Shown here: piece by piece, positions 1 through 52,913 of the stretch
Layout of the letters: every line of letters begins with the position of its first letter
How positions within the stretch are numbered: the stretch's first letter is position 1
DNA from: a virus
Lineage: Duplodnaviria; Caudoviricetes
IMG/VR virus record: IMGVR_UViG_3300044729_002905
Span: 1-52,913 of that record
Strand: one strand, 5' to 3'
DNA: 52,913 nt
The notes under the pieces: model-generated
Database searches by the model: none
What the model saw: the letters and a program-made list of their open reading frames with translations, nothing else
What the model was told of the DNA's origin: nothing
Made by a program: the position numbers and the translations under genes

Positions 1-1158
1 ACCACGGCGCAAAGAAATAGCGCCTTGACCTGTACTGCTTCCGGCAACTCCTTGAATTTGAAGCAGCGAATCACTAGCGCTCGAAGACGTGCCAACTAAC
101 AGGCGTCCCGAGCTGTCGATGCGGGCGCGTTCAGATCCGCCACCAGTTGCAAACAAAAGATCGCTTTGCGTCCTGACTGTACCTTGAGTCGAAGTGCCAG
201 AAGATAAAGTTGCTGCGCTACCGATATAAATAACGTTAGTGCCGGAAGATTGCACTGACAAATAACCGCCATTTACATTGCTCGAATTAAATCTTGCAAG
301 TTCTTGTCCAGTAGTTTCGCAATGTAGTAAAGCCTGAGGCCCAGTAACGCCAATCCCTAAACGCCCTGAGGAATCAATGTTGACAACCGGCGCTCCGTCT
401 CCTTTTTGCCATTCAAACGATGTCGCTCTATACGCTGCCGAGACATTTGCAGACCCAGCATCATTAAGGTAGTTAATTCGCAGCGAACTTGAGCTTTGCT
501 GAAAAAGAGCGTTATAGCCGGCGGCTGGCTTGATGTTTGTTTGTCCATTTACATCAAGCGTATAACCAGGGCTACTAGTCCCCAGACCTACCCGACCACT
601 GGAGTCAACAAACAGCCTTCCAGTGCCATTAGTTGAGATGGCTACTTGGTCGGCACCAGGAGAAAATAATCCAGAATTTGGGTCAGACGTAAAACTAATC
701 GAAGGGTTGGTCGCACTACCCGCCGCAAATACACCTGAAGTAAGCGTTACTGTTCCGCCGGTAACCGTTGTAAAGTTACCAACGTTACCCGTAACAGTAG
801 TACCGGAAACGGTAACAAAGTTAGCTGTAGTACCTGTGACCGTGGTACCAGTGATGGTGGTAAACCCTGCAGTTCCACCAGTTACTGTTGTAAATTGAGC
901 GGTAGTTCCAGTAACAGTAGTTCCCGTAACAGTGGTAAACCCTGCCGCGTTACCAGTGATGGTGCCAAATTGGCCAGCCGTGCCAGTAACTGTAGCTCCA
1001 GAAACAAGCGTTCCTCCACGGATTACATCACCAGAAATAGTTCCAGTTGCAGTAATGTTTCCAGAAATAGAAGCAACAACACCGGAAACAGAAATAGTTT
1101 GATCTACGCCTGCATTGGTAAATGTAATTTCATCTACCTTGATTTGACCGTACGGCAT
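1..1158 (-). CDS. Tail fibre protein, N-terminal part (runs off the left edge)
   Basis: Not in the ORF track because it is incomplete. ATG at 1158 reads MPYGQIKVDEITFTNAG..., then Thr/Gly repeats, 'GSATNPSISFTSDPNSGLFSPGADQVAISTNG' and 'RIDSSGRLLVGTS'-type repeats typical of cyanophage fibres. Confidence 0.8.
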   Translation of the reverse strand, partial: MPYGQIKVDEITFTNAGVDQTISVSGVVASISGNITATGTISGDVIRGGTLVSGATVTGTAGQFGTITGNAAGFTTVTGTTVTGTTAQFTTVTGGTAGFTTITGTTVTGTTANFVTVSGTTVTGNVGNFTTVTGGTVTLTSGVFAAGSATNPSISFTSDPNSGLFSPGADQVAISTNGTGRLFVDSSGRVGLGTSSPGYTLDVNGQTNIKPAAGYNALFQQSSSSLRINYLNDAGSANVSAAYRATSFEWQKGDGAPVVNIDSSGRLGIGVTGPQALLHCETTGQELARFNSSNVNGGYLSVQSSGTNVIYIGSAATLSSGTSTQGTVRTQSDLLFATGGGSERARIDSSGRLLVGTSSSASDSLLQIQGVAGSSTGQGAISLRRG

Positions 1159-1190
1159 TTGTCTCTATAAAATCTTTCTTTAATTGTAAC

Positions 1191-3017
1191 TCAGGGCAAG
1201 ATAATTAACGGACCTTGAATTATAAATCCACTGGTACTGCCAGAAACAACTCCTGAACATACAATTGCCGCCGTAGCGCCAGAAGGAGTCGTGATATGAA
1301 GCGTATTTCCAGTGATATTTGTAAATAACCCTGTGTTACCAGTAACTGTCGTACCAGATACAGTAACAAAGTTTGCGGTAGTTCCAGTTACGGTAGTACC
1401 TGTAACAGTAGTAAATCCTGCTGTACCGCCAGTGATAGAAGTGAATTGAGCAGTTGTACCTGTAAACGTTTGACCCGAAACAGTTCCTGTAACACTTAAG
1501 CCAGAACTAATGTAACCAGAACCAAGAGTAAACGTATCCCCAGAGAAAGTGAGGTTACCGCCAAATGCTTGGTTAACAGCAGTTAAGAATTCAAAGAAAC
1601 CAGACGTTGCGTTAACAACATTACCTGTAATGGTTGCACCAGAAACTTGTGCAGTGAACACTCCGGAAACTCCGGATAGTTGCGTAAAACTTCCAACGTT
1701 TCCTGTAACAGTTGTACCAGAAACTTGCGTTGTGAAAACACCAGAAACAAAATTAGCCGTTGTCCCGGTAACAGTTGCACCTGTGACCGTGGTGAAACCT
1801 GCTCCGTTACCCGTAATATTCGTGAACTGACCCGTATTGCCAGTAATAGTTGCACCAGAGATTTGGTCTGTAAAAACACCACTGATTCCAGTGACGGTAC
1901 TAAAGCGTCCAGTATTACCAGTAACGGTAGTTCCGCTGAGATTTACAAAGTTACCAGAAGTAAAGTTTGCAGTTGTACCAGTGATAGTGGTTCCACTTAA
2001 GGTGCCAGTGATCGTGACGCCAGAAGTAAAGAACCCTGAGCCAAGAACCGAAAGATTTCCGGAGACAGTTAAGTTGTTTTGAACTGTGTGCCCACTAGTA
2101 ATAAGTGTTCCAAATGTACCTGTAGTTGCATTGACATTGATTCCGGTAACGGTTGCACCAGAGACTTGACTGGTGAAAACACCAGAAATACCAGTGACGG
2201 TAGAAGCAAAAACCGTATTCCCAGTGATGGTTGCGCCAGAGATGCGATCAGTGAATACGCCAGAGACACCCGTGATATTTGCAAATTGACCAGTGTTTCC
2301 AGTAATGGTTGCACCGGAAATGCGATCAGTAAAAACTCCGGATACACCAGTAATGTTTGAAAACTGTCCCGTGTTTCCGGTAATGGTTTGACCTGACAGA
2401 AGCGAGGTGAAAACCCCAGTCGCGCCTGTGACACTTGTGAAATTGGCCGTATTTCCTGTTACTGTCGCACCAGAGACCTGTCCAGTAAAGACACCGGAAG
2501 AAAAGTTGGCAGTCGTACCAGTGATCGTGGTACCTGTCAAAGTGCCAGTAACCGTCACTCCAGAGGAGAAGAACGAATTACCAAGTGCAGACAGGGTGCC
2601 GGAGACGGTCAGATCTCCTTGAATGTTGTGTCCACTGGCGGTCAGATTTTGGAACGTTGCGTTTGTTGCATTTACTGTCGTACCAGTAATCGTAACGCCG
2701 CTTAGAGTTCCACTTACGTTAAGAGTTGTTTGAACGTAAACACCACTAAAGTTGGCAACACCAGTAGAAGTGACAGTGTTGAGAGTGGTAAGACCAGTAA
2801 CCGTTAATGGTGCGTTGATTGTGAGCGGACCAGTCATGGTCCCGCCACTAAGCGTTAAATATTTTGTGTTAAGGTAATTACTAAATTCTGAAAGAGTAAT
2901 TTTCTTATTCTTTAACGTCGGGTCAACCTCAAACACCCGAACGAGAGTGAGCAGATCTAACTCGCTTAAATCTGCTCCTACAATTGAGGGCAGCTCAGTA
3001 ATTCTCCTGTTTGCCAC
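1191..3017 (-). CDS. Thr/Gly-rich repetitive tail fibre or spike protein
   Basis: 608 aa. N-terminus 'MANRRITELP', a 'YLTLSGGTMTGPL' fibre motif and many 'SGATITGNTGQF..ITGVSGVFT' beta-solenoid-like repeats. Confidence 0.75.
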   Translation of the reverse strand: MANRRITELPSIVGADLSELDLLTLVRVFEVDPTLKNKKITLSEFSNYLNTKYLTLSGGTMTGPLTINAPLTVTGLTTLNTVTSTGVANFSGVYVQTTLNVSGTLSGVTITGTTVNATNATFQNLTASGHNIQGDLTVSGTLSALGNSFFSSGVTVTGTLTGTTITGTTANFSSGVFTGQVSGATVTGNTANFTSVTGATGVFTSLLSGQTITGNTGQFSNITGVSGVFTDRISGATITGNTGQFANITGVSGVFTDRISGATITGNTVFASTVTGISGVFTSQVSGATVTGINVNATTGTFGTLITSGHTVQNNLTVSGNLSVLGSGFFTSGVTITGTLSGTTITGTTANFTSGNFVNLSGTTVTGNTGRFSTVTGISGVFTDQISGATITGNTGQFTNITGNGAGFTTVTGATVTGTTANFVSGVFTTQVSGTTVTGNVGSFTQLSGVSGVFTAQVSGATITGNVVNATSGFFEFLTAVNQAFGGNLTFSGDTFTLGSGYISSGLSVTGTVSGQTFTGTTAQFTSITGGTAGFTTVTGTTVTGTTANFVTVSGTTVTGNTGLFTNITGNTLHITTPSGATAAIVCSGVVSGSTSGFIIQGPLIILP

Positions 3018-3064
3018 TTATAAAAATACGAAGCCTTATAAGTGATTATAGGAGGTCTAACCTC

Positions 3065-3418
3065 TTACTTTACTCGTACTTCAATTCGTGGTAAGTTTTG
3101 TGATGCAAAGTTCCAGGCTGCTGGCACACCGTAAACCAAGCCACAGGATACTGCGAAAATAACCAGAAGTTCAGCAATTGTCAGGTTACGGCGAACGTAA
3201 ACAACTTTAGTTGGAATTTGCAGTGGTTGATTAATTTCATATGTAACTTTTGGCTTTTGTTCCTGGGCTTGCTGTTGAGCGTAGTATTGTGCTACAGCCA
3301 GCTCACGAGCTTGTTGCTTCATGCGCTCCAGGTCTTCAGGAGTAATCTGACTAGGAACTGGAATTTGTGACTGCGGCGGCTCTTGACTATTGGTAGGAGC
3401 GGAAAAAAGATCTTCCAT
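3065..3418 (-). CDS. Hypothetical protein with a C-terminal transmembrane segment
   Basis: 117 aa, Gln/Pro-rich N-terminus and hydrophobic 'LLVIFAVSCGLVYGV'. Confidence 0.6.
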   Translation of the reverse strand: MEDLFSAPTNSQEPPQSQIPVPSQITPEDLERMKQQARELAVAQYYAQQQAQEQKPKVTYEINQPLQIPTKVVYVRRNLTIAELLVIFAVSCGLVYGVPAAWNFASQNLPRIEVRVK

Positions 3419-3473
3419 AAAACAAGCAGATTATCTGTAAAAAGACTAGCATTTAATCAGATTGATTGTTGGT

Positions 3474-3959
3474 ATGACACACGGTTTACGGAAGGGTCTT
3501 GAAGACATTGCCCATGAGTTGCAAAGTATTAAACATATTCTTGCAGCGATGTGGCATGCACGGTACCAAAACGGAGAAACTGATCGGATAAGTCCTGAAG
3601 TTTACGCAGATGAGTATATTTCTACTGAGGAGTGCGCCCGTCGCCTGGGGATCTCAGATCAAACGATTCGCAATTGGATTCTCGCTGGCAAGAAAAATCC
3701 AGAAAAAGGCTGGATCTACGGCGTTCACTACATAAATATTGAAGCTACCCAGGGACGTAAACAAACGATCCGTATTCCTTGGAATCGATTGATCCAAACA
3801 TTTATTCGAGATACAAAACCAAGTTATTTAACTTTTTCTGGCAGTGGTGGCAACACTTTATACGATACTTACGCTCGAGACCGGAAAGACGATCACATCC
3901 CAGACCCTACAGTACCTAAAACCCCAGATTTTGATGAAGATTTGGATGAGGAGGGTTGA
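3474..3959 (+). CDS. Helix-turn-helix (excisionase/MerR-like) DNA-binding protein
   Basis: 'YISTEECARRLGISDQTIRNWI' HTH followed by 'GVHY'. Likely start is ATG 3474. Confidence 0.7.
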   Translation: MTHGLRKGLEDIAHELQSIKHILAAMWHARYQNGETDRISPEVYADEYISTEECARRLGISDQTIRNWILAGKKNPEKGWIYGVHYINIEATQGRKQTIRIPWNRLIQTFIRDTKPSYLTFSGSGGNTLYDTYARDRKDDHIPDPTVPKTPDFDEDLDEEG

Positions 3960-4417
3960 TGAAGAACCGTTTTACCGACCTAGAACTTGGTATTGTAACC
4001 TTAAAAAATTATAAAGAAACGTTACCGGAGTCTCTTGCGGTTCAAGTTGAGATGTTTCTGCCCCCATCCGGCTCTTTTGATGACCCGACCTTGCGTAGAT
4101 ACCTAGAAAACTTAAAAAACTATGAAGAAGAGGACCCAAGTTTTGCAATGACCCTGGCAAACAGGTTGCGAATGGCGTTCCAAGACATGACACCCGATAC
4201 GATCTGTGGAAAATTCCCTAATGCAGACCTTCCCTTAAAAAGAAGACTCCGTTGTGTGGCTGAATATCTTATCAGAGCCGGAGAATTTGACAAAATGAGG
4301 GATGAAAACGGTAAATTATTAAAGAAACGCGGTGTTCTTGGTAAGTTGGTCGTTATTTACCAGCCGTTACCCAAGATGCGTGATACACTTATTCGTCAGG
4401 GATTGGTAAAAAAATGA
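3956..4417 (+). CDS. Hypothetical protein
   Basis: 153 aa, overlap-coupled to both neighbours. Confidence 0.65.
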   Translation: MMKNRFTDLELGIVTLKNYKETLPESLAVQVEMFLPPSGSFDDPTLRRYLENLKNYEEEDPSFAMTLANRLRMAFQDMTPDTICGKFPNADLPLKRRLRCVAEYLIRAGEFDKMRDENGKLLKKRGVLGKLVVIYQPLPKMRDTLIRQGLVKK

Positions 4418-4812
4418 ATCGACGTGAAAAATTAATTGCTTCAGTGATCGGACCAGAGCTGGAAGAAGATAAAGCAAAGATGTTGGATGCAACACTCCGT
4501 TTAATCCTTGGAGACATGGGCGGAATGTTCACAAAGTTTTGGGAAGCCGAAGGTCCTGGGGTTATGTGCTTCCAACCCCAGCAAGTAGAGCGTTCGATGT
4601 TTTACTTGACACTTAAAGAACTGCACGCTGCACAAGAAGAGTGTGAACGTGACAATAACGGTGATCTGGCGGAAACTTTTAGACGGATTCTTAACGCTGC
4701 ACAGAAGATTAATCCAGAAGAAAAAGCTGGTTATGTCTTAAATGATCAAGATGGTATTCGCTATTTGGAAATAGCGAATGACCAGACAAAAGATGTGATG
4801 ATCAAAGACTGA
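4414..4812 (+). CDS. Hypothetical protein
   Basis: 132 aa, coupled stop/start with neighbours. Confidence 0.65.
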   Translation: MNRREKLIASVIGPELEEDKAKMLDATLRLILGDMGGMFTKFWEAEGPGVMCFQPQQVERSMFYLTLKELHAAQEECERDNNGDLAETFRRILNAAQKINPEEKAGYVLNDQDGIRYLEIANDQTKDVMIKD

Positions 4813-5405
4813 TGCCTGCTTTTCTTGGTAACAAAAAAGTTGAAAACTACGAGTGGATCAGTAATCGTGACATGATTGATTCCGCTCATTTGCTGATGGG
4901 CGGTATTGATCTGGATCCAGCTAGCTCAGCAAAAGCTAACGAGTATGTCAACGCCAAGAAATTTTACACACCGAAGGAAGATGGTTTAAACGAGATGGAG
5001 TGGCATGGGAATGTGTATGTGTTCCCTCCACGCCATTCCTACTTTTGGCATGAGCAGTCCCAACGGTGGAAGATGACCAGGGGTTTGTCTCCAACGTTGA
5101 CTTCTGCTTATGCACTTTGGTGGCGCACTTTAAAAAGAAAGTGGGTCTCTGGTGAGATCGAACAGGGTGTGTATTTTGCCAATGCACCTGACATGTTTCT
5201 GTACTGTCAAGATATTTTCGATCATCCAATCTGTATCTTGAAGACGAGACCTATGCTGCATCAGCATTTTATTAACACAGGTGAGATCAAGGTTCGGAAT
5301 ACGTGCGCTTCTTTTGTTGTATTTCTTCAACCCAAAACAAATGTGACGGAAGCTACCGAACACTTTGTTGAGATTTACAGCCCCAAAGGCCGCGTTCTTG
5401 TCTGA
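4812..5405 (+). CDS. Phage DNA adenine methyltransferase-like protein with a divergent catalytic motif
   Basis: 'EW...IDLDPASS..AN.YV.AKKFYT..EDGL..EW.GNVYVFPP' matches phage Dam-like MTases, but the usual NPPY motif reads FPPR. Confidence 0.65.
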   Translation: MPAFLGNKKVENYEWISNRDMIDSAHLLMGGIDLDPASSAKANEYVNAKKFYTPKEDGLNEMEWHGNVYVFPPRHSYFWHEQSQRWKMTRGLSPTLTSAYALWWRTLKRKWVSGEIEQGVYFANAPDMFLYCQDIFDHPICILKTRPMLHQHFINTGEIKVRNTCASFVVFLQPKTNVTEATEHFVEIYSPKGRVLV

Positions 5406-5437
5406 GTGAGCTACACTTTGAAAGCTTAGTTGACGTT

Positions 5438-6025
5438 ATGAGCATTCTTTCGGACAAAGAAATCAAGCAACTCGCCCTTGAAGAGGGCATGATTCAGCCG
5501 TTCCAAGACCGGTTGATTAGTGAACAAAATGGTCGCCGTTTGTTGAGCTACGGGTTGAGTTCGTATGGATATGATATCCGCCTCTCACCCAAACAATGCT
5601 TGATCTTTGGTCGCACTCAAGCAGGCGACTGTGATCCTAAAGCATTCGATGCAGATATTCTTAAACCAGCCGAGTTGTTGGAAGACGAGAAGGGTCAATA
5701 CTTTTTACTTCCTCCTTTTGGTTACTGCCTGGGTGTTGCAGAAGAGTATTTAGATCTTCCCAAAGATGTGACTGTAGTTGCTGTGGGGAAAAGTACGTAT
5801 GCCCGATCGGGGATTATGGCAAATATTACTCCAGCGGAAGCACGGTGGAAGGGACACTTAACTCTTGAGATTAGTAACTGCACTGCACTCTTTAACCGCA
5901 TTTATGCAAACGAGGGCATTTGCCAGTTGCTGTTCTTCCGTGGTAACGAGTGTGAAACTGATTACCAAATGAGGAAAGGTAAGTATCAGGACCAAAAGAA
6001 AGAGGTTGTATTCAGTCAGGTTTAA
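5438..6025 (+). CDS. dcd: dCTP deaminase
   Basis: Motifs 'SYGLSSYGYDIRL', 'GKSTYARSG', 'W.GHLTLEISN', 'YANEGICQLLF' and 'GKYQDQ'. Confidence 0.95.
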   Translation: MSILSDKEIKQLALEEGMIQPFQDRLISEQNGRRLLSYGLSSYGYDIRLSPKQCLIFGRTQAGDCDPKAFDADILKPAELLEDEKGQYFLLPPFGYCLGVAEEYLDLPKDVTVVAVGKSTYARSGIMANITPAEARWKGHLTLEISNCTALFNRIYANEGICQLLFFRGNECETDYQMRKGKYQDQKKEVVFSQV

Positions 6026-6414
6026 CTGAAGCCTCTAAAGGTACCAGAAAATGGTTGGGGCTTCCGTGCGTAACTGACACCGCCTGCTTTACCACCGGAG
6101 TCCCCCTGGCTGGGAAGAACTACACCATCGATATTTGCTTCGTTCCTGGGGGTTCTACCACGGATCTGTGGTTCATCAATCGAAGCCCTTTGTTTGTATG
6201 CACCAGCGGTTTTAGCTGCTGCCATGTACTTGGCTACTCGATCTTGTTGCCTGATATTTCGTACGTCTGTTTCGTCGGCAATCTCTCGTTCTGTTTCGTC
6301 TAACCGACGGATGTCAGTGTCATATGCCTGTTCAGGATTAAGATCTGTTACCTCAGCTCCAGAGGTACCAGACTGATTCCTGGGATCGTATGTAGGGTCT
6401 AAAAATCTTGCCAT
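6022..6414 (-). CDS. Hypothetical protein
   Basis: 130 aa ORF with a TAAAAT -10-like element just upstream. Confidence 0.55.
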   Translation of the reverse strand: MARFLDPTYDPRNQSGTSGAEVTDLNPEQAYDTDIRRLDETEREIADETDVRNIRQQDRVAKYMAAAKTAGAYKQRASIDEPQIRGRTPRNEANIDGVVLPSQGDSGGKAGGVSYARKPQPFSGTFRGFS

Positions 6415-6455
6415 GTTATTATTTTACTTGAAGGAATTCAGGCCAAGATATAACA

Positions 6456-6818
6456 ATGATGCACGCTGCGTCATCTATGAGCGACTTCTTAGATAACTTC
6501 ATTGTTACGAATGATGAAGTAAAAAACAGGTGTTTAAGCCTGATGGATTTTGGTCAGGAACTAGACAACGAAACCAACGACGTTCCGCTTCAAGACCTTT
6601 ATAATCGGGGTTTAGTGCTCACCCAAGAAGGGCGTGAGCGCCAAAACCTACAAATTGAAGGAGGAGAACGATGCGGTCTGACGGGATATATTCCGAGTAT
6701 GGAAGAAGGGATGAAGATGGGCGCCAATCCGAAGCCCAGGTCTTTAGTCTTGGAACTGGAGGGGATGCCGGAGGACGAAATCGAGATGTCGAAGAAACGC
6801 CGTGGTTTGAGCCGGTAG
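6456..6818 (+). CDS. Hypothetical protein
   Basis: 120 aa ORF overlapping the next gene. Confidence 0.55.
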   Translation: MMHAASSMSDFLDNFIVTNDEVKNRCLSLMDFGQELDNETNDVPLQDLYNRGLVLTQEGRERQNLQIEGGERCGLTGYIPSMEEGMKMGANPKPRSLVLELEGMPEDEIEMSKKRRGLSR

Positions 6819-7117
6819 ATTCTGAAGACGGGTGCAAGGACGGTTTTTGTCCAATGCCTACCCCAAAACTGATTGTTGCTAAACCAGCGGTCGACATGGT
6901 GAATCACCCACCCCACTATGTCAACGATAGAAAGGCAATTGAAACAATCGATAAGATTGAGGATGCAGTTCAGTTTGCACCTGATGCGGTTCTTGGCGGC
7001 CTCCAGTGGCAAGTAATTAAATACATTGACAGGATGTGGGATAAAGAAGATCCCAAGAAAGATGCGAAGAAAGCAATGTGGTATTTAAATCGTCTTATTC
7101 AAAAATTAGAAGAATGA
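6671..7117 (+). CDS. DUF3310-like protein
   Basis: 'DMVNHPPHY...IETID.I...VIKYIDR...K.D...D.KKAMWYLNRLI' pattern. Confidence 0.8.
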   Translation: MRSDGIYSEYGRRDEDGRQSEAQVFSLGTGGDAGGRNRDVEETPWFEPVDSEDGCKDGFCPMPTPKLIVAKPAVDMVNHPPHYVNDRKAIETIDKIEDAVQFAPDAVLGGLQWQVIKYIDRMWDKEDPKKDAKKAMWYLNRLIQKLEE

Positions 7118-7680
7118 AAATATGCAGAAAAAGAAATCATGAGTATTCCGATTGTTTAAGTACCTGCCCTGAATGCAGAAAACTTTCTAAACAAGCCTGG
7201 AGCAACAAAAATAAAGAAAAAGTAAGAGCTAGTTACAAAAAATACTATAAAAAAAATAAAGACATAAAAAACAAAAAAAGAAAAGAACATTATTTAAAAA
7301 ATAAAGAAATTACATTAAAAAAATGTAAGGAGTATCGCTCTAAAAACAGATTTAAATGTATTGCTTTTTCTCGTTTTTATCAACAGTTAAAAAGAAAAGC
7401 CGTGCCTTCTTGGGCAGATGCTAAAAAAATACAGTGGTTTTATAAAGAAGCTAATCGACTTACAAAAGAAACCGGAATAACCCATCATGTAGATCATATA
7501 TATCCACTACAATCAAAATATATGTGTGGATTACACGTAGAAACTAATTTACAGATTTTGACACAAAAAGAAAATTTATCAAAAGGGAACCGATGGTGGC
7601 CAGGACAACTTGATTGTCAAAAAACTGAGAACTCACGATCATCGTCATCATCATCCTCATCTTCGTCTTCATTTGATTGA
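7114..7680 (+). CDS. Free-standing HNH (homing) endonuclease
   Basis: Very AT-rich with a Lys-rich N-terminus, then 'PSWAD' and 'HHVDHIYPLQ...CGLHVETNLQILTQKENLSKGN'. Start ATG 7114 overlaps the upstream stop. Confidence 0.85.
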   Translation: MKICRKRNHEYSDCLSTCPECRKLSKQAWSNKNKEKVRASYKKYYKKNKDIKNKKRKEHYLKNKEITLKKCKEYRSKNRFKCIAFSRFYQQLKRKAVPSWADAKKIQWFYKEANRLTKETGITHHVDHIYPLQSKYMCGLHVETNLQILTQKENLSKGNRWWPGQLDCQKTENSRSSSSSSSSSSSFD

Positions 7681-7922
7681 CACATCATCGCAAGCTCAAC
7701 TAATTCAAGTTGCGTTGGATGATCAAATTCCAATTCAATATTTTCGTCCGCAAGAAGGTCTTTAATTGCTGCCCACTCAATCAAACGCCGCTGGTACAAA
7801 TTGAGCAGGGCTGTATATAGGCCATCCCAAGTCATCTCTTGTGCTTCAAGCTCTGCTTTGCGCATAGCAAATTGCAGTTGCAGAGGGAGTTCTAACTCGC
7901 GGGGACGAACAGCGTCTTCCAT
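7617..7922 (-). CDS. nblA: NblA-like phycobilisome degradation protein with an acidic tail
   Basis: 'LELPLQLQFAMRKAELEAQEMTWDGLYTALLNLYQRRLIEWAAIKDLL' resembles the NblA pattern L.LEQQF..R......MS.EQ....L..L..Q.M. Likely start is ATG 7922. Confidence 0.55.
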   Translation of the reverse strand: MEDAVRPRELELPLQLQFAMRKAELEAQEMTWDGLYTALLNLYQRRLIEWAAIKDLLADENIELEFDHPTQLELVELAMMCQSNEDEDEDDDDDDREFSVF

Positions 7923-7947
7923 CTTGTTTGCTTTATCTTCAAATATT

Positions 7948-8613
7948 CTAATCCCACGAGTCAAATGATGATCCTTTCCAGTCATGCTCCTGGCCAAAAT
8001 CAAAAATGACTTCTAGGTCAAACTGGTTTGCAAACTCAGCCAGAGTATAGGGATTGATCTTTTGTTCCAGGGTTTCAATTGATCTGATCTGGTGCTCAGC
8101 TCCACCGTAATTGGAGAACGCACGCAGGAGAATACCTCCAGTTGGCGACAAGGAAGAGCGTATTTCCGATAGAAAAAGTGAAGATTCTTCTCTGCGTCGA
8201 TCAAGGAGTCCGCCTACTACCCTGTAATAATGATCGAAGACCCAACGGGTGATTTGTTCTGCTGCACCACGCCAATCCTCAATCTCCACTGCATCAATGA
8301 TGGGACTGTAAAGAAAAGGCTCCCAACCAACGGAATGAATAAAAGAAATTAACGCATTAACCATTGAGTCATCAAGACCTAAGTTAAGACGCATCAATTC
8401 TTCGTTAATAACTTCTACTTCGTGGTTCAAATATTCCAGTGCTTTACGTTCTGTACAGCAATGCCCTTGACGCACTGGAGCGCCATCAGGATAATATTGT
8501 GTTCCAAACCCTAACGTATAAGGAGTTGTTCCAGTGCACGGATCTGGGTAAGCTTTTTCGCTAAACCCCTCATATTTTTTAATTAGTTTAATTGCCCGCG
8601 AAAAATCGGACAT
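7948..8613 (-). CDS. Phage lysozyme (GH24) endolysin
   Basis: 'IKKYEGF...AYPDP...YTLGFGT' catalytic E-D-T, 'ALISF', 'GLLDRRREE'. Confidence 0.85.
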   Translation of the reverse strand: MSDFSRAIKLIKKYEGFSEKAYPDPCTGTTPYTLGFGTQYYPDGAPVRQGHCCTERKALEYLNHEVEVINEELMRLNLGLDDSMVNALISFIHSVGWEPFLYSPIIDAVEIEDWRGAAEQITRWVFDHYYRVVGGLLDRRREESSLFLSEIRSSLSPTGGILLRAFSNYGGAEHQIRSIETLEQKINPYTLAEFANQFDLEVIFDFGQEHDWKGSSFDSWD

Positions 8614-8662
8614 GAGAAATAGTTCAGCTATTCCCCATAATAGTCTTAATTAAAACTAACTG

Positions 8663-8791
8663 TTAGCCTTTACCTTGTCCACGAGACTTCTTACGTCCAT
8701 GAGAAGGTTTGGAGTTTTGTCCTTGTCCTTGTTTTGTTAACTTAGGACGAGACTCTTTTTTGGTTGACGTGTTGCCTTTTACTTTTCCCAT
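8663..8791 (-). CDS. Small basic protein (42 aa)
   Basis: MGKVKGNTSTKKESRPKLTKQGQGQNSKPSHGRKKSRGQGKG; below the ORF-track cutoff. Confidence 0.55.
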   Translation of the reverse strand: MGKVKGNTSTKKESRPKLTKQGQGQNSKPSHGRKKSRGQGKG

Positions 8792-8796
8792 CTTAA

Positions 8797-9099
8797 CTAC
8801 CACTTAACTTTGTGAGACCAATATCTTGCCGACATGATGTCTGGCTTTGCGTCTTGAGCGTTATGTCGTGCATAATAAGATTTACGCCTAGCTTTATCTT
8901 TTTCAGTTGTAGGGTTTTTACCTGCGCCTTTTACACCTTGCTGGCCAAAACGAATAATTTTTTCTTCTCCATCTTTACATGCTTTAACCACATGTGACTT
9001 GGTGGGATGGCCAGGAGTCTTCTTTGGCTTGTTACAAGCCATGTCATCTTTCGCTAGCTTAGCTGCTTTTGCTGCTTTCTTACGTTTATCTGACATCAA
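8797..9099 (-). CDS. Lys-rich phage protein
   Basis: 'KIIRFGQQG...RRKSYYARH...SARYWSHKVKW', a common small basic phage family. Confidence 0.7.
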   Translation of the reverse strand: MMSDKRKKAAKAAKLAKDDMACNKPKKTPGHPTKSHVVKACKDGEEKIIRFGQQGVKGAGKNPTTEKDKARRKSYYARHNAQDAKPDIMSARYWSHKVKW

Positions 9100-11675
9100 C
9101 TAAGCCCTTTAAACATAGATGTGAATTCGTTTAAGAACCCCTGACCAGCTTTTGATTTGGTCGGTAATTTCTCATCTTCATCAATTGTAAAATAACTAGA
9201 CCTTGTTGGTTCTTCCTCTTCTTCTCCTTCACCAAAGAAACTTTCAATTGTACCAAGGGAGGCAAACGGGTCAGAAAAGTTAAGCCCAGTTGTCTTCAAT
9301 GCTTCGTTAGTTCCTGCTTTAGTGAGAGCAGCTTGTTCAGATCGATCGAGATCCGGAAAAAAGTTCTCATAAAACTCATCTTCTGTACCCTGAAAACCAG
9401 CAGATTGAAATGTTTTATATAGTTCAGTTTGGCCTTTAATAGTATCTTTGGGTTTATAATCTTCTTCTCTTTGGATGTAACTAACACCTAATACTTCTTG
9501 TGTTGGTTTCTCTCTTTTCTCGTTTAGGTACTTAATTTGTTCTCTGATTTCTTGTGCCGAACCAGTTCTAACAGCTTCTGTAATGTAATTTTTTAACTCT
9601 TCAATAGTTCCACCAAAACTTTCAAGTCCGTATTTCTCTAGTACTTCATTCCAAGTTTGCTTATCTTCTGGATTCAATCCTTTTAACATTTCATCAGCAA
9701 ATTCTTCTGGCTTCAAGAACTGACCAAAAACTGTTCCTTGAGCAAGAGCTTCTTCGTTAAGAGCTGGAAGGATTTGATTGTAGATATAATCACTCACTTT
9801 AGATGCGTTTAAAATATCATCGGCCGGATCGTAACCTTGCCCTTGGCCTTTAACCTGGAAGTGCATCCTGGCAAAAGCATCTTTGTCATTGATGTTCACG
9901 CCAAAGCGATATGCTTGTGAGGTCCAGTAAGGATCTCCATTTTTAGCTGCTTCCCAATCAGCACTTACTGTGGATGCTTGCTTTGCATAGGCTTCAGTTC
10001 TTGCCTTGTCTCCCGATGGGTTAAAGTAAAACTCTGCGTTAAAGTAACGTTCAGGAGTTTTACGAAGCTCTTCAATATATTCATTAGCCCTTAAATCAGC
10101 AACTAATTTTACAGCGTTAAGAATATCTTGAGTTTGGAATGGGTTTTGTTCTGACTGGCGAACGTCGAGATACTCAACAAATTCATTCATTGATTTGGAT
10201 TCGTTGAAGCGAGGCATCAAATATTGATCAATAAAGTCACGCGCAAATTGACCTTGAATCTTTACTCGTTCTTCTGCTTGCTCTTTTGTAAGTCCCAGCT
10301 CTAGGTCTTCTTGGTATTTGGTTTTAAGTGTGTTATCAAACCATTGCTGCCAGTTATAAGTTACTTCATTGTTAATACCAGTAATTCCACGTAAAGATTT
10401 TTCTAGAGACTTTTGTGCTTTATCGCCACCCATAAATGAAAGTACACCGCCGACCCCAGAATCACCAAGAATTGAATTAGTTAAATCTTTGTTGATACCA
10501 GTAATTTCACCAAAAGAATCAAAGCCGCTAAAGATGGCAAGTTCTTGCTCCATCCCTTTAGCTTTTTTCATTTGCTCAATTGTTTGTTTTAAAACATCTT
10601 GGGTCAATGCACCAAAACGCTTAACGTCCACAATTGCTTTCTCACCGACAGCAGCGTTGAGTGCGTCTTCTAGTTCTGTAATTCCGTAATCAGCATTGAT
10701 ATTGTATTTAAACGCAATTTCTTTATCTTCCGGTCGGTCAGACATTCGGAAGAGTACGGCAAATTCATCTGGCTTGTTAAGGTCCAAGAAAAATTCTTTT
10801 CCTTTTGATTTCCAATATGTGTCACCTGCTTTAGCAGCTTCCCAGGCTGCGGCAACTTCTGGTACCCTTAAAAGACGTTCTGTTTGAGTATCTGTGTTGA
10901 CACCAAGCTGAATCGTACGCGCTTGTTGTAACTCAATATCAGTCGGTTTACGTTCAACATATTGTTTTGCAGCGGCAAGTTCTTCTGCTTTGTTGCCACG
11001 GGCACCTGCTGGCTTACCTTGTGTTGTGTAATGGTTTAAATAAAAACCATTCTCGCCATACCGTTGAGTAATATCAATATCATCATTGGCAACAGCAGAT
11101 TGCCATTGTTGAGCAGCAACTGGATTTTGCGCTTTGTAATAAGCAGCATCAAAGACACCGTAAGGAGGTTTAGCTCCAAGATTTGAATCCCATGTTTGTA
11201 ATTTATTTTGAGTGTAAAAAGTTTTATAGTCATATAACATTGTGTTTTTAATTGAGTCCGCTTCTGCTTTGGAAAAACCCGCAGCCTCAAGACCTAGATC
11301 TTTATTTTTTAAGATATCTCTTTGTTTAACGTAATCTCCTCCTGCAGTGCTGGCCTTTACTTGAGCAAATAAATCATCTGCTTTGTTTCGTGTGTCTGCT
11401 TTTGCGGTGTCTTGATTATATTCTTTTAGTTGTTTTTCGTAATTAGCTTTATCCTGATTGAAAATGTTATTTAAATCCTCGTATACACGAGGATCCATCA
11501 TTGCAGCCCACCCTCTTTGTATATTTTGATATGCTTGTTGATAAAACCTTCCTTGACCAGATGCTCTACCAGTATTGTTCCAGTACCAATTATGGTCTGG
11601 AGCAGATGGCATTTCTGCTGGTTTTTGTTTATCTGTTTTCCACCTGCCTGTTGCAGGATCTTTGGTTAACGCCAC
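9096..11675 (-). CDS. Large putative virion (internal) protein with internal repeats
   Basis: 859 aa with 'WEAAKxGDxYW' twice and 'F(D/N)A..Y...NP' motifs; lies in the late region. Confidence 0.6.
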   Translation of the reverse strand: MALTKDPATGRWKTDKQKPAEMPSAPDHNWYWNNTGRASGQGRFYQQAYQNIQRGWAAMMDPRVYEDLNNIFNQDKANYEKQLKEYNQDTAKADTRNKADDLFAQVKASTAGGDYVKQRDILKNKDLGLEAAGFSKAEADSIKNTMLYDYKTFYTQNKLQTWDSNLGAKPPYGVFDAAYYKAQNPVAAQQWQSAVANDDIDITQRYGENGFYLNHYTTQGKPAGARGNKAEELAAAKQYVERKPTDIELQQARTIQLGVNTDTQTERLLRVPEVAAAWEAAKAGDTYWKSKGKEFFLDLNKPDEFAVLFRMSDRPEDKEIAFKYNINADYGITELEDALNAAVGEKAIVDVKRFGALTQDVLKQTIEQMKKAKGMEQELAIFSGFDSFGEITGINKDLTNSILGDSGVGGVLSFMGGDKAQKSLEKSLRGITGINNEVTYNWQQWFDNTLKTKYQEDLELGLTKEQAEERVKIQGQFARDFIDQYLMPRFNESKSMNEFVEYLDVRQSEQNPFQTQDILNAVKLVADLRANEYIEELRKTPERYFNAEFYFNPSGDKARTEAYAKQASTVSADWEAAKNGDPYWTSQAYRFGVNINDKDAFARMHFQVKGQGQGYDPADDILNASKVSDYIYNQILPALNEEALAQGTVFGQFLKPEEFADEMLKGLNPEDKQTWNEVLEKYGLESFGGTIEELKNYITEAVRTGSAQEIREQIKYLNEKREKPTQEVLGVSYIQREEDYKPKDTIKGQTELYKTFQSAGFQGTEDEFYENFFPDLDRSEQAALTKAGTNEALKTTGLNFSDPFASLGTIESFFGEGEEEEEPTRSSYFTIDEDEKLPTKSKAGQGFLNEFTSMFKGLS

Positions 11676-11676
11676 A

Positions 11677-12039
11677 TTAAACCGCCATCTGTAATGCTTC
11701 TAGTTGACAAGAAAAAATGTCAATAATTTCTTGCGACATCCAAGAACTAATTCTTTCCATCCTAGCTTGAGTAAAGAAATCCTGTTGTCTGTACCAGGTC
11801 TCTACTTCAGTGCTTCCCTTGTTACTGTTACAGCGACGACAAGCAGGAATCAAATTGTTCCTGTTGCTGGAACCTGATTTAAACCTCGGGACAATGTGAT
11901 CCAGGCTTGTTGCTACGTCTTCGCAATAGCCACATTTATAATCCCAGGATTTATAAATATCGTCTCTAAATCGTTTTTTTGCTAACCTTGGAGTTACTTC
12001 GATCAGTAGGGCGAGTGGTGCGTTCTCGTCACTGAACAT
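11677..12039 (-). CDS. HNH endonuclease
   Basis: 'CGYC...TSLDHIVPRFKSG....NLIPACRRCNSNKG'. Confidence 0.9.
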   Translation of the reverse strand: MFSDENAPLALLIEVTPRLAKKRFRDDIYKSWDYKCGYCEDVATSLDHIVPRFKSGSSNRNNLIPACRRCNSNKGSTEVETWYRQQDFFTQARMERISSWMSQEIIDIFSCQLEALQMAV

Positions 12040-12164
12040 ACTCTTTAGTTGCCGTTAACTTATTTTAAGATCGCTAAGCCAAAGCTCAAAGTTTAAGATT
12101 TGCTAAAAATCCTTGACCTACATGGGTTTGTCGGTAGTGTATATCTGAACACTCCCTGTTCTTT

Positions 12165-12410
12165 ATGTCAGCTTCTACCGGCTGGGTCACAGCCAACAAA
12201 GCGTGCGAGCTTCTTGGGCTCGACAAAAAACAACTGTTTAAGATGCGAGATAACGGCACCCTAAAACTGGGACCTCACTTCGCAGCCTTTAAGGATACGT
12301 TCTCACGAGACTCGTATCGTTGGAATGTGACTAGCGTCAGGAAAGCACTGCGTAAGCAGGGGATTGAATTTGCCGATCCACTTTCTTTGGCTGGTAAAAG
12401 TCCTTCCTGA
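12165..12410 (+). CDS. Excisionase-like DNA-binding protein
   Basis: 'WVTANKACELLGLDKKQLFKMR..GTLKLGPHF...YRWNV'. Confidence 0.6.
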   Translation: MSASTGWVTANKACELLGLDKKQLFKMRDNGTLKLGPHFAAFKDTFSRDSYRWNVTSVRKALRKQGIEFADPLSLAGKSPS

Positions 12411-12768
12411 TTCGATAAGAAAGGATTAGATCGGTCAAGTTCAAAGTAATTACTTTGTTTTTAATACCGACTTCAAGTTTTTCTTGAATCTCTTTAAAGC
12501 AGTTCTCAAGTTTTGAGGGCTGCTTTTCTTTTAGTTGAAAAAGAAGAACCCACTGTGGATGCATGGGGCGAACTTTTTTCTTTTTTGAAATGATGTTAAT
12601 TGTGTTGTCAGTGTTCCAGGTAAATCCTTTTAACTCTTTAGGGTGTACACCGTAAGTGGCAAGCATACCATAAAGCCACGCCGCTTGTCCAAAAGACTTC
12701 TTGTAAAGAAGCTGGAAGTAATCGTCAACAATCGCCTGGTCAGACGGAGGGGGATGTAAGTGCTTCAT
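12337..12768 (-). CDS. Degenerate tyrosine-recombinase-like protein
   Basis: 'AWLYGMLATYGVHPKEL' and 'VRPMHPQWVLLFQL' resemble cyanobacterial integrase box I and the following region. Only 143 aa, catalytic residues missing. Confidence 0.5.
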   Translation of the reverse strand: MKHLHPPPSDQAIVDDYFQLLYKKSFGQAAWLYGMLATYGVHPKELKGFTWNTDNTINIISKKKKVRPMHPQWVLLFQLKEKQPSKLENCFKEIQEKLEVGIKNKVITLNLTDLILSYRIRKDFYQPKKVDRQIQSPAYAVLS

Positions 12769-12887
12769 GGGTTGGTGCGTATGAGCTAACCAAACCTTAG
12801 ACCTTACTTAGCCCAGGGACGCGTTGGTGGACAAATCTTTTTGAGTCTTAATAGACTCAACATTAGTATACATTATGTAAGTCTTCC

Positions 12888-14408
12888 TTAAAGCATTGTA
12901 AAGTTATTGATCGTAATCTTATCTGTTGCAATATTAAATATTTTTTGCAGCATTGGATAAATCATTGGTGATTGACAATTATACGGAGGAACATCCATGA
13001 CTGCCAATGCGCGTTTAGTTTCTTGCAATGTGCGTGCCTTTGTTAATTCTTCTTCTGTTTGTTTGACTAATCTTTGTTCCCATTTGACCATACCATCTGG
13101 CCCTACAGGGAAATCAGATGGTTCGGGAGGAAACACTCGATCTCTAAACCTAAGTGCATAAATGTGTTTGCAGTATCGAAGCTCATCTAAAAGTGGCGTC
13201 CAGTTATCACTGATTGTCAGAATAATATCTTGTGGAACAACACTTGAATCCGTCTCAAATATTGCAGAGCTGTAGTCGTCGTATCCAGGCATACCTTCTG
13301 CCTGTGAGCCAACAGTAGCAATATTACTTGTACTTCTTGTGTAGATCATACCAAAGTCTCGATACACTCCAGGGTTATCACGCGTTGCTTTTGTATCTGT
13401 ATTCGATTCACTTACGGTGTAATCCAACTCAAAACCCTGTGGCGCATACGTTTCAAGTACTCTGTTGACATCAGGTCGTGTCATCGCCCTGTTATCAAGC
13501 TTCCCATCAGTTCTAATCTCTTCAAATCGACCAGGCTTAACTGAAGCCCTGGAGCTTCGAGGAAATTGACGTTGATTATTTTTTCCGCCATTCGAAATAA
13601 AAGAGTAATCTCGATGTGTGAAGTCTTGGCAGGTACACGAATACCTAGATCCTGTTACCAGGTACCTGCCAACTTCAAACCCTTGTGGTGACGGTGTGGT
13701 AAATATTGCATCAGGAGTGACATATACGGAACCTGCTTTTTTGAATGTAAGTACTCCTGTGTTTTGGTTTATGTTGACAACAACTGCTTGGACATAACCA
13801 TAGCGTCTTTGATTCGCAGGGTTGATCGTCTCTTTATCAATAAGAGGACCACCGTCAACAACAATACGATCTTCAAATATTTCTGTATTAGCAGGCTTTA
13901 ATCCGTTGGGTTGACCAGTAACAGTAATGTAAAACGGAGGTGGCAGTGGATTAGATGGGCTCCAGGATCCAGCTAACTTCACATACCAAAAGTTTGCATC
14001 TTCTGTAACAGATTCAACAAACAGTTTTTGGCTACTGACTGGATCTTGTACAGAGTCGGTACGAAAAGATCCTGCATAGCGCCAAATGGCCCAATGCATA
14101 CCAAACTCTTTGTTGGTTGTAGGAAAACCTACGAATGCACCAGAGATTGTGACGGGTGGGTTACCAGAAGTGGTTGTATTAGGAACTGTGTAAGAGAAAG
14201 GGAACGTGTACTCACCATTATAAGTAAGAGACGTTGCCAGTTCGTAACCCTTTCTCCACCTGGTCCAGGCTGATTCCCTATTTGCAGAGTAGATTGAATC
14301 AGGGACGCTACCCCTAGAAAACTCTGTAGTAATTGGTTTAATTTTATTCGGCGTTAAAGATTTAACTTCTTGGAAGTTACCAAAGTTACTTCCAATTTTT
14401 TTAGCCAT
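12888..14408 (-). CDS. Protein with a split SWIM-type zinc finger
   Basis: 506 aa containing 'YSCTCQDF' and, much later, 'YCKHIYAL'. Confidence 0.6.
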   Translation of the reverse strand: MAKKIGSNFGNFQEVKSLTPNKIKPITTEFSRGSVPDSIYSANRESAWTRWRKGYELATSLTYNGEYTFPFSYTVPNTTTSGNPPVTISGAFVGFPTTNKEFGMHWAIWRYAGSFRTDSVQDPVSSQKLFVESVTEDANFWYVKLAGSWSPSNPLPPPFYITVTGQPNGLKPANTEIFEDRIVVDGGPLIDKETINPANQRRYGYVQAVVVNINQNTGVLTFKKAGSVYVTPDAIFTTPSPQGFEVGRYLVTGSRYSCTCQDFTHRDYSFISNGGKNNQRQFPRSSRASVKPGRFEEIRTDGKLDNRAMTRPDVNRVLETYAPQGFELDYTVSESNTDTKATRDNPGVYRDFGMIYTRSTSNIATVGSQAEGMPGYDDYSSAIFETDSSVVPQDIILTISDNWTPLLDELRYCKHIYALRFRDRVFPPEPSDFPVGPDGMVKWEQRLVKQTEEELTKARTLQETKRALAVMDVPPYNCQSPMIYPMLQKIFNIATDKITINNFTML

Positions 14409-14410
14409 CT

Positions 14411-15193
14411 TTAAAAGAAACCACCTTGAGCAACGATGTGAGCACCGGGGGTATAACCAGAGATGTTGGGACCATCCGGGAAGACACCTACGTAAAGCCT
14501 GTCGCCCCGTTCCAGGTACACACCCTTGTTGCGCAGTGGAGCGGTCTCCCCGAGCCCTGTAGTGTTGCCTGCGGACATTGCTGGAGTGGCAATAATCGGC
14601 ATCACATCAGAACAATCAACATCTTGCGTATTACCTGGGACAGTTTTAGCAAACACAACCTTGTAATCACCAGAAGCAGGAACTGGCTGGGTTGTACCAC
14701 GGGTGTGGTAAAACACAAAGGTTACTGCTGGTTGATTACCGTAGTTAACACCGTTGTAAGTGAAACCATTAACCAATCCACCTGAGTAGTGAAGAGCTGT
14801 ATTCACCCCTGTAAGAGTGGCCGCGCCAGTGTAAGTGTAATAACCAACCCCACTTCCAGCGCCACTACCAGTGAGTATACCTGTAGCAGTAATATTAACG
14901 ATTTGTCCACTTACAAAAGAAACAATAGTACCAGAAGTAGAAGCACTTACCGTGTAATCAGGGTCACGGTAGAAATCATTACGGATAATTTTAACCGAGT
15001 CAACGATGCCACCACTGTTATTATCTTCGCTAAGCGTGGCGTCCATGTCCACAAGAATTGCCGGGACCTGACCACCCTGCACAAAGAGAGTGTTTGCAGT
15101 TGCATTACCAACAATCTGAGTAGTGACGCGTACCGAATCGTAAAGAGGACGGTCTACAAAAACGGGCTGCTTATTTGAGGAACTCGAGGACAT
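14411..15193 (-). CDS. Putative structural protein
   Basis: 260 aa, beta-rich Thr/Gly/Val composition, late region. Confidence 0.55.
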   Translation of the reverse strand: MSSSSSNKQPVFVDRPLYDSVRVTTQIVGNATANTLFVQGGQVPAILVDMDATLSEDNNSGGIVDSVKIIRNDFYRDPDYTVSASTSGTIVSFVSGQIVNITATGILTGSGAGSGVGYYTYTGAATLTGVNTALHYSGGLVNGFTYNGVNYGNQPAVTFVFYHTRGTTQPVPASGDYKVVFAKTVPGNTQDVDCSDVMPIIATPAMSAGNTTGLGETAPLRNKGVYLERGDRLYVGVFPDGPNISGYTPGAHIVAQGGFF

Positions 15194-15230
15194 TTACTTA
15201 CTCAAACTTTTATTTTCAATTATAAACGAA

Positions 15231-15488
15231 TTAAGCACCCATGTAAGATCTTAAGTTGCCAAAAGGTGTGTCTGGTAATTTAGGCATTAAAGCTTCTGGA
15301 TTATCTTGAATAGCAAGGAACCTTTGGAATAATTCACTTTTATCCTCAGGTTCTCCTGCTGATTGAAATCTCCAGTTTCTTGCGGCACGTAGCTGCGTTA
15401 ATTGTTGAGGCGTGTATGAACGCCCCAGGGCTTTTCTATAGTATTGTCCTGGAAGATAATCATCGCTGTAATCTAAATAGCTATCCAT
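15231..15488 (-). CDS. Hypothetical protein
   Basis: 85 aa, coupled to the upstream gene. Confidence 0.55.
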   Translation of the reverse strand: MDSYLDYSDDYLPGQYYRKALGRSYTPQQLTQLRAARNWRFQSAGEPEDKSELFQRFLAIQDNPEALMPKLPDTPFGNLRSYMGA

Positions 15489-16237
15489 TACACTTGCTCC
15501 ATCATTTCACGAGCTACATCTTCCAAATAAGAAGCTGCGAAGGTGCTTGGCTCAATACCTAAACCAGAATAATCAATCTGATTTAAATCAAGTAAAGAAC
15601 TACGCCTGCGTTGAAGCTGTGGTAAAACACCCATTACACTTCGTAATAAACTAGATCCAAGCGCATTCCCCGTTTGTCTGGGTGCTGGAGAGCCTGCAAG
15701 AGGCGGAAGTGTTGGGGCAGAAGGAGTTGCGGATTGCATTCCCTGCTCAAAAAACTTTTGAATTTGTTCAGGTTTTTTAACAGGTTGGCCGTAATAACTT
15801 TTACCACTTGCAGTTGGGAATGACGCCCATTCAGGAGCAAGAGCGGCTTGAATTTGTGGTGTAAGCGTACCAGCTTTGGTAATAGCTGCAAGACCACCAA
15901 TAGGATCTAATCTACTTTTAACCAGATCAAGCATTGCTAGGTTCTGGCTTTCTGGGGAAAAATCCCTTAAGCCCAATCTTTTTTGGGCACCAGCAAATGT
16001 TCCAGGTAAAAATTGATAAGCACCAGCCGCTGCGCTGGAATAACCACCAGGAGAGCTGATTACTTTATCTGGATGACGTGAAAAATCTTTAAACCTACCT
16101 CCGCCAAACATGACGTTGTAGCCAGGCTTTCCACCAAGAATTGTTCCTTCTGCTCCAGCAATGGCTTGCTGTAACCCAGAATACAATCCCGGATTAGCTT
16201 TCGCCCAGGCTTCAAGTTGTTGGCGCCTTGTAGACAT
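15488..16237 (-). CDS. Lambda-lysozyme-like (GH104) muramidase, probably virion-associated
   Basis: 'AIAGAEGT...GYNVMFGG..F.DFSRHP...SAAAGAYQFL..T...DFSPESQ...EWASFP' followed by a low-complexity tail. Confidence 0.85.
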   Translation of the reverse strand: MSTRRQQLEAWAKANPGLYSGLQQAIAGAEGTILGGKPGYNVMFGGGRFKDFSRHPDKVISSPGGYSSAAAGAYQFLPGTFAGAQKRLGLRDFSPESQNLAMLDLVKSRLDPIGGLAAITKAGTLTPQIQAALAPEWASFPTASGKSYYGQPVKKPEQIQKFFEQGMQSATPSAPTLPPLAGSPAPRQTGNALGSSLLRSVMGVLPQLQRRRSSLLDLNQIDYSGLGIEPSTFAASYLEDVAREMMEQV

Positions 16238-16250
16238 TTCAGTTTTTGGC

Positions 16251-16367
16251 TTATTCTCCTACCCAATTTGAATCTGCCTTGAGACCGGGGACAAATACTG
16301 CTTGTAGAGCTACGATCAAACTCAGTTTCGCAGTAAGGCGACGGACAAAATTACGGCAGAGAATCAT
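16251..16367 (-). CDS. Small signal-peptide-like ORF (38 aa)
   Basis: MILCRNFVRRLTAKLSLIVALQAVFVPGLKADSNWVGE, found by manual translation. Confidence 0.4.
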   Translation of the reverse strand: MILCRNFVRRLTAKLSLIVALQAVFVPGLKADSNWVGE

Positions 16368-16471
16368 TAGGATAAAGCAGCTACACTGGCCCCCGGCGAC
16401 TAAAAGTCTTGTGTCCAGTTGGTGGTCTTACCCACAGGTGTGGTGCCAAGTAACCCTAGTTTATCAAAGGG

Positions 16472-17260
16472 TTATTTTATGCGGCTTTCAAACGCTTTTT
16501 TGAGAAGCGCAAGCTGAGTTTGACTGAGCTCTTCTTGACTAAGAAACTTACGTGGATCGGTGAACATCTCTGTTGCACCGGGGATTGGGGTAGATTTAGC
16601 AAAGACTTCAGAAGCACCGAATTGAGGAACTGTTGGAGTTGGAATACCAGTAAGCGGAGTCTGGGTTTGGAAACCAGCCATTGCCCCTGGCACTTGATTC
16701 ATTTTGTTGGCATACTGCATGTCACCAGTCTGTGCTTGGAATTGTCCCAGTGGACTTTGGGACATGACAGCAGAGGTGGCTTGTGTGTACCCAAGCTGAC
16801 CTGGCTTCAGTTTCTGTGCTAACTGCGGGTTTGTAGTGGCCCAGATCTCAAGACCAATCTTTTCTTTATCTTCTGGACTAGCAGTGTTATATGCTTTTGT
16901 TAATTCAGCAACACGATACTTTTTAAACAGAGGATCTTGCTCTGTCATTTGAGTAACGCGTGAACGTTCTTGTTTTTCAGCGCGTTGAATTGGTGTGTCA
17001 ATAGAAGCAAAGGTTGTTGATTGAGGAACGTAACTTGCCATATTTCCTCCACCAATACCTCCTCCTGCACTGGGACCAGCGGCAGCCCTGGCAGCAGCAG
17101 CTAAAGCAAGCTCTTGGCCGCGATAGTTTTTACCTAAGTTACTTACTTGAGTACCGCCATATTGAGGCGTGATTCCCGTGCGAGGAAGCAAACCCATCCG
17201 TCGCAATTGAGCGGTTAATCCGGTTGATGCACTAATTAAAGGTTCAGTAAAATCAAACAT
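16472..17260 (-). CDS. Putative internal virion protein
   Basis: 262 aa, Gln/Ala/Gly-rich, coupled to the upstream gene. Confidence 0.55.
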   Translation of the reverse strand: MFDFTEPLISASTGLTAQLRRMGLLPRTGITPQYGGTQVSNLGKNYRGQELALAAAARAAAGPSAGGGIGGGNMASYVPQSTTFASIDTPIQRAEKQERSRVTQMTEQDPLFKKYRVAELTKAYNTASPEDKEKIGLEIWATTNPQLAQKLKPGQLGYTQATSAVMSQSPLGQFQAQTGDMQYANKMNQVPGAMAGFQTQTPLTGIPTPTVPQFGASEVFAKSTPIPGATEMFTDPRKFLSQEELSQTQLALLKKAFESRIK

Positions 17261-17721
17261 TACCGATAATTCTCCGCTAAGAAAATATTAGAGCCAACAG
17301 ATACGTCAGCAGGTCCAGGCATGGCCTGAATGAATTCAGCACCTGAGCGTTCGTAACGATAACGAGCCTGGAAAGGATCCTTGTAGTTAGGAACGTAAAG
17401 AATGTGGGCAAGTCGATTTGTCTCATAAAGATAAATCTCATCCCAGGTCTTCAGTGCTTCTTTGGCATTACTAGATCGGATGGTACGATCCACGTCACCA
17501 GCAATGTTCTCAACTCTGGTTGAAGGTGTGGTTGCAACCTCAGTTTTCTTTTCAGCCGTATCGCAACGATCGATCTGAATGATAATTTTACTGTAAAAAT
17601 ATGAATCAGGTACCGTGTTCATAGCTTCTTCCAAACGGGCATAGTCACCTGCTGGAACAGAAACCACATAGTAACCTAGGTGATACCTGACTCTACTTTT
17701 ATCAAAGTCACTGAGTTTCAC
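17260..17721 (-). CDS. Putative head-tail adaptor/connector
   Basis: 'MKLSDFDKSRVRYHLGY' N-terminus typical of head completion proteins; downstream of the capsid genes. Confidence 0.5.
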   Translation of the reverse strand: MKLSDFDKSRVRYHLGYYVVSVPAGDYARLEEAMNTVPDSYFYSKIIIQIDRCDTAEKKTEVATTPSTRVENIAGDVDRTIRSSNAKEALKTWDEIYLYETNRLAHILYVPNYKDPFQARYRYERSGAEFIQAMPGPADVSVGSNIFLAENYR

Positions 17722-17760
17722 AAACTACACCCATTTACTTAACATTATAAATTCAAACAA

Positions 17761-18510
17761 TCAAGCAAACATTTGCATTGCTTGTTGTGGAGTAATAAAC
17801 CCAGCTTGGGGCAAGTTAATTAAACTTTCCATTTCTTGTCTACGTTCTAAAGCTTGACCCAATGCACGTGACACAAGCATGTCTTTCAACGTTGGTTGTT
17901 TACCAACACCAAGAGCTTCTAGTAATTTATTAACACTATCTTCATTATTTGTTTGTGTATCACCAGGGAGTTGTGGAGCTTCTGGCGCAGCACCTAAAAC
18001 GTTTACATCGCCTGCTTCTGGTCTATCAATATTACCGTGACCAACACGAGCAATAACTTTTCCACTGGGGTCTAAAGACTCAGAAAAATAACCATATCCT
18101 CCACCAGATCCCCTGCGTACTTTCCCACCTGCAACAGCAGGAATATAAATAGAAGCGTCTTCTACAGCTCCTTTATCAAATCTACTTTTTCCTTTAAAAG
18201 GAACATAGTAATCAAAAGATTGCCAACCAGGATGCCGACTATGACTATGTGCACCTGCAGCGCGTTCTAATAAATCTATTTTTTCATCAAGTTCTGCACT
18301 AGGATTCCAACGGCGACCTGAAACCGCTGGATTAGAAAATTCAATTTCTCTACCAATTGTTTGTTTTTGACGCGCTAAAGCATCAAACATTTTTACTCTT
18401 TCAGCAACTGGTAAAGAAGCTAATAGCTTTAAATCAATGTGATATTCAGTACCAGCTCCTCCTTTACCTTTTGGAGCCGTAAAGCCAGAACGTTCTGTTA
18501 AATATGACAT
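17761..18510 (-). CDS. M23-peptidase-like virion protein
   Basis: 'EYHIDLK', 'FDY', 'AVAGGKV...GGYGYF...RVGHG' resemble the M23/LytM fold. Confidence 0.45.
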   Translation of the reverse strand: MSYLTERSGFTAPKGKGGAGTEYHIDLKLLASLPVAERVKMFDALARQKQTIGREIEFSNPAVSGRRWNPSAELDEKIDLLERAAGAHSHSRHPGWQSFDYYVPFKGKSRFDKGAVEDASIYIPAVAGGKVRRGSGGGYGYFSESLDPSGKVIARVGHGNIDRPEAGDVNVLGAAPEAPQLPGDTQTNNEDSVNKLLEALGVGKQPTLKDMLVSRALGQALERRQEMESLINLPQAGFITPQQAMQMFA

Positions 18511-18536
18511 TATTCTTTTCTTTTTATTTTAAAACT

Positions 18537-18560
18537 AAAAAACCCCTGATTACTCAGGGG
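18537..18560 (-). terminator. Intrinsic terminator after the capsid operon
   Basis: Minus strand CCCCTGA-gtaa-TCAGGGG followed by a T-run. Confidence 0.8.
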
Positions 18561-18580
18561 CTTGTAATTGGAGATGTTAG

Positions 18581-19012
18581 TTATACACGTACCAGGTCTG
18601 CGGCGAATACAGAATCCCAATCAACTCTTTTGATTTGGCGTAACTGCTCGAGGTTGTTAAATCTTTCACCAGACAGGGACAACTGAAGGTCCTTGATTTC
18701 TCGAGCAGTCTTCAAACCAATTCCTTTGATATGGTCTGCAATCATCTGTGCAGTAGCACCGTTGATATTAAGACGTGTATCGGGGGGAAAATTGCGAGGT
18801 TCTTCGTTTGCCGCTTTATCTTTTACCTGCAAAGTCTTAACTTTTTTAGTTGCAGACTCGTCGGGTTCAAGTTCAGTTTTGTAAGCGGTGTAAAGGCGAC
18901 CGTCCTGATCTTCGACCATGAACCAATCGCCTTCATCCCACTCACTAATGATTCGAACTCGAGCACCGGTTTTTTTATGACGATGCAGGAGCAGTTCTGC
19001 GGCAACAGACAT
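18581..19012 (-). CDS. Helix-hairpin-helix (ComEA-like) domain protein
   Basis: 'RLNINGATAQMIADHIKGIGLKTAREI...RFNNLEQLRQIKRV'. Confidence 0.75.
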   Translation of the reverse strand: MSVAAELLLHRHKKTGARVRIISEWDEGDWFMVEDQDGRLYTAYKTELEPDESATKKVKTLQVKDKAANEEPRNFPPDTRLNINGATAQMIADHIKGIGLKTAREIKDLQLSLSGERFNNLEQLRQIKRVDWDSVFAADLVRV

Positions 19013-19044
19013 AGGACCAAGAAAATACCTGGTCCTAGTTTAAC

Positions 19045-19842
19045 TCAGTTACTCACAATACGGTTGACGAGATAGGCTTCGATATCGTTGTAACCAGGAG
19101 CTTCATCCGGTTGGATGTAGCAGACTTCAACCACGAAGTAACCAGTACGACCGGCAGCTTTGTCAGCGGCAGAAATGTACCAGCCAGGAGCCGTACCAGA
19201 GGTGGTGGTAGAAGCGGCGCGAGTGAAGACGCTGTAAGTAGCAGCAGCAGTGTGAGGCTTGTAGACGTTACCATCGGTAAGACCAACAGCACCGCTAACC
19301 ACAGGCACAGGCACAGCAGAAACAGCAGCAGTACCAGCGGCAAAGAAGACTTCGCCTTCTTGACTACCGGAAACGGTGGACGACAGGTTGACCTGGGCCA
19401 CACCTTCACCAGAAGCTGCGCTGGAAACAAGACCAGTAGCGAACGAGATCACGCGACCAGTGGTGGTATAAACACCGGAAGCAACGCGACCATCGCCCCA
19501 ACCCGAAGCAACCGACATCGCAGTGCGATACACGTAGATGGGATAAGTGGAAGAACCACTGATCACCATACCGGTGATGTCAGTACGGGTGTCGTCTTGA
19601 CGATAAGGGGAAGGAACAATAACGCTACCAGAAGCAACGGCGCCATCACCAGAGGTGTTGGTAACAGCAACGTAACCGCGCTGCTGGAAGTAACGATAGC
19701 CAGGGATAGCAAGAACCGAAGTAGGACCTGCTTCTGAACCGTCGTTAGTACCGCTGTAATCGGTATCAATATTCTTGTACCAACCGTTAAGAGGCTCTGC
19801 CCAGTTGCCGGGGTAGATTTTTTTAGACGAAAGGTAGGACAT
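19045..19842 (-). CDS. Capsid decoration or minor structural protein
   Basis: Directly after the major capsid gene with an AGGAGA RBS; Ser/Thr/Gly/Ala-rich. Confidence 0.6.
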   Translation of the reverse strand: MSYLSSKKIYPGNWAEPLNGWYKNIDTDYSGTNDGSEAGPTSVLAIPGYRYFQQRGYVAVTNTSGDGAVASGSVIVPSPYRQDDTRTDITGMVISGSSTYPIYVYRTAMSVASGWGDGRVASGVYTTTGRVISFATGLVSSAASGEGVAQVNLSSTVSGSQEGEVFFAAGTAAVSAVPVPVVSGAVGLTDGNVYKPHTAAATYSVFTRAASTTTSGTAPGWYISAADKAAGRTGYFVVEVCYIQPDEAPGYNDIEAYLVNRIVSN

Positions 19843-19875
19843 TTATTTCTCCTTTGTGTATGTTTACGTTATAGA

Positions 19876-21027
19876 TCAGACGGTACCGTCGTCAGAGACA
19901 AAGCTGTAAGCAGTCGTGATGAAGTCTTTGTTCAGCACTTCAAAACCAGCGTACAGTTGCCAAATCAAGATGATGAAACGGCTGAAGTCATCGTTGTTAT
20001 TGATGAGCACCTGAGCGTTCGGACCACCGATACCAACACCAACGGCCTGAGGACCGAAGAAGAAGCCCTGAGCAACGTCTTGGTTGGAGTAGGAGGCGGG
20101 AGTAGCAAAGCTAGCCGAGATTTGCTTGTTGGGGAAGTTGGTCGATTCGAAGAACTTCACACCTTCAAACTGAACACCAGTCGGCATCACAGGCTCACCG
20201 GCCAGGAAATAACCCTGACCAGCTTGGGGACCCATGTAGAAGCTGGCGTTGTTAGGCATCATGGGGTTACCCATGTACATGCCTTGACCAGGATTACCGG
20301 AGTAACGAGCGATCTCACGGAAGTCGGGGTCACGACGCAGGTGCATCATGAACACGGGATCGCAAATGCAGCGATACAGACCGTCAGCGAAGGTAGGAAC
20401 GTTGCGCTTACGCAGGTCCTTAACAACATTCAGCAGGTCAGTGCGAACCGAGAATTGCTGCAGGTCAGCAGTGTACTCAGTAGCAGTGTAGGTAACTTGA
20501 CCAGAAGAGTTCTTGGTCTTACCACCAGGGAAGTAGTAACCACCTTGGGTGCTAGAAGCGGCACCATTGGCTTCTGCTTTGGACAGTTCGTCAATGAAGA
20601 CGCGGTCACGCCAACGACGATAGTCATCCAGCAGGGTGAGGCTACCGATCGACTGGTGGAACATGTTGAGATTACCGGTGTCCAGCAGAAGGCGCTGAGC
20701 GGTAATCAGGGTTTCGCGAGCAATCTTAAAGGTCGAAGGCTGGGTCGGATCGCCAGGATCAGCAGGACCGGTGTATTCGTTAAGCACCACCAGGACTTTT
20801 TCCTTGGTGATGTTACGGCTGTTAGCGGTACCGATCGTTTGGTCAGCCACGCGAGCACGGCTGTCCTTGGTCCCAGGGTTGCCCCAGAACTTATAGCGAT
20901 CAAGTTGAACGGTTTGACCGGGTTGGCGAGTAAAGTCGTGGACAACCACGGGCTCTACAGCCATCTCACAGATATAAGCAGGATGGGGACGATAAAGCTC
21001 CGCACCCAGAATCTTAGGGAAGTCGTT
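19876..21027 (-). CDS. Major capsid protein, exon 2
   Basis: The frame of the 362-aa ORF extends 21 codons upstream (NDFPKILGAELYRPHPAYICE) to the 3' splice site. Sits between scaffold and decoration genes; 'G.VKFFEST', 'FFFGPQAVG'. Spliced product is about 387 aa. Confidence 0.85.
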   Translation of the reverse strand, partial: NDFPKILGAELYRPHPAYICEMAVEPVVVHDFTRQPGQTVQLDRYKFWGNPGTKDSRARVADQTIGTANSRNITKEKVLVVLNEYTGPADPGDPTQPSTFKIARETLITAQRLLLDTGNLNMFHQSIGSLTLLDDYRRWRDRVFIDELSKAEANGAASSTQGGYYFPGGKTKNSSGQVTYTATEYTADLQQFSVRTDLLNVVKDLRKRNVPTFADGLYRCICDPVFMMHLRRDPDFREIARYSGNPGQGMYMGNPMMPNNASFYMGPQAGQGYFLAGEPVMPTGVQFEGVKFFESTNFPNKQISASFATPASYSNQDVAQGFFFGPQAVGVGIGGPNAQVLINNNDDFSRFIILIWQLYAGFEVLNKDFITTAYSFVSDDGTV

Positions 21028-21850
21028 CTCCTGGTCTCTAGTTTCTTAGAGGGGTGGACTATCTCTTCATCCCTGTGGGATGCCGGACGCTAAATCTGGT
21101 ATTACGTAACAAGAGCGTGTTACCCCCAGTAGTCTCTGCGCCTTCCAATCACGCTTGATTGGCTTGGCTCAGGATTACCCTCGTCTTTACGTTAGGGCTT
21201 CCCTGAATTCATCCGGTTTGCACTCACCAATTGCTCGATGAGGTGACAACGTTGAGCGTTCAGTTGAGGTATAGTAAGCCTGGAAACCTGTTCATAAACA
21301 ACATGGAACCAAAACTTGTACCTGGATTTGGTAATCTTTACTTAACTAAAGATGGAGAGGCTTTTGAAAAACGTCTTGATCCTGATAATCAAGAATATTT
21401 TAAAAGGGTTCCCATCAGTTCAACCAGTTCTTATGATCGTATTTCAGTTCTTGTTAATGGAAAAAGAAAACGTTTTCATCTTCATGTTTTGATGGCAGTG
21501 GCTTTTTTAGGATTAGATCTTCGTTCTCATGGAACAAATAACTTTTCCCTTCAAGTAGACCACATTGACAACAACAAAAGAAACAATAAGATTGAAAATC
21601 TTGAAGTTGTTACCAAACAAGAAAATTTAACAAGAGCCTGGAAAACGGGTTGTTACAAGAACAATGGTTTTGCCAGTAAAGGAAAGCCGAAGAATTCTTT
21701 GAGAAAGTTTTCTTCAGACGATGTGGCCAGAATTAAAACTTTAAAAGAAGCGGGACTTTCTTATAGAAAGATTGCTGAAAAGTTTAACTGTGGCCATGTA
21801 GCTATTTACCAAATCATTAAAGGTAATACCTACCAGGATCTGAACTAGCT
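21028..21850 (-). mobile_element. Group I self-splicing intron (823 nt) in the major capsid gene
   Basis: Minus-strand core: P GAAUUCAGGGAA, Q AAUCCUGAGC, R GCAGAGACUAC, S AAGAGAUAGUCC. The 5' exon ends in U and the intron ends in G. IGS CGUUGUCA (21244-21251) pairs with exon 1 UGAU and exon 2 AACG. Confidence 0.93.
21303..21848 (+). CDS. Intron-encoded HNH homing endonuclease, antisense to the intron
   Basis: NUMOD4-like N-terminus, 'LHVLMAVAFL...QVDHIDNNKRNNKIENLEVVTKQENL' and a C-terminal HTH. Likely start is ATG 21303. Confidence 0.9.
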   Translation: MEPKLVPGFGNLYLTKDGEAFEKRLDPDNQEYFKRVPISSTSSYDRISVLVNGKRKRFHLHVLMAVAFLGLDLRSHGTNNFSLQVDHIDNNKRNNKIENLEVVTKQENLTRAWKTGCYKNNGFASKGKPKNSLRKFSSDDVARIKTLKEAGLSYRKIAEKFNCGHVAIYQIIKGNTYQDLN

Positions 21851-21862
21851 ATCAAGAAACAC
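21851..21862 (-). CDS. Major capsid protein, exon 1 (MFLD)
   Basis: GGAGG RBS, then GTG TTT CTT GAT. The unspliced frame reaches TAG two codons later. Confidence 0.85.
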
Positions 21863-21953
21863 GTTTATTTATCCTCCAAAGGTAGGACTTTTTATCAGGT
21901 GAAAGATTCGGTCTTTGACCTCATCTAAAAAAAGTATAGCAGTTGATAATTTA

Positions 21954-22499
21954 TCAACCAAGATATTTAAGCGTAGGAGTGTAACTCCGGGCCATTTGCG
22001 TATTGCTAGAAGTGGCAAGTTCGGGATCAGCAATTACATTTTGCTGGAACCCAGGAACTCCCATTGCACCAGGAATTGCACCTGCGGCAATGCCGCCAAG
22101 TCCAGCGAGACCAGCAGCAGCAGGTACACCAAGACCAGCAGTAAGTTTTCCAACCATACGTTGAGCACCTGGACCCATTGCAGATTGTTCAGCAGCAGCA
22201 AGAACATCAGCAACTTGTCCAATTGCTTTATTACGAGTTTTTGATTCTGCAGGAATCTTGGCGCCAATATCACCAACTAGATTTGCCATTGGAGTAATCA
22301 CACGTTCCTGAGCAGCTTGTGCCATTGCAGGCGCATACTTACCGGCCAAACGTGCACCTAACAAACCAGCGGCTCCACCGGCAGCTCCACCAAGTCCAGC
22401 GAGAAGTGCTGAACCTGGATCTTCACCTTGAGAAAGGGCATAGCCGCCGGTAGCTAAACCAGCGGCAGCGGGGATACCATATTTAAGAGCGGCTCTCAT
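21954..22499 (-). CDS. Gly/Ala-rich hydrophobic protein (virion or membrane)
   Basis: 181 aa with glycine-zipper-like segments. Confidence 0.6.
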   Translation of the reverse strand: MRAALKYGIPAAAGLATGGYALSQGEDPGSALLAGLGGAAGGAAGLLGARLAGKYAPAMAQAAQERVITPMANLVGDIGAKIPAESKTRNKAIGQVADVLAAAEQSAMGPGAQRMVGKLTAGLGVPAAAGLAGLGGIAAGAIPGAMGVPGFQQNVIADPELATSSNTQMARSYTPTLKYLG

Positions 22500-22503
22500 G
22501 GCC

Positions 22504-23466
22504 TCACTCCATCACAAACAGTTTGTTTGCCAGGACTTGAGGCTGAGCTTGGTTAATGACGCGCCAGGCATTCTGGGGGTCACGAGCCATCATCTCGTTG
22601 AAAGAGCCCCAAAAGTTTTCAGGTTGCTGAGGAGCGGCTGCAGCAGGAGGAGCAGGGAACTGACCACCATACTGAGGATCAACAGGAGCAGTGCGATAAC
22701 CAGGAGTTTCGAGTTGCTGCTCACTTTCGTACACAGGGTACGGACCTTCAGGACCAAAGAACTTCAGCGTGTAATCACTAAGAACATCGGGGTTGGTCAG
22801 GATTTCGTTATAAGCCAGGTTCTCCTGGTGCTCATTAACGGCAAACTCAGCGTAACCCTTGATGGTATCAGCGGCGCGATTTCCCCACGCGACGGCGCTG
22901 TCCAGCATCCCTTCCAGATTCAGGGCGTAGTTGTTCAGAATTGCCGGTGTCTCGATTCCGAACGCGTCCATCACCTGACGGCTTTCCTGGCTCATTCCCA
23001 CCAGGTCGGCTACCTGCTCCAAGGAGGGACTCGAGGAGGTTTGGGAAGAGCTGGGCGAGTATGCCTGGTTGGGCGACCAGGTCTGCGGAGCCGATTGTTG
23101 CGTAGCTTGGCTGACTTGACCGAAGTTCGCCGGGGCGTACTGCGGAGTCGGTGCCGAGGGTTGACCCTGGAACGGGGATTGGACTGGTGCGCTCAGCAGG
23201 TTCACCACCTTGTTGAACGCCGATTCCCAAGGATTGCCCGCTGCTTCCGGTTGGGATTGGGGGGCGTACTGAGTAGGGGCTGATTGGTAACTGGGGGCTG
23301 CCTGAGGTACCGCTTGGGGGTAGCTGGTACCCACCTGGTACGCCTGTGGTGCCACCTGGTAATTGACCGGTTGGCTGGACGGAGCCGGTGCCACGTAGCT
23401 GCTGGGAGCGACTGCCGCCGGTACTTGGCTCGTCTGTGGGATCGACTGGACGGTAGCGTCCTGCAT
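22504..23466 (-). CDS. Putative capsid scaffolding protein
   Basis: Gln/Pro/Ala-rich, located between portal and capsid genes, AGGAGA RBS upstream. Confidence 0.65.
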   Translation of the reverse strand: MQDATVQSIPQTSQVPAAVAPSSYVAPAPSSQPVNYQVAPQAYQVGTSYPQAVPQAAPSYQSAPTQYAPQSQPEAAGNPWESAFNKVVNLLSAPVQSPFQGQPSAPTPQYAPANFGQVSQATQQSAPQTWSPNQAYSPSSSQTSSSPSLEQVADLVGMSQESRQVMDAFGIETPAILNNYALNLEGMLDSAVAWGNRAADTIKGYAEFAVNEHQENLAYNEILTNPDVLSDYTLKFFGPEGPYPVYESEQQLETPGYRTAPVDPQYGGQFPAPPAAAAPQQPENFWGSFNEMMARDPQNAWRVINQAQPQVLANKLFVME

Positions 23467-25216
23467 AACTCATCTCCTTTTGTAATGCTTCAAGAGTTCG
23501 ATACAGATATGGGGTTAAATCCAATCGTGGATCTGCAGCCATCGGTAAATCCGGTGATTGCGGATGAGGAGTCTGCATCATGCCCCCCACCAGGCGTGCG
23601 AACGAAGAATATGCATTCTGCAGTTCACCCACCATCCTGAACGGGAACCCAGATAACATCTCGGCCCGTTCCTCATCCGTTTTTGACGGAAAGAGGTATT
23701 TCAGTGCTTCAATGCTATCAACACCTAATTCTTGCAAGTTTCTAACAACAATCGAGTTGTTAAGAATATCTTGCGTTGAATCTTCGTACACTGGTCCGAG
23801 CCAGCGCCACTGAATAGTTAAATCCCCATCAGGGATCAAACCAAGAACACCAGGTGGAATTTGTTGTGTACGCACACAAGCCATCATCAATTGCTTGATG
23901 CGATCCTCAAAACCAACCAGAGCTTCTTTATACATCTGAACAATGCTTTCATCTGCATCGTCATCTGGTTCCACAGGTTTTTCTAAACCTGCGGCGGCGG
24001 CAAGTGTCTCACGGAACAAACGTTCTTCTTGGAAAATGATTAGTTCCAGACAGCGGCAAATACCGTAAGTATAAATAGAATTTGCTTTTTTCTTAGATGT
24101 AGCAGCAACACGACCAAACAGTGACTTGTACTCAGTTGCAGTCACACCAGCGGAAATTGACAACTCGTCAACGCCACCAAGTGCTGTACGAATCTCCTCT
24201 CGATATTGACGAGCAAACGCGTTTTGATCTCCTGTGATCGCATCTGGAACAATGTAACCAACTCGATCATTCGGCTCTAGGTTGGCAATAATTCTTGGAA
24301 CACGAATCTGACCATCCATTCCACGGCTGATCGGATCAGCCTTAAACATGGAACGACTAAGAGATGATGGGCTAGCAAACCCTGAGTTGGCAGCGATTGA
24401 TGGACGCTGCACCACGCCTTCTCCACCTGACTCGATCAAGTCAGTCTTGGGACGAGACGAAAGAAGAGTTGGGTTGCCAAAGAACTGAACATTCTTTCGC
24501 ATTGTACGAATCATCTCGTCATGCGTAACGATGTGATTAGCAAGTGCATCAAATTCACCAACACCTTCAGTAGAAAATCCTTTGGGGTTGTTAAAGATCT
24601 CTACACAAGGAATAAATCCAAGAGTGTTGCGATAAGTTTTTGTTTTGCCTGGTACCACAGAGACAGGCTGATCAAAAGAGAGTTCACCATCTGAATGAGT
24701 CTCTTCAATGGTTTTACGTTTAATCGATAATTTTATGTATTTCTTTTGGCCTGGGGTACCAAGGCCATCCATCCCTGTGATTGAAGTTTGTTGAATATCT
24801 TGATTAACGCCAAAACCGTTTTTAACTTTATAACTGTAGATAATGACAACTTCATCGAGTTCACCGTCTACGTTGTAGTAGGTACGATATTCGTGTTTCC
24901 TAAAAAAGTAAAGACGGTAATTATTTGTAGTAGGGCGAATATAAAATAAACCCTGACCATCACACAAAAAGTAATCCCAAATTGAATCAAATCTTGTATC
25001 AATTTGGTTGTATTTGACTACGCGATCAATAAAATCTTTACGTTGATTACCAAAGTTGTCCTGAGCAGGAAAAAATTCTACCCCTTGGCGAATACCAAAG
25101 AGTTTCATTTGTGCTAGGTGTGCTGCTACGACGCCGGTATCAACGCCAATTCCACCATCTTTTTCAAGATAGGAATCAACAATTTCCTTGAGCCTGGATT
25201 TAGCGTCTGCAGCCAT
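22868..25216 (-). CDS. Putative portal protein with a long C-terminal extension
   Basis: 782 aa, downstream of the terminase. 'NTLGFIPCVEIFNNP....EGVGEF' is a portal-like segment. Confidence 0.7.
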   Translation of the reverse strand: MAADAKSRLKEIVDSYLEKDGGIGVDTGVVAAHLAQMKLFGIRQGVEFFPAQDNFGNQRKDFIDRVVKYNQIDTRFDSIWDYFLCDGQGLFYIRPTTNNYRLYFFRKHEYRTYYNVDGELDEVVIIYSYKVKNGFGVNQDIQQTSITGMDGLGTPGQKKYIKLSIKRKTIEETHSDGELSFDQPVSVVPGKTKTYRNTLGFIPCVEIFNNPKGFSTEGVGEFDALANHIVTHDEMIRTMRKNVQFFGNPTLLSSRPKTDLIESGGEGVVQRPSIAANSGFASPSSLSRSMFKADPISRGMDGQIRVPRIIANLEPNDRVGYIVPDAITGDQNAFARQYREEIRTALGGVDELSISAGVTATEYKSLFGRVAATSKKKANSIYTYGICRCLELIIFQEERLFRETLAAAAGLEKPVEPDDDADESIVQMYKEALVGFEDRIKQLMMACVRTQQIPPGVLGLIPDGDLTIQWRWLGPVYEDSTQDILNNSIVVRNLQELGVDSIEALKYLFPSKTDEERAEMLSGFPFRMVGELQNAYSSFARLVGGMMQTPHPQSPDLPMAADPRLDLTPYLYRTLEALQKEMSYAGRYRPVDPTDEPSTGGSRSQQLRGTGSVQPTGQLPGGTTGVPGGYQLPPSGTSGSPQLPISPYSVRPPIPTGSSGQSLGIGVQQGGEPAERTSPIPVPGSTLGTDSAVRPGELRSSQPSYATIGSADLVAQPGILAQLFPNLLESLLGAGSRPGGNEPGKPSGDGRVRNRDTGNSEQLRPESGRDAGQRRRVGKSRR

Positions 25217-25256
25217 TAACTATTTTCAACCCGCTGGAATTAGTTTAACAAGAAAA

Positions 25257-25640
25257 TCAAACAAAAGGTACTTTAGGAGCGATTCCTAACCCTGGATAAT
25301 TTTTTACGGGTGTTGAAAATGGGGTTACCGGTCGAGGAACAAGTTGTTTCATCTGTTCATCGTAATAAACAGGAGTTGATGGAAATTGGGATTGAGCAAA
25401 TTCCATACCGCCTATATTCCCAACAGGTTGTATTCCTTGGACCTGAGAAAAAATATTAGGATATCGATCTCTAAATTTTTGATTTTTTTGTTTCAGCTCA
25501 TCGCCTAACGGTGTATTATTTAAACCGTAACGAAAAAGCCTATCTTGAATTTGATTTTCAGAAGGAACATATCCAGGACTACCAGCCATTAAATTACCTG
25601 GTGCTCCGGGAACCGAACTCATCCCGCCGTATCTAAACAT
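25257..25640 (-). CDS. Hypothetical protein
   Basis: 127 aa ORF in the late cluster. Confidence 0.5.
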   Translation of the reverse strand: MFRYGGMSSVPGAPGNLMAGSPGYVPSENQIQDRLFRYGLNNTPLGDELKQKNQKFRDRYPNIFSQVQGIQPVGNIGGMEFAQSQFPSTPVYYDEQMKQLVPRPVTPFSTPVKNYPGLGIAPKVPFV

Positions 25641-25666
25641 TTCTCTATTATTATCTTGTTTCTATC

Positions 25667-25852
25667 TTACTCTTCTATAACCTCATAACCAGACTCATCG
25701 TTGAGTTTGGAAAGAACAATACCTTCGCCCTTTAGGTTCCATGAAAGAATATCTCCTTCTTGCCAACCGAGTTCTTCGATGATTTCTTCGGGAAACTCGA
25801 TAAAAAGTTCTCCGTCTTGATCCTCTTGGACTTCGATAATGTAGCTGGTCAT
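25667..25852 (-). CDS. AbrB/MazE/SpoVT-like small protein
   Basis: 'GELFIEFPEEIIEELGWQEGDILSW....GIVLSK'. Confidence 0.7.
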   Translation of the reverse strand: MTSYIIEVQEDQDGELFIEFPEEIIEELGWQEGDILSWNLKGEGIVLSKLNDESGYEVIEE

Positions 25853-26139
25853 TTGAGAAGGCGATCCATCATTCTGTCTAGCTTACTATTAATTTCTTTA
25901 AAGGTGTCGTGCATGTGCTGTATTTCGCGAAGAAAGTCAACTTTTAGTACGTACTCCAGCGGCATACGATTGAAACTATCGTCTAGATGCTCGACTTTTT
26001 TTTCTTGAATTGTCACGCGATCAGAAAGTTGTTTGATTCTTTCATGCGACCTAGATAGCAACTTATTTGCGGCCCAGGTACCACCTGAGATTCCAGCTAC
26101 ACAAGTTGTAACGAGGATCGCCAGGTACTCGGGTCCCAT
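25849..26139 (-). CDS. Membrane-anchored coiled-coil protein
   Basis: N-terminal hydrophobic helix plus coiled coil ending 'INSKLDRMMDRLL'. Confidence 0.6.
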   Translation of the reverse strand: MGPEYLAILVTTCVAGISGGTWAANKLLSRSHERIKQLSDRVTIQEKKVEHLDDSFNRMPLEYVLKVDFLREIQHMHDTFKEINSKLDRMMDRLLK

Positions 26140-26168
26140 GGCAAAAGTATTTTCTTTTATTCTAAGAT

Positions 26169-27695
26169 CTAATAATCAACCTGAAGAGTACCTTTACGCG
26201 TTAATCCATTAATAAGCCAAACAAGCGCATCAACACAATCGTCGTGACTACTAACACCAAAATTAGTAAGCTCTTCAAACATAGCTGTAAAGTTACGGTA
26301 ACGATTAAAAATAATCTTGCGATCTTCAAAAAGACCCATACAACCACGGAAGCGAGCAAGTTTATCTGCCCTAAAGCCTTTAACAGCATGCCAGTTGATA
26401 TTGTAAAGATTCTCGTTTCTTAAACAGATACGTTTGAAGTCAGCCTCAAGAGATGCCTGGTACGCCACAGCTTCTGAGTACACATCACAAGTGTTGTACG
26501 TAGGGAAGTAATTACCATTCTCGTCGCGTCCAAGAATAGACCAATCATTAAGTAATTCTTTAAGAGCATCTAGTTTTTCTAGGTTGCCCATCACACGCAT
26601 GCGGCGATAATCAATAATATGAATCTGATCACCTAGTTTTCCGCCAAGAACAAAAACAGTGTAATCATTTTTTTCTTTTGTGCCAGCGGAGAGGTCAACC
26701 CCAACAGCCAGTGAATCAAACTCAGTAGCAATCTCTGCTTTAACCAATAGTTCAGGCGCCAATGATAGTTCGTTCTGCCTGACGATTTGATTCATGTACT
26801 GGAAAGAAAAAGCAATTGGTGCTTGCCGTTTTTTCTCTTTTAAGTAATTCAATGACCACATCTCTGGCCAATAAGATTCTTCTTCTCCACTTATTTCATT
26901 GTTTTGAATTGCAGAGAGAACAATCTGCATCCAGTTGTTTTGTTCATTGAAAGTAGTTGCATGAATATCATCATGCCTGAATCTGGTACCAAGGCAGATG
27001 GCGCGTCCACCTTCAAACATCGTTGGTGCAATCACAGCATTCCAGTTATCCTGCATCATCTTTCGGATGTCAGGGTTGGCAATATCTGATGAGCTTTTAA
27101 TAGCGTCATCAATGATTACTAATTGACTGCGCTTGGAAGTCACTGAACCTTTTAGGCCAGCAGCACAGAGTGTGAACTGTTCTTCACCAGCAATATCAAT
27201 ACCAGCAAAACGATGGTCAATAGACCAGTACTCATTACTTGTAACGTTCTTAAGAAGTTTTACTGTTGGAAAAACATCTTGATATCTTTTGCTTTCAATA
27301 AGTCGTTTAATTGTTGCTGACTTAGAACGAGCAATATCAACTGTATAAGAAAGATAAAGAATCTGTAAAGGGCGTTTGGCTGCAGTGTGCACGCCAATAG
27401 CCCATGCTGCAAACAAACCTGCAACCGTACTCTTGGCTGATCCTCGTGGAGCCAATAGGTCAATATTTGGACCAGCAATTTTCAGCAGGCAAGAGCTGTC
27501 TTGGTTGGTAACTAATTGCCGGTGCCAATCTTGATGATGTTTAGCCGGTGGTTTATCTGCTACGTAATCACAAAAGTAACCAAAGTCTTCTCGTGCCAGT
27601 TCCAGGAGATCTTCATTATCTTTCTTGCGAACCCGGTGATTTTTTGCAGCAGCCTGGGCGTTACGTCGATAAGCTTGATGAAGATATGCGGGCAC
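26169..27695 (-). CDS. terL: Terminase large subunit
   Basis: Walker A 'APRGSAKST', Walker B 'LVIIDD', 'GTRF', nuclease 'GVDLS...DYT' and 'HDDCVDAL'. Confidence 0.93.
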   Translation of the reverse strand: MPAYLHQAYRRNAQAAAKNHRVRKKDNEDLLELAREDFGYFCDYVADKPPAKHHQDWHRQLVTNQDSSCLLKIAGPNIDLLAPRGSAKSTVAGLFAAWAIGVHTAAKRPLQILYLSYTVDIARSKSATIKRLIESKRYQDVFPTVKLLKNVTSNEYWSIDHRFAGIDIAGEEQFTLCAAGLKGSVTSKRSQLVIIDDAIKSSSDIANPDIRKMMQDNWNAVIAPTMFEGGRAICLGTRFRHDDIHATTFNEQNNWMQIVLSAIQNNEISGEEESYWPEMWSLNYLKEKKRQAPIAFSFQYMNQIVRQNELSLAPELLVKAEIATEFDSLAVGVDLSAGTKEKNDYTVFVLGGKLGDQIHIIDYRRMRVMGNLEKLDALKELLNDWSILGRDENGNYFPTYNTCDVYSEAVAYQASLEADFKRICLRNENLYNINWHAVKGFRADKLARFRGCMGLFEDRKIIFNRYRNFTAMFEELTNFGVSSHDDCVDALVWLINGLTRKGTLQVDY

Positions 27696-27726
27696 AGAAA
27701 AGACCAGTAATTAACTTGATACTAGT

Positions 27727-27882
27727 CTATTTTTCTTTTTTATCGCGTTTTTGTTCTTGATACTTACGAGCTTTATCCAGAGCAGCTTTACGCTTCTCCT
27801 TATCATTCATCTCAGTACCGTCTTCTTTCTTTGCTTCTTTCTTCTTGAAGTGCTCAAGAAGTTCTGGTGGCATCTTACTCAT
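27727..27882 (-). CDS. Small basic protein (51 aa)
   Basis: MSKMPPELLEHFKKKEAKK...; ATGA-coupled to the upstream ORF. Confidence 0.55.
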   Translation of the reverse strand: MSKMPPELLEHFKKKEAKKEDGTEMNDKEKRKAALDKARKYQEQKRDKKEK

Positions 27883-28040
27883 TGATTTTGTGCTGCGTTA
27901 TCACGGATACGATTGACAAGCTCTTGATACTCACGTGTACCTTTCTCTGGTAAACGAGTGGTCCTCCCTGGTCCAAAAGTAATACCAGTTCGTAACTGTG
28001 ACTCAGGAAGAGGATGTTGATAGTTTGGTAATTGCTGCAT
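27879..28040 (-). CDS. Small hypothetical protein (53 aa)
   Basis: MQQLPNYQHPLPESQLRTG...; fills the intergenic gap. Confidence 0.5.
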   Translation of the reverse strand: MQQLPNYQHPLPESQLRTGITFGPGRTTRLPEKGTREYQELVNRIRDNAAQNQ

Positions 28041-28045
28041 TACTA

Positions 28046-28705
28046 CTATTCACTTAATTGCATTTTAGCCCATACTGACATTGATGCTTCTTGCAGGGGT
28101 CCTTCAATCGGATCATCTTTAAAAATCATTAACAACTCACGAATGGCTTGGTCAGCACCAGCCATCAACAAACCTTTGCGATCTTTATTAGCTGTGTAGT
28201 TCTCTACCTGTGCAATAGTGCCGCGTAATTCTTTTTGCATGCCAGCAATACGCGCAACACCAGAATCACGTTTCACAGCAAAATTTTCAATGTCTTCTCT
28301 AAGTTTACGAATATCTTCTTGCATCTCCATGATCTCAGAAAGAAGAACGCTTCTGTGATCTGGTTTTGAATAATGTTTAGCAATCCAAAGGTCACAACTG
28401 GTAATTGAACCGTTGTAACCAAGGAATCGAGAATAAAGATAAATTTCAATTACTGAATTATTACTTTCAGCAAACGCAACAAAACTTTCTCTGGTCGGAG
28501 AATCTAAATTATCTAACCAGTGGTCAAAAACTTTAATATCGATATGCTCGTTGAGACTGGCCGTAGTCTCGAGCTTCGTCTTCTTGCCTAAATCGCTGGG
28601 ATTGTTCAGCAGAACCTCTTTGTTCTTCTGCACCCTTACCGATAGTTTCTCGCTCTTGTTCACCAGCAGTCTCCATTTTCTTTTTGGAAAATTCGTAGGC
28701 GACAC
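28046..28705 (-). CDS. Helical protein, possibly terminase small subunit (start uncertain)
   Basis: Coiled-coil C-terminus and position upstream of terL. Confidence 0.45.
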   Translation of the reverse strand: MSPTNFPKRKWRLLVNKSEKLSVRVQKNKEVLLNNPSDLGKKTKLETTASLNEHIDIKVFDHWLDNLDSPTRESFVAFAESNNSVIEIYLYSRFLGYNGSITSCDLWIAKHYSKPDHRSVLLSEIMEMQEDIRKLREDIENFAVKRDSGVARIAGMQKELRGTIAQVENYTANKDRKGLLMAGADQAIRELLMIFKDDPIEGPLQEASMSVWAKMQLSE

Positions 28706-28781
28706 CAGCCGCCTGACGATATTTGTCTAGATCAAACCAGTCATCAACATCGGTTTGTCCAGCGGGAACACTGCTAGTCAT
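28533..28781 (-). CDS. Small paralog 3 (MTSSVP family)
   Basis: MTSSVPAGQTDVDDWFDLDKYRQ... Confidence 0.6.
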   Translation of the reverse strand: MTSSVPAGQTDVDDWFDLDKYRQAAGVAYEFSKKKMETAGEQERETIGKGAEEQRGSAEQSQRFRQEDEARDYGQSQRAYRY

Positions 28782-28799
28782 AATAGCGAATTATACAGT

Positions 28800-28943
28800 T
28801 TACTGTTGGGAAGAATCAGGAAGTTTTTTATCCAGCCGTTGTTGATCACGTTTAGATGCTTCTAAACGCTCAAGAAGATTTCGATAGCTGTCAAGATTAA
28901 ACTCTTGAGCGGGAGTTTGATCTTCTTGAATTGGTGTTTGCAT
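28800..28943 (-). CDS. Small paralog 2 (47 aa)
   Basis: MQTPIQEDQTPAQEFNLDSYRNLLERLEASKRDQQR...; TGATG-coupled. Confidence 0.55.
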   Translation of the reverse strand: MQTPIQEDQTPAQEFNLDSYRNLLERLEASKRDQQRLDKKLPDSSQQ

Positions 28944-29122
28944 CAGAAGTTAGACATCATACTGGCAAGACCACCGGCATAAATATCGCGGCGACCTTCG
29001 AGAGATTTTTGGCGCTGTTGACGACCTTTTGAAGCTTCAAGACGAGCAAGCAGTTGCTCAAACTTATTGATATCAAAATAATCGTCAGCGGTACCTTGTC
29101 CTTCGGGAACAGAGCTGGTCAT
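28943..29122 (-). CDS. Small paralog 1 (59 aa)
   Basis: MTSSVPEGQGTADDYFDINKFEQLLARLEASKGRQQR... Confidence 0.6.
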   Translation of the reverse strand: MTSSVPEGQGTADDYFDINKFEQLLARLEASKGRQQRQKSLEGRRDIYAGGLASMMSNF

Positions 29123-29165
29123 CTTGTATAAGTATTGACTCTTGATTAATTATAACAATATGAAT

Positions 29166-30047
29166 TTAAGACCAGAACCCTGAAACAAGATTTGAATAAA
29201 CACTACCTTCTGCAGAAATCTTTGCAACAGCTTTAGTGCCTTCATTTTTAAGTTTTTGGGTTTCCTTGTCAATTTCTCCTTGAAGATTGGTAAGACCTGC
29301 ACTGTAAAGATACTGCCTGGTATCACGAATGTTTTGCTGTTGTGCTTCCAGCTCTGCCGGAGTGCCTGAAAACGCTTTACCAAAATCAGGAGTAACAACT
29401 TTAGTGCGACCTTGAAGATCGCCACCGTACTGAGGAAGGAGCGATGAATCAAATTTAAAAGTACGTTGACCAGTTTTTTTCCCTTCTGCGGTAAGCGTTT
29501 GCTTACCATACATGGTGTCGTAATAGTTATCAAGATAGCTTTGATTGAATTTATCTTGATACTCAGAACTTTTGGTAAGAGAAGACTTGAAGTCCTCCAT
29601 CGTACCGTAATAACCCTGTCCAAAACGCTCTTGAGCTTTGGCTAGTTCTTCCGAGGTTGCTTGACGACCAAGAAGTTCTTCGTAGGAGGCTTTAATGCCA
29701 GTCTCACGCTTACCGGGAAGAGCCGCTGTATATTGTTGGGTTAACTCATTAATATCGGCTTCAGGAGGAGTTAAATCATATTTAGCTGCATAATCACGTA
29801 ATTGATTAGCAGCAGACTCATACCCAATTAATCCTTGAGCCAGTTGTTGTTGAGTAGTTTGCTTTAATCCCGCGTACGCAGCAGCACCAGAAGCTTTACG
29901 AGCTTCTGCAGCAGCCTTAGCCTCAGCACGTTCTGATGCAGCACGTGTTTCCGCTAGAGATTCTTTTTCTTTAGTGTATTGCAGATACTTTGCAAAGCTA
30001 TCGTCCGGCGGCGGCGGAGTGTAGCTAACGGTAGGACCTCCTCCCAT
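29166..30047 (-). CDS. Putative internal virion protein
   Basis: 293 aa with an 'MGGGP...PPPP' start and a strong RBS. Confidence 0.6.
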   Translation of the reverse strand: MGGGPTVSYTPPPPDDSFAKYLQYTKEKESLAETRAASERAEAKAAAEARKASGAAAYAGLKQTTQQQLAQGLIGYESAANQLRDYAAKYDLTPPEADINELTQQYTAALPGKRETGIKASYEELLGRQATSEELAKAQERFGQGYYGTMEDFKSSLTKSSEYQDKFNQSYLDNYYDTMYGKQTLTAEGKKTGQRTFKFDSSLLPQYGGDLQGRTKVVTPDFGKAFSGTPAELEAQQQNIRDTRQYLYSAGLTNLQGEIDKETQKLKNEGTKAVAKISAEGSVYSNLVSGFWS

Positions 30048-30056
30048 ATTCCCTCC

Positions 30057-30611
30057 TTATCCGAAATAACTAGAAGATGTACGACCAAACATCGCATCAG
30101 TTACGGCGCGACGTTCAGCAATGGCCCGATCAATAGCAAGTTTATTTTCAAATCGAGCAGCTTCTTTAGATTCTGGTGAAATACGCGCCAGGCGCTCACG
30201 TTTAGATGCTTCTGAGCCAAGTCCAAGTTGACGTTCAGCAAAAGGCCCTTGCATCCACTTCTTAGCTTCTTGTTCACGTCCAAAAGCAATATCACCGCCT
30301 GTACCAGCAGCAAATAATGGTCCCCACATGGAAGAACCAAGAGCTGCTTTGGTTTGCTCACGGCCTTCAAGAATAGCTTGGTTCTGAGCAGCAAGTTGAG
30401 CTTGTGCAATGCTTGCAGAGGTTTGTGCTTGGCCCATGCCAAACAAACCACCAATCAAGCTTCCACCCAAACCAAGACCAAGACTTAAGGGATCCATTCC
30501 ACCTCCACTTCCGCTTTTTAAAGCACTAGGACTAGAAAAATTTCCATAGCCACCAGAAAAAGCTTTTGACGGATCAAAAGTTGTAAATGATGACGGGAAG
30601 CTGTAACTCAC
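30057..30611 (-). CDS. Putative DNA-pilot/ejection-like protein
   Basis: 'MDPLSLGLGLGGSLIGGLFG..Q...A..A.AQ' is the glycine-rich helix typical of pilot proteins. Confidence 0.55.
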   Translation of the reverse strand: MSYSFPSSFTTFDPSKAFSGGYGNFSSPSALKSGSGGGMDPLSLGLGLGGSLIGGLFGMGQAQTSASIAQAQLAAQNQAILEGREQTKAALGSSMWGPLFAAGTGGDIAFGREQEAKKWMQGPFAERQLGLGSEASKRERLARISPESKEAARFENKLAIDRAIAERRAVTDAMFGRTSSSYFG

Positions 30612-30617
30612 TGTATT

Positions 30618-31100
30618 CTACCCAAAGTATTTTTCAGGTTGAAACTGATAAGAAGCAAATTGCGCCCTGGGGTAATTAGCAAGAGTTTTTGAAAAAGTAT
30701 CTGCTACAGCTTGACCTGCGTACAAATTGGTAGCCGCAATATTACCAAATCCTTGTGCAATTGTTTTAGGAATATTTGCAAGAGTCGAATATTTAAAAGC
30801 TTCACGCAAAGATTCTTTGCCTAACTCTTGAGCACGACGTGCTTCTTGTTCACGAAAGCGCCCAAGTTCATCAAGAGTATAGGGTTGTTGAACGAAAGGT
30901 GCAATTGCTCCAGCGACAGATTGAGATTCAATTTGAGATTCAATTACACGTTTACGTAAATTGTTTTTTTCTTCTTTTGATAAAGAAGAAAAACCAGGAA
31001 TGTTTTCAATATTTACAGGACCAGCAGTTTGGGGTTGTCCATAAGTGAACATCCCAAGTTTACTGCCTTTATTGAAAACGTCAGAAAAAGCCATAATCAC
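30618..31100 (-). CDS. Putative internal virion protein
   Basis: 160 aa in a coupled cluster. Confidence 0.5.
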   Translation of the reverse strand: MIMAFSDVFNKGSKLGMFTYGQPQTAGPVNIENIPGFSSLSKEEKNNLRKRVIESQIESQSVAGAIAPFVQQPYTLDELGRFREQEARRAQELGKESLREAFKYSTLANIPKTIAQGFGNIAATNLYAGQAVADTFSKTLANYPRAQFASYQFQPEKYFG

Positions 31101-31960
31101 CCAAAGCTAATTTGCGGAGCTTGAAGAGTTGCACCAATGTAAGGATTAGTAGCAAGTGCCTGACGCATCGTTGCACCACGCTCCTGTTGGCCTACAGTTG
31201 CAAGACGGCCCATCATCGCACTACGGCCAAGTTGTTGATAAGCAGCAGTCTGACTATTAAGCATTGCTTGAGCATTGGTAAGTTGAGCGCGTTGAGCACG
31301 TTCCATAACTGGAGCCATTGCTTTAGCTTGCTGAACTTCCTGGGTCATCATGAAACCAAGAAGTTCTTTATTAAGAGCAAGTTCAGCGCCGCCAATTTGT
31401 TGAATATCTTGAAGAGTTTGAGCTCGATCAAAGTCACGTTGACGACGAGTCACTGCTGTTTCCGTAAGAGGAACACCAGCGATTTCTACGTCTGTGCCGC
31501 CACCAGGGCGTTGCCCGGCTTCTTGCGCTTTACCAGCTAACGCACCGGCTGCTTGTTCAGCGCTAACGCCACCAACGAGTCCACCAAGTGCAGGAAGAAC
31601 AAACTTAGCAACTTTACCAGCGGGACCAGGAATTAAACCTGCAAGTGCCGTACCAATCCCACCACCAGTTAAACCACCAGCAGTACTAGCAACTGCTCCT
31701 AGTACATCACCCTGCATCAATTGTTGTCCGCCAACCAAACCAGCCGCACCCAAGGTTCCATACATACCTGGACGTTGGATAGCAGCTTGACCTGCTTGAC
31801 GTGCGGCAGTAGCTGCAGACGCACCTGCTTGACGTACTTGAGGACCTGCTTGACGAGCCCTCCCCATCAGACGTTGAAACAAATCAGGAGAAGCTTGAGA
31901 AGCATAAAGGGGTGATTGAGGATATTGCGTTTGCGTACTCCAGGGATCTGGCAACATCAC
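31097..31960 (-). CDS. Putative internal virion protein (glycine zipper)
   Basis: 287 aa, Gly/Ala/Gln-rich. Confidence 0.55.
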   Translation of the reverse strand: MMLPDPWSTQTQYPQSPLYASQASPDLFQRLMGRARQAGPQVRQAGASAATAARQAGQAAIQRPGMYGTLGAAGLVGGQQLMQGDVLGAVASTAGGLTGGGIGTALAGLIPGPAGKVAKFVLPALGGLVGGVSAEQAAGALAGKAQEAGQRPGGGTDVEIAGVPLTETAVTRRQRDFDRAQTLQDIQQIGGAELALNKELLGFMMTQEVQQAKAMAPVMERAQRAQLTNAQAMLNSQTAAYQQLGRSAMMGRLATVGQQERGATMRQALATNPYIGATLQAPQISFG

Positions 31961-32009
31961 TATTTACCTATCAATCTTTTAATTATTTAAATTCTATCAG
32001 AAGCAATAT

Positions 32010-32960
32010 TTATTGCATTGGTAATTTATTTTCTGTATTACCAGCAGCAGCAATTACTTGATTAGTAAGAACGCCAAGTACTGCTCCTGCGGCAGAACCA
32101 ACGGCGCCACCTGCAAGACCCCTAAGAGCCCCCCTGGTGCGTGTACCAGGAATATCAATACTAGGCTTAGCGCCCATGCCAACACCAAGCTTTGCACCTG
32201 TCAGGCCGCCTGCAAGGGCGGCAGCAGAAGGGATGGTTACGGGATAACCAAAAACGCGAGCTTCTGGAACACCTTGAAGATTTTCTGGCGTTGCTTTAAT
32301 AATTCCCATGGTTGCACGACCGATGGGTCCTGGATCGTTGTAAAGAAAATTCATATAGTTGGCATACCGCCCTTTTGTAAGAGTTGGAATTTCTTCTTGT
32401 GCTTTTTCAAAAGCCAAGGGTCGACCAGTACGTCCCTGAAAAAAACGTTGAAAAAGCTCAGTACCCGGTTCTAAAGTTTGTGTTGGATCTTCTGGATCCG
32501 GAACATTTTGTTTGTAACCAGTAGGCCGTCCTAGTTCAGAAATATTTAAAGGATTGTATGCACCGCTTAATGCGATAGCTGGTTGAACAGCGGCAATACC
32601 AACTGCTCCTCGCCCATACGGACCAAGCACATCACCTGGATCAATGCCTTTTTGAAGAAGTTTATCTGCAATAGCTAACGGATGGTTGTAACGCCAATAA
32701 ATACCACGACTTTCATCAGCAATAATATCGCCAGCAAGTCGGGCCGTAACAGCACCAGCAAATTGTGCAGGCGTTTCTTTTGCGCTGATACCTTCTTGTT
32801 TTAAACCTGCATAAAATTCTGGATCTTTAATTGCAGCTCTACCATACTTTTCAGGCCGCAAAGCAGCGGGTAATGTTGGGTCGTTTGCCAAATCGGCAAT
32901 CTCCAACATTTTACTTTTGCCTGTTCGAAAACCTTGTAAATAACTTTGTAAGGGATTCAT
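32010..32960 (-). CDS. Putative internal virion protein
   Basis: 316 aa with a C-terminal glycine zipper. Confidence 0.55.
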   Translation of the reverse strand: MNPLQSYLQGFRTGKSKMLEIADLANDPTLPAALRPEKYGRAAIKDPEFYAGLKQEGISAKETPAQFAGAVTARLAGDIIADESRGIYWRYNHPLAIADKLLQKGIDPGDVLGPYGRGAVGIAAVQPAIALSGAYNPLNISELGRPTGYKQNVPDPEDPTQTLEPGTELFQRFFQGRTGRPLAFEKAQEEIPTLTKGRYANYMNFLYNDPGPIGRATMGIIKATPENLQGVPEARVFGYPVTIPSAAALAGGLTGAKLGVGMGAKPSIDIPGTRTRGALRGLAGGAVGSAAGAVLGVLTNQVIAAAGNTENKLPMQ

Positions 32961-32962
32961 AT

Positions 32963-33562
32963 TTATAACGCTACATACTCTTGAATTTGTTTTTGAATTT
33001 CAGGAGGAAGTGTAATACCAGGATAATGAGACATAGTTTGCTCAACACCTTGCATTTGATACATTGTATTAGGAGAAAGATTTAATTGACTTAAAGGAAG
33101 TTTGTTGACATACGAACGTTGAATCATTTGTTGGGCATTTTGAGCACGTTGTGATTCAACTTGGGGCACCAGTTGTTGTGCTTGTTGCGCTAAAAACTGT
33201 TGAGCATCAGGTTGAACAGATGGCGTGCGAGGGGTAAGAATATTACTGACTAATGCACCAGAACCAAGAGACGCTCCTACATTAATGATATTTTCTGCCA
33301 TTGATGGCGAATAAGATTTGGTTGTTGCTCCAGTAGCAACATCTTTAATTATTTGCTCTTTACCAGGAAAATATTTACGCGCTGCACGAAGAGCTGGGTA
33401 ATTAAGTAAAAAATCACCCGCGCCATAAGCTAGTGCATCAACTGGCCCGCCGGTAAGCAATCCTACACCAGCACTCAGTGCAGCACCAGGTAAAGCCTGT
33501 TTGGCTACTGCAGCAGAACCTGGTCCTGTAACAGCGCGACGTAGCAATTGACCTAACGACAC
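32963..33562 (-). CDS. Putative internal virion protein
   Basis: 199 aa, Gly/Ala/Gln-rich. Confidence 0.5.
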   Translation of the reverse strand: MSLGQLLRRAVTGPGSAAVAKQALPGAALSAGVGLLTGGPVDALAYGAGDFLLNYPALRAARKYFPGKEQIIKDVATGATTKSYSPSMAENIINVGASLGSGALVSNILTPRTPSVQPDAQQFLAQQAQQLVPQVESQRAQNAQQMIQRSYVNKLPLSQLNLSPNTMYQMQGVEQTMSHYPGITLPPEIQKQIQEYVAL

Positions 33563-33600
33563 AGATATTCTTAATACTGAGTTCTTTAGTTATTTTACGC

Positions 33601-34239
33601 CTAACCAATCGTTTTAGCTGGAGAAATATTTTGTTCTTCTTGTGTAATTTTTTCTTGGCCAATACGCTCTTCTGTTGGATTTAATTTTTTATCGGCAAGA
33701 AGCTGTGCAACAGAAACATTATTTTCCATTTCATTTTCTGCGCGACTTTCTGCTAACTGCATAATAAAGCCGTTCGGATCTGGATTCCTGGTGCGCGGCA
33801 TAGGATTCTTAGCACGTTTATCAGGACGGACCGTAGGACTTAACTTATATGCTTCCATCCACTCAGGATTAAAATCTGGTTGATTTTCGGGACGTACACG
33901 TGTTAAAGCTCGACCTTCTTCAAAACTATAATCATCTCTTTTAAATCGCCCCAGCCCCTGGAACATCTCATATCCCTGTTCTGGTAACTCATTATTTTCA
34001 TCCCAAAATGGAGAATTGGGAACGTAATTAAGGCGTGGGTTGTGAATTACTTTACGATTTTGAACAGCTTTAGTTAAATCTTCAAAAGTATATCGAGATG
34101 GGACCCAGGGGGATCCGCCGTGCTCTGTTGCGTATTTATCGCGAAACAACTCACGAAAACTTAACTGAGACGGAATTCGCCCTTTGTTATCAAAAGGATT
34201 AGATATATATCGACCTAGTTCCAGGCGTGCGTCTTTCAT
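33601..34239 (-). CDS. Hypothetical protein
   Basis: 212 aa, coupled to the upstream ORF. Confidence 0.55.
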   Translation of the reverse strand: MKDARLELGRYISNPFDNKGRIPSQLSFRELFRDKYATEHGGSPWVPSRYTFEDLTKAVQNRKVIHNPRLNYVPNSPFWDENNELPEQGYEMFQGLGRFKRDDYSFEEGRALTRVRPENQPDFNPEWMEAYKLSPTVRPDKRAKNPMPRTRNPDPNGFIMQLAESRAENEMENNVSVAQLLADKKLNPTEERIGQEKITQEEQNISPAKTIG

Positions 34240-34457
34240 TCTTTATTTTTCTTCTTGTTGTGTAATCCTACAAGAGTTTTGCGAAGGTTAGCTTGCTTTA
34301 CCGTACGATCATCATACTTTTCAGGATTAGCAAGGACGTTCTCCTGAAGCTGAGCAGAAGTAATACCTTTACGTTTTGCTTTAGCCGTAAAAGCCTCTTC
34401 TTTAATATCAGCTTTTTGAATCCACTTTTTTTCTTTTTTCTTTTTTTCTTCAGCCAT
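34236..34457 (-). CDS. Small Lys-rich phage protein
   Basis: 'KKWIQKADIKEEAFTAKAK...KQANLRKTL'. Confidence 0.65.
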   Translation of the reverse strand: MAEEKKKKEKKWIQKADIKEEAFTAKAKRKGITSAQLQENVLANPEKYDDRTVKQANLRKTLVGLHNKKKNKE

Positions 34458-34459
34458 GA

Positions 34460-36544
34460 TTAATCAAATAAATACGGGTTGCCAACAGCACGAACGTAAC
34501 GACTTAAAGCTTGTTGGGCGGGAGTAGCTTTTTTACCTAAAGAAGAAACAGATTTAGGACTAGAGCTACGACGTGGATAAGGGGAAAACTCGCCAATAGC
34601 AGAAACACCTAAATTTGCTATTTGTTGGCTCACAAAATCTTGAGCATCACGTCCTTCGATTCTAGCTCTACGCAACACTTCACTTGCGACAATACTTTCT
34701 TTAGCAGTTTCTCTACGTTGTAGTTCAGTTTCAAAAGATTGTTTAATACTAGGAGCTTTTGCAGCTTCTGCGCCAGCTACTAATTGTGGTATTGTTAAAG
34801 ATTCAAAACCACTACTGAGTTCTTTTTTTTGAAGCCAGCCCGGAACATAAGTAGGTTTACGAGAGGCAGCCGCAGAATACTCACCAGATGCTTTACTCAT
34901 TGCACCAGGAACATAACCTGGCTCAATTCCGTACACACCAATTCCAGCAGAACCACCTGGTACCTCAGGTGTTGCAGGGCGATTAAGAGATTGATACACA
35001 ATTTCTTGTTTTGATAATTCTTCTGAAGGAATATCTGCACTCATTGCACCTCTAGTACGCAAGGCACCAGGAATGTCTTGTCCCATCTCAAGGGGAATGT
35101 TGCGCACTAGTGGATCACCTGTTCCCATTAACTGGCGTTGCTCAAGTTTGGGAAGTGCTTCTTGAAGACTAGGTGCTGCACCACGAATTGCTGTACCTGC
35201 TGCAGTCGTTTCAATTTGTGCTTCTGGGCCAATATTAATAAGAGTTCGTTCGGGAAGAGGTGCTTCAGACTCGGGTCCAACACCAACAGCTTCTACTGCT
35301 TTACGAACTGTTTCAGGTAAAGAAATATCAACTTTACCTAATTCTTGTAAACGACGAAACTCGGAAGTACCTGGTTGAACACCAGACATAGATTTAGTTG
35401 TCCAGGTTTGCGCCAAAGCACGGTCAAAACGTTGGGTTCCAGGGCGTAAACCTTTTGCTTCAAGTTCTTGCCTTGCTGAAATCATTTGTGATTTAGCAAT
35501 GTCTGCAAGTTCTTGAGATGAAAGCGGACGAGCTGTTTCTACTTGATCAACAGGTAAACCATCTGGTAAACGAGAAGCAACTTGGCTAATGGGTTCGTCT
35601 TGCTCCATGCCAGCCAAATAGTTAGCATCTGCAACTTCTTCAAGTAATTCGACTTGAGTTAAATCAAGATCTTCATTGCGTTGCAGTTGTTGCTTAACAC
35701 GTCCTGTCATCTGATCTTCACCAGATTCAACAGCGTTAATTTTTTGATCAATAACTTGGGGTAAAGCTTGTTGCTGAACAGAAGTTAAATCTTCAATAGG
35801 AGCAAGAGATCCTTTTTGTTCAAGATAAGAACGTGGGTTAAAAATATTAAGTTGTTGAGGAGCAATAGACAAAGGGCGAGAAGGTGCTTCTTCTTGTACC
35901 AAACCTAAAAAGTCCCTGCGGACTGGACTGATGTTTGGACCAAACTCAGAACTACGAATTTGACGAAGTGTGGGAGAAACTTCACCACCTAACTCAAGTT
36001 GATAAGTAGCTGGAAGTGCTTCACGTGCAGCAGCAGCACTTTGAGTTGCAGCTTGACGACGCGTTTGAATTGTTTCTGAACTAATGCGAGGATATTCAAA
36101 TCGTGAAGGATACAACTCTTGGTATGTAGGTCCTTTGCGATACGGACTTTCGTACTCAATATCTTCTAATTGAGCTAAAGCGTTAGGTGCAGTAACAGTT
36201 TTTGACGGTTCAGGTTGCGTTTCTGCTACAACACGACGTACAGGTGACTCAGCACCAGCCATTTCAGAAAGGTTGGCTTGACGCACACCAGCATTTGCCG
36301 CAGGTTTACGGCCACCCATAAGACGACGAGCGCCAAGAACTGCTCCAACGCCACCAGCAAGAGTTAAACCTACTCCTAAACCAACAGAAAGAGGATCTGC
36401 TCCTTGTTTTTCAGGTGCTTTAAGCTGATTACGGCGAAATGCCAAGACTTCGGGCGCCATCTGTGCCCGTTCCATGGGGTCTTCGGGAATCGGTGCCCCA
36501 GTGGCACGACTGTAAGCATAAAAATCAGCTTGAGAAAGCGCCAT
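34460..36544 (-). CDS. Large low-complexity protein (putative virion)
   Basis: 694 aa with a TM-like glycine-rich helix near the N-terminus. Confidence 0.6.
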   Translation of the reverse strand: MALSQADFYAYSRATGAPIPEDPMERAQMAPEVLAFRRNQLKAPEKQGADPLSVGLGVGLTLAGGVGAVLGARRLMGGRKPAANAGVRQANLSEMAGAESPVRRVVAETQPEPSKTVTAPNALAQLEDIEYESPYRKGPTYQELYPSRFEYPRISSETIQTRRQAATQSAAAAREALPATYQLELGGEVSPTLRQIRSSEFGPNISPVRRDFLGLVQEEAPSRPLSIAPQQLNIFNPRSYLEQKGSLAPIEDLTSVQQQALPQVIDQKINAVESGEDQMTGRVKQQLQRNEDLDLTQVELLEEVADANYLAGMEQDEPISQVASRLPDGLPVDQVETARPLSSQELADIAKSQMISARQELEAKGLRPGTQRFDRALAQTWTTKSMSGVQPGTSEFRRLQELGKVDISLPETVRKAVEAVGVGPESEAPLPERTLINIGPEAQIETTAAGTAIRGAAPSLQEALPKLEQRQLMGTGDPLVRNIPLEMGQDIPGALRTRGAMSADIPSEELSKQEIVYQSLNRPATPEVPGGSAGIGVYGIEPGYVPGAMSKASGEYSAAASRKPTYVPGWLQKKELSSGFESLTIPQLVAGAEAAKAPSIKQSFETELQRRETAKESIVASEVLRRARIEGRDAQDFVSQQIANLGVSAIGEFSPYPRRSSSPKSVSSLGKKATPAQQALSRYVRAVGNPYLFD

Positions 36545-36644
36545 TTATGTTTATTGCACTAACTTTTGTCTGTTCACATTCTATTGTTGACAAATCTGGA
36601 GAATACATGCGATATATTTAATAAATACAGAAGTAAAACGTGAA

Positions 36645-36857
36645 ATGGACGCAGGTGTGCGCCAGAAAAGGGTAGAAGCCCTAGAAAAAATTAAAGATAA
36701 AGCCATGGAAATGGCTAAAACTGGACGTGATTCATTAGAAGTACGTGATTTTGTAACTGAAGCAAAGAAAGAATTAGCGTATGAGCTTCCAGATGAAGAT
36801 GCATTTCGTAAAGCAGTGGGTGCAACCAAGGCTTACATGAGCAAAAAACAAAAGTAA
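36645..36857 (+). CDS. Hypothetical protein
   Basis: 70 aa, followed by a terminator. Confidence 0.65.
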   Translation: MDAGVRQKRVEALEKIKDKAMEMAKTGRDSLEVRDFVTEAKKELAYELPDEDAFRKAVGATKAYMSKKQK

Positions 36858-36881
36858 ACATAAGTAAAGTTTATTAAACAC

Positions 36882-36911
36882 GCCGGGGCATAAAACGACC
36901 CCGGCTTTTTT
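36882..36911 (+). terminator. Intrinsic terminator
   Basis: GCCGGGG-loop-CCCCGGC followed by TTTTTT. Confidence 0.85.
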
Positions 36912-37169
36912 GTGTCAAAGTTTGGGCTAAGTGCACTTTTGAAGTACAAATGGGTATTTTATATATTTTTTGAGTATAAATACTTATTTATTTAAATGAA
37001 GGGGTCAACTTTTTAACTTGTTTGGGGTAATAATTGTCCGAGTGTTCTCCCACCCCCTATACGTAGTGAGTTACGTGTAGAAAAAAAAGAATGCGGGGTG
37101 GTCATATTAATAAGTAATTGTACCTAGGTAAGATTCACATGGAAATGTCAGCGTTTCAACATATTTACC

Positions 37170-37189
37170 TGTGGAAAACCTGTGGAAAT
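37170..37189 (-). promoter_or_regulatory. Tandem DnaA-box-like 9-mers
   Basis: TGTGGAAAA (reverse complement TTTTCCACA) at 37170 and TGTGGAAAT at 37181, after an AT-rich non-coding stretch. Confidence 0.45.
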
Positions 37190-37279
37190 GGGGAATCTCC
37201 TCGCTCCCTCCCTGTTCAGGAATGACTGTCGTCGTTTAGGAGCTGAGATCCATTGCGGCGCAAGGGTTTTCAGCGATTC

Positions 37280-37309
37280 ACGTCTAGCTGATGGACGTTA
37301 AATCGTAGC
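37280..37309 (+). ncRNA. Family C pseudoknot element, divergent copy
   Basis: ACGTCT-agctgat-GGACGT-TAA-ATCGTAGC. Confidence 0.4.
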
Positions 37310-37337
37310 GAGTTCATTCTAATTACTTATCAACATC

Positions 37338-37520
37338 ATGATTTACACCGTTCAAGTCAAGCGTGATTACTTTAATCAATACGCTGATTACACCTTTCAA
37401 GATGAATACTTCAATGGTTCCGAGAAACAGTTCAACACAGAAGAGGAAGCTGTTCAGTACTTCAAGTCTTTTGAAGACTGGGAGCAAGATCTTCTAATGG
37501 TTGAATCGTTTCCTTTCTGA
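37338..37520 (+). CDS. Early hypothetical protein
   Basis: 60 aa, acidic. Confidence 0.6.
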   Translation: MIYTVQVKRDYFNQYADYTFQDEYFNGSEKQFNTEEEAVQYFKSFEDWEQDLLMVESFPF

Positions 37521-37588
37521 GTACCAGGCATGATGCCGGGGGATCGAATCCCCCACTCAGTATTACCCTTAGCGGAGATGGGTACCGC
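37517..37588 (+). ncRNA. Family A tRNA-like junction element, copy 1
   Basis: CTGAGT/ACTCAG closing stem, GGCA/TGCC hairpin, GGGG-ATCGAAT-CCCC T-arm, then TATTACCC...GGGTACCGC. Confidence 0.55.
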
Positions 37589-37603
37589 CATTGAATCAAT
37601 CTC

Positions 37604-37807
37604 ATGTTTATTTCTTTTAACAAAGTTGTAGCTCTTTACTTTGCTATGGTTTTTATATGTGTTGGAGCTACAACACTATTTGCAACTGTAGGTGTGCATA
37701 AATTAGATCAGGCAACTGCACAACAGTGCCGCACACATGATTGGCCTGCAGACAAGCATCAAGTTCACATGGCTTGGTGCGCAGCTAATGGCTATCAAAC
37801 TAATTAA
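37604..37807 (+). CDS. Early membrane or secreted small protein
   Basis: N-terminal TM and 'QQCRTHDWPADKH...WC..NGY'. Confidence 0.6.
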   Translation: MFISFNKVVALYFAMVFICVGATTLFATVGVHKLDQATAQQCRTHDWPADKHQVHMAWCAANGYQTN

Positions 37808-37855
37808 TCAGGCTGTGCCCTCCTCATTGGGGTGCCTTAGCAGGTTAATTATTTA

Positions 37856-37931
37856 AGTTGATTCGTACCCAAGCGAGTCCGGTGGTGCAAACCCACCGGC
37901 AACTATTACCCCCAGCGGAGATGGGTACCGC
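37856..37931 (+). ncRNA. Family A element, copy 2
   Basis: AGTTG/CAACT, ATTCG/CGAGT, CCGGTGG-TGCAAAC-CCACCGG, then TATTACCC...GGGTACCGC. Confidence 0.55.
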
Positions 37932-37937
37932 ACACAC

Positions 37938-38237
37938 ATGGAGTTATCCATGGATCTGACTACAGGTTGGAAGCCACATGATATACCAGGTGGTTATCGC
38001 CTGGTTTACTCAGATGACTTGGTCGGAGGCATATCCATTGTTACTGGACCGCGAGGTTCAGGACTGATGGCAGCTAACGACCCAGGTCAAGAGACCACAT
38101 ACGAAGTGTGGTTTCCAGGATTAGCTGATCCAACTGGTCACCTAACACTTGATGAGATTAAAGGAATCATCAAGTATTTGCGTCAGCGAGAAGAAGAATT
38201 TATATACACAGCGTATAGCGATTATGAAAACAACTGA
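37938..38237 (+). CDS. Early hypothetical protein
   Basis: 99 aa between two family A elements. Confidence 0.6.
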   Translation: MELSMDLTTGWKPHDIPGGYRLVYSDDLVGGISIVTGPRGSGLMAANDPGQETTYEVWFPGLADPTGHLTLDEIKGIIKYLRQREEEFIYTAYSDYENN

Positions 38238-38300
38238 TCCGTAAAAGCGGGTGACCAGGTGCAAACCCTGGTCCAGTTATTGCCGCTCACTAAGAGTGGC
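38232..38300 (+). ncRNA. Family A element, copy 3
   Basis: AACTG/CAGTT, TCCGT/GCGGG, GACCAGG-TGCAAAC-CCTGGTC, then TATTGCC and a hairpin. Confidence 0.55.
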
Positions 38301-38311
38301 TTACGTTAATT

Positions 38312-38467
38312 ATGGCTATTCGCAAATCACTTGCGTCATTCCTTGTAGCTACAGCTAATAAGCTGGAGCGTGATCAAAGCAAAGAGAAGGTGGGAACAAC
38401 AATCAAGGCTGTTCGCTTTGCACTTGCTAATGCGATCATGCCGAAAGTCCCACCTGTTCATCGTTAA
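38312..38467 (+). CDS. Early small protein (51 aa)
   Basis: MAIRKSLASFLVATANKLERD..., manual translation. Confidence 0.5.
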   Translation: MAIRKSLASFLVATANKLERDQSKEKVGTTIKAVRFALANAIMPKVPPVHR

Positions 38468-38484
38468 TTTATTTATCAAGTCAA

Positions 38485-38733
38485 ATGATTATCTATCAAC
38501 CTCACATCAACTCAACCGATCGTGTCATATGGCACGGTGGTGAATCAACCCAATTGCATTACGAACAACAGGTCGACGGTTGGGATGGCAATCCCGACTG
38601 GATAGACCGCAATGTTCAAACTCTTGGCAGTGGTATACCCACAAGCATGAGTGAAATGCACACTCATATGCAAGAGTTTTACAACTATTGCCAGGTGTGC
38701 GAATTTGAGCAACGCATGGCAATGGCAGACTGA
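38485..38733 (+). CDS. Early hypothetical protein
   Basis: 82 aa. Confidence 0.55.
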   Translation: MIIYQPHINSTDRVIWHGGESTQLHYEQQVDGWDGNPDWIDRNVQTLGSGIPTSMSEMHTHMQEFYNYCQVCEFEQRMAMAD

Positions 38734-38788
38734 TGTTTGCAACTAACCCTGAGTAACACCAGGGTTTTCTGCAGACTTCACATCTGCA
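38731..38788 (+). ncRNA. Family B bistable hairpin element, copy 1
   Basis: GTTTGCA-act-AACCCTG-loop-CAGGGTT-ttc-TGCAGAC, with an alternative partner TCTGCA downstream. Confidence 0.55.
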
Positions 38789-38816
38789 CTCAATTCAACT
38801 CAACCCACTTAGGACT

Positions 38817-39059
38817 ATGTCTCCTGCAAGTGTTGAACAACTTCTGATCCAAGACGCCAGGCTTCTCGCTCGTCGAGATGCACCTGCTATTGACCAAGAG
38901 ATTGAGAGTGCGCGGCAACAAGCACTCGAAATCTTTTACCAATGGCAAGACGGATTGGTTCAGTTCCAGGATCTAATCCCATTCGTTATTGTTCTCGAGA
39001 AGAAAGTCGATCTTAATCGTGCGCTTCTCAAATGGGAACAAGAACACATGATGGATTGA
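38817..39059 (+). CDS. Early hypothetical protein
   Basis: 80 aa between two family B elements. Confidence 0.6.
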   Translation: MSPASVEQLLIQDARLLARRDAPAIDQEIESARQQALEIFYQWQDGLVQFQDLIPFVIVLEKKVDLNRALLKWEQEHMMD

Positions 39060-39115
39060 TTCCTGCACTTAACCCTGAGTAACACCAGGGTTTTCTGCAG
39101 GACTTAACATCCTGT
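39057..39115 (+). ncRNA. Family B element, copy 2
   Basis: TCCTGCA-ctt-AACCCTG..CAGGGTT-ttc-TGCAGGA, then TCCTGT downstream. Confidence 0.55.
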
Positions 39116-39141
39116 CTATTAATTCAACTTAACTTAATTCA

Positions 39142-39534
39142 ATGACTTACGCTGATCTGCAAACGTTTACTGCTGTTGGTCGCATTGCTAATCTCACTGT
39201 TATTCAAACAGAAGATGAGCGCGATTGTTTGGTTGTTACTCTATACCACCGTATCTCTCAGGATGCTGTGGTCACAATCAAATTCCTCAACAGCAATGGT
39301 TTGCTTACTGCTTACACACATGACAATCTGGTTGTAGGCCAAGAGCTTACGGTGTCTGGAAAAATTCAAGGCATCCGTGCTTTCTATATGAAAGATGAAG
39401 AGCTCATGCCGCTCAAGCAACCAGAGTTTCAATTGAAAGTGATTGATTATACCTTTGGTTCCAAGCCTCAGCCTAAAGCTGAGGAAGGAACGAAGGTTAC
39501 TAGTAAGAAGAAGGTTGCATCTACTGCTGCCTAA
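39142..39534 (+). CDS. OB-fold / SSB-like protein
   Basis: 'TFTAVGRIAN...LVVGQELTVSGKI' resembles SSB; the tail is basic. Confidence 0.45.
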   Translation: MTYADLQTFTAVGRIANLTVIQTEDERDCLVVTLYHRISQDAVVTIKFLNSNGLLTAYTHDNLVVGQELTVSGKIQGIRAFYMKDEELMPLKQPEFQLKVIDYTFGSKPQPKAEEGTKVTSKKKVASTAA

Positions 39535-39546
39535 CTTATTACTGAC

Positions 39547-39618
39547 TGATTCTTGCACTTAACCCTTCTCATCAATGATGAGTGGGTTTTCTGCAGGAGA
39601 TCCTCTCTCCCCTCCTGC
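39547..39618 (+). ncRNA. Family B element, copy 3
   Basis: TTCTTGCA-ctt-AACCC..GGGTT-ttc-TGCAGGAG, then CTCCTGC downstream. Confidence 0.55.
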
Positions 39619-39629
39619 CCACCGCAACG

Positions 39630-39645
39630 TAGTACAGGTGTACTA
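39630..39645. promoter_or_regulatory. Cyanobacterial LexA box
   Basis: TAGTACAGGTGTACTA matches RGTAC-NNND-GTWCB and is intergenic. Confidence 0.65.
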
Positions 39646-39694
39646 TTTCGCCCATCAACCGTTAGGTTGATTCCTACTACACAGGTATTCCCTC

Positions 39695-39913
39695 ATGAAA
39701 CAGATTACTAAACTTGGTCCTAAACAATTTATTCACACTGATGTGTACCCTGAGTACCACAGCAGAAAGATAGGACGTTACTTTTGTAACTTCTTATCTA
39801 CAACCATTGTTATCTGCATCGCTTTTGTCGTAACAGGCGCTATGCTTGGTACCGACTTAACTAAGCCTTTACTACAGTGGTCACGCCAACAAACATTGGT
39901 CGTACCACGGTAA
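39695..39913 (+). CDS. Early small membrane protein
   Basis: 72 aa with one TM segment. Confidence 0.5.
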   Translation: MKQITKLGPKQFIHTDVYPEYHSRKIGRYFCNFLSTTIVICIAFVVTGAMLGTDLTKPLLQWSRQQTLVVPR

Positions 39914-39938
39914 ACTAATTAACCTAGCCGTTACTCCA

Positions 39939-40304
39939 ATGGTCTCACCAGCAGAACACATCACACATGCTTCGTTGAAGTGGAGATCTAACGGCGAACT
40001 ATCTGATTACGATCTAAGGTCTATCACTGCAAAGTTGATGGCCTTTGAACAAAGACCATTCACACTACCAGAAACTCAACCTATGACATACGTAGCTCTC
40101 GTCGCTGATTCTACCGGACGTTATGCCCATGTCTATGGCAATGCTAATAGCTGGGATAACTACATTGATCAACTCGAAGACATTGGATGTGAAGTCATTG
40201 AAAACCAGACCAGCGAATGGGATGGCGATGACGAAGCAATCAAAGAAGATTGCATTCACATCAGTAACTTAATGAAAGATACAGATTTTGTACCATTCGA
40301 TTAG
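39939..40304 (+). CDS. Early hypothetical protein (alternative start 40083)
   Basis: 121 aa ORF. Confidence 0.5.
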   Translation: MVSPAEHITHASLKWRSNGELSDYDLRSITAKLMAFEQRPFTLPETQPMTYVALVADSTGRYAHVYGNANSWDNYIDQLEDIGCEVIENQTSEWDGDDEAIKEDCIHISNLMKDTDFVPFD

Positions 40305-40362
40305 CTACGGATAATACATTACTTGGAATTCTGATAAACGTCGTTTATTCATATTCCCGATA

Positions 40363-40393
40363 AACGTCCTGAGTATGACGTTAAACTGCTCAG
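40363..40393 (+). ncRNA. Family C H-type pseudoknot element
   Basis: AACGTC-CTGAGTAT-GACGTT-AAAC-TGCTCAG. Confidence 0.6.
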
Positions 40394-40412
40394 TCCTTTA
40401 TCAACTCATCTA

Positions 40413-40571
40413 ATGACAACTCAACCACTTGATGAGAACTACAATGCAGATCTTCTTGACGCATGGTCTGACCTTGCGTACCAGCAGGAGCAAGCAATGC
40501 GAGAAGAAATGCAACCACCTAACCAAACCAACGAGGTAACCAATGACTCAACCACAGACTCAACAATATAA
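40413..40571 (+). CDS. Early small acidic protein (52 aa)
   Basis: MTTQPLDENYNADLLDAWSDLAYQQE... Confidence 0.45.
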   Translation: MTTQPLDENYNADLLDAWSDLAYQQEQAMREEMQPPNQTNEVTNDSTTDSTI

Positions 40572-40923
40572 TGATGATGTAATACTACACATCATCGTTA
40601 TCCTGACCATTCTCGCCACACTGTTCCTCCAATTCATTTCACTACTATGGCCCTCCAACCAGTCCAACACGAAATCGCTGCAGTCGTTGGGTACACCCCA
40701 CTCACCAACGATGAAGGACAAGAGCCTGCCGACACCACACTCTGTTTCCACACCGTTGAAGACAGAGGAGGTTGGCCGCACATCTACTGGAAAGGTGAGT
40801 GGTACCCCGTCCCAACCCTCGAGGAAGTCGAGGAGTGGGTCTTCGACTCAGTCTGCTTTACGCCAGACGAGGACGAAACGGAACCCGACGACCCCAACAG
40901 TTGGCTCTCAATCCTTAACCTAA
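40543..40923 (+). CDS. Membrane-anchored Ser/Thr-rich protein (overlapping)
   Basis: Clear TM 'VILHIIVILTILATLFLQFISLLW'. Confidence 0.4.
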   Translation: MTQPQTQQYNDDVILHIIVILTILATLFLQFISLLWPSNQSNTKSLQSLGTPHSPTMKDKSLPTPHSVSTPLKTEEVGRTSTGKVSGTPSQPSRKSRSGSSTQSALRQTRTKRNPTTPTVGSQSLT

Positions 40924-40928
40924 TTTAA
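40647..40928 (+). CDS. Early acidic hypothetical protein
   Basis: 'PTLEEVEEWVFDSVCFTPD...EPDDPNSWLSILNLI'. Confidence 0.6.
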   Translation: MALQPVQHEIAAVVGYTPLTNDEGQEPADTTLCFHTVEDRGGWPHIYWKGEWYPVPTLEEVEEWVFDSVCFTPDEDETEPDDPNSWLSILNLI

Positions 40929-40993
40929 GTATTAAATTGCACGTTAAATTTACCAATACTACCCATGTATTGGTAATAGTGTTAATACTACAA

Positions 40994-41034
40994 GCTGGGC
41001 ATCCACTGTGGATATACATGGTGTAAGTCCCAGC
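40994..41034 (+). ncRNA. Family D element, copy 1
   Basis: GCTGGG-CAT-hairpin-TGTAAGT-CCCAGC. Confidence 0.6.
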
Positions 41035-41055
41035 ATTCACCTCAACTCAACTGTT

Positions 41056-41262
41056 ATGACTGAAGAGAACCAACGGTATCACCTCATCATTAACGTTGAT
41101 GAGAAGTATACCATTGTCAATGCACTAGCCTTCTATCATGCTCATCACACCCTTGGTGCATCACTTGATGAAGATGAGCGTGAACAATATGCACTCGCAT
41201 TCAAGGAAGATGGTGCAACTCTTGTGGATACTTTAGCTACAAGAGTGGCTAACACTTTCTAA
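41056..41262 (+). CDS. Early hypothetical protein
   Basis: Start ATG 41056, after a family D element. Confidence 0.55.
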   Translation: MTEENQRYHLIINVDEKYTIVNALAFYHAHHTLGASLDEDEREQYALAFKEDGATLVDTLATRVANTF

Positions 41263-41265
41263 TAC

Positions 41266-41304
41266 CTGGGCATCCACTACGTAAGTATGTGGTGTAAGTC
41301 CCAG
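41266..41304 (+). ncRNA. Family D element, copy 2
   Basis: CTGGG-CAT-CCAC..GTGG-TGTAAGT-CCCAG. Confidence 0.6.
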
Positions 41305-41333
41305 TATCAACCTAAACCTACAGTAAACACACC

Positions 41334-41657
41334 ATGGGAAAACACGAACTTCACTTCACCAGCCAAACGTACACTCGTCACGATGGCAGTGAATACACCC
41401 CACGCCTCAACGATGATATGCGCATCACATTAATCATCGAAGAACTTATGGCTATCTACCAACGAGAACAGAAGCGTCCTATGGGACACAATGATCTTCC
41501 GTATGGTTCAGATGAATATCTATTGGAAGCTATTGGTTATCTAGAGAAAGCAATTGAATGGCCTGGTGAAATCGAAGATTCATGTGGTGAACCACCTATC
41601 ACTATGGCTGAAATGCATTCAGCCGCATGGAAAGAACATCAAGAAGCACATCGGTAA
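41334..41657 (+). CDS. Early hypothetical protein
   Basis: 107 aa ending 'GEPPITMAEMHSAAWKEHQEAH'. Confidence 0.6.
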   Translation: MGKHELHFTSQTYTRHDGSEYTPRLNDDMRITLIIEELMAIYQREQKRPMGHNDLPYGSDEYLLEAIGYLEKAIEWPGEIEDSCGEPPITMAEMHSAAWKEHQEAHR

Positions 41658-41826
41658 CAACATCAACTAAACCTTGGTACTGCCAGATAAACACTGGCCT
41701 ACCACAGGTTAAGAAACAGTTAAGACATCACCCCCAACGTAAGTGCTATGCAAAGGCGCTGTGCCTTGCAGTCTACTTTAAATTTGAGTAGACTAATAAT
41801 GCAAAGCGCTTTAAATTTATTAAACC

Positions 41827-42408
41827 ATGGAAGTCACTGATTATTACACTTATGCATATTTAGATGAAAATAAGAAACCATATTACATTGGTAAAGGACG
41901 AAGTGCACGTGCATTAACTAAACATGCAAATGTAAAGATACCAAACAAAGATAATATCTTGATTCTTAAAAAGAATTTAACTGAAAAGAATGCATTAAAA
42001 CATGAACAATATATGATTTTTCTATATGGTAGAAAAGTTGATTGTTCTGGAATTCTTGAAAACAAACTTATTCAAGGCAGTCAAAGTTTAACTAAAGGAC
42101 ATATGTTATATAACAAAGAAGATCCTAATGAATGGAGCGATTTAATGCTTTGTGCTATTTTCGGTAGCAAAACTGCAGCTTGTGTGCTTTTATTTATTCA
42201 GAAAAACAATGAAGCACATGCAAATCGAATTGCCAATACTTTTGGTTTTGGATTAAATATGGTTCAACGCCAGTTAAAAAGGCTAGAGCAAAATTATATT
42301 TTAAATAGCCGTGTAATGGGAAACGTTAGACTGTATTCTTTTAATACACGTAATCCAACAGTAAACAATTTAAAAGTTTTTTTAAATTCTTGTTTAATTA
42401 ACAAGTAA
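41827..42408 (+). CDS. GIY-YIG-like nuclease domain fused to an ArsR-like winged helix
   Basis: 'YYTYAYLDENKKPYYIGKG...R...E..AL.HE' plus 'IFGSKTAACVLLFI...IANTFG..LNMVQRQLKRLE....L.SR..GNVRLYSFN'. AT-rich. Confidence 0.65.
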   Translation: MEVTDYYTYAYLDENKKPYYIGKGRSARALTKHANVKIPNKDNILILKKNLTEKNALKHEQYMIFLYGRKVDCSGILENKLIQGSQSLTKGHMLYNKEDPNEWSDLMLCAIFGSKTAACVLLFIQKNNEAHANRIANTFGFGLNMVQRQLKRLEQNYILNSRVMGNVRLYSFNTRNPTVNNLKVFLNSCLINK

Positions 42409-42541
42409 TGTTTCTTTTATTATATTTGTTTACAAGAGCACCGCCTTGTTGTGCAAGTGTTACAACTCATAACATGAGTCAAACCACTTGACAGAAGGTG
42501 GTAAGCTAACAACGTTCAATTACTTCACACCATTCAAAACT

Positions 42542-42760
42542 ATGACTGCACTTAACGACACTCCCAAACCACGCATCCCTGATGCAATTGATAATCAACG
42601 ATTGCAAGCTATGTCAATCGTTGCCAAGATGAAAGAATCTGCTGATCGACATGGTATTGGTTTTGTCGGCGGCTTTGTAGACGCCGATGGAAATAAATTT
42701 GTAATGACAAATATGTCTGATGAAGACACCAATGCACTCATGCCTGGAGATCTTCAGTGA
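42542..42760 (+). CDS. Early hypothetical protein
   Basis: Likely start is ATG 42542. Confidence 0.55.
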   Translation: MTALNDTPKPRIPDAIDNQRLQAMSIVAKMKESADRHGIGFVGGFVDADGNKFVMTNMSDEDTNALMPGDLQ

Positions 42761-43038
42761 CCATAACTAAACCAAAGACTCAAACTAAAACTCAACCTAA
42801 TACACGTCACCTGCCTGCTCAGCCAGGTGACATATGGGTTACTCAACGCAAGAATAGTCTTGGCGTTGGATCTAAACTTATGTGTACCGATGAAGAGTGT
42901 GATGAAAACCCAGGCTTCTATCGGTTCTACTACTTGATTGGCTGTGCCAACATTGGGCCATGGACATTTCTTGACACCAAGACAATGGAAGGGTTTAATC
43001 TTTACAAACGTAAAGGAACTATCTACAACAAACCATGA
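42757..43038 (+). CDS. Early hypothetical protein
   Basis: 93 aa, coupled to the upstream ORF. Confidence 0.5.
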   Translation: MTITKPKTQTKTQPNTRHLPAQPGDIWVTQRKNSLGVGSKLMCTDEECDENPGFYRFYYLIGCANIGPWTFLDTKTMEGFNLYKRKGTIYNKP

Positions 43039-43110
43039 GCTGGCCCGAAACATTTGTATTGTGCACATTCTTTATATGTGGCACATACCTTACTATCCAA
43101 ATCATTAAAG

Positions 43111-43281
43111 ATGACTAAACAAATTATCTACAAAGAAATTATTGAAATTGATGGTCGTGAATACAAAGTTGCAGAGTTTGATTATTCTGAGTTTGTAAAC
43201 GATGCCATCAACCAAGATTTTATTACTGATAACAACCTGGATATTATTAAATGGGTTGTTTCTGACATCACTGAAATCTAA
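43111..43281 (+). CDS. Early small protein
   Basis: Likely start is ATG 43111. Confidence 0.5.
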   Translation: MTKQIIYKEIIEIDGREYKVAEFDYSEFVNDAINQDFITDNNLDIIKWVVSDITEI

Positions 43282-43305
43282 TTAATTTTAAATCATTAAA
43301 TAAGT

Positions 43306-43629
43306 ATGACATTCACAATCACTGATCATCAATCCGAACTTATCGAAGATCTTCTCGAACGTTTTAACTTTGAGAAAGTCCAGATCGCAATGACTGCACT
43401 TGATTGGAAGTGGGCTAACGTTATGGAAGACGGTAGCTTAACTGTTCCAACTATTGAACGTATGAAGCGTTCATGCAGAAATATTCTTTACCGATCTATT
43501 AATGATAAGTCGGTAGGCACTGGTGGATTCGAAGCTTGTTACTATCCACCAGGCGAAGATGATATCGAAGAAGAAACCTTTGCACTTAAATTTGTTGTTA
43601 CTCAATCTTTTACTAACGGAGATTGGTAA
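43306..43629 (+). CDS. Hypothetical phage protein
   Basis: 'FNFEKVQIAMTALDWKW....VPTIE...GTGGFEA'. Confidence 0.65.
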   Translation: MTFTITDHQSELIEDLLERFNFEKVQIAMTALDWKWANVMEDGSLTVPTIERMKRSCRNILYRSINDKSVGTGGFEACYYPPGEDDIEEETFALKFVVTQSFTNGDW

Positions 43630-43826
43630 TGACAAAGAAATCACCTATTAACTTTGACCGTACTATTGCTGGCTTTAACTTGACTGAACATGGTATTAAA
43701 TCGTATACCAAATCATTCAAGCTTGGTCCACTCCAACTAACACTTAACGCACGGCAGTCTGGTATCCTTGGATCTATCAGTATCCCAGGCACCGGTCTTA
43801 GCCGTCGAAACATAAAGATAATCTAA
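43629..43826 (+). CDS. DUF4236-like protein
   Basis: 'GFNLTEHGI.S...LG.L..TLN......SISIPGTGLS'. Confidence 0.65.
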   Translation: MTKKSPINFDRTIAGFNLTEHGIKSYTKSFKLGPLQLTLNARQSGILGSISIPGTGLSRRNIKII

Positions 43827-43833
43827 AGAAACA

Positions 43834-43872
43834 CTGGGCATCACCTACATAAGTACGGTGTGTAAGCCCCAG
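43834..43872 (+). ncRNA. Family D element, copy 3
   Basis: CTGGG-CAT-CACC..GGTG-TGTAAGC-CCCAG. Confidence 0.6.
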
Positions 43873-43903
43873 CATTCACCTCAACCTTGACAACAACTTA
43901 ACT

Positions 43904-44080
43904 ATGGAAAGCAACCTTAATTTGTTTCAACGCACCAATCTTGCACAGTGTGCAGCCAAACGCGCATATGAAAACTGTGGTGATGAACACAGGTTTCACG
44001 GAGAGTTCTGCACAGCACGTGCATGGAACAAATACAAGTGTTACATCTCAACTATTTGTCAGTTTGTAGAACCTAACTAA
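43904..44080 (+). CDS. Early small protein (58 aa)
   Basis: MESNLNLFQRTNLAQCAAKRAY... Confidence 0.45.
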   Translation: MESNLNLFQRTNLAQCAAKRAYENCGDEHRFHGEFCTARAWNKYKCYISTICQFVEPN

Positions 44081-44172
44081 AGTACATGCATGGGGTCCCC
44101 CCTGGACCCCCCTGCAAACCTGTACCACGTAGGCACTATTAGTAACACTAGTAATCTCTACTAACTACATTC

Positions 44173-44433
44173 ATGACAATCCTATCCATTGAAGAAACAA
44201 TCATCAATCAATCCCATGTCACAGTTACTGCACTTGTTGAAGACATGCTTCTTCTACACAAAGCAACTTACTTCGAACCTGATGAATGGGCTCCAGCACT
44301 TTGCATTGCAGATTTCCAATTGGATGAGGACGAACAAATCCCTACTGATGAAGATGGCTTCTGTCAGTATCTTGCTGACAGAGATCTTCAATGGCAACTT
44401 GTCGACACATCTGATTGGTATCTAGCATCATGA
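44173..44433 (+). CDS. Early hypothetical protein
   Basis: 86 aa, acidic. Confidence 0.6.
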   Translation: MTILSIEETIINQSHVTVTALVEDMLLLHKATYFEPDEWAPALCIADFQLDEDEQIPTDEDGFCQYLADRDLQWQLVDTSDWYLAS

Positions 44434-44630
44434 TTGGTTTCTCTATCGAATTCAAACGTTGGTACCTTGTGATCCGTGGTCCCAAAGGTCGTGTGTACAG
44501 TGCATTTGGTTTTGCAAACCAGATGCCTGTCTTCACACCAGAAAAGACCATGACCTTGCAAGAGTACATGGATGACTATAACGATGCCATTGTCTTTACT
44601 TGTAATGGTGAAGAAATAATGCGCATCTGA
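44430..44630 (+). CDS. Early hypothetical protein
   Basis: ATGA-coupled to the upstream ORF. Confidence 0.5.
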   Translation: MIGFSIEFKRWYLVIRGPKGRVYSAFGFANQMPVFTPEKTMTLQEYMDDYNDAIVFTCNGEEIMRI

Positions 44631-44633
44631 TCC

Positions 44634-44663
44634 AACGTCCTGAGCATGACGTTAAACTGCTCA
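44634..44663 (+). ncRNA. Family C H-type pseudoknot element
   Basis: AACGTC-CTGAGCAT-GACGTT-AAAC-TGCTCA. Confidence 0.6.
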
Positions 44664-44690
44664 ACACTACACACTTACTACGAACTTACT

Positions 44691-46430
44691 ATGCAATTCC
44701 GTCTCCCCACTCAACTACAACAAGAGTTGATGGCGTATGACCCAGCTCTTAAAGCACTGGCTAAACAGCAGACAGTAGCTAACAAAACCAAGAAGACTAC
44801 CCACCCACTGGGTAAACCCAATCAACTTATCCCAACTGAAGTATTGCCAGTATCGTTATATAACGATGCCATTGATAATATTAATTCACAGGCAGCACCT
44901 GACCGTTATCAACTGTTCACACGAATCATTGATCGTGTAGTAACACCGTACGCAATCTTGTATCACTTTGAACAAGTGTGGTATGCAGCATGGCTACCAC
45001 CCAAAGGACAAGAAGATCAGTACGTTTATGGTTACTCATATGCATTCAAGGACAATGCATCTGCATACAAGATGCTTCCTCGTAAGATTCGCGAAAACTT
45101 AAGTAAACTATCTGCATATCATGTTGGTCGTGTTCAGTATTTTACATACAACAAACTAGTAACTAAACAAGATATTATTGATGGGCACGATGCTAGAAAC
45201 TGGAATATTCCTAGTGTTCAAAGCTATTACAAAAAGTCTGGCAACTTGTTTCAACAATTAAAAGGATTTGAAGATCGACTATTTAACACCATTCCTATGT
45301 GGTCCGACAGTCGATCAACCTTTGCTCGGCTCCAGGCAATTAGTCCAGCCTGTGTAATTTTTACCAATGATTACCGTTACGGCCAAGAGTGTACAGCATA
45401 TTGGCAACACAATGACATTACTAAAGCTGTAATTTCATATGACTTGTTGTTTAAACTTATTACTACCTACGCACATAGTAATAGTTATGACGGTGATAGC
45501 TATCGAAAGTTAAATAAATTGCTGCACATTATTGCTACTCCATTTTTTAAGAAATGGATTCAAACAAAATGTGATGAAGTTAATGCAAACTTCTATAACC
45601 CTAACAATCAATTACTTCAATCTATTCGTGCACCATGGGTTCAAATCCATACACTGTTTAATGCCATTGATCTTGTACGTGAAATTTGGCCTAACTGCCC
45701 TATTGATTATTATCAATCCCACATCAATCAACTGTTAAGTTTTAAATCAACACGTCATGGTACGCTTTTAACACAAGCTTGGCTAAACAAACATATGCCT
45801 GTAGCTTCTTTCTTTTCTATTCTTGAAAAAGAATATGATAAAGAAATGAATAGCACACGTACTCGTTATAACTACGATGAAGAACTACAACACCCACGTT
45901 TTTATTATTCCAACTGGACAGATACTATTTCAATGTTAGATACTGTGCTTGCACACAACGCATGCGCAACAGAACCATTAACTCTTGACGTTCCAAAACG
46001 TTGGAGACTTATGGAGTTCCATGATCACATTCAATCTGTTGCATGGAAAGTTAAGAACAAAAACGAATCACTGCCCCAAGACTTGTTCCCTGAACCAGTC
46101 AAGCTTGAACTTGGTTCCAGTAAGTGGACATTCTTTCAGCCGGTTGATACACATCAACTAGCTGCTTGGGGACAAGCCGTACGTAATTGCGTTGGCAGTG
46201 CCAGTGGTTATGCAGATGGTGTTCGTAAGAAGAAACACTTTATCGTGTTGTGTATGATTGATAACAAACCTCAGTTCACTATCCAACTAGAAGTGAACAT
46301 GGGTATGATGTCTGTTAAACAGATCGCTGGTATTGGTAATACCAGGCTTACGGATGAAGAACGTGAGCTTTACACAACTGCATTCAGTAAGGCGTTGACT
46401 CAACGCGAGTCTGCGCTAGCATCTGCATAG
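44691..46430 (+). CDS. PcfJ-like domain protein
   Basis: C-terminal 'EFHDHI...QLAAWGQAVRNCVGS..GY........FIV.......FTIQL......KQI.G.GN'. Likely start is ATG 44691. Confidence 0.75.
   Translation: MQFRLPTQLQQELMAYDPALKALAKQQTVANKTKKTTHPLGKPNQLIPTEVLPVSLYNDAIDNINSQAAPDRYQLFTRIIDRVVTPYAILYHFEQVWYAAWLPPKGQEDQYVYGYSYAFKDNASAYKMLPRKIRENLSKLSAYHVGRVQYFTYNKLVTKQDIIDGHDARNWNIPSVQSYYKKSGNLFQQLKGFEDRLFNTIPMWSDSRSTFARLQAISPACVIFTNDYRYGQECTAYWQHNDITKAVISYDLLFKLITTYAHSNSYDGDSYRKLNKLLHIIATPFFKKWIQTKCDEVNANFYNPNNQLLQSIRAPWVQIHTLFNAIDLVREIWPNCPIDYYQSHINQLLSFKSTRHGTLLTQAWLNKHMPVASFFSILEKEYDKEMNSTRTRYNYDEELQHPRFYYSNWTDTISMLDTVLAHNACATEPLTLDVPKRWRLMEFHDHIQSVAWKVKNKNESLPQDLFPEPVKLELGSSKWTFFQPVDTHQLAAWGQAVRNCVGSASGYADGVRKKKHFIVLCMIDNKPQFTIQLEVNMGMMSVKQIAGIGNTRLTDEERELYTTAFSKALTQRESALASA
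46395..46422 (+). promoter_or_regulatory. Sigma70-like promoter
   Basis: TTGACT-16 nt-TAGCAT. Confidence 0.45.
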
Positions 46431-46481
46431 CCCCCACAGGCTGACCCGTCTTATCCTCGACAATAGGGCGGGTCACATCCA

Positions 46482-46703
46482 ATGATTAACTACACAGACG
46501 AACAACTACTTGCCATGGCCATGGCAAACATTGGCACTTACATTCATGACAACTCACCTCAGTACATCTTGATTGAAGACCCACGTAACGAAGATGATTA
46601 CGATACGTGGGATTACGGCTGTGAACCATTACCTCATGACCACACTTGGCAACACACATCAATTGATGTGAGTGTAAGCCCAAGTGATGGGGATGTGGCG
46701 TAA
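46482..46703 (+). CDS. Early acidic hypothetical protein
   Basis: 73 aa; the 3' end overlaps a family D element and the tRNA 5' end. Confidence 0.5.
   Translation: MINYTDEQLLAMAMANIGTYIHDNSPQYILIEDPRNEDDYDTWDYGCEPLPHDHTWQHTSIDVSVSPSDGDVA
46643..46686 (+). ncRNA. Family D element, copy abutting the tRNA
   Basis: CACTTGG-CAA-hairpin(CACATC/GATGTG)-TGTAAGC-CCAAGTG. Confidence 0.5.
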
Positions 46704-46774
46704 TCGGTAGCCGCTGCGCACTTAAAATGCGTTGACCATTGGTCGTGTCGGTTCAAGTCCGACCATCCCTACCA
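46689..46774 (+). tRNA. trnL: tRNA-Leu (anticodon UAA), intronless, with encoded CCA
   Basis: Acceptor GGGGATG/CATCCCT, anticodon arm GCGCA-CTTAAAA-TGCGT, long variable arm, GGTTCAAGTCC T-arm, ACCA end. Confidence 0.95.
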
Positions 46775-46794
46775 ATCCATTTGCAATTAAAACT

Positions 46795-47289
46795 ATGCAA
46801 CCTATTGTTACTTACACTAAGCCACAACAAGTATCTGTATTTAAAACAGATAACTATTTTCACATTTCTGTTACTGATGACAACGGAATTGAACAATCAA
46901 TTAAGTTGCCAACCAGTACAACTAAAGTAATTAAAACAGTACAACAAACTCCTGTTGTAATTGAACCAGAAGCTGTTAAACCTTCTATTGTTCGTATTGA
47001 TCGTACAGAAGATGGTCGTCAAATCGAACAACGAATTGAACCAAAAATTGTAAAACTTCCTAGAGAAGAACCTAAAAAATATAAAAAACAAAACCAAAAT
47101 TCAAAACCATTTACATCTAAACTTACACGATCACAAGTAATGGAAATTAAAACAATGCTTTATGATCCAAAGTTTATGGCTACTTATCCATCTTGTTATC
47201 AAGCTTATAAAGAAATCGCTAGTATTTATGGTGTTACTTATATGTGTATTCAGTTTATTCACAAAGGAGTTACCTGGAAAAATGTTTGA
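46795..47289 (+). CDS. Protein with a C-terminal HNH-associated HTH
   Basis: 'SKLTRSQVMEIK...YKEIASIYGVT...I..I.KGVTWKNV'. Start ATG 46795. Confidence 0.6.
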   Translation: MQPIVTYTKPQQVSVFKTDNYFHISVTDDNGIEQSIKLPTSTTKVIKTVQQTPVVIEPEAVKPSIVRIDRTEDGRQIEQRIEPKIVKLPREEPKKYKKQNQNSKPFTSKLTRSQVMEIKTMLYDPKFMATYPSCYQAYKEIASIYGVTYMCIQFIHKGVTWKNV

Positions 47290-47292
47290 TTA

Positions 47293-47322
47293 CCTGGGCA
47301 TCTACATAGTGTAAGTCCCAGG
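47293..47322 (+). ncRNA. Family D element, minimal copy
   Basis: CCTGGG-CAT-CTAcaTAG-TGTAAGT-CCCAGG. Confidence 0.6.
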
Positions 47323-47351
47323 TTTATTAATCCCTTTACTTAATTCACACC

Positions 47352-47708
47352 ATGCTTTCCTACTTCAAACATCTCATCCCTCAGCCCCATGGTTACATGG
47401 ATGAGGACAAACGTTACAACTTGGGCTTAACCTGGACTGATGTAGATGGTCTTACTGACTGTCATAATCTTGAGTTCAGGTACGTACGCAATTCAGAACG
47501 TCTTGCGCTCCAAGGGCAGCCAATGCCTGATGGTAGCTGGCAATACGTAGAAGCCAACGGTACTGTTCATACTATTACTCCTGAACGCGCCAAAGCATTC
47601 ATGGATAAAACACATGAACACGCTACTATTATGTGCGCAATGCTAGATAAAATGCGTGAAGCTGGCATGATGGATAACATTATTGACACCAGTGCTCAAG
47701 CTGCTTAA
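47352..47708 (+). CDS. Hypothetical protein
   Basis: 118 aa. Confidence 0.6.
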   Translation: MLSYFKHLIPQPHGYMDEDKRYNLGLTWTDVDGLTDCHNLEFRYVRNSERLALQGQPMPDGSWQYVEANGTVHTITPERAKAFMDKTHEHATIMCAMLDKMREAGMMDNIIDTSAQAA

Positions 47709-47711
47709 GCT
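47683..47711 (+). promoter_or_regulatory. Sigma70-like promoter
   Basis: TTGACA-17 nt-TAAGCT. Confidence 0.5.
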
Positions 47712-47730
47712 ACTGACGAAACACAACTCA

Positions 47731-47759
47731 GCCCCCGTGCAAACGGGGGTATTTCTTTT
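47731..47759 (+). terminator. Terminator-like hairpin
   Basis: GCCCCCGT-gcaa-ACGGGGGT followed by ATTTCTTTT. Confidence 0.55.
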
Positions 47760-48050
47760 ATGCAACCAGAAGAACTGCAACAACTCATTCAACAAATCAA
47801 TGACAACATTCCTGATCACACATGGGATCTGGTAAAAGATGCAGCTATTGCACAGATTGTAGATCTAATGGATCTCAATACTTTGCTTAAGCTTGCAGAG
47901 TTGTCACTGTCTGAGTACTATCACGAACACAAAGATGAGATCATTCAAGATCTTGTTTCATTTGTTGGTATTGACACAACAGTACACACATTAGATTCAC
48001 TTCAACTTGACAAAGTTCTTGTAACTACCAATGAAATGTCTGAAGTGTGA
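47760..48050 (+). CDS. Hypothetical protein
   Basis: 96 aa. Confidence 0.55.
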   Translation: MQPEELQQLIQQINDNIPDHTWDLVKDAAIAQIVDLMDLNTLLKLAELSLSEYYHEHKDEIIQDLVSFVGIDTTVHTLDSLQLDKVLVTTNEMSEV

Positions 48051-48369
48051 TAGTAAAAACACTCGTGTTACTTGCACTGTTCATTCAGAAACAAACACTA
48101 AACGGTATTGCCGATGTCTTGATTGCAATCAAAAGTTTCAAACTATTGAGCGTTACGTCAAGTACCACCGGGGTCCCAAACGTGGTGGTAAACTAGCTGA
48201 CACACAAGGAATCAAAAATGGTAATGCAGTTTTAACTGAACAAAACATTTTAGATATCCGTAAATTAAAAGCAGAAGGCAAATCAAACTTTGCAATCTCT
48301 GTAATTTATGGAATCAACCGTGGTCATGTATCACGAATTGTCAACCACAAAGTCTGGGCTCATGTCTAA
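48031..48369 (+). CDS. NrdR-like zinc ribbon plus HTH protein
   Basis: 'MKCLKCDSKNTRV..T......KRYCRCLDCNQKFQTIERY' plus 'NAVLTEQNILDIRKL...GINRGHVSRIV...W.HV'. Confidence 0.7.
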   Translation: MKCLKCDSKNTRVTCTVHSETNTKRYCRCLDCNQKFQTIERYVKYHRGPKRGGKLADTQGIKNGNAVLTEQNILDIRKLKAEGKSNFAISVIYGINRGHVSRIVNHKVWAHV

Positions 48370-48661
48370 ACACATCAAGATTATTCGATTCAAAGTTGGT
48401 GATCGCGTTGCTGAAAAACCAAAAGACAATTACATTCCAACTATCAGGCCAGAAAAAACAACTGTTGTATTGCGTAATTCAACCCAACGTATTGGTGTTG
48501 TAACCAATGTATTTGAAAAGAAAGATGCACGCAAACACACCTACACTTACTACGATGTAGCTTGGGATAACGGCAGGTCATCAACACATGCACAGTTCCG
48601 TTTGTGCCACGAACATGAACTAGCTGGTGTGCTCCAGGATTACCGCAATGCTATTGAGTAA
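48362..48661 (+). CDS. SH3-like hypothetical protein
   Basis: 'RFKVGDRV.....GVVT......YYDVAWDNG'. Confidence 0.55.
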   Translation: MSKHIKIIRFKVGDRVAEKPKDNYIPTIRPEKTTVVLRNSTQRIGVVTNVFEKKDARKHTYTYYDVAWDNGRSSTHAQFRLCHEHELAGVLQDYRNAIE

Positions 48662-48691
48662 CTTAATTACACACACAAGAGGAAACAACTA

Positions 48692-49060
48692 ATGACTAAC
48701 CAACAACACCCCATCACCCCGCCACCGGATCTGGTAGAGCAGTGGCTAAAAGAGTTTTACGGCGCGAAGCTTGAATACGTAGCTGAGGCTTCCATTCATC
48801 TTGCCGCCCGCGCTGCCCAATGGGGCGGAGACAAGGAGCTAAAAGCGTGCTGTGAGTGGTTACACGATACTTGTGTTGAAGATCCTGAAGATATAGTTCC
48901 AGAACTCCGCGCCGCCCGCCGCCCCAAGCCGCTGAGCTTGAAGGAGCAGGCGCTGGAGACGCTACAGCGGATTCGCAAGGATGGATACCCTTGCAATTTT
49001 CAAGAAGACTCTGATTGGGACACCATCCGCCGCGCACTGGAGGCCTTGCTCGATGACTGA
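48692..49060 (+). CDS. Hypothetical cyanophage-type protein
   Basis: 'QQHPITPPPDLVEQW...AAQWG.D.EL.ACCEWL...LRAARRPKP.SLKEQAL'; more GC-rich than its neighbours. Confidence 0.65.
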   Translation: MTNQQHPITPPPDLVEQWLKEFYGAKLEYVAEASIHLAARAAQWGGDKELKACCEWLHDTCVEDPEDIVPELRAARRPKPLSLKEQALETLQRIRKDGYPCNFQEDSDWDTIRRALEALLDD

Positions 49061-49301
49061 CCTCTCCCCCGCCGCGCAGGCAATTTTCACTGCTCAGGCC
49101 AAACAACGATGCTTGAACGAATGGGATCACGTCAATGATCCTCCGTGCCACCCAAGTGACAACGACTGGAACGGATGTTATCAATGCGTTGATCGCCGTG
49201 GACTTGCTGCCGCCTTGCGAGCTGTTGTACAAGAACTTAAGTATTTTGGTATCACTGAGAAAAACATTCTCGCCATCGCCGCCGAGCTTGAAACCCAGTA
49301 A
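49053..49301 (+). CDS. Hypothetical cyanophage-type protein
   Basis: 'MTDLSPAAQAI...LAAALRAV...ILAIAAELE'. Confidence 0.6.
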   Translation: MTDLSPAAQAIFTAQAKQRCLNEWDHVNDPPCHPSDNDWNGCYQCVDRRGLAAALRAVVQELKYFGITEKNILAIAAELETQ

Positions 49302-49315
49302 CCAACATCCCTTCT

Positions 49316-49474
49316 ATGTCTGCTCAACCACGGATCTTTACAGTTGACGAACTTGATGAGTTTTGCCTTTGGTGGTGGGGCTCAGACAATGACGAGCGTA
49401 CAGTCACTGATGTAATCGAAAGCGGAAGCATGACTGCGTTTGCTGAAGCTTGTATTGCCCGCTGGGGTAAGTAG
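49316..49474 (+). CDS. Small hypothetical protein (52 aa)
   Basis: Ends in 'FAEACIARWGK'. Confidence 0.5.
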   Translation: MSAQPRIFTVDELDEFCLWWWGSDNDERTVTDVIESGSMTAFAEACIARWGK

Positions 49475-49512
49475 TCCGATCAACTTATGAAACTATCTTG
49501 TCTCATGTAACT

Positions 49513-49713
49513 ATGACTGATCACAAACAACTGATAACTGAAATCAAAGTCATTCAAGATCTTGAAGCCATGTTAGATCAAGCTATACAAGCTGCCGAGA
49601 CTCTCCATGATTGCTGGATTGAACGTACTGGCCTCAAGATCGAAGATGACCCCTATGTAGAAGATGCTTGTTCCACAATTCTTTCTATCCGCGCTGAGCG
49701 TTTAGCTAATTAG
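49513..49713 (+). CDS. Small hypothetical protein
   Basis: Flanked by 21-bp direct repeats. Confidence 0.5.
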   Translation: MTDHKQLITEIKVIQDLEAMLDQAIQAAETLHDCWIERTGLKIEDDPYVEDACSTILSIRAERLAN

Positions 49714-49725
49714 TTTGATTAACTT

Positions 49726-50073
49726 ATGAAACTATCTTGTCCTAAGTGCCAAGCAAAAGCACGTGTTCGATCTGCGGAACACACACCAACTGAAATACAT
49801 CGTTGGTTTACTTGTACTAACTGTAAATTTAAATTTAGAACTGTTGAAAGATATTATCTTGTTAAACCAATTTTGATTAACAAACCTAAGTTAACCACAC
49901 AAAAATTACAAGGTAGTAGTAATCATGCTGCTGTATTACAAGAACAAGATGTTGTTCGATTAAGAACAATGGCTAAACAAGGAACTACATCTAAAGAGCT
50001 TGCTAAAGTATTCGGTATGTCTCAATCACATGTAAATCGCATACTTAGATATCAAGCTTGGAAACATGTGTAA
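49726..50073 (+). CDS. Zinc ribbon plus HTH protein (paralog of 48031..48369)
   Basis: 'CPKC....RV.......RWFTCTNCKFKFRTVERY' plus 'AVLQEQDVVRLR...ELAKVFGMSQSHVNRIL...WKHV'. Confidence 0.7.
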   Translation: MKLSCPKCQAKARVRSAEHTPTEIHRWFTCTNCKFKFRTVERYYLVKPILINKPKLTTQKLQGSSNHAAVLQEQDVVRLRTMAKQGTTSKELAKVFGMSQSHVNRILRYQAWKHV

Positions 50074-50270
50074 TTAAACAACACACTCTTTATTGTTCTT
50101 GAGATCAGCAACAGATTTGTTTTGTTCTTTGACCCAGCGGTTAAGCTGTTCTTTTTTAACAGCAAAGTAAATTAATTTTGCAGGGCTCATGGATCTGTAG
50201 TAATTACTACAAAATTGTATTTGATTTTTTGTTATGCGGTAGTTTGCTGCGTAACAAAACTTAGTTGACT

Positions 50271-50298
50271 TGTCCTAGGCATGACATTAAACTGCTCA
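50271..50298 (+). ncRNA. Family C H-type pseudoknot element
   Basis: TGTC-CTAGGCAT-GACA-TTAAAC-TGCTCA. Confidence 0.55.
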
Positions 50299-50319
50299 TT
50301 CACTCAACTCAACACAACT

Positions 50320-51090
50320 ATGAATTTGCTTAACTTTTCTACGGGTAATGCCAAGCTTGGCAAACGGTTAATCTTTAGTTTGCCAGCAGGTTATTCTTGT
50401 CCGCATGCTGGTGTGTGCAAAACAATGGCTGATCGCACCACAGGAAAGATTACTGATCTGCCACAAGAGAACGGGCCAAGCTGGCAAGACTATCGTTGCT
50501 TTGCTGCAATGGCAGAAACCAGACCAGGCGTACGTGAATCACGCTGGAGCAACTGGGATCGAATCAAAGAAGTAATGTATTCTGTTGATCGACCAGAAGA
50601 AAAACTTGTACTGTTAACTCAACTTATTCATGACTCTGTTCAAGCTGCACAACCTGTACGTGAACCTTGCGATCTTGTACGTGTGCACGAGAGTGGTGAT
50701 TTTTATACTGAGTTGTATTTCCGTGCATGGCTCCAAGTTGCTAGGCAAAATCCTGATCTTAAGTTTTATGCCTACACAAAATCTTTGGGTATGTGGTATG
50801 AGTCACGTCATGTAATTCCAGATAACTTTTATTTGACTGCATCAGTTGGCGGTACGCTTGACTATCTGTTGCCTAAGTATCCAGAAGTTTTTTATCGTGT
50901 TGCTTATGTTGTTTACACAGAAAAACAAGCTGAGCAAATGGGACTTGAAATTGATCATGATGATAGTCATTGCTTTGGCCCCAGCTCTTTTGCTTTGCTT
51001 GTACACAATGTTCAACGTGCTGGCTCCGAAGCATCCAAAGCATTGGCTGCTCGACGTAAGAACGGCCAATGGACTGGTTACAAAAAATAA
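50320..51090 (+). CDS. GP88-like (radical-SAM-related) phage protein
   Basis: 'GNAKL....FSLPAGYSCP.AGVC...CFAA...VRVHESGDFY...W..VA..NP...FYAYTK'. Likely start is ATG 50320. Confidence 0.75.
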   Translation: MNLLNFSTGNAKLGKRLIFSLPAGYSCPHAGVCKTMADRTTGKITDLPQENGPSWQDYRCFAAMAETRPGVRESRWSNWDRIKEVMYSVDRPEEKLVLLTQLIHDSVQAAQPVREPCDLVRVHESGDFYTELYFRAWLQVARQNPDLKFYAYTKSLGMWYESRHVIPDNFYLTASVGGTLDYLLPKYPEVFYRVAYVVYTEKQAEQMGLEIDHDDSHCFGPSSFALLVHNVQRAGSEASKALAARRKNGQWTGYKK

Positions 51091-51167
51091 AATATTCATT
51101 GGCTGACATAGTTGCATTCCAGAAGAAGGACAGTATTATTTAACTGTTCTTTCTTCTGGAACTTTTT

Positions 51168-51401
51168 GTGTCTTACGTTATTGCAACATGTAAAGATGGT
51201 GTTAACTATTGCGTTCGAGCAGATCTAAACAAGAACAAGTTCGTCTTGATTCCTGTAGAATCTGATTCGGATCTGTCAAAAGTATTTTGCCATCCGTATC
51301 GCGTTGGTGCAGCACAGATCTTGCAATGGATTCTTGAACATGACTCAGATCTCGCCAGTCAAAACCTTGAAGTTTCCGCTGAAGGCAAGTTCAGAGACTG
51401 A
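51168..51401 (+). CDS. Hypothetical protein
   Basis: 77 aa with TTGCAT-16 nt-TATTAT upstream. Confidence 0.55.
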   Translation: MSYVIATCKDGVNYCVRADLNKNKFVLIPVESDSDLSKVFCHPYRVGAAQILQWILEHDSDLASQNLEVSAEGKFRD

Positions 51402-52913
51402 AAACTGGTATGTGTTCGATCTAGAAACTGATAATTTTTATGACAAGGTCACTAAGATTCATTGCTTGGTACTGTATGATGTCCAGCGAAAACAAACTTT
51501 TACTTATGGGCCTGATGATATTGCTAGTGGTATCGAGCATTTGGCTCGGGCTCATGTGCTCATTGGCCATAACATCTTGTTCTTTGATATCCCTGTAATT
51601 CGTAAGCTCTATCCGTTTTATACGTTTAAAGCTGCACGAGTTATTGACACACTCATTTGTACTCGACTCATCTGGCCCAAAGAAAAACTTTATGAACTTG
51701 ACGAAGAACAATATACGGAGGTTCCAAAGGGCCTCCGTGGTTCAGCCTCACTTAAAGCGTGGGGTTATCGGTTGGCTGATTACAAGATTGACTTCAAAGA
51801 CTTTTCAGAATACTCGGAAGCAATGGCCGAGTATTGCAAGCAAGACGTTGCAGTTACCACAAAACTATTTGAAAAAGTCCAAGATCAAAACTATTCAGAG
51901 CCAGCACTTAAGCTTGAGCATGACTTTGCTGGATGTATTGAAGCACAAGTGCGAACAGGTTTTCCTTTTGATGTGGATGCAGCTCTTGATTTGGTGGATA
52001 ATCTCAGAACAAAAGAAACAGAACTACAAACACACTTAAAAAAAATCTTTCCACCCATTGAACACAAAGAAGTATTTGTACCAAAAGTTAATAACAAAAC
52101 ACGTGGTTATGTAAAAGGAGTTCCATTTGAAAAAGTTCGACTGGAAGAATTTAATCCTGGATCCAGACAACAAATTGTCAGTCGGCTCCAGCAAAAGTAT
52201 GGATGGCAACCAAGTAAGTCAACTGAAAAAGGAAACCCTGTCCTTGATGATGACGTACTTGAACAATTACCTTACCCAGAAGCCAAACCGTTAGCTGAAT
52301 ACATGTTGATTGAGAAACGTCTTGGTCAAATTGCTGATGGTAAAAATGCTTGGCTTAAGTTAGTTAATAATGATACTGGTTGTGTTCATGGAGATGTTGT
52401 AACAAACGGATGTATTACTGGACGTTGCAGTCATCGCAACCCCAACATGGCTCAAGTACCAGCAGCATACTCACCTTATGGTAAAGAATGTAGATCTTTG
52501 TTTCATGCACCAGATGGTTGGGAGTTGATTGGTGTAGATGCCAAAGCTCTTGAACTTAGATGCCTTGCTGGTTATCTTGCATACTGGGATGATGGTGAGT
52601 ATGCACGTGTTGTAACAGATGAATCAATTGATATTCACGTCTACAATCAAGAGCGTTTTGGTGTAGTTACCAGGGATATAAGCAAACGGCTTCTTTACGC
52701 TGTAGCTTATGGAGCTGGTGCACTAAAAGCTGGAACTGTTATTGATCCGAATGAAAAGAATGAAATAGTTCTGCGCAAACTAGGTAGTACTGCAATTAAT
52801 TCATTCATGGATGGTGTGCCAGCATTACGTAAACTTAAAGAACATCTTGCAAAAACACTACAAGAAAACAATTGGTTGCGTGGTTTAGATAAACGTATTC
52901 TTTATTGCAGATC
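51340..52913 (+). CDS. polA: T7-like family A DNA polymerase (runs off the right edge)
   Basis: Not in the ORF track because it is incomplete. ExoI 'VFDLETD', ExoII 'GHNILFFD', 'SLKAWGYRL', 'YCKQDV', 'TGRCSHRNPNMAQVP', motif A 'GVDAKALELRCLA', motif B 'RDISKRLLYAVAYGAG'. Confidence 0.95.
   Translation, partial: MTQISPVKTLKFPLKASSETENWYVFDLETDNFYDKVTKIHCLVLYDVQRKQTFTYGPDDIASGIEHLARAHVLIGHNILFFDIPVIRKLYPFYTFKAARVIDTLICTRLIWPKEKLYELDEEQYTEVPKGLRGSASLKAWGYRLADYKIDFKDFSEYSEAMAEYCKQDVAVTTKLFEKVQDQNYSEPALKLEHDFAGCIEAQVRTGFPFDVDAALDLVDNLRTKETELQTHLKKIFPPIEHKEVFVPKVNNKTRGYVKGVPFEKVRLEEFNPGSRQQIVSRLQQKYGWQPSKSTEKGNPVLDDDVLEQLPYPEAKPLAEYMLIEKRLGQIADGKNAWLKLVNNDTGCVHGDVVTNGCITGRCSHRNPNMAQVPAAYSPYGKECRSLFHAPDGWELIGVDAKALELRCLAGYLAYWDDGEYARVVTDESIDIHVYNQERFGVVTRDISKRLLYAVAYGAGALKAGTVIDPNEKNEIVLRKLGSTAINSFMDGVPALRKLKEHLAKTLQENNWLRGLDKRILYCR

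Follow-up and report, generated by a model that had tools for sequence, protein, structure and literature searches.

How is a head protein made from a gene whose reading frame closes almost as soon as it opens? The question is raised by a 52,913-nt stretch of tailed-phage DNA (IMG/VR record IMGVR_UViG_3300044729_002905; hereafter the window), in which a Shine-Dalgarno GGAGG and the codons GTG TTT CTT GAT (21862-21851) are followed by AGC and an in-frame TAG (21847-21845, - strand), all read where the original prediction had placed them. According to that prediction, a group I intron splits the major capsid gene after four codons. We find that the major head protein gene in the window, which derives from an uncultured freshwater cyanophage resembling S-EIV1, is very probably interrupted 12 nt past the GTG by an 823-nt group I intron that is both functional and mobile. 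The predicted intron was upheld by an Rfam match, 63 uninterrupted homologues, covariation and an 823-nt skip in assembled RNA; what had been overlooked is an HNH endonuclease gene on the opposite strand, which takes up two thirds of the intron.

Excision restores the conserved start of the head protein

The interrupted gene is predicted to encode the major capsid (head) protein from its family membership (PHROG 1357 'major head protein', E 1.5e-19) and from a head-morphogenesis gene order, in which a 782-aa gene of a virion structural protein family (PHROG 20475) lies upstream; comparison of the protein with Pfam gave no match. Exon 2 opens with AAC GAC TTC CCT AAG at 21027, remains in frame until the stop at 19876 and shares 83.6% DNA identity with S-EIV1, and the upstream regions of the window and S-EIV1 were compared by eye and with BLAST. 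An uninterrupted version of the gene is present in phage S-EIV1 and in 62 of 80 related IMG/VR loci. All 63 of these intron-less homologues have GGAGGAT-N8 before the start (GGAGAAT in locus L077), and the start codon, which is GTG in 62 and ATG in one, is followed by TTy nTn GAy and then AAy/ACy GAy TTy CC, giving MF(I/L)D(N/T)DFPK. Excision of 21850-21028 from the window yields MFLD-NDFPK (the hyphen here marks the splice junction, and in TTGAT-AGC and UGAU-AGC below the 5' splice site), which is the same start, and the expectation that intron-less homologues would begin with an MFxDNDFPK-like sequence was thus borne out by all 63.

It had also been anticipated that gene callers would truncate this protein. 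The first ORF in the capsid frame with an ATG, GTG or TTG start begins at 20964 and encodes 362 aa, minus 25 N-terminal residues that are conserved in all relatives, and the S-EIV1 record, though intron-less, is without a correct CDS for the gene. Gene callers will accordingly place the beginning of the head protein at 20964 and list a stray HNH gene as well, an annotation trap shared by at least 67 non-identical related contigs.

The insertion contains a conserved group I ribozyme core

A match to the Rfam group I intron model spans positions 21303-21035 (model 1-253) and scores 89 bits (gathering score 50; E 1.7e-21), which is far beyond chance. Moving the cut by one base leaves the product unaltered (A at 21850, A at 21027), and only with removal of 21850-21028 does the intron have both features named in the original prediction, a U at -1 (21851) and a terminal G (21028). 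The terminal G precedes AACGA in all 67 complete non-identical intron copies that were gathered by a pattern scan plus further search.

Table 1. Features of the interrupted head protein gene and its intron in the window.
Feature	Position	Strand	Basis or remark
Shine-Dalgarno GGAGG, capsid gene	21873..21877	-	Sequence; 10 nt spacer to GTG
Exon 1, GTG TTT CTT GAT (MFLD)	21851..21862	-	Last base is the 5' splice site U
Group I intron, 823 nt	21028..21850	-	Rfam RF00028; terminal G at 21028
P1 5' strand, UGAU (exon 1) + AGC (intron)	21848..21854	-	Pairs with GUUGUCA 21250-21244
CTAG palindrome	21845..21848	.	UAG 21847-21845 (-) and endonuclease TAG stop 21846-21848 (+)
P1a 5' strand, GUUCAG	21840..21845	-	Pairs with CUGAAC 21263-21258; closes endonuclease-cassette loop
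HNH homing-endonuclease gene (HEG), 181 aa	21303..21848	+	Antisense to intron RNA; HNH and C-terminal helix-turn-helix
Endonuclease cassette, 567 nt, in P1a loop	21264..21830	.	About 20 nt instead in HEG-less copies
Internal guide sequence, CGUU-GUCA	21244..21251	-	Invariant in 66/66 copies
P2, 8-bp stem with GCAA tetraloop	21223..21242	-	6/8 pairs changed on both sides
Catalytic core P3, P4-P6, P7, P7.1 hairpin, P8, P9	21036..21216	-	Rfam alignment and covariation
Exon 2, major head protein gene	19876..21027	-	383 codons and stop; spliced product 387 aa

We built a fold by hand for 52 sequences, in which 97.9% of 3270 cells were paired. Double-sided changes were present in 20 of the 63 pairs, compared with 6.6 +/- 1.5 in shuffled controls; none of 500 shuffles reached 20, and slid controls gave at most four. 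P4 and P7 (strands 21134-21130 with 21061-21057) never vary among the 52 sequences, so that covariation neither supports nor contradicts them. One position of P2 alternates between U.G or U-A and C/A. The hairpin that Rfam places first (21303-21272) was rejected as P2, being inside the cassette and missing in copies without the HEG. Between P7 and the 3' strand of P3 lies one extended covarying hairpin (CUGG...GUAAC/GUUAC...CCAG, 21129-21096), and the region did not resolve into the separate P7.1 and P7.2 that are a trait of IA2 introns. Among 11 copies the core differs by a median of 3.4% and the adjacent cassette by 15.3%, a rate of evolution some 4.5-fold lower in the ribozyme than in the coding sequence beside it; with dS values of 0.31-3.7 at synonymous sites in the same copies, this argues that the RNA is under selection.

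Guide pairings and a proposed splicing pathway

The two halves of the guide sequence at 21251-21244 pair with exon 1 (GUCA, forming P1) and with AACG of exon 2 (CGUU, forming P10). The original prediction likewise had a guide pairing with both exons; it gave no coordinates and may have meant another segment. The splice-site U21851 stands in a U.G wobble with G21247, TTGAT-AGC is invariant in 66 copies, and the individual AACG/CGUU pairs of P10 are standard in between 50 and all 52 of the rows. Both helices comprise 4 bp with the exons and are invariant within the main lineage, and their support is therefore conservation plus one compensation between lineages: exon UGAU faces guide GUCA in the main lineage, and CGAU faces GUCG in a second lineage (L113, L196), in which P10 is weaker (AAUG in the exon). 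P1a was recovered in MFE folds of HEG-less copies and is invariant save for one of 66 copies with a CUGAAU 3' strand, leaving nothing for covariation to judge. A different guide candidate within the endonuclease gene (21579-21569; 5 and 6 bp with exons 1 and 2, respectively) was rejected because the stretch varies among copies and is missing from HEG-less introns. Pairing of the intron AGC with GCU at 21257-21255, although favoured by MFE, is less likely than pairing with GUU of the guide, since three of 66 copies have ACU there and the second lineage retains the AGC-with-GUU arrangement.

We propose that UGAU-AGC pairs with GUUGUCA of the guide, about 600 nt downstream, to form P1 with the wobble at the cut, and that distal P1 (P1a, GUUCAG/CUGAAC) would form a long loop holding the 567-nt cassette. 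Guanosine would attack between U21851 and A21850, after which CGUU of the guide would pair with AACG of exon 2 (P10), the terminal G21028 would be released and the exons joined to give MFLD-NDFPK. On unspliced RNA, ribosomes would be halted by the UAG two codons into the intron. After exon 1, 60 of the 67 copies reach their first in-frame stop at codon 2 of the intron, one at codon 4 and six at codon 7.

A real intron might instead splice in vivo only with the help of a host or phage RNA chaperone or maturase, and not as an autonomous ribozyme. Such dependence would fit the shortness of P1 and P10 (4 bp each with the exons) and the distance of about 600 nt between the 5' splice site and the guide in HEG-bearing copies, but every core helix is present and conserved, with covariation, and HNH endonucleases are not known to act as maturases. 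The core also resembles those of other phage introns (71.9% identity over 48% of the core with the annotated psbA intron of S-CBWM1; 75-76% identity with jumbo-phage loci), and the related polymerase intron of Pf-WMP3 is described as self-splicing in vitro (PMC3428280). We therefore regard an obligate helper as unlikely.

Exact exon junctions in assembled RNA

One contig from each of two metatranscriptome runs with two study codes (X15 and X16) contained an exact 823-nt skip, in which 21026 was joined to 21850; allowing for the one-base slide, this equals removal of 21028-21850. The contigs had depths of 11.2 and 12, and the shorter side of the junction comprised 29 letters, under the 31-letter rule for a bridging record. 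The junction was absent from DNA run X1, the sole DNA control, and a third RNA run (X17) gave no contig with it, parts of the stretch being uncovered in the RNA runs. Intron-less strains, or DNA present in the RNA libraries, could be the source of the junction contigs, as 62 of 80 relatives are without the intron and in one locus (L006) the 60 upstream bases of the window are joined, unchanged, directly to exon 2. Because intron-less alleles coexist, we take these contigs as supportive, not decisive.

An origin in intron-less strains would also suit a decaying insertion that no longer splices, with the head protein made from the internal ATG at 20964 and its first 25 residues dispensable, and a 362-aa ORF with this start does exist. 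Against this, exon 1 and the ribosome-binding site are intact in all 66 intron-bearing copies, the 25 residues are conserved throughout, the slow evolution of the core (about 4.5-fold relative to the cassette) is accompanied by compensatory changes, and no variation is seen in the guide, the U at -1 or the terminal G, making decay very improbable.

An endonuclease gene antisense to the intron

The endonuclease matches Pfam HNH_3 (39.2 bits, cut-off 24.8, E 5.4e-10) and PHROG 59 (E 1.5e-26), with helix-turn-helix families scoring below their cut-offs. The phage proteins nearest to it, with identities of about 30%, come from Bacillus, Lactococcus, Twort and crAss phages and bear the annotation HNH homing endonuclease. 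I-HmuI (PDB 1u3e) is the sole solved structure to match (E 1.5e-4, residues 42-121). The reading frame is intact and selected: none of the 56 full-size introns has it interrupted, dN/dS has a median of 0.12 across 52 pairs, and variable sites are distributed 57/28/126 over the three codon positions, consistent with maintenance as a coding gene within a mobile intron. A strict HNH motif pattern was present in 7 of the 56 copies and a looser one in 47, and the HNH call rests instead on ORF integrity and the Pfam match.

A promoter-like element ahead of the endonuclease ATG, from which the gene may be transcribed, occurs in 45 of 51 relatives and is disrupted in the window, suggesting that the window's own endonuclease may be poorly expressed. 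A consensus promoter scan of 20900-22100 was uninformative (two sites, both within the endonuclease ORF, against 1.7 expected from shuffles), and a consensus scan of the same interval found no terminators. That there is no intron at all, and that a free-standing endonuclease gene merely separates a chance 4-codon ORF from the true capsid start, would agree with the opposite strand of the gene, its promoter-like site in most relatives and the commonness of free-standing HNH genes in phages, but is scarcely credible given the 89-bit Rfam match, the HEG-less copies that retain the ribozyme at the same site, and the recreation of the start of 63 uninterrupted homologues by exact removal of 823 nt.

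Beyond a functional mobile intron, the layout might be a timing device as well as a parasite, combining mutual exclusion of ribosomes and splicing with antisense restraint of the capsid RNA, although we give this idea little credence. With the 5' splice site 12 nt past the start codon, an initiating ribosome would cover P1, so that initiation and splicing would be mutually exclusive on each RNA. The antisense endonuclease mRNA would be an exact complement of the P1 loop in the capsid pre-mRNA over about 570 nt, and in most copies would start at the promoter-like site, whose -35 is formed by the antisense strand of the guide region; transcribed early, it could restrain or destroy unspliced capsid RNA until late transcription outran it.

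Comparison with known phage introns

The original prediction set this intron apart from those of td, nrd, pol and psbA, a contrast that overstates the surprise, since group I introns in phage capsid genes are already published and the present case is no new kind of mechanism. Mycobacteriophage LittleE has an 819-bp group-I-type intron in its major capsid gene, which its authors class as 'most likely group I'; RT-PCR together with sequencing of the protein N terminus demonstrated that it is spliced (Pope et al. 2013, PMC3706429). The LittleE intron is similar in the U that ends exon 1, the G that ends the intron, a homing-endonuclease frame on the bottom strand and its presence in only some members of the phage cluster. 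It differs in its LAGLIDADG-like endonuclease (HNH in the window), in its actinobacterial host and in not being inserted four codons after the start. Its class is tentative and its splicing experimental, whereas here the class is firm and splicing is predicted from sequence, with assembled RNA contigs in support.

Group I introns have likewise been reported in major capsid protein genes of crAss-like phages of the Delta and Zeta groups (Yutin et al. 2021, PMC7886860), and a capsid-gene intron in lactococcal phage Tuc2009 (cited in PMC3706429). These too break the major capsid genes of tailed phages and mislead gene calling, but they belong to other phage lineages and hosts and were detected through their endonuclease domains; the excerpted accounts mention no antisense layout for them (PMC7886860, PMC3706429). 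Among the excerpts that our literature searches returned, none concerned a capsid-gene intron in a cyanophage, and for antisense endonuclease genes in phage introns only nuclear rDNA cases were found, LittleE having surfaced separately.

In cyanophage Pf-WMP3, a group IA2 intron with the endonuclease I-PfoP3I interrupts the DNA polymerase gene (Kong et al. 2012, PMC3428280). That intron is without P2 and has its ORF on the sense strand, spanning P6a-P7.2, whereas the intron in the window has a P2, interrupts a capsid gene and holds its ORF in the P1 loop on the antisense strand. The window's endonuclease shares with I-HmuI of Bacillus phage SPO1 the domain order HNH then helix-turn-helix, but identity is low and the nicking specificity cannot be transferred. 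The I-HmuI gene runs in the sense direction of the polymerase-gene intron that contains it. The S-CBWM1 intron, from a Synechococcus phage, has a similar core in a different host gene, psbA in place of the capsid gene. In the S-PM2 type of psbA intron, the endonuclease is free-standing beside the gene and not inside the intron.

Distribution and mobility among relatives

The intron occupies the identical site in 18 of the 80 related loci. It is carried by some phages and missing from near-identical others, and its presence switches at least 13 times on the capsid tree, a patchiness expected of a selfish mobile element. For the suggestion in the original prediction that splicing could gate late expression, the analysis gave no support. 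In mixed infections, the I-HmuI-like endonuclease presumably attacks capsid alleles that lack the intron, by nicking or cutting them, and the repair that followed would copy the intron in (homing). HEG-less introns of 271-281 nt, with the ribozyme retained at the same site, account for 11 of the 67 copies, and a contig of this form was present in DNA run X1, in which 21263 was joined to 21831 via 20 other letters. One locus (L140) has an apparent remnant of HEG deletion, and the second intron lineage is inserted at the same site. A single site in an abundant lake phage lineage displays all stages of the homing cycle: it can be empty, hold an intron with or without an HEG, show a likely loss of the HEG by deletion or be taken by a second intron lineage. 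It offers a natural population in which intron gain and loss can be studied in a gene needing the highest level of expression. The stretch itself was found in 20 runs, six of them RNA, from 17 studies, and its presence in DNA runs of many studies indicates that intron-bearing phages are viable.

Structure and distribution of the capsid gene intron

The original prediction placed an 823-nt group I intron (21850-21028, minus strand) after the fourth codon of the major capsid gene; this was correct, and the locus proved richer than it had described. From 21303 to 21035 the minus strand matched the full length of the Rfam group I intron model with 89 bits (gathering score 50; E = 1.7e-21), the only such match within the 52.9-kb virus record, and this score together with the boundary sequences shows that the observation is real and far beyond chance. 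What the prediction had overlooked was an HNH endonuclease gene on the opposite strand. The exon 2 product matched PHROG 1357 'major head protein' in a profile search (E = 1.5e-19), and exon 2 shared 83.6% DNA identity with Synechococcus phage S-EIV1, the match starting at 21025, two bases inside the exon. The S-EIV1 head protein gene is unbroken, with the same GGAGGATAAA followed by GTG and reading MFIDTDFPKILGAELYRPHPAYICEM.

A scan of viral contigs gave 80 related capsid loci, of which 62 had the uninterrupted form, as did S-EIV1. The MFxDNDFPK-like start expected of intron-less homologues was found in these 63 genes: GGAGGAT (GGAGAAT in locus L077) and eight further nucleotides precede GTG (62 genes) or ATG (one), after which TTy nTn GAy is directly followed by AAy or ACy and by GAy TTy CC. 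The remaining 18 loci (12 complete, six on contigs ending within the insert) carry an insert at exactly the point between exon 1 and exon 2. ACy was the fifth codon of 13 of the 63 intron-less alleles and of no intron-bearing allele. We also noted that in the GenBank record of S-EIV1 (KJ410740, here L001) the complete head protein ORF of 383 aa (L001:2487-3638) has no CDS; the region L001:2412-3638 is annotated instead with a 'hypothetical protein' on the antisense strand (2412-3173) and with a fragment of the 3′ part (3168-3638).

Further copies were collected from viral contigs with an 18-nt core pattern and pooled with the earlier loci, giving 67 complete non-identical capsid introns and 27 on contigs that end within the intron. 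The complete introns measured 821-827 nt (55 copies), 271-281 nt (11 copies) and 936 nt (L189 only). The last was left out because its 5′ junction is aberrant: its exon 1 does not have the TGAT that otherwise precedes AGC, and the copy contains about 110 additional bases. The splice site of L189 may be damaged or rearranged; the copy retains an intact endonuclease ORF (184 aa).

Features of the capsid locus, its intron and other regions discussed in the text
Feature	Position	Strand	Remarks
GGAGG (RBS)	21877-21873	minus	10 nt, then GTG
Exon 1	21862-21851	minus	GTG TTT CTT GAT; next two codons AGC TAG
Exon 2	21027-19876	minus	begins AAC GAC TTC CCT AAG; open to stop
Guide CGUU/GUCA	21251-21244	minus	directly 5′ of P2
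P2	21242-21223	minus	8 bp, GCAA loop
P3	21216-21210 with 21089-21083	minus	hand-drawn fold
P4-P6		minus	hand-drawn fold
P7	21134-21130 with 21061-21057	minus	hand-drawn fold
Hairpin between P7 and P3′		minus	hand-drawn fold
P8		minus	hand-drawn fold
P9	21051-21047 with 21040-21036	minus	hand-drawn fold
P10		minus	hand-drawn fold
Last intron base, G	21028	minus	from sequence
Endonuclease ORF	21303-21848	plus	181 aa from conserved ATG; upstream TTG at 21231 also open
Endonuclease cassette	21264-21830		loop closed by GUUCAG (21845-21840) and CUGAAC (21263-21258), distal part of P1
Second-lineage intron	L113:2763-3107; L196:2637-2978		same capsid site
782-aa ORF	22868-25216	minus	virion structural protein family
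320-aa ORF	22504-23466	minus	N-terminus MQDATVQSIPQ; also open in S-EIV1
tRNA gene, long extra arm	46689-46771	plus	Rfam 53.8 bits

Fold, guide sequence and a second lineage

The fold, drawn manually on the basis of the Rfam alignment together with the sequence, was tested on 52 distinct sequences. Standard pairs occupied 97.9% of 3270 cells, and both-sided changes were found at 20 of 63 pairs, compared with 6.6 ± 1.5 in shuffles (none of 500 as high) and at most four pairs in controls with partners slid by 1-3 columns. P4 and P7 showed no variation among the 52 sequences, so they are uninformative on covariation in either direction. At one P2 position U.G or U-A alternated with a C/A pair (35 of 52 rows).

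The GUCA of the internal guide sequence is complementary to the UGAU that closes exon 1, G21247 facing U21851, and CGUU is complementary to the AACG of exon 2; GUU could also pair with the initial intron bases AGC. The bases of the guide, P1 and P10 pairings were invariant in 66 copies, and codons 2 and 3 of exon 1 varied among these same copies. A longer guide match inside the endonuclease gene (21579-21569) was rejected, since its sequence differs from copy to copy and introns without a homing-endonuclease gene (HEG) do not have it.

In two more distant capsid alleles (L113 and L196) this site holds a group I intron of a second, diverged lineage. These introns are approximately 400 nt long, with a large P5 insertion, no endonuclease gene and a simple hairpin as P1. 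Their 5′ exon ends in CGAU and the guide is GUCG, so that P1 has changed in a compensatory way relative to the main lineage, and the 3′ exon begins AAUGAU.

An antisense HNH endonuclease gene

The predicted endonuclease combines an HNH_3 domain (39.2 bits, cut-off 24.8) with a helix-turn-helix at its C-terminus, matches PHROG 59 (E = 1.5e-26) and shares about 30% identity with HNH homing endonucleases annotated in Bacillus, Lactococcus, Twort and crAss phages; the only solved structure that it matched was I-HmuI (1u3e, E = 1.5e-4). The ORF is open in all 56 full-size introns, with a median dN/dS of 0.12 (52 pairs from 11 copies) and 57, 28 and 126 variable sites at the first, second and third codon positions (11 copies). 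No comparable frame was found on the intron-sense strand, which stays free of stops for no more than 51 codons in the window; in other copies this maximum is 41-105 codons. In a contig from a DNA sequencing run (X1), 21263 and 21831 are separated by only 20 letters of other sequence, and HEG-less introns have a small hairpin where the HEG-carrying cassette would sit; the cassette boundaries were therefore set between these positions. The final six codons of the ORF extend into conserved intron sequence, and a CTAG palindrome (21848-21845) supplies a stop codon for both strands.

On the plus strand, 45 of 51 copies carry (T/C)TGAG(C/T), a spacer of 16-18 nt and TAnnnT, 22-24 nt ahead of the ATG, and in 44 of those 45 TG lies one base ahead of TAnnnT. 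The conserved positions are presumably those important in an extended -10 promoter, and the -35-like element is the antisense of the stretch immediately 5′ of the guide. We regard this pattern as a lead to a candidate endonuclease promoter. The arrangement is disrupted in the window (21236-21302, plus strand) and in L148 and L174, two loci identical to it in that region, by a 2-nt deletion and base changes, so that the -35-like element is followed by TATAGT at a distance of only 12 nt. An automated promoter scan returned nothing at the corresponding site of the window, and endonuclease expression from this copy is uncertain.

Constraint and mobility

In a comparison of 11 copies with the HEG, median divergence was 3.4% (range 0-8.1%) for the 236-nt core and 15.3% (0-25.9%) for the adjacent cassette, whose synonymous sites gave dS values of 0.31-3.7, which indicates strong constraint on the RNA core. 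Presence of the intron is polymorphic, and even the window's nearest relatives are mixed (L004 intron-bearing; L003, L005 and L006 intron-less). A FastTree phylogeny of exon 2 (82 rows, 19 intron-bearing) implied at least 13 changes of intron state, eight of them forced by well-supported branches, in counts that do not separate gain from loss and may be inflated by recombination within the gene. Shuffled labels gave a mean of 17 changes, with 5-6 of 500 shuffles as low as observed. The HEG-less locus L140 retains the sequence that normally flanks both cassette ends, suggesting that its HEG was lost by deletion rather than that the intron was never invaded.

RNA evidence and proposed mechanism

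The stretch was present in 20 public sequencing runs from 17 studies, including six RNA runs, and we searched the contigs of three RNA runs (X15, X16 and X17) and one DNA run (X1) for the junction. X15 and X16 each contained one contig joining 21026 to 21850 (depths 11.2 and 12), a skip of 823 nt that with a one-base slide equals removal of 21028-21850; no such contig was present in X17 or X1. Both joints were seen in assembled contigs, with a shorter side of 29 letters against a 31-letter rule, and their source must be read in the knowledge that intron-less alleles are common in nature and that RNA libraries can contain DNA. The intron-less L006 has the window's exact 60 nt upstream.

All RNA contigs on that side from X15-X17, spliced or not, end at 21879, the DNA contig continues, and RNA depth is near zero from 21892 to approximately 22400. 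The pattern hints weakly that an RNA begins about 17 nt ahead of the GTG, and an end near 21879 would explain the 29-letter side of the joint. Directly after the upstream gene, at approximately 21955-21925, there is an AT-rich hairpin with a T-run behind it; with the contig ends at 21879 and the near-absence of RNA upstream, it suggests a separate, highly expressed capsid transcript.

Most probably the intron would be removed by the ordinary group I splicing pathway, and the endonuclease would promote its homing into capsid alleles that lack it. The data show the fold, the insertion site, the conservation, an intact ORF under selection, the polymorphism and an RNA contig with the junction; catalysis, the activity and target of the endonuclease, the antisense promoter and any influence on timing are inferred. 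Of 67 copies, 60 have their first in-frame stop at intron codon 2, one at codon 4 and six at codon 7, and the UAG at codon 2 would release ribosomes initiating on unspliced RNA. An initiating ribosome would also occlude P1, because it covers roughly 15 nt past the start codon. The 'gating' of late expression put forward in the original prediction is speculation.

Relationship to known introns

Group I introns in capsid genes are an already known kind, to which this intron belongs. The capsid gene of mycobacteriophage LittleE contains an 819-bp group-I-type intron with a LAGLIDADG-like frame on the bottom strand, and Pope et al. (2013, PMC3706429) demonstrated its splicing with RT-PCR and with N-terminal sequencing; the introduction of that paper cites a capsid-gene intron of lactococcal phage Tuc2009. 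Yutin et al. (2021, PMC7886860) report that group I introns also interrupt the MCP genes of crAss-like phages, and Kong et al. (2012, PMC3428280) describe an IA2 intron in the polymerase gene of a freshwater cyanophage, with its HNH endonuclease on the sense strand. No paper on an intron in a cyanophage capsid gene turned up in our literature searches. Most of the ribozyme core can be aligned at 70-76% identity with unannotated loci of Klebsiella, Escherichia and Vibrio phages, and about half of it at 72% identity with the S-CBWM1 psbA intron.

Related cores with the same 18-nt J8/7-P7 motif precede open frames of other genes in viral contigs: a RecT family frame (L105 and L126, E about 1e-27), an anaerobic ribonucleotide reductase NrdD frame (L139, E = 2e-111) and a similar downstream frame in L102 and L177. 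Elsewhere in the window, the 782-aa and 320-aa ORFs (22504-25216, minus strand) lie in different frames and overlap by approximately 600 nt.

Follow-up and report, generated by a model that had tools for sequence, protein, structure and literature searches.

How can a phage carry a gene, written on the opposite strand, inside the RNA helix that defines a splice site of its major capsid gene? The window (the whole stretch of DNA analyzed, 52,913 nt) comes, by sequence comparison, from a relative of Synechococcus phage S-EIVl. The major capsid gene, on the minus strand, is interrupted by a group I intron of 823 nt that follows codon 4. A preliminary description had placed an HNH open reading frame at 21303-21848 on the plus strand, opposite to the intron, with a stop codon 2 nt from the 5' splice site. 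It had located this frame between the splice site and the internal guide, so that P1 must close across about 600 nt, aided by two further pairs of complementary segments flanking the insert. All of this was borne out by the analysis below. We read the locus as a mobile group I intron between capsid codons 4 and 5, with an opposite-strand homing endonuclease gene in the loop of a hairpin that extends P1, self-expressed and homing, and give this reading a probability of about 80%. The features are the following.

19876 to 21027, minus strand: capsid exon 2, NDFPKILGAELY... to the stop codon (PHROG 1357 'major head protein', 1.1e-19).
21028 to 21850, minus strand: group I intron, 823 nt; the exon ends with U (21851), the intron with G (21028) (Rfam and intronless alleles).
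21028 to 21222, minus strand: catalytic core, P3 to P9, with the terminal G 21028 (Rfam alignment).
21223 to 21242, minus strand: P2 hairpin, CUCAUCGA-GCAA-UUGGUGAG (compensatory changes).
21244 to 21251, minus strand: internal guide, 5'-CGUUGUCA-3' (read from the sequence; also in gene-less introns).
21252 to 21280, plus strand: promoter-like stretch, with TTGAGC at 21252-21257, TATAGT at 21270-21275 and the family second hexamer at 21275-21280.
21845 to 21840 and 21263 to 21258, minus strand: P1a, GUUCAG/CUGAAC, found in introns with and without the gene.
21831 to 21826 and 21272 to 21267, minus strand: P1b, AGGUAU/AUACCU, the innermost helix closing the gene insert.
21303 to 21848, plus strand: HNH homing endonuclease gene, I-HmuI-like, 181 aa, ATG at 21303, TAG at 21846-21848 (Pfam, PHROG).
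21845 to 21848, both strands: CTAG palindrome; the plus-strand TAG is the nuclease stop, and the minus-strand UAG (21847 to 21845) stops the exon 1 frame.
21848 to 21854, minus strand: 5' strand of P1, UGAU^AGC, with the splice site between 21851 and 21850; pairs with GUUGUCA (21250 to 21244).
21851 to 21862, minus strand: capsid exon 1, GTG start and three codons (M F L D), matching the start of intronless S-EIVl (MFID...) and intronless contigs.

The intron boundaries were set by comparison with intronless alleles. The capsid gene of S-EIVl starts with GTG TTC ATT GAT ACC GAC TTT, an intronless contig (L003) reads GTGTTCCTTGATAACGACTTT across the site, and the window reads GTG TTT CTT GAT ^ AGCTAG ... 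CCAGGAG ^ AAC GAC TTC. This comparison puts the end of exon 1 at 21851 and the intron at 21850 to 21028. Splicing after CUU, with exon 2 starting from GAG (MFLENDF), was rejected, since GAT AAC is the reading of the intronless alleles and alignment to the guide joins UGAU to AACG. Exon 2 is 88% identical to the S-EIVl capsid protein (tblastn), in a region that the S-EIVl record annotates as hypothetical proteins only, and a GGAGG lies 5' of exon 1 (21877 to 21873, minus strand). The list of open reading frames for the window calls the capsid gene minus its first four codons; capsid genes of such phages are readily called in this truncated form, which is a warning for annotation.

The comparison covered 55 distinct sequences of intron plus gene from 84 sources (83 loci, some contigs being sampled twice, and the window). 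Rfam model RF00028 matches the minus strand at 21303 to 21035 with 89 bits (gathering score 50), and a gene-less relative (L029) with 92 bits. The intron core is about 75% identical to introns of other phages. Related cores also occur elsewhere, in a Vibrio phage terminase and in a Klebsiella jumbo phage tRNA region, and no homologue bearing an open reading frame was found among these. Subgroup IA is defined by one or more extra helices (P7.1/P7.2) between P7 and the 3' strand of P3. The Rfam alignment has a 38-nt extra hairpin at this position (CUGG-GG-GUAAC...GUUAC-GUAAUA-CCAG), which would place the intron in subgroup IA; as a single extended hairpin is seen, no assignment to IA1, IA2 or IA3 was made. 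P2 shows compensatory changes from U-A to C-G in 13 and from C-G to U-A in 3 of the 55 distinct introns. The first intron bases are AGCUAG or AGCUAA in introns with the gene and AGCUGG in the two without it, and unspliced RNA read from exon 1 gives MFLDS followed by a stop.

The 5' splice site is complementary to a guide about 600 nt away. P1 has a U-G pair at the splice site, with U 21851 opposite G 21247, and all 7 of its pairs are invariant in 55/55 distinct introns. Next to this wobble partner, the UCA of the guide pairs with exon 1, and CGUU (21251 to 21248, directly 5' of the wobble G) pairs with AACG of exon 2 as P10, with 4/4 pairs invariant in 55/55. Eight contiguous guide bases thus pair with UGAU and AACG; because neither P1 nor P10 ever varies, support for both is complementarity, with no covariation. 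Since the nuclease gene lies between the 5' splice site and the guide, P1 closes over about 600 nt. AUCGAG (21239 to 21234) was also considered as a guide; it forms six pairs with CUUGAU, but with U-A at the splice site, and it was rejected because relatives show it to be one strand of the P2 hairpin. The P1 placed by Rfam was uninformative in the window and in a gene-less intron alike.

Two further helices bracket the gene, both present as originally proposed and both with compensatory changes. P1a shows one double change from G-C to A-U and no mispair in 55 distinct introns. P1b changes from A-U to G-C in 9/55 and from U-A to U-G in 35/55, with 9 non-pairing cells out of 330; gene-less introns have AAACAAAU/AUUUGUUU at its position. 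The minimum-energy fold of the 852-nt precursor holds both helices; the centroid fold does not keep the long-range closure. The pattern of changes supports closure of the gene-containing loop by P1a and P1b. The last nine codons of the nuclease gene and its stop codon are the complement of the 5' strands of these helices.

The gene itself appears to be functional, as judged from intact copies, low dN/dS and invariant residues. The reading frame is intact in 55/55 distinct copies, and the median dN/dS is 0.10 (1468 sequence pairs with dS > 0.05; median dS about 0.6). In 17 aligned copies, H87, D89, N90, N94/N95, N99 and N108 are invariant, and the motif DH..N....NN....N..VT aligns with I-HmuI. 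The protein matches Pfam HNH_3 (PF13392; E 4.7e-10, 39.4 bits versus a cut-off of 24.8) and PHROG 59 'HNH endonuclease' (1.5e-26). I-HmuI is the best sequence match in the PDB (E 1.5e-4) and the best fold match of the predicted model (pLDDT 80.6; E 2.4e-6 over 191 alignment columns). Residues 134-173 have matches to HTH_7, HTH_38 and HTH_23, each below the Pfam cut-off, and the model has four helices at 138-180. The enzyme is predicted to be an I-HmuI-like HNH nuclease with a putative C-terminal helix-turn-helix part. Its gene has 34% G+C, versus 53% for capsid exon 2. No paralogue was found in the window's record beyond the single copy, and no Shine-Dalgarno sequence was seen 5' of the nuclease ATG.

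The inverted arrangement is general in this family. An antisense gene within P1 recurs in all 55 distinct sequences, and the opposite orientation, first noted in the window, was found in 79/79 loci holding both gene and core (80 loci were sampled by the HNH gene, and the 80th ends at a contig end). Viral contigs carry three alleles at the same site: intronless, with a 276-nt intron lacking the gene, and with an intron plus antisense gene. Among the best 80 capsid loci, 62 are intronless, 10 have intron and gene, 2 are gene-less and 6 have an intron interrupted by the contig end; all 18 intron-bearing loci have the insertion at GAT^AAC. The two 276-nt introns (L029 and L034) share P1, P1a and the guide with the longer ones; at the precise position of the gene they have a small hairpin of 18 nt. 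On the capsid tree, intron presence requires at least 13 changes for 19 carriers (shuffle mean 17), at least 10 of them on well-supported branches, and the nearest neighbours of the window include both intron states. Presence/absence polymorphism at one site, scattered on the capsid tree, characterizes the intron as a mobile (homing) one.

RNA libraries contain the joined form. Contigs in two such libraries, from two studies, join 21026/7 to 21850/1 and omit exactly 823 nt, and a single DNA run gives an unbranched passage through the intron. A 2465-nt viral contig (L006) has the same joined form with identical flanks, so an intronless relative, or DNA in the libraries, may be the source of the RNA-library joints, which are not proof of splicing. 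Contigs from RNA runs also cover the nuclease region and the core; as contigs they do not distinguish RNA from DNA and carry no strand, expression level or start sites, and gaps in their cover are not informative.

The position of the nuclease gene favours a promoter of its own: it is the only real plus-strand gene in a minus-strand block from about 7.9 to 36.5 kb. The preliminary description had suggested TATAGT at 21270-21275 as promoter. Its letters are present and a promoter-like motif is conserved in the family, but the conserved second hexamer begins 5 nt further downstream and TATAGT has no usable first hexamer, as its distances to TTGAGC (12 nt) and GTGACA (20 nt) do not fit. The family motif is TTGAGC-N14-TGn-TAnnnT, with TAnnnT found 17 nt after TTGAGC in 49/55 distinct introns and TGn before it in 48/55. 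The middle three bases of the second hexamer take more than 10 forms, and T, A and T are constant. The lineage of the window comprises 4 distinct sequences, itself and the 3 nearest relatives; in it, TGn is TAG and the second hexamer TAAGCC. A sigma-70 two-hexamer scan gave no site near 21270 in the window and 2 sites inside the nuclease reading frame (no more than in shuffles, mean 2.3), and no terminator-like site was found. Gene-less introns have TAAATT at a distance of 16 nt from TTGAGC, which shows how readily hexamers of this kind arise in this A+T-rich loop. Overall, the motif suggests that the nuclease gene has a promoter-like element of its own, degraded in the window.

These observations can be combined into a mechanism. 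By sequence and comparison, the capsid pre-mRNA contains a 545-nt antisense copy of the nuclease gene that P1a and P1b loop out, and the guide GUUGUCA, although about 600 nt downstream, thereby meets the 5' splice site (UGAU^AGC). P10, formed by CGUU and the start of exon 2 (four bases), aligns the exons as usual, and their joining would give MFLD-NDFPK. In the inferred later steps, the nuclease would be made from its own plus-strand transcript, with a promoter that lies within the complement of the P1 extension. During mixed infections it would nick or cut capsid alleles lacking the intron, close to GAT^AAC, and repair would copy the intron in. As the preliminary description suggested, this orientation might uncouple nuclease expression from the late capsid transcript, and the nuclease transcript might pair with the capsid pre-mRNA. 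Because exon 1 has only 12 nt, a ribosome that initiated before splicing would sit on the P1 strand, and splicing therefore probably precedes translation. Translation of the unspliced RNA would end at the in-frame UAG formed by intron bases 4-6.

Several alternatives concern how, or whether, the gene is expressed. The gene could be real but silent or nearly so in the window's lineage, its promoter damaged and the intron a passenger that only has to splice. The TAG-TAAGCC sequence in place of TGn-TAnnnT in all four lineage members and the lack of a two-hexamer match in the window fit this idea, and the lineage copies are too alike to reveal selection (dN 0.002 and dS about 0 between the window and L086, its closest relative sampled). 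On the other hand, the reading frame is intact in 4/4 distinct lineage sequences, and a new TATAGT beside the lost hexamer could act alone as a -10 element; lone -10 promoters without a -35 element may function in cyanobacteria. We regard silence as unlikely. Alternatively, the nuclease could be expressed by read-through or from a plus-strand start farther upstream, opposite the core or exon 2, with TAnnnT kept for a reason at the RNA level. The motif does lie in the complement of the P1 extension, where its conservation could serve the ribozyme, and TTGAGC is the complement of an invariant GCUCAA beside the guide that gene-less introns share. Still, T, A and T stay fixed amid freely variable neighbours, a search of the intron strand for bases that pair with them gave none, and the approximately 13 kb upstream hold no other plus-strand gene, which makes a distant start improbable. 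It is very improbable that the gene lies outside the ribozyme's P1, with a local guide at the 5' splice site forming P1 and the downstream element being separate. The Rfam alignment puts a weak 'P1' at 21299 to 21277, beside the core, but this helix is mispaired and adjoins no exon, and in the gene-less intron the alignment also stops short of the splice site. By eye, no guide of the type GU[CU][AG][AG]G is present in the first 70 intron nt. The distant guide, in contrast, fits both exons over its eight bases and is used by the 276-nt introns. A local P1 at the splice site, which the preliminary description had named as a finding that would count against its reading, is unnecessary and was not found.

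Other alternatives concern why the inverted gene is kept. The antisense unit might benefit the phage, either through a transcript that times capsid production or through a nuclease that acts as a weapon against co-infecting relatives. A plus-strand transcript running past the stop codon would complement the splice site, exon 1 and GGAGG, and retention has been long (median dS about 0.6) and under strong purifying selection. The intron nuclease of PhiPA3 interferes with a competing phage, according to the account in PMC11620839. However, ordinary homing with patchy gain and loss accounts for the distribution, and 62 of the closest 80 capsid loci thrive without the intron, and we consider a phage benefit quite unlikely. 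A related and doubtful idea is that the capsid gene and the inverted nuclease gene, as convergent partners, regulate each other. The nuclease transcript, started from a promoter within the complement of P1, would then complement the capsid ribosome-binding site, exon 1, the 5' splice site and P1a/P1b; early, homing would be allowed while premature capsid splicing and translation were blocked, and late in infection the strong transcription of the capsid gene would run into nuclease expression and switch it off. If true, the splice-site helix of this phage intron would also serve as promoter and antisense switch.

Under our preferred reading of a self-expressed, homing intron, the locus departs from familiar phage systems. 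Phage group I introns are the textbook partnership of intron and nuclease. To our knowledge, phage intron nuclease genes run in the same direction as the host gene. A same-direction nuclease gene forces elaborate control so that ribosomes spare the ribozyme fold. A widespread freshwater cyanophage lineage appears to use another design, an inverted gene with a promoter-like motif of its own, placed in the helix that defines the splice site and 12 nt past the start codon of the late gene with the highest expression. This design has been stable (55 distinct variants, synonymous divergence about 0.6, dN/dS 0.10), and intronless alleles and gene-less introns provide natural controls in the same population. 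In cyanophage psbA (S-PM2, F-CphI), a free-standing nuclease gene with its own expression signals lies beside a group I intron, the two apparently united secondarily; unlike that case, the nuclease gene here is inside P1 and inverted.

The gene for I-HmuI is on the same strand as its intron. The nuclease described here is likewise a phage group I intron nuclease with the same protein architecture (181 versus 174 aa), but the two are only about 21% identical, and its gene is on the opposite strand, in a P1 extension. I-HmuI is cited as a nicking enzyme in PMC3706429. Another intron system compared lies in a DNA polymerase gene rather than a capsid gene; its nuclease is intron-encoded, and the passages describing it report no antisense arrangement. 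Self-splicing group I introns in major capsid genes are cited for Lactococcus phage Tuc2009 and mycobacteriophage LittleE (PMC3706429), at insertion sites unrelated to that of the window. The LittleE intron has a putative homing endonuclease, but one described as related to the LAGLIDADG-type I-CreI, and the passages on it make no mention of an antisense gene (PMC3706429). In the openly accessible full-text literature, we found no phage or bacterial group I intron described as carrying its nuclease gene in antisense, and no report that the capsid gene of an S-EIVl-like phage contains an intron. The words 'antisense', 'opposite' and 'orientation' are absent from a review of bacterial group I introns (PMC3984707). 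In the literature covered, descriptions of antisense intron nuclease genes were found for nuclear rDNA only.

The closest parallel is with nuclear rDNA introns, as the preliminary description had stated. Antisense homing endonuclease genes are described for Dir.S956-2 of Didymium iridis and Dsq.L2066 of Diderma squamulosum (PMC9548176, PMC3679873, PMC3073962), in agreement with that statement. There too, according to these passages, the nuclease gene is opposite to the ribozyme and inside a peripheral helix, with P1 among the listed insertion sites, and an internal promoter of its own has been proposed, to which the candidate promoter-like motif would correspond here. The nuclear enzymes are described as His-Cys box proteins made from Pol II transcripts with spliceosomal introns and poly(A), spatially apart from Pol I. 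The window's intron, in contrast, lies in a protein-coding late gene of a phage; its enzyme is of the HNH type, its promoter-like motif is bacterial-type, and the two RNAs are not kept in separate compartments. It may be a bacterial-type counterpart to the puzzle posed by nuclear rDNA introns, of how an antisense intron gene is expressed without harm to the host transcript.

The capsid gene of the window is interrupted by a group I intron in which an inverted HNH gene is looped out in an extension of P1. Rfam reports a single such intron, on the minus strand at 21303..21035 (89 bits versus a gathering score of 50). The listed capsid ORF begins at an internal ATG (20964), and its frame is open further upstream, to 21045. 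The boundaries were set by comparison with Synechococcus phage S-EIVl, the sole isolate matched in the phage collection (stretch searched: 19800-22600), which is 84% identical to the window's capsid region in DNA and 88% at the protein level. Its capsid gene is uninterrupted: GTG TTC ATT GAT ACC GAC TTT CCT AAG (MFIDTDFPKIL). Read against this start, exon 1 of the window has four codons, GGAGG-N10-GTG TTT CTT GAT at 21877..21851, and exon 2 resumes 823 nt later with AAC GAC TTC CCT AAG from 21027. The intron occupies 21850..21028, with U preceding it and G as its last base. An in-frame 3' splice site CAG|GAG was ruled out, as the guide layout fixes GAG|AAC. The preliminary description had the HNH gene running opposite to the intron, with its stop codon 2 nt from the 5' splice site. 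Both points hold (plus-strand ORF 21303-21848, stop codon 21846-21848), as do all its other statements on the sequence itself.

In this 52.9-kb virus genome fragment, every credible gene from ~7.9 to 36.5 kb is on the minus strand, apart from the nuclease gene. Other long plus-strand ORFs there were rejected as shadows of G+C-rich minus-strand genes. The virion gene region contains the following features.

25216..22868, minus strand, portal-like virion protein (PHROG 20475)
23466..22504, minus strand, 320-aa protein
22499..21954, minus strand, 181-aa Gly/Ala-rich protein
Minus strand, major head protein (PHROG 1357, E 1.1e-19)

A tRNA lies at 46689-46771 (plus strand; Rfam 53.8 bits), and has the anticodon loop CUUAAAA; its variable region carries an 11-nt insertion. 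In the S-EIVl deposit KJ410740 (~60784-62010), the capsid region is annotated as two 'hypothetical protein' ORFs, one short and on the minus strand, the other a shadow on the plus strand, and the full 383-aa capsid ORF (5225..4074 in the S-EIVl locus compared, L001) has no annotation of its own.

In the core, P7 and the 3' strand of P3 are separated by an additional hairpin, a trait of subgroup IA, and the intron is IA-like with a classical guide. Its core shares ~75% identity with introns of jumbo phages (Klebsiella and Escherichia) and of Vibrio phages; identity to the psbA intron of Synechococcus phage S-CBWM1 is 72%, across a shorter segment. In Vibrio phage 1.187.O (MG592553 60594-64447, L163) the terminase gene is annotated as three pieces, with two stretches like the window intron core between them and a GIY-YIG gene just upstream; the terminase gene looks twice interrupted.

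The guide, 5'-CGUUGUCA-3' (21251..21244), is downstream of the extended hairpin and complementary to the ligated exon junction. Its UCA pairs with exon UGA, G 21247 is opposite the splice-site U, and in the precursor GUU pairs with intron AGC, giving a P1 of 7 pairs. After the first step, CGUU of the guide pairs with exon 2 AACG (P10). The next element is P2, CUCAUCGA-GCAA-UUGGUGAG.

The preliminary description had suggested that extra complementary segments, P1a (GUUCAG/CUGAAC) and P1b (AGGUAU/AUACCU), close the loop over the gene. Pairs were counted in 55 distinct gene-bearing introns, drawn from 83 loci (some contigs sampled twice) and the window. P1 and P10 are invariant. P1a shows a single double change, from G-C to A-U, and is free of mispairs, P1b has 9 A-U to G-C and 35 U-A to U-G changes with 9 non-pairing cells, and P2 has 13 U-A to C-G and 3 C-G to U-A changes. 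In the 852-nt precursor, P1a and P1b are closed across the insert in the minimum-energy fold and absent from the centroid fold. The compensatory changes and the minimum-energy fold bear out the suggestion, and the closing helices are under selection. Rfam places P1 poorly in long and short introns alike; we attribute this to the model's limitations and do not take it to indicate a local P1.

Relatives place the gene inside the P1 loop, as had been claimed. A capsid-protein scan of viral contigs confirmed 596 relatives. Among the best 80, 62 are intronless (GAT AAC/ACC/AAT GA at the site), 10 have the full intron with HNH gene (821-827 nt), two (L029 and L034) have a 276-nt intron without the gene, and in six the 5' part of the intron is lost at a contig end, one of these (L058) retaining part of the HNH gene. 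There are thus three allele classes at one site. The L029 intron reads GAU|AGCUGG-GUUCAG-GUCCUGGU-AAACAAAUUUAUUUGUUU-CAA-CUGAAC-GCUCAACGUUGUCACC, and L034 differs by a few bases. In the window we find GAU|AGCUAG-GUUCAG-AUCCUGGU-AGGUAU-[gene]-AUACCU-CAA-CUGAAC-GCUCAACGUUGUCACC. Thus the gene cassette sits in place of the tip of a hairpin beginning 5 nt past the splice site. The antisense orientation recurs among relatives: an HNH-protein scan found 117 relatives, and in 79 of the best 80 the gene is adjacent to a ribozyme core on the opposite strand, the 80th locus being cut by a contig end.

The stretch was matched in 20 public runs, six of them lake-water metatranscriptomes, and contigs from three of these six RNA runs and one DNA run were compared with it. 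Two of the RNA runs, each from a different study, contain a contig in which 21026/7 is connected directly to 21850/1, with exactly 823 nt missing, alongside intron-containing contigs of similar depth. The DNA run has a single contig through the intron, with no branch. The same joined sequence occurs in a 2465-nt viral contig (L006) with flanks identical to the window's exon junction. This contig starts just 60 nt upstream of the junction (bases 1-290 compared) and represents either a DNA allele lacking the intron or a spliced transcript that was assembled. Contig joints do not tell RNA molecules from DNA, and the joined contigs are compatible with splicing at the predicted sites, short of proof.

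The 181-aa product of the plus-strand ORF matches Pfam HNH_3 (E 4.7e-10), PHROG 59 'HNH endonuclease' (1.5e-26) and, each below its Pfam cut-off, three helix-turn-helix families. With an AlphaFold2 model (pLDDT 80.6), the sole Foldseek match below E 0.001 was I-HmuI (2.4e-6); the protein is one of the I-HmuI-like HNH enzymes. Its HNH residues do not vary across 17 aligned copies, and all 55 distinct copies keep the frame of 181 codons and a common stop codon (start codon ATG in 54, GTG in one). Median dN, dS and dN/dS are 0.062, 0.605 and 0.10 (1468 sequence pairs with dS above 0.05), showing purifying selection. The G+C content of 34%, versus 49% in the core, 53% in capsid exon 2 and 43% in the window, points to a foreign origin of the gene. 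Its final nine codons and stop are the complement of the P1a/P1b 5' strands, which exist in gene-less introns too. The stop codon is inside a CTAG palindrome that ends the nuclease on the plus strand and, as minus-strand UAG, the exon-1 frame of unspliced RNA (MFLDS*); gene-less introns have CCAG/CUGG in its place.

The plus-strand TATAGT that had been proposed as promoter of the nuclease gene is present at 21270-21275, overlapping the P1b 3' strand, but it is no conserved -10 element, because relatives differ in its first two bases (C at position 1 in 35/55 and G at position 2 in 15/55 distinct introns). In the window its distance is 12 nt to TTGAGC and 20 nt to GTGACA. Family-wide, the plus strand carries a promoter-like motif, TTGAGC-N14-TGn-TAnnnT, with TAnnnT 17 nt past TTGAGC in 49/55 distinct introns and TGn before it in 48/55; T, A and T are constant, and the three middle bases take >10 forms. 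TTGAGC is complementary to the conserved GCUCAA strand running from P1a to the guide. The window lineage (4 distinct sequences) has a degraded motif, TAG-TAAGCC at 21272-21280, and a consensus promoter scan of the window listed no site at TATAGT or the degraded motif. Gene-less introns have TAAATT 16 nt past TTGAGC, and no Shine-Dalgarno sequence was found upstream of the nuclease ATG, so that we can reasonably infer a putative plus-strand promoter only for the family. RNA-library contigs of runs X15 and X16 contain a second intron variant, which matches the window core as far as 21255 and departs from it there, inside the P1a 3' strand and the promoter-like region (loose end CTACTCAGTTAAGGCATGCTAAC...). 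This variant represents another allele, whose hexamer is of the family's TGCTAA type.

Upstream of the capsid start, at 21933-21961 on the minus strand, TTGGTT (21961..21956) and TATACT (21938..21933) are separated by 17 nt containing a perfect palindrome, GTTGATAAATTATCAAC (21958..21942). S-EIVl keeps the palindrome, with TAAAAT instead of TATACT (L001 ~5325..5300). The site, a candidate capsid promoter or operator, was not listed by the consensus promoter scan. Between it and GGAGG is a hairpin, GGUCAAAGA-CCGAA-UCUUUCACC (21898-21920, minus strand). S-EIVl has a different one, AGACAA-TC-TTGTCT, at the same place; structure is therefore kept and sequence is not.

Intron presence was mapped on a capsid exon 2 tree built with FastTree (81 rows, omitting the first 60 nt beside the site). 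To account for the 19 carriers, a minimum of 13 state changes is required, with no fewer than 10 falling on well-supported branches; with shuffled labels the average is 17. The window's nearest neighbours are L004, with intron, and L006, L003 and L005, without. This patchy distribution fits repeated homing and loss, or recombination. Intron-bearing alleles all read UUGAU|AACGA. Intronless alleles vary at codons 4-5 (GAT AAC, GAT ACC, GAT AAT, GAT ACT, GAC AAC; L003-L082), and in some of them codon 5 is ACC, ACT or AAT, codon 4 is GAC, or the two changes occur together. Such variants would weaken P1 or P10 and may be resistant nuclease target sites.

Under the mechanism we propose, the nuclease would be transcribed from its own predicted plus-strand promoter, against a 28-kb minus-strand gene block, and would nick or cut intronless alleles near GAT^AAC, the intron being copied in by repair. 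Because exon 1 is only 12 nt, a ribosome initiating there would sit over the P1 5' strand, and splicing and initiation on one molecule would therefore be mutually exclusive. The UAG at intron bases 4-6 would release ribosomes that start too early. Inversion would free the ribozyme from the ribosome conflict of sense-oriented intron genes (discussed in PMC3984707), at the cost of convergent transcription and, possibly, RNA duplex formation with the capsid leader.

Capsid-gene introns are known from Tuc2009 and LittleE (PMC3706429), and an HNH-bearing intron from cyanophage Pf-WMP3 (PMC3428280). Full-text literature covering few subscription journals yielded no earlier report of an intron in S-EIVl-like phages and no antisense nuclease gene in a phage or bacterial group I intron, and the passages of a review of bacterial group I introns retrieved by term mention no phage or bacterial antisense case; a prior report is possible. 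In nuclear rDNA introns, nuclease genes are known in antisense orientation and P1 is known to serve as an insertion site (PMC3679873, PMC9548176, PMC3073962), and the window intron has both features in common with them.

Follow-up and report, generated by a model that had tools for sequence, protein, structure and literature searches.

The early genes on the plus strand of this S-EIV1-like freshwater cyanophage are separated by conserved folded RNA elements of four families (A, B, C and D), and one of these, family C, is, judged from its sequence, a variant of the coremin Xrn1-resistant RNA and not a new fold. Directly observed are the folds and how they are conserved and placed, together with the resemblance of C to coremin. 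The early region (37281-50298) carries three copies of A, three of B, four of C and five of D. All 15 copies listed in a first-pass annotation were found again at their places by sequence reading and repeat analysis, on the plus strand throughout and in the order C,A,A,A,B,B,B,C,D,D,D,C,D,D,C. In the window, i.e. the whole stretch of 52,913 nucleotides that was analysed, the covariance model of family D retrieved exactly five copies, on the plus strand only, and a structure-aware regular expression for family C found 4/4 copies on the plus strand and none elsewhere on either strand. All four families were present again in S-EIV1-like relatives. The Rfam search suggested in the annotation matched no family to any of A, B, C or D. 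Its claim that the elements are undescribed holds for A, B and D, for which no description is known, but not for the fold of C, which is a variant of the published coremin motif.

Selection on RNA structure

The proposal that selection acts on RNA structure rather than on a DNA operator was borne out by covariation, seen in every family where it was testable, and by the strong excess of G.U over A.C. Compensatory changes keep the helices of all four families, both in the window and in the relatives. Among 42 distinct copies of family C 93.1% of the cells were paired vs 81.6% after shuffling (0/500 shuffles as high), with 49 double-change cells against 15 in the shuffles, and covariation was found in both helices. 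For D (45 distinct copies) the values were 95.6% and 76.4% (again 0/500), with 62 double-change cells vs 20, and the type ii copies of A (15 copies) reached 98.9% vs 82.9%, both-side changes occurring in 10 of the 18 pairs. The G.U pairs are far above the A.C ones (24 vs 6 in the second stem, S2, of C; 42 vs 0 in A type ii), which points to the plus-strand RNA as the molecule that folds.

The pattern used to retrieve an independent set of 120 distinct viral C copies fixed only the opening TG of the 3' strand of S2. All six S2 pairs (6/6) were formed in 79/120 and at least five consecutive pairs in 110/120 of these, while only 25% of the control with swapped partners reached six. The first stem, S1, was fully paired (4/4) in 141 of 153 copies picked without any S1 condition, against 19 in the control, and its variants included GGAC/GTCC, AGTC/GACT and TGTC/GACA. 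Single-sequence folding gave z values of -4.2 to -5.1 for B, -3.7 for A3, about -2.6 to -2.9 for D1, D4 and C2, and -0.06 to -1.65 for the other seven elements; minimum free energy folding is blind to the C pseudoknot, and the main support for the folds comes from the comparison of copies.

Family C and the coremin motif

Family C is a small H-type pseudoknot in which CGUC is followed by a C, 6-7 nt, a U, GACG, UUAAAC and finally the complement of the 6-7 nt. CGUC/GACG forms S1, loop 1 is the single invariant C, and what remains of the 8-9 nt hairpin loop forms pairs with the 6-7 nt after UUAAAC. The columns U14, A15, A16, A17, C18 and U19 are invariant, the column before them varies between T and C, and an invariant loop A pairs with U19. 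The four copies head four gene blocks: the first ORFs, g10 onward, the PcfJ-like gene, and GP88 with the DNA polymerase. C1 (37281..37309), the final element in the long leader that precedes the first early ORF (start 37338), is divergent by regular expression and reading (CGTC, a 9-nt loop, GACG, TTAAAT-CG and a 4-bp second stem GCTG/TAGC), and the covariation evidence for the second stem does not extend to its subtype. The other three are coremin-like pseudoknots. C2 (40365..40393; next start 40413) has S1 CGTC/GACG, C as L1, S2 TGAGTA/TGCTCA(G) and L3 TTAAAC. C3 (44636..44663) is the only C copy of the window directly after an ORF stop, 5 nt downstream of the TGA at 44628-44630, and is followed by the PcfJ-like gene (start 44682), which its ortholog precedes in 6/6 relatives. 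C4 (50271..50298), with S1 covaried to TGTC/GACA, is followed by the GP88-family gene (start 50320).

In the coremin papers (PMC6546385, PMC10520033, PMC10321173) the motif is the xrRNA-C of beny-, cucumo- and other plant and fungal RNA viruses, and a Watson-Crick-type variant exists. There, the hp1 stem has 3-4 bp, GUC/GAC(+C-G), the C at nucleotide 5 can be replaced by U alone, and in the spacer (UUAAACUAC) A15-A17, C18 and U19 are essential and U13-U14 tolerant, one natural variant having C at the spacer 5' end. Loop nucleotides form S2 with spacer positions 18-20, A7-U19 included; hp2 is needed for Xrn1 resistance in the plant motif, and a change at U19 abolishes stalling. With the motif so described family C shares the 4-bp stem CGUC/GACG, the C as first loop base and the UUAAACU strand after the stem. 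Those bases that are essential for coremin (A15-A17, C18, U19) are invariant in C, the base before this run is tolerant in both, and both have pairing between the loop and the stretch that starts at position 19, the A-U19 pair included. Both occur in tandem or multiple copies, some of them intergenic and near stop codons. However, the loop of C has 8-9 nt vs 4-6 and is not YGAD/YGNNAD (its second base is mostly U), its S2 has 6-7 Watson-Crick pairs vs at most three, and its position 20 is G in place of coremin's essential A. No local or separate hp2 follows the spacer in C, the longer Watson-Crick S2 replacing the second hairpin. In dsDNA phages and bacteria, family C is encoded 5' of genes, whereas coremin lies in 3' UTRs. 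C1 deviates at coremin's stalling-critical U19, where it has C and the relatives L005 and L009 have C or G; this is a caveat to the decay reading given below, as are the departures of C in loop, position 20 and hp2.

A coremin-like core appears not to have been reported earlier in phages or bacteria. More than 100 viral contigs carry C-like copies, as do genomes from several bacterial phyla, and 10 of 20 genome-contig matches (Cyanobacteria, Bacillota, Patescibacteria, Saccharibacteria, Omnitrophota, Flavobacteriaceae) had 5-7 S2 pairs. A review states that xrRNAs stop bacterial RNase J1 too. RNase J (TIGR00649) was above the cut-off in 4/5 tested genomes with a C-like copy, and an Omnitrophota MAG (1.4 Mb) carrying such a copy had none above it; since RNase J is common, its presence in C-bearing genomes discriminates little.

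The distance from the upstream stop codon to S1 has a sharp minimum at 5 nt, found in 28 of 53 C copies with two shorter (control 0.3%) and, in a second set, in 29 of 82 with three shorter. This ties C to translation: according to what Takyar et al. are said to have reported in 2005, a gap of this length places the first pair just past the reach of the ribosomal helicase with the stop codon in the A site.

Families D, A and B

Family D is confined to this phage clade and has the shared junction strands CUGRGCAU ... U-UAA-. In D1 (40995..41033; 50.8 bits) P1 is CTGGG/CCCAG, the loop strands are CAT (5') and TGTAAGT (3'), and the P2 hairpin is variable. D2 (41266..41304; 52.9 bits with the covariance model) begins 3 nt downstream of the stop codon TAA at 41260-41262, P2 of D3 (43834..43872; 49.6 bits with the same model) has covaried to CACC/GGTG, and D4 (47294..47321; 42.4 bits), 4 nt after the TGA at 47287-47289, is a minimal form with a P2 of 2-3 bp. 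A further copy, D(tRNA) (46645..46684; 44 bits with the model; P1 variant CTTGG/CCAAG) lies directly 5' of a plus-strand tRNA-Leu (UAA) gene (46689..46774; ARAGORN, and 53.8 bits with the Rfam tRNA model). It departs from the usual gene boundary that had been claimed, being situated within the last codons of the ORF 46482-46703 and 4 nt before the tRNA. D was located 3-4 nt before tRNA-Leu in 9/9 loci having this tRNA, and a C copy of another phage (L147) ends 1-2 nt before tRNA-Arg, which suggests that C and D are equivalent in position; D sites are otherwise like those of C, before CA-rich leaders.

The remaining statements on placement agreed with the sequence. The elements end shortly before the next start (median 22 nt after C, 30 nt after D) and overlap or adjoin stop codons, which lie inside P1 of A1 and A3, 3-4 nt before B and D, and 5 nt before C3. 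Since the gap of D can be as short as 3 nt and A contains the stop, A and D would be unfolded at every termination and so are not expected to be roadblocks of the C type.

Family A is predicted to fold into a three-way junction of tRNA-like form, resembling an acceptor/T-arm, followed by a 3' domain. In A1 (37517..37588; type i) P1 CTGAGT/ACTCAG holds the TGA stop of the upstream ORF, P2 is small, and P3 is GGGGG-ATCGAAT-CCCCC; in the 3' domain the helices TACCC/GGGTA and GCGG/CCGC interleave around GGAGAT. A2 (37856..37931; type ii) has P1 AGTTG/CAACT, P2, P3 CCGGTGG-TGCAAAC-CCACCGG and the 3' domain of A1. In A3 (38232..38300; type ii; z -3.67) P1 AACTG/CAGTT holds a TGA stop, P2 and P3 GACCAGG-TGCAAAC-CCTGGTC follow, and the 3' domain is a plain 7-bp hairpin. 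Compared with tRNA-like signals (plant mitochondrial t-elements, mascRNA, the RNase P minihelix), the 3' strand of P3 continues into that of P1, the P3-P1 stack of 11-12 bp is similar, and the 7-nt loop of P3 (UGCAAAC or AUCGAAU), closed by G-C, is like a tRNA T loop. Unlike those signals, A has no D arm, anticodon arm or CCA and carries an extra conserved 3' domain; neither ARAGORN nor the Rfam tRNA model called it a tRNA.

Family B is best described, from its predicted pairing, as a clamped hairpin with an alternative stem P3. B1 (38738..38787; z -5.0) has a TGCA clamp, a variable hairpin AACCCTG/CAGGGTT, TTTTCTGCAG, and P3 GCAGA/TCTGC, which overlaps the 3' strand of the clamp. B2 (39064..39114; z -5.1) has the same architecture with P3 CAGGA/TCCTG, and B3 (39554..39618; z -4.2) the same clamp with a longer apical hairpin and P3 GCAGGAG/CTCCTGC. 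The RNase III sites of T7 are hairpins that lie between the cistrons of a long early transcript and contain internal loops. B resembles these in being intercistronic and in size (about 50-65 nt, roughly 20 pairs in all), but its clamp is invariant (TGC ... TGCAG) and competes with the downstream P3, and cleavage is putative; C and D, unlike the T7 sites, are too short for RNase III. A terminator-like plus-strand hairpin (47731..47759; GCCCCCG-TGCAAA-CGGGGGT, then ATTTCTTTT) lies inside the C3 gene block with an ATG at once after it (47760), and has a loop similar to that of P3 in family A.

Cassette borders, alternatives and the proposed role

The idea that the repeats provide homology for cassette shuffling was supported by comparison with the close relative L005. 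The g7 indel has B2 as its left and B3 as its right border, the g12 cassette, missing in L005, is bracketed by D1 and D2, and cassettes replaced in L005 adjoin D3 (on its right side), D(tRNA)/D4 and C4. PeSL repeats of T4-type phages offer a comparison, and are said to be treated in a second related paper besides the one cited here. PMC4122927 describes PeSLs as composite promoter/terminator repeats, a stem-loop plus a sigma-70 early promoter, which mediate shuffling and act at the DNA/transcription level. The four families are likewise short intergenic repeats in an early ORFan-rich region, bounding insertions, deletions and replacements, but they comprise four distinct structures, their helices covary, one family forms a pseudoknot, G.U outnumbers A.C, and only one copy is a full promoter match.

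If the region were assembled from cassettes like PeSLs, C could be a host sigma-70 early promoter (-10 TAAACT, -35 just 5' of CGTC) and B a terminator, the helices being incidental or secondary. In the promoter scan C4 fits TTGACT-17-TAAACT, and its L005 ortholog retains TTGACT despite differing upstream sequence; hexamers with at least 4/6 identity to TTGACA precede 18/72 C copies, a mild enrichment over about 9.5 expected. This good match of C4 and the enrichment are a caveat to the reading preferred below. Gene blocks are headed by C, twice after minus-strand or non-coding DNA, and host promoters are needed, as no RNA polymerase is annotated in S-EIV1. However, most C copies have no -35, C1 lacks the final T, and the invariant AAAC exceeds what a -10 hexamer needs. 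Both C helices covary with G.U favoured over A.C, the gap to the stops is fixed, one copy immediately precedes a tRNA, and the core is that of a motif acting as RNA in plant RNA viruses. B1-B3 all end in GGGTTTT, but the U tract is missing in 6/18 B copies of relatives. We regard the promoter reading as unlikely.

An action of C on ribosomes, as a roadblock or insulator between cistrons or as a recoding signal at the upstream stop (-1 frameshift, stop read-through, reinitiation), is quite unlikely. No ORF ends just upstream of C2 and C4, for 23/76 C copies no ORF terminates in the preceding 40 nt, a tRNA follows one copy, and inspection by eye found no slippery heptamer before the C3 stop. In its favour, 5 nt is the usual spacer of recoding stimulators, and beyond the TGA at 44628 the frame remains open, in register with the PcfJ-like start at 44682. 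The coremin literature also describes stalling of scanning ribosomes and promotion of -1 frameshifting in vitro.

Phage DNA can hold clusters of different ribozyme classes, and in every family here covarying stems go together with bases that are invariant at junctions or in loops, as is typical of ribozymes, C being very widely spread phylogenetically. That some or all of the families are new small self-cleaving ribozymes cutting polycistronic RNA without protein is nevertheless highly improbable: no Rfam ribozyme family matched even at E up to 10, no cleavage-site signature was identifiable in families A-D, and the coremin literature accounts for C without cleavage. Least probable is that C is a promoter-proximal, put-type processive antitermination RNA letting RNA polymerase read through the B elements and the 47731 hairpin, as C has no known likeness to put, occurs as a motif in eukaryotic RNA viruses and directly before tRNAs, and mostly lies immediately 3' of a translated ORF and not of a promoter, although blocks begin with C, B1-B3 bear short U tracts, and the hairpin with its T tract lies within a block without promoter room before the next ATG.

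As a whole, the best explanation, to which we give about an even chance, is that C is a coremin-class decay block, that D, A and B are intercistronic RNA modules and that the repeats are recombination points. The first-pass suggestion of protection of 5' ends from RNase J survives as the leading reading for C, because its core is common to the coremin Xrn1-resistant RNA; its suggestions of cutting into single-gene mRNAs and of antitermination gained no direct support. The early and middle genes of the plus strand would be transcribed as long polycistronic RNAs whose boundaries carry cis-acting folded modules; a look through RNA runs found none that contains the sequence. From the coremin analogy we infer that C blocks a nuclease: its UUAAAC strand would lie along the minor groove of S1, making a directional mechanical barrier to a 5'-to-3' exoribonuclease, predicted to be RNase J (in cyanobacteria and Firmicutes) where coremin faces Xrn1. 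RNase J would stall about 1 nt before S1, and the RNA 3' of each C would persist as a stable molecule whose 5' end is defined, marking the gene blocks. The functions given to the other families we infer as well: D, placed like C, probably has a related protective role, and A and B are further intercistronic modules, most likely endonuclease or stability determinants. The repeats would double as recombination points for gene cassettes.

Four RNA families on the early coding strand

The 52.9 kb window, a whole IMG/VR virus record with an estimated completeness of 66%, has the Synechococcus phage S-EIVl as its closest named relative (76% identity over about 240 nt). The large terminase and virion protein genes are on the minus strand, and the plus strand block from about 37.3 kb onward carries about 35 mainly small ORFs leading to the genes of a GP88-family protein and a DNA polymerase of family A. 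Among the sequencing runs listed as containing this sequence, 20 were of DNA and none was of RNA. No RNA polymerase is annotated in S-EIVl. The first-pass annotation had placed four families of folded RNA elements, A, B, C and D, between the early genes of this block, and repeat finding together with reading of the sequence recovered all of them on the plus strand, at the same places and in the same order. The C copies (C1-C4) start at 37281, 40365, 44636 and 50271, the A copies (A1-A3) at 37517, 37856 and 38232, the B copies (B1-B3) at 38738, 39064 and 39554, and the D copies at 40995, 41266, 43834, 46645 and 47294; the fourth of these, D(tRNA), stands just before a tRNA-Leu gene, and the others are D1-D4. 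A covariance model was made for D, while the copies of C, A and B were gathered by regular expressions. The D model, built from 22 copies, gave exactly five matches in the window and a structure-aware C pattern gave four, all on the plus strand.

When single sequences were folded and compared with shuffles, z values of -4.2 to -5.1 were obtained for B, -3.7 for A3 and about -2.6 to -2.9 for D1, D4 and C2; the remaining seven copies folded no better than their shuffles. Minimum-energy folding cannot represent the pseudoknot of C. The remark that none of the elements was recognisable as a named Rfam family was in agreement with the Rfam 15 cmscan, which matched none of them at the gathering score or at E<=10, apart from a weak SpF41 match over A3 in the latter scan (23 bits against a gathering score of 52). 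At the gathering score only a tRNA and a group I intron were found in the window, the intron at 21035-21303 of the minus-strand late region (RF00028, 89 bits, full-length model). Strong hairpins outside the four families were noted in the intergenic regions 44081-44172, 46431-46481, 39598-39694 and 41658-41826, among them GGGGTCC-CCCCT-GGACCCC at 44092-44110 and TGACCCG ... CGGGTCA at 46442-46475.

The elements had also been proposed as a candidate undescribed system. This holds for A, B and D, for which no counterpart was found, and does not hold for C, the fold of which is similar to that of coremin, the Xrn1-resistant RNA (xrRNA) of plant RNA viruses. The core sequences of A and D, used as text strings in the literature, retrieved nothing relevant, and by-eye comparison with known motifs supported none of the preQ1-I-like riboswitch, pistol-like, K-turn and tetraloop-receptor readings of the elements. 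A catalogue of 8,495 candidate IMG/VR RNAs may already include these families without a name (PMC10690425).

Homologs of the 582-aa PcfJ-like protein are encoded in six viral contigs (46-90% identity), and all four families were found in these relatives, on the gene strand only. The order of the elements is the same in the six contigs, namely C, the A copies, the B copies, the D copies, the C standing before the PcfJ-like gene and the D standing before the tRNA. The early strand of S-EIVl has at least 2 D copies, 4 C-like copies and 1 B copy, and, judged from the 76% match over A2, S-EIVl probably carries A too. The original observation is real and goes beyond an ordinary repeat: the four families have conserved RNA folds on the coding strand and a defined placement. 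The proposal that selection acts on RNA structure and not on a DNA operator was supported by covarying helices and by a plus-strand G.U bias in the second stem of C.

No RNA-binding protein or RNase was detected in Pfam scans of 30 early ORFs and in Pfam and PHROGs scans of 10 larger ORFs, where the matches were to two Zn-ribbon proteins, the PcfJ-like protein, the GP88 family and the family A DNA polymerase. The Zn-ribbon proteins are small paralogs (48031-48369 and 49726-50073, plus strand), and the second contains an HTH matching sigma-70 region 4 (E 1.6e-5). Its start lies within the latter copy of a 35-nt repeat (49468-49502/49707-49741); the other copy, 239 nt upstream, holds a truncated start, an ATG soon followed by a stop.

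Family C and the coremin fold

Family C is a classical H-type pseudoknot. Its first stem (S1, CGUC/GACG) encloses one C, 6-7 nt (S2a) and one U, and is followed by UUAAAC and the complement of S2a, which forms the second stem (S2). In 42 distinct copies with an 8-nt loop, 93.1% of the cells were paired compared with 81.6% in shuffles, and 49 double-change cells were counted versus 15, a value reached in 0 of 500 shuffles; slid controls were 18-48% paired. In S2 of these copies 88.5% of the cells were paired, the A-U19 pair was invariant, the next five pairs covaried, and both sides changed in four of the six pairs.

Since this first collection required S1 pairing and was consequently biased for S1, two unbiased checks were made. 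For S2, IMG/VR was scanned with a pattern in which only three parts were fixed: the core of S1, the linker strand and, on the 3' strand of S2, the initial two bases. It matched at least 115 IMG/VR stretches, and among the matches listed there were 120 distinct copies from 95 loci, of which 79 had six consecutive S2 pairs and 110 at least five; with the S2 partners swapped, six pairs were formed in 25%. For S1, 153 copies were picked by NUAAACU and six S2 pairs alone, and all four S1 pairs were present in 141 of them, compared with 19 in the control. The fully paired copies carried CGTC/GACG in 99 cases and also included six alternative complementary sequences, among them TGTC/GACA, AGTC/GACT, GGAC/GTCC, GGTC/GACC and AGAC/GTCT. 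G.U outnumbers A.C in S2 (24 versus 6), hence the plus strand is the folding strand. An NtcA/CRP-like operator in place of the stem was ruled out by variants in which GTC...GAC is replaced by GAC...GTC.

Coremin occurs in RNA viruses of plants and fungi, beny- and cucumoviruses among them, and three papers describe it as follows (PMC6546385, PMC10520033, PMC10321173). Its stem of 3-4 bp, GUC/GAC closed by C-G, tolerates covariation; nucleotide 5, in the first loop (L1), is a C which can be replaced by U alone (PMC10321173); and the loop consensus is YGAD (4 nt) or YGNNAD (6 nt), functional hepta- and octaloops outside this rule being on record. In the spacer, UUAAACUAC, changes are tolerated at U13-U14, whereas A15-A17, C18, U19 and A20 are essential; the first spacer position is C in one natural variant. 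A second hairpin (hp2) of any sequence follows the spacer and is needed for Xrn1 resistance. In the "Watson-Crick type" the suspected pseudoknot has been demonstrated between loop bases 6-8 and spacer bases 20-18, with the pairs A7-U19 and G6-C20. Xrn1 halts about 1 nt 5' of the first stem, and the motif also halts scanning ribosomes and boosts -1 frameshifting (PMC6546385, PMC10520033, PMC10321173).

Family C matches coremin in sequence and topology. The S1 stem is CGTC/GACG with variants that stay complementary, and all 42 aligned copies begin the loop with C. The spacer agrees in part: the columns that never vary are precisely U14 A15 A16 A17 C18 U19, with T or C in the U13 column. The loop pairs into the spacer, an invariant loop A with U19. 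C1 has U18 C19 in its spacer. There are several differences. Loops of 8 nt predominate in C (114 copies), with 26 copies at 9 nt and one at 10 nt. The loops fall outside YGAD/YGNNAD; they begin with C, have mostly U as the second base and mostly end in A-U. At position 20, where coremin has A, at least 90% of the copies carry G. S2 is 6-7 bp long, and directly after the spacer there is no separate hp2; the 6-7 nt at that place form pairs with the first loop instead. Family C is filed here as a putative new variant of the coremin kind, rather than as a proven member. No report of coremin-like RNAs in prokaryotes was found in the literature combining xrRNA with phages, bacteria or RNase J, a search in which subscription journals were poorly covered, and bacteria and phages are not mentioned in the three coremin papers (PMC6546385, PMC10520033, PMC10321173).

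The distribution of C is wide. In a genome scan the pattern matched 20 stretches, a number near the chance expectation for the pattern, and 5-7 consecutive S2 pairs were present in ten of these (two identical), from Richelia, a Synechococcus MAG, Terribacillus, a Bacillota MAG, Pelotomaculum, and Patescibacteria, Saccharibacteria, Omnitrophota and Flavobacteriaceae MAGs. The Omnitrophota sequence contains two tandem C-like copies, which precede a regulator that appeared Rrf2-like by eye. In Terribacillus the pseudoknot stands before an ORF starting MLKRLNLQFFA (scaffold-like by eye), and in Gemella a C-like copy pairing in a different register is ahead of an ORF resembling the large terminase by eye. 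RNase J (TIGR00649) scored above the cut-off in 4 of 5 genomes with a C-like copy, a weak test because 8 of 14 control genomes also did so. Of 80 further viral loci, 19 had a D copy, and none of the 20 bacterial loci did.

Concerning placement, the first-pass description, in which many elements begin at or overlap the upstream stop codon and end shortly before the next start, agreed with our data: the stop lies inside the first helix (P1) of A1 and A3, and the median distance to the next start is 22 nt for C and 30 nt for D. An upstream ORF of at least 45 codons ends within 40 nt before C in 53 of 76 distinct copies. Of those 53 copies, 28 have a gap of exactly 5 nt between the stop and S1, another 5 have one of 6 nt and only 2 a shorter one; a 5-nt gap was given by 0.3% of random upstream positions. 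In a second set the gap was 5 nt in 29 of 82 copies, 6 nt in 13 and shorter in 3 among the matches listed. The ribosome is said, in the work of Takyar et al. 2005, to unwind mRNA to about +11 from the P site. With the stop codon in the A site, a 5-nt gap puts the first S1 pair at +12, the nearest place for a structure that is not unwound, which ties C to translated RNA. The minimum gap between the upstream stop and D is 3 nt. CA-rich leaders without an obvious Shine-Dalgarno sequence follow both C and D and lead to a start codon. D lies 3-4 nt 5' of tRNA-Leu in all 9 loci having that tRNA, and a different phage (L147) has only 1-2 nt between the end of a C copy and tRNA-Arg. C and D also share the strands CUGRGCAU and U-UAA-, and they are positional equivalents. 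A further viral contig with a C copy (L037) carries a cluster of 26 tRNA genes at 217-8933.

Alternatively, C could be a promoter with a purely DNA-level role. It heads gene blocks, C4 is a good TTGACT-17-TAAACT match, and words resembling the -35 hexamer TTGACA are mildly enriched upstream of 72 copies, at least four of six positions matching in 18 (9.5 expected) and five or more in 5 (1.5 expected). However, the good -35 occurs at C4 alone, and TAAACT is present in C2-C4, while C1 is without its last T. A purely DNA-level role is also disfavoured by the covariation of both helices, the G.U asymmetry, the invariant AAAC, the fixed gap from the stop codon, the copy abutting a tRNA and the use of the same core by RNA viruses. 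A dual promoter and RNA role is possible at some C copies. Upstream of C1 there are a long conserved leader (37000-37337) and a promoter-like AT-rich stretch near 36939-36967, which are compatible with early transcription starting upstream of C1. The leader carries CTGTGGAAA twice in tandem at 37170-37195, and the same tandem pair was seen in reversed orientation (TTTCCACAG twice) in two relatives (L008, 1796-1822; L009, 1450-1472). The orientation independence of the pair suggests a DNA-level protein binding site in an early control region.

Families D, A and B

Family D consists of the P1 helix CUGGG/CCCAG, the 5' strand CAU, the hairpin P2, which has a free loop and a stem ranging from 2 to about 14 bp, and the 3' strand UGUAAGU. 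In an alignment of 45 distinct copies fitted to the model, 95.6% of the cells were paired versus 76.4% in shuffles, with 62 double-change cells versus 20 (0 of 500 shuffles as high), and slid controls were 14-51% paired; an independent MAFFT alignment of 22 copies gave 96.0% versus 76.6%. P1 covaries at two positions (CUUGG/CCAAG, CUAGG/CCUAG) and all three scored pairs of P2 covary. A promoter at D was ruled out by the spacing from CTGGGCAT to TGTAAGT, which ranges from 8 to more than 35 nt, and by TAAGTC being without the final T. The plus strand ORF 46482-46703 runs through a D copy and terminates within the tRNA-Leu gene; either D encodes its last 19 or so codons or the position of the true stop has been misjudged.

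Family A is a three-way junction followed by a 3' domain, and has two subtypes. In type ii (15 copies) 98.9% of the cells were paired versus 82.9%, and both sides changed in 10 of 18 pairs; type i (10 copies) was less variable. The 3' strand of P3 continues straight into that of P1 (P1+P3 of 5+7 bp in type ii, 6+5 bp in type i), a stack resembling that of the tRNA acceptor and T-arm. A may thus be a tRNA-like minihelix of the type cut by RNase P, in which such a stack comprises about 12 bp. The P3 loop is 7 nt long, closed by G-C, and reads UGCAAAC or AUCGAAU, in accordance with the T-loop consensus at most positions, not all. ARAGORN and the Rfam tRNA model (E<=10) called none of the A copies as tRNA, and the tRNA-Leu at 46689-46774 was the only tRNA that ARAGORN and Rfam detected in the window. 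The 3' domain always contains the helix URCCY/RGGYA. In 15 of 25 copies the loop of this helix, in which GGAGAU is found, also pairs its GCGG with a CCGC located directly 3' of the helix, and all four pairs of this second helix hold in the 15 rows, through changes including GCAG/CUGC, GUGG/CCAC and AGGG/CCCU. Since the first helix is not followed by a linker, the two may be alternatives.

In family B the clamp UGC ... UGCAG is invariant, the hairpin that it encloses varies freely, and the stem P3 follows. The complementary variants of P3, read from the alignment, include GCAGA/UCUGC, CAGGA/UCCUG, GCAGAAC/GUUCUGC and CAGAGC/GCUCUG. The 5' strand of P3 (GCAG...) overlaps the 3' strand of the clamp, thus the two compete; as the clamp is invariant, its pairing is beyond the reach of covariation. 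The window copies end in GGGUUUU. A scan for intrinsic terminators called none of them except a sub-hairpin of B3, and because no U run is present in 6 of the 18 B copies aligned, a terminator role alone does not account for B. A strong terminator-like hairpin with a T tract was seen inside a gene block at 47731-47759 (plus strand), directly followed by an ATG; its loop (GTGCAAAC) resembles the P3 loop of A.

Cassette borders and proposed function

The window was compared with its close relative L005, the aligned segments being 74-95% identical. The suggestion that the repeats provide homology for cassette shuffling received support, as indel borders coincide with B and D copies. The gene g7 (39142-39534) is present in the window only, with breakpoints inside B2 and B3, where L005 carries just one B; g12 (41047-41262) is likewise confined to the window, between D1 and D2, which both align to one D of L005. 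L005 has other cassettes in place of those to the right of D3 and between D(tRNA) and D4. Just left of C4 the window has a 183-nt insert (50074-50256) that L005 lacks, and a 38-aa ORF may lie on the minus strand of this insert. In place of the plus strand ORF 41827-42408, L005 has a segment containing a D. The ORF is AT-rich and 193 aa long, with a GIY-YIG-like N-terminus by eye (YYIGKGRS) and PHROGs matches of unknown function only, and is likely a free-standing homing endonuclease insertion. The pattern is similar to the PeSL-mediated shuffling of T4-type phages (PMC4122927).

In the mechanism that we propose, C would block 5'-to-3' exonucleolytic decay by RNase J, and perhaps also approaching ribosomes, and the gene blocks downstream would thereby receive fixed, stable 5' ends. 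The role of D would be related, and A and B may be processing or stability signals. The broadest form of the model is that xrRNAs extend beyond the RNA viruses of eukaryotes; that dsDNA phages and several bacterial phyla use a pseudoknot of the coremin class against RNase J, stabilising the 5' ends of mRNAs and tRNA precursors; that its natural long-S2 form reveals a fold hidden in the plant motif; and that S-EIV1-like phages possess a four-letter RNA punctuation code in which A, B and D are new processing or protection classes and the repeats drive cassette exchange. Taken as a whole we consider this possible but somewhat improbable.

Family C links the RNA biology of phages and bacteria to a nuclease-resistance motif of plant viruses. 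Were it to stop RNase J, C would be the first xrRNA class of natural origin found both in RNA viruses of plants or fungi and among prokaryotes, which would raise the question of common descent, transfer or convergence, and it would offer a compact (about 30 nt), portable 5' protector for research on bacterial RNA decay. With hundreds of prokaryotic copies and an S2 that is long and covaries, C offers the comparative data that the coremin field needs for its fold. Since S-EIVl is cultured and contains C, D and B, and probably A, the whole system is directly testable in its host, Synechococcus sp. PCCC-A2c. The indel borders illustrate the influence of repeats on the plasticity of phage genomes, and A, B and D represent three conserved RNA families without a known counterpart in the poorly understood early regions of cyanophages.

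What the first reader, a model, noticed from the sequence alone, without database searches (positions are those of the whole stretch)
37517..38300. Family A: tRNA-like three-way junction with a T-arm followed by conserved UAUURCC
Seen three times (37517, 37856, 38232): a 5-6 bp closing stem, a short variable hairpin, a GC-rich hairpin with a 7-nt T-loop-like loop (AUCGAAU, UGCAAAC, UGCAAAC), then TATT(A/G)CC. The stems differ in sequence but all pair. In copies 1 and 3 the upstream TGA lies inside the closing stem. Inference: an acceptor/T-arm mimic recruiting RNase P or RNase Z to cut the polycistron, or a decoy for anti-phage tRNA nucleases.
Basis: partly seen in the sequence, partly recalled or inferred. 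Interest (0 to 1): 0.72.

Follow-up and report, generated by a model that had tools for sequence, protein, structure and literature searches.

The report
Stop-codon-embedded tRNA-like RNA junctions in cyanophage
Between the first small genes of this cyanophage's early operon sits a conserved folded RNA module, a three-way junction with a tRNA-like T-arm that contains the upstream gene's stop codon and is followed by a pseudoknot or hairpin; it most likely marks where the long messenger RNA is cut and protected.

Summary
All three copies (37517, 37856, 38232) fold as three-way junctions.

- **Copies 2 and 3:** they belong to a family with 74 matches (62 distinct) in 37 sources: the window, Synechococcus phage S-EIVl and 35 IMG/VR contigs. 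97% of cells are paired, and 15 of 18 pairs show compensatory changes.
- **Copy 1:** it belongs to a sister subfamily with 20 matches.
- **Stop codon:** a stop triplet sits at a fixed place in the closing stem in 71 of 71 contexts. It ends the upstream gene in 57 of 71.
- **P3 loop:** it follows the T-loop pattern U-[G/U]-C-R-A-N-N in 61 of 62.
- **TATTRCC:** this is an AUU linker plus the first 3 bp of a covarying downstream pseudoknot (copies 1 and 2) or hairpin (copy 3).
- **Known families:** no Rfam family, tRNA, terminator or promoter matches.

Best reading (0.45): an intercistronic mRNA processing and stability module cut in the AUU linker by a host nuclease. RNase Z fits the geometry, and RNase E is the alternative. 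RNase P is unlikely because its cut would remove the stop codon. Five of 20 sister copies lack the closing stem, which weakens strict tRNA mimicry. No cleavage data exist.

The parts
37517..37560 (+). Copy 1 (c1-type) three-way junction. P1 is 37517-37522 with 37555-37560. The stop TGA of the 60-aa gene 37338-37520 is at 37518-37520. P2 is 37527-37537. P3 is 37538-37554.
   Evidence: MFE fold. RNAalifold on 11 c1-type copies. Pair counts: 99.4% paired, 5 of 16 pairs changed on both sides. R3 score 82.7 bits.
37561..37588 (+). Linker U-AUU (37561-37564) and an H-type pseudoknot. S1 is 37565-37568 with 37580-37583. S2 is 37572-37575 with 37585-37588. The next gene starts at ATG 37604.
   Evidence: Alignment of 44 distinct type-i contexts. 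99.1% of cells paired against 24-45% when slid, and both stems covary.
37856..37904 (+). Copy 2 (c2-type) three-way junction. P1 is 37856-37860 with 37900-37904. P2 is 37861-37866 with 37873-37878. P3 is 37879-37885 with 37893-37899, with loop UGCAAAC at 37886-37892. The TGA at 37859-37861 is not used here as a gene stop.
   Evidence: R1 76.7 bits. Orthologue in S-EIVl at L001:4209-4266 with compensatory changes. Covariation.
37905..37952 (+). AUU linker (37905-37907) and a pseudoknot. S1 is 37908-37911 with 37923-37926. S2 is 37915-37918 with 37928-37931. A small hairpin (37937-37941 with 37948-37952) then holds GGAG and the likely start ATG at 37950.
   Evidence: pseudoknot; a hairpin holding GGAG and the start codon in 16 of 44 type-i contexts by a strict pattern.
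38232..38278 (+). Copy 3 (c2-type) three-way junction. P1 is 38232-38236 with 38274-38278. The stop TGA of the gene ending at 38237 is at 38235-38237. P2 is 38237-38242 with 38247-38252. P3 is 38253-38259 with 38267-38273, with loop UGCAAAC at 38260-38266.
   Evidence: R1 80.7 bits. Orthologue in S-EIVl at L001:4503-4560. MFE z -3.83. Covariation.
38279..38300 (+). AUU linker (38279-38281) and a 7-bp P4 hairpin (38282-38288 with 38294-38300, loop ACUAA). The next gene starts at ATG 38312.
   Evidence: MFE fold of 38225-38305: z -5.10, 0 of 200 shuffles. Related loci keep the hairpin with different stem letters (downstream sequences printed).

Best explanation
Family A is a cis-acting structured RNA module in the sense strand of the phage's early polycistronic mRNA. 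It sits at the first intercistronic junctions.

Anatomy, which is shown:
- The upstream gene's stop codon lies at the P1/P2 boundary.
- A three-way junction follows, with almost no unpaired junction bases. It has P1 (4-6 bp), P2 (a short, sequence-conserved hairpin) and P3 (6-7 bp, G-C closed, with a T-loop-pattern loop).
- A conserved AUU linker comes next.
- P4 follows, always starting RCC. It is an H-type pseudoknot or a hairpin.
- A short A/C-rich leader then leads to the next start codon.

Mechanism, which is inferred: a host endoribonuclease cuts in or next to the AUU linker. The upstream cistron is left with its stop codon buried in a compact 3'-terminal tRNA-like fold that resists 3' exonucleases. 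The downstream cistron is left with a 5'-proximal hairpin or pseudoknot that shields its 5' end from RNase E and RNase J.

Candidate enzymes: RNase Z fits the P1-containing copies. They offer a 12-bp acceptor/T-like stack, a T-loop elbow, an A at the discriminator place, uracils right after it and no CCA. RNase E is the alternative, because the site has U at +2/+3 and A at -4.
For: - **Structure:** 97.0% of cells paired, 15 of 18 pairs with changes on both sides, slid controls 34-49%. The same holds for the c1-type and for the pseudoknot.
- **Strand:** P2 keeps two U.G pairs (UG in 50 and 61 of 62 rows). These would be A.C mismatches on the other strand, so the sense strand is the folded one.
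- **Stop codon:** a stop triplet (UGA 68, UAA 3) sits at the same place in 71 of 71 distinct c2-type contexts. The upstream frame is open for at least 40 codons in 57 of 71, against 19 of 71 and 8 of 71 in the other two frames. For the c1-type the figures are 11 of 12 and 9 of 9 new matches.
- **T-loop pattern:** 61 of 62 loops fit and the closing pair is G-C in 61 of 62. The definition of the motif was read in PMC4810234.
- **Helix length:** P1+P3 is 12 bp in 25 of the 35 c2-type cores that close as three-way junctions, 11 in 5 and 13 in 5. It is 13 bp by MFE in 10 of 11 c1-type cores, or 12 if the loop is read as a pentaloop.
- **Linker:** the U's of AUU are invariant, the A is at least 90% conserved and CC is invariant in 44 type-i contexts. 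The tail reads ATT in 53 of the 58 rows listed in the tally of 62 distinct c2-type rows, and CTT in the other 5.
- **RNase Z:** it is stimulated about 200-fold by a uracil within 2 nt after the discriminator (passage in PMC10100781). It binds the acceptor stem and T-arm, while the D and anticodon arms are dispensable (passages in PMC7479834).
- **RNase E:** the cyanobacterial enzyme prefers A at -3/-4 and U at +2 in single-stranded RNA (PMC8682795).
- **Placement:** there are 2-4 model matches per genome, clustered within about 1 kb of each other, in the four IMG/VR genomes rated 91-100% complete and in the S-EIVl record. One follows each small gene.
- **Exclusions:** no terminator-like or promoter-like site lies at the elements.
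- **Host enzymes:** the phage genomes searched encode no metallo-beta-lactamase (RNase Z-type) or CCA-adding family. The Synechococcus elongatus control has both, so a host enzyme would have to act.
Against: - No RNA ends, cleavage or expression data are available, so every mechanistic step is inferred.
- 5 of 20 c1-type matches have no P1 but keep P2, a compensated P3, the tail and P4. In them an acceptor-stem-dependent enzyme cannot act, so strict tRNA mimicry is not universal.
- At least the archaeal RNase Z enzymes need a mature 5' end (PMC7479834). Here a whole cistron precedes P1.
- The single-stranded linker is only 3-4 nt, which is short for RNase E.
- P2 is conserved in sequence rather than only in shape (CG 60, CG 60, GC 62, UG 61 of 62). 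That hints at a specific protein or tertiary contact which this model does not explain.
- In 14 of 71 contexts, window copy 2 among them, the embedded stop is not the upstream gene's stop.
- The tRNA model and ARAGORN do not score the elements.
Confidence: 0.45

Rival explanations
1. A pure nuclease barrier with no dedicated cut. The three-way junction plus the pseudoknot or hairpin stalls 3'-to-5' exonucleases, or 5'-to-3' RNase J in the manner of an xrRNA. Decay that starts elsewhere then stops at each cistron boundary.
For: Compact G+C-rich helices, a T-loop and a pseudoknot are the parts used by viral exonuclease-resistant RNAs: a three-way junction with pseudoknots in flaviviruses, and a T-loop with a pseudoknot in plant viruses (passages in PMC12397905). 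Copies without P1 still fit this reading.
Against: No pseudoknot links the 5' flank to the junction, which is the ring of xrRNAs. Only type-i copies have a pseudoknot at all. This reading does not explain the strict conservation of AUU and RCC. Nothing was tested.
Confidence: 0.2
2. Translational control. A ribosome terminating at the embedded stop must melt P1 and P2. This remodelling, or its absence, changes access to the downstream start, which in many copies sits with GGAG in a small hairpin. Expression of neighbouring cistrons is coupled in this way.
For: The stop codon is at a fixed position in the helix. A hairpin holding GGAG and the start codon is present in 16 of 44 type-i contexts.
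Against: Stop and next start are roughly 75-90 nt apart in the window's three copies, with stable independent folds in between. No alternative pairing between the junction and the start region was seen. 14 of 71 copies are not reached by the upstream frame.
Confidence: 0.15
3. A binding platform for a specific phage or host protein, such as an early-gene repressor, a chaperone or an antitermination factor. The protein would recognise the sequence-conserved P2 hairpin, the P3 loop and AUURCC.
For: P2 hardly covaries but is conserved in sequence, including two U.G pairs. The P3 loop and the tail are nearly invariant.
Against: The c1-type has a different P2 and P3 loop but the same flanks and position. 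That argues for recognition of shape rather than sequence. No candidate protein was identified.
Confidence: 0.1
4. RNase P together with RNase Z releases the junction as a free tRNA-like small RNA of about 50 nt. This RNA acts in trans, for example as a decoy or competitor for tRNA-binding defence nucleases or processing enzymes.
For: The acceptor/T-like stack and the T-loop pattern. One relative has a four-helix, cloverleaf-like version at L031:112-173.
Against: The 5' cut would leave the upstream mRNA without a stop codon in 57 of 71 and 20 of 21 copies. There is no anticodon-arm analogue. The tRNA model and ARAGORN do not score the elements. Copies without P1 exist.
Confidence: 0.05
5. A DNA-level element: a promoter, a terminator, a recombination joint for shuffling gene cassettes, or a small mobile repeat.
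For: The element recurs at gene boundaries. Different P4 types follow the same gene pair in different phages (window copy 1 against L025), which suggests exchange at the joints.
Against: The conserved U.G pairs are strand-specific. There is no U-tract and no promoter-like hexamer pair. The copies are syntenic between the window and S-EIVl at about 73% identity. The stems vary in sequence while the pairing is kept.
Confidence: 0.05

Closest known systems
tRNA-like processing signals in long transcripts: the mitochondrial tRNA punctuation model, plant mitochondrial t-elements, and the MALAT1 mascRNA. Recalled, apart from a passage in PMC4810234 saying that long non-coding RNAs use tRNA mimicry to recruit RNase P.
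   Same: A compact tRNA-shaped fold inside a long transcript at a boundary between functional units. It has an acceptor/T-like stack and a T-loop-pattern loop.
   Different: This element has three helices, not a cloverleaf, and no anticodon arm. The stop codon of the upstream gene is inside the acceptor-like stem, so the usual RNase P cut would be harmful. A pseudoknot or hairpin follows. It is in a DNA phage. No cleavage has been shown.
tRNA T-arm / T-loop motif
   Same: A G-C closed stem with a 7-nt loop U-[G/U]-C-R-A-N-N in 61 of 62 copies. U1 and A5 are as in the motif definition read in PMC4810234. One relative, L025:10047-10089, carries the canonical UUCAAUU loop.
   Different: The stem is 7 bp, not 5. 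Position 2 is mostly G, not U. No D-loop partner is evident. The three-dimensional fold is untested.
3' tRNA-like structures with pseudoknots of plant RNA viruses (TYMV and TMV type). Recalled; tRNA mimicry by viruses is reviewed in PMC5723415, seen only in search listings.
   Same: Viral tRNA mimicry combined with pseudoknots, next to the end of a coding region.
   Different: Those structures are 3'-terminal, end in CCA and are aminoacylated. This element is internal, has no CCA, and its pseudoknot lies downstream of the tRNA-like part rather than inside it.
Exonuclease-resistant RNAs (xrRNA)
   Same: A three-way junction, a T-loop and a pseudoknot as building blocks (PMC12397905).
   Different: There is no 5'-end-to-junction pseudoknot forming a ring. 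Many copies have a plain hairpin instead of a pseudoknot.
Rfam RF02435 SpF41 sRNA (Streptococcus)
   Same: This is the best Rfam alignment. Its consensus also has an outer stem, a small hairpin, a T-arm-like hairpin and then a further hairpin.
   Different: It scores 23.1 bits against a gathering score of 52, with E 0.43-2.4, so the element is not a member.

Membership tests
tRNA (Rfam RF00005, ARAGORN) | A cloverleaf with D, anticodon and T arms that is recognised by the tRNA model | tested here: not met
   ARAGORN finds only the tRNA-Leu at 46689-46774. There is no RF00005 match at E up to 10 in 36500-41000 or 37500-38320.
T-loop motif | A five-nucleotide loop core with U at position 1 and A at position 5; in tRNA the loop is closed by G53-C61 and followed by two variable bases | tested here: met
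   61 of 62 distinct c2-type loops fit U-[G/U]-C-R-A-N-N and the closing pair is G-C in 61 of 62. This is a sequence pattern only. The reverse-Hoogsteen pair itself cannot be tested with these tools.
RNase Z substrate (tRNA-like) | An acceptor-like stem stacked on a T-arm, about 12 bp in all | tested here: inconclusive
   P1+P3 is 12 bp in 25 of the 35 c2-type cores that close as three-way junctions, 11 in 5 and 13 in 5. 17 further cores lose the outermost pair; 13 of them still close with a 4-bp P1, giving 11 bp. 5 of 20 c1-type matches have no P1 at all.
RNase Z substrate (tRNA-like) | An unpaired discriminator followed by uracil within 2 nt, with no CC or CCA | tested here: met
   The AUU linker has A at 90% or more and both U's invariant in 44 contexts. 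The tail reads ATT in 53 and CTT in 5 of the 58 rows listed among 62 distinct c2-type rows. The rule was read in PMC10100781 and PMC7479834.
RNase Z substrate (tRNA-like) | Actual cleavage 3' of the discriminator, and tolerance of a long 5' extension | not testable with these tools
   No RNA run was listed. Archaeal RNase Z enzymes need a mature 5' end (PMC7479834). The Synechococcus enzyme's behaviour is not known to me.
RNase P substrate | A 5' cut at the first base of the acceptor-like stem that is compatible with function | tested here: not met
   The cut would lie upstream of the in-frame stop codon in 57 of 71 c2-type contexts and in 20 of 21 c1-type copies. The upstream cistron would be left without a stop.
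Intrinsic terminator | A G+C-rich hairpin followed by a run of U | tested here: not met
   None of the terminator-like sites found in 36400-39700 lies at the three elements. The stems are followed by AUU and then a further helix.
Any Rfam 15 family, including known self-cleaving ribozymes | A score at or above the family's gathering threshold | tested here: not met
   The gathering scan of the window finds only the group I intron and the tRNA. E-value scans give nothing above 23.1 bits.
H-type pseudoknot (downstream part of copies 1 and 2) | Two interleaved stems, each supported by covariation | tested here: met
   44 sequences with 99.1% of cells paired. S1 pairs: GC 28, AU 15, GU 1; and CG 27, UG 9, UA 8. 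S2 pairs: GC 38, CG 5; and CG 33, AU 5, UA 5. Slid controls are 24-45%. The loop between S1 and S2 on the 3' side is only 1 nt, so the geometry is unusual.
Viral 3' tRNA-like structure (TLS) | 3'-terminal position with a CCA end that can be aminoacylated | tested here: not met
   The element is internal to an operon and is followed by AUU and more mRNA.

The most novel reading that the evidence does not exclude
A lineage of DNA phages punctuates its immediate-early polycistronic mRNA with minimal tRNA mimics: an acceptor/T-arm stack plus one extra hairpin. Each mimic carries the stop codon of the gene it follows. Host tRNA 3'-processing (RNase Z, possibly followed by CCA addition) then cuts the transcript into monocistronic mRNAs. 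Each of these ends in a tRNA-like cap and starts with a pseudoknot or hairpin. This would be a bacterial-virus counterpart of the mitochondrial tRNA punctuation model.
Probability: 0.25. Interest if true: 0.8.

Novelty: new variant of a known kind. Interest (0 to 1): 0.62.

Why it matters
This is a well-supported structured RNA family that no Rfam 15 model matches. My literature searches did not find it either.

In the collections searched it is confined to relatives of Synechococcus phage S-EIVl. It occurs in 35 of the 80 IMG/VR loci returned, and the only hit among the genomes of 185,579 species is one contig that is itself S-EIVl-like.

It combines four features in one module: a stop codon built into a helix, a T-loop-pattern hairpin, a conserved AUU linker and a covarying pseudoknot. 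If it is a processing signal, it would show how a cyanophage controls the stability of its first-expressed genes with host tRNA or mRNA nucleases. It would also give a compact, portable intercistronic insulator for cyanobacterial synthetic operons. S-EIVl is a cultured phage with a known host, so the prediction can be tested directly.

Tried and rejected
- **TATTRCC as a stand-alone motif:** there are 23 matches in the window against 11.5 expected. Most are unrelated, so the motif has meaning only behind the junction.
- **Pairing between the P3 loop (GCAA) and the tail (UUGC):** rejected. The tail R varies G/A and covaries with the Y of the downstream stem (GC 28, AU 15), while the loop does not change.
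- **Known ribozymes, riboswitches and sRNAs:** no Rfam match.
- **Terminator or promoter:** no site at the elements.
- **Host origin:** one scan of genome contigs found a single contig, and that contig is an S-EIVl-like fragment.
- **Phage-encoded RNase Z-type or CCA-adding enzyme:** none in the 5 records searched, while the controls were positive.
- **The phage's own tRNA-Leu:** it encodes CCA, so it says nothing about RNase Z use.
- **RNA runs:** no RNA holder was listed.
- **Catalogue of IMG/VR structured RNAs (PMC10690425):** I read passages only. Its supplements are closed, so the catalogue may already contain this motif.
- **First script for the stop-codon count:** for the c2-type it picked earlier stop triplets by mistake. 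I replaced its c2-type numbers with the alignment-anchored count. Only its c1-type numbers are used.
- **First filing of the report:** turned back for a schema slip, because the confidence field was in the wrong place.
Full report
**Setting.** The window is a complete IMG/VR virus record of 52,913 bases, rated 66% complete. Its only relative among named phages is Synechococcus phage S-EIVl, at 73% identity over 41% of a 4-kb query.
- Genes on the minus strand up to about 36.5 kb include a terminase.
- From about 36.6 kb the plus strand carries many small genes. Further on come a PcfJ-like protein, a GP88-family protein and a family A DNA polymerase.
- The three elements lie at the first three gene junctions of this rightward, early-type operon. 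They are downstream of a terminator at 36882-36905 and a 400-nt non-coding stretch.

Each copy folds by minimum free energy into a three-way junction, with z-scores of -3.0 to -3.8 and 0 or 1 of 200 shuffles folding as well. S-EIVl has orthologues of copies 2 and 3 at the same gene junctions, and their stems carry compensatory changes.
- A covariance model built from these four sequences (R1) was run on 80 IMG/VR loci.
- 35 of the 80 loci had matches, often several per locus. The other 45 had none at E up to 1 and are taken as chance pattern matches.
- The alignment holds 74 matches, 62 of them distinct, from 37 sources.
- 97.0% of cells are paired, against 34-49% when partners are slid by 1-3 columns. 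15 of 18 pairs change on both sides, and 0 of 500 shuffles reach the observed values.
- P2 holds two conserved U.G pairs, so the fold belongs to the sense strand.

**Copy 1 is a sister type.** Neither c2-type model finds it (7.9 bits, E=6).
- A script that looked for a tail motif behind a closing stem containing a stop triplet recovered 12 look-alikes in 11 loci and the window.
- Eleven of them align with 99.4% of cells paired and 5 of 16 pairs changed on both sides.
- Model R3, built from these, gives 20 matches, 9 of them new. In the window it matches copy 1 only.
The loop is therefore UCGAA, or CGA if one more pair forms.
- A relative at the orthologous junction has a canonical UUCAAUU T-arm (L025:10047-10089).
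- Another relative has four helices, like a small cloverleaf (L031:112-173).

1. *The stop codon is part of the element.* A stop triplet (UGA 68, UAA 3) occupies the same columns at the P1/P2 boundary in 71 of 71 distinct c2-type contexts.
   - The frame that it closes is open for at least 40 codons upstream in 57 of 71, against 19 and 8 of 71 for the other two frames.
   - For the c1-type the figures are 11 of 12 and 9 of 9.
   - Where G changes to A in the triplet, its partner changes from C to U. UGA becomes UAA and the pair is kept (rows L048:7087, L020:2979 and L034:1980).
2. *The P3 loop follows the T-loop pattern.* It fits U-[G/U]-C-R-A-N-N in 61 of 62 and has a G-C closing pair in 61 of 62.
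3. *TATTRCC is two things.* It is an AUU linker plus the first three pairs (RCC) of a downstream structure.
   - In 44 distinct contexts, copies 1 and 2 among them, that structure is a pseudoknot. Both its stems covary: 99.1% of cells are paired, against 24-45% in the slid controls.
   - In others it is a 7-bp hairpin with loop ACUAA or similar (copy 3), or a 5-bp hairpin.
4. *A further hairpin at the start codon.* After the pseudoknot, 16 of 44 contexts have a small hairpin that holds GGAG and the start codon. In the window this places the true start of the third gene at ATG 37950.

**Distribution.**
- The four IMG/VR relatives rated 91-100% complete and the S-EIVl record carry 2-4 c2-type matches each, all within about 1 kb.
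- A scan of one genome for each of 185,579 prokaryote species found one contig. It matches S-EIVl and carries both element types.
- No Rfam family matches. The best is SpF41 at 23.1 bits against a threshold of 52.

**Mechanism.** What is shown is an RNA fold under selection, tied to the end of one cistron and the start of the next. What it does is inferred. I favour an intercistronic processing and stability module with a cut in the AUU linker.
- *For RNase Z:* P1+P3 is 11-13 bp, most often 12, like the acceptor plus T stems. The loop has the T-loop pattern. The base after P1 is A, followed by two U's and no CCA. This matches the reported 200-fold stimulation by a uracil within 2 nt of the discriminator (PMC10100781) and the enzyme's contacts with the acceptor stem and T-arm only (PMC7479834).
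- *For RNase E:* the same site has U at +2 and +3 and mostly A at -4, close to the Synechocystis signature (PMC8682795).
- *What either cut would give:* the stop codon would stay on the upstream mRNA inside a compact 3' fold. The next mRNA would start with a structured 5' end.
- *Against RNase P:* its cut would remove the stop codon.
- *Against strict tRNA mimicry:* 5 of 20 c1-type matches lack P1 but keep a compensated P3. Some RNase Z enzymes need a mature 5' end. P2 is conserved in sequence, which suggests an unidentified partner.
- *Phage enzymes:* the phage records searched encode no RNase Z-type or CCA-adding enzyme.

**Rivals.** They are a nuclease barrier without a dedicated cut, translational coupling through melting of the junction by the terminating ribosome, a protein-binding platform, a released tRNA-like small RNA or decoy, and DNA-level roles. 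None could be excluded by experiment here. The strand-specific U.G pairs and the missing terminator and promoter signals argue against the DNA-level readings.

**Limits.**
- No RNA data could be obtained: none was listed.
- Papers were read as passages found by term search, not in full.
- Statements about mitochondrial punctuation, mascRNA, t-elements and plant-virus TLS are recalled, not read here.
- The alignments used for the pair counts were fitted to, or predicted from, the same structure, which favours it. The slid controls and the many double changes speak against an artefact.

Noticed in passing
window 38729-38775, 39055-39101, 39550-39600: A second family of intercistronic elements. 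It is a long hairpin with internal loops (z -4.1 to -5.3) whose 5' strand again begins at the upstream gene's CUGAU/UUGAU stop context. S-EIVl has it too, at about L001:5290-5335.
   Followed up: partly
window 40994-41036, 41266-41304, 43834-43872, 47294-47321: A third repeat family (CUGGG...CCCAG closing stem, z -1.7 to -2.8). In the first three copies the stem is followed by an A/C-rich tail (CAUUCACC in the first and third, UAUCAACC in the second), which resembles the AUURCC tail of Family A. R1 aligned the first copy weakly (9.2 bits) through the stem and tail only.
   Followed up: partly
window 40363-40392, 44634-44663, 50269-50298; L001 about 3415-3432 and 4996-5022: A conserved 30-nt motif ending in TAAACTGCTCA lies upstream of genes. 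Two of the three copies show no significant fold (z -0.1 and +0.4; the third is -2.3). It is shared with S-EIVl and may be a phage-specific promoter.
   Followed up: no
window 21035-21303 (-) and 21231-21848 (+): A group I intron (89 bits) on the minus strand overlaps the start of a plus-strand ORF that carries HNH endonuclease and helix-turn-helix domains.
   Followed up: no
window 46689-46774: tRNA-Leu (anticodon UAA) inside the rightward operon. It has an encoded CCA and is overlapped by a 185-aa ORF call (46732-47289) that is probably spurious at its start.
   Followed up: partly
L031:112-173 (also L054:6554-6615); L025:9511-9561, L032:1419-1469, L053:5608-5657, L021:139-188, L054:6837-6886: Variants of the c1-type. 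One form has four helices, like a miniature cloverleaf. Five copies have lost the closing stem but keep P2, a compensated P3, the tail and the downstream hairpin.
   Followed up: partly
window 37937-37952 and 16 of 44 related contexts: A 5-bp hairpin holds GGAG in its 5' strand and loop and the start codon in its 3' strand. Its stem letters covary (CAUGG/CCAUG, CACGG/CCGUG, ACAGG/CCUGU).
   Followed up: partly
window 762-2717 (-): Many imperfect direct repeats with periods of 15, 30, 75 and 78 nt lie inside the 608-aa ORF 1191-3017 and the neighbouring open-ended ORF 1-1158, neither with a Pfam match established here. This looks like a repetitive fibre- or tail-type protein.
   Followed up: no
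L001:4275-4511 (S-EIVl CDS AHV82201.1): The annotated start ATG lies inside the conserved pseudoknot (GGAGAUGGG). An in-frame GTG at L001:4302, preceded by AGGAG, is the more likely start.
   Followed up: partly
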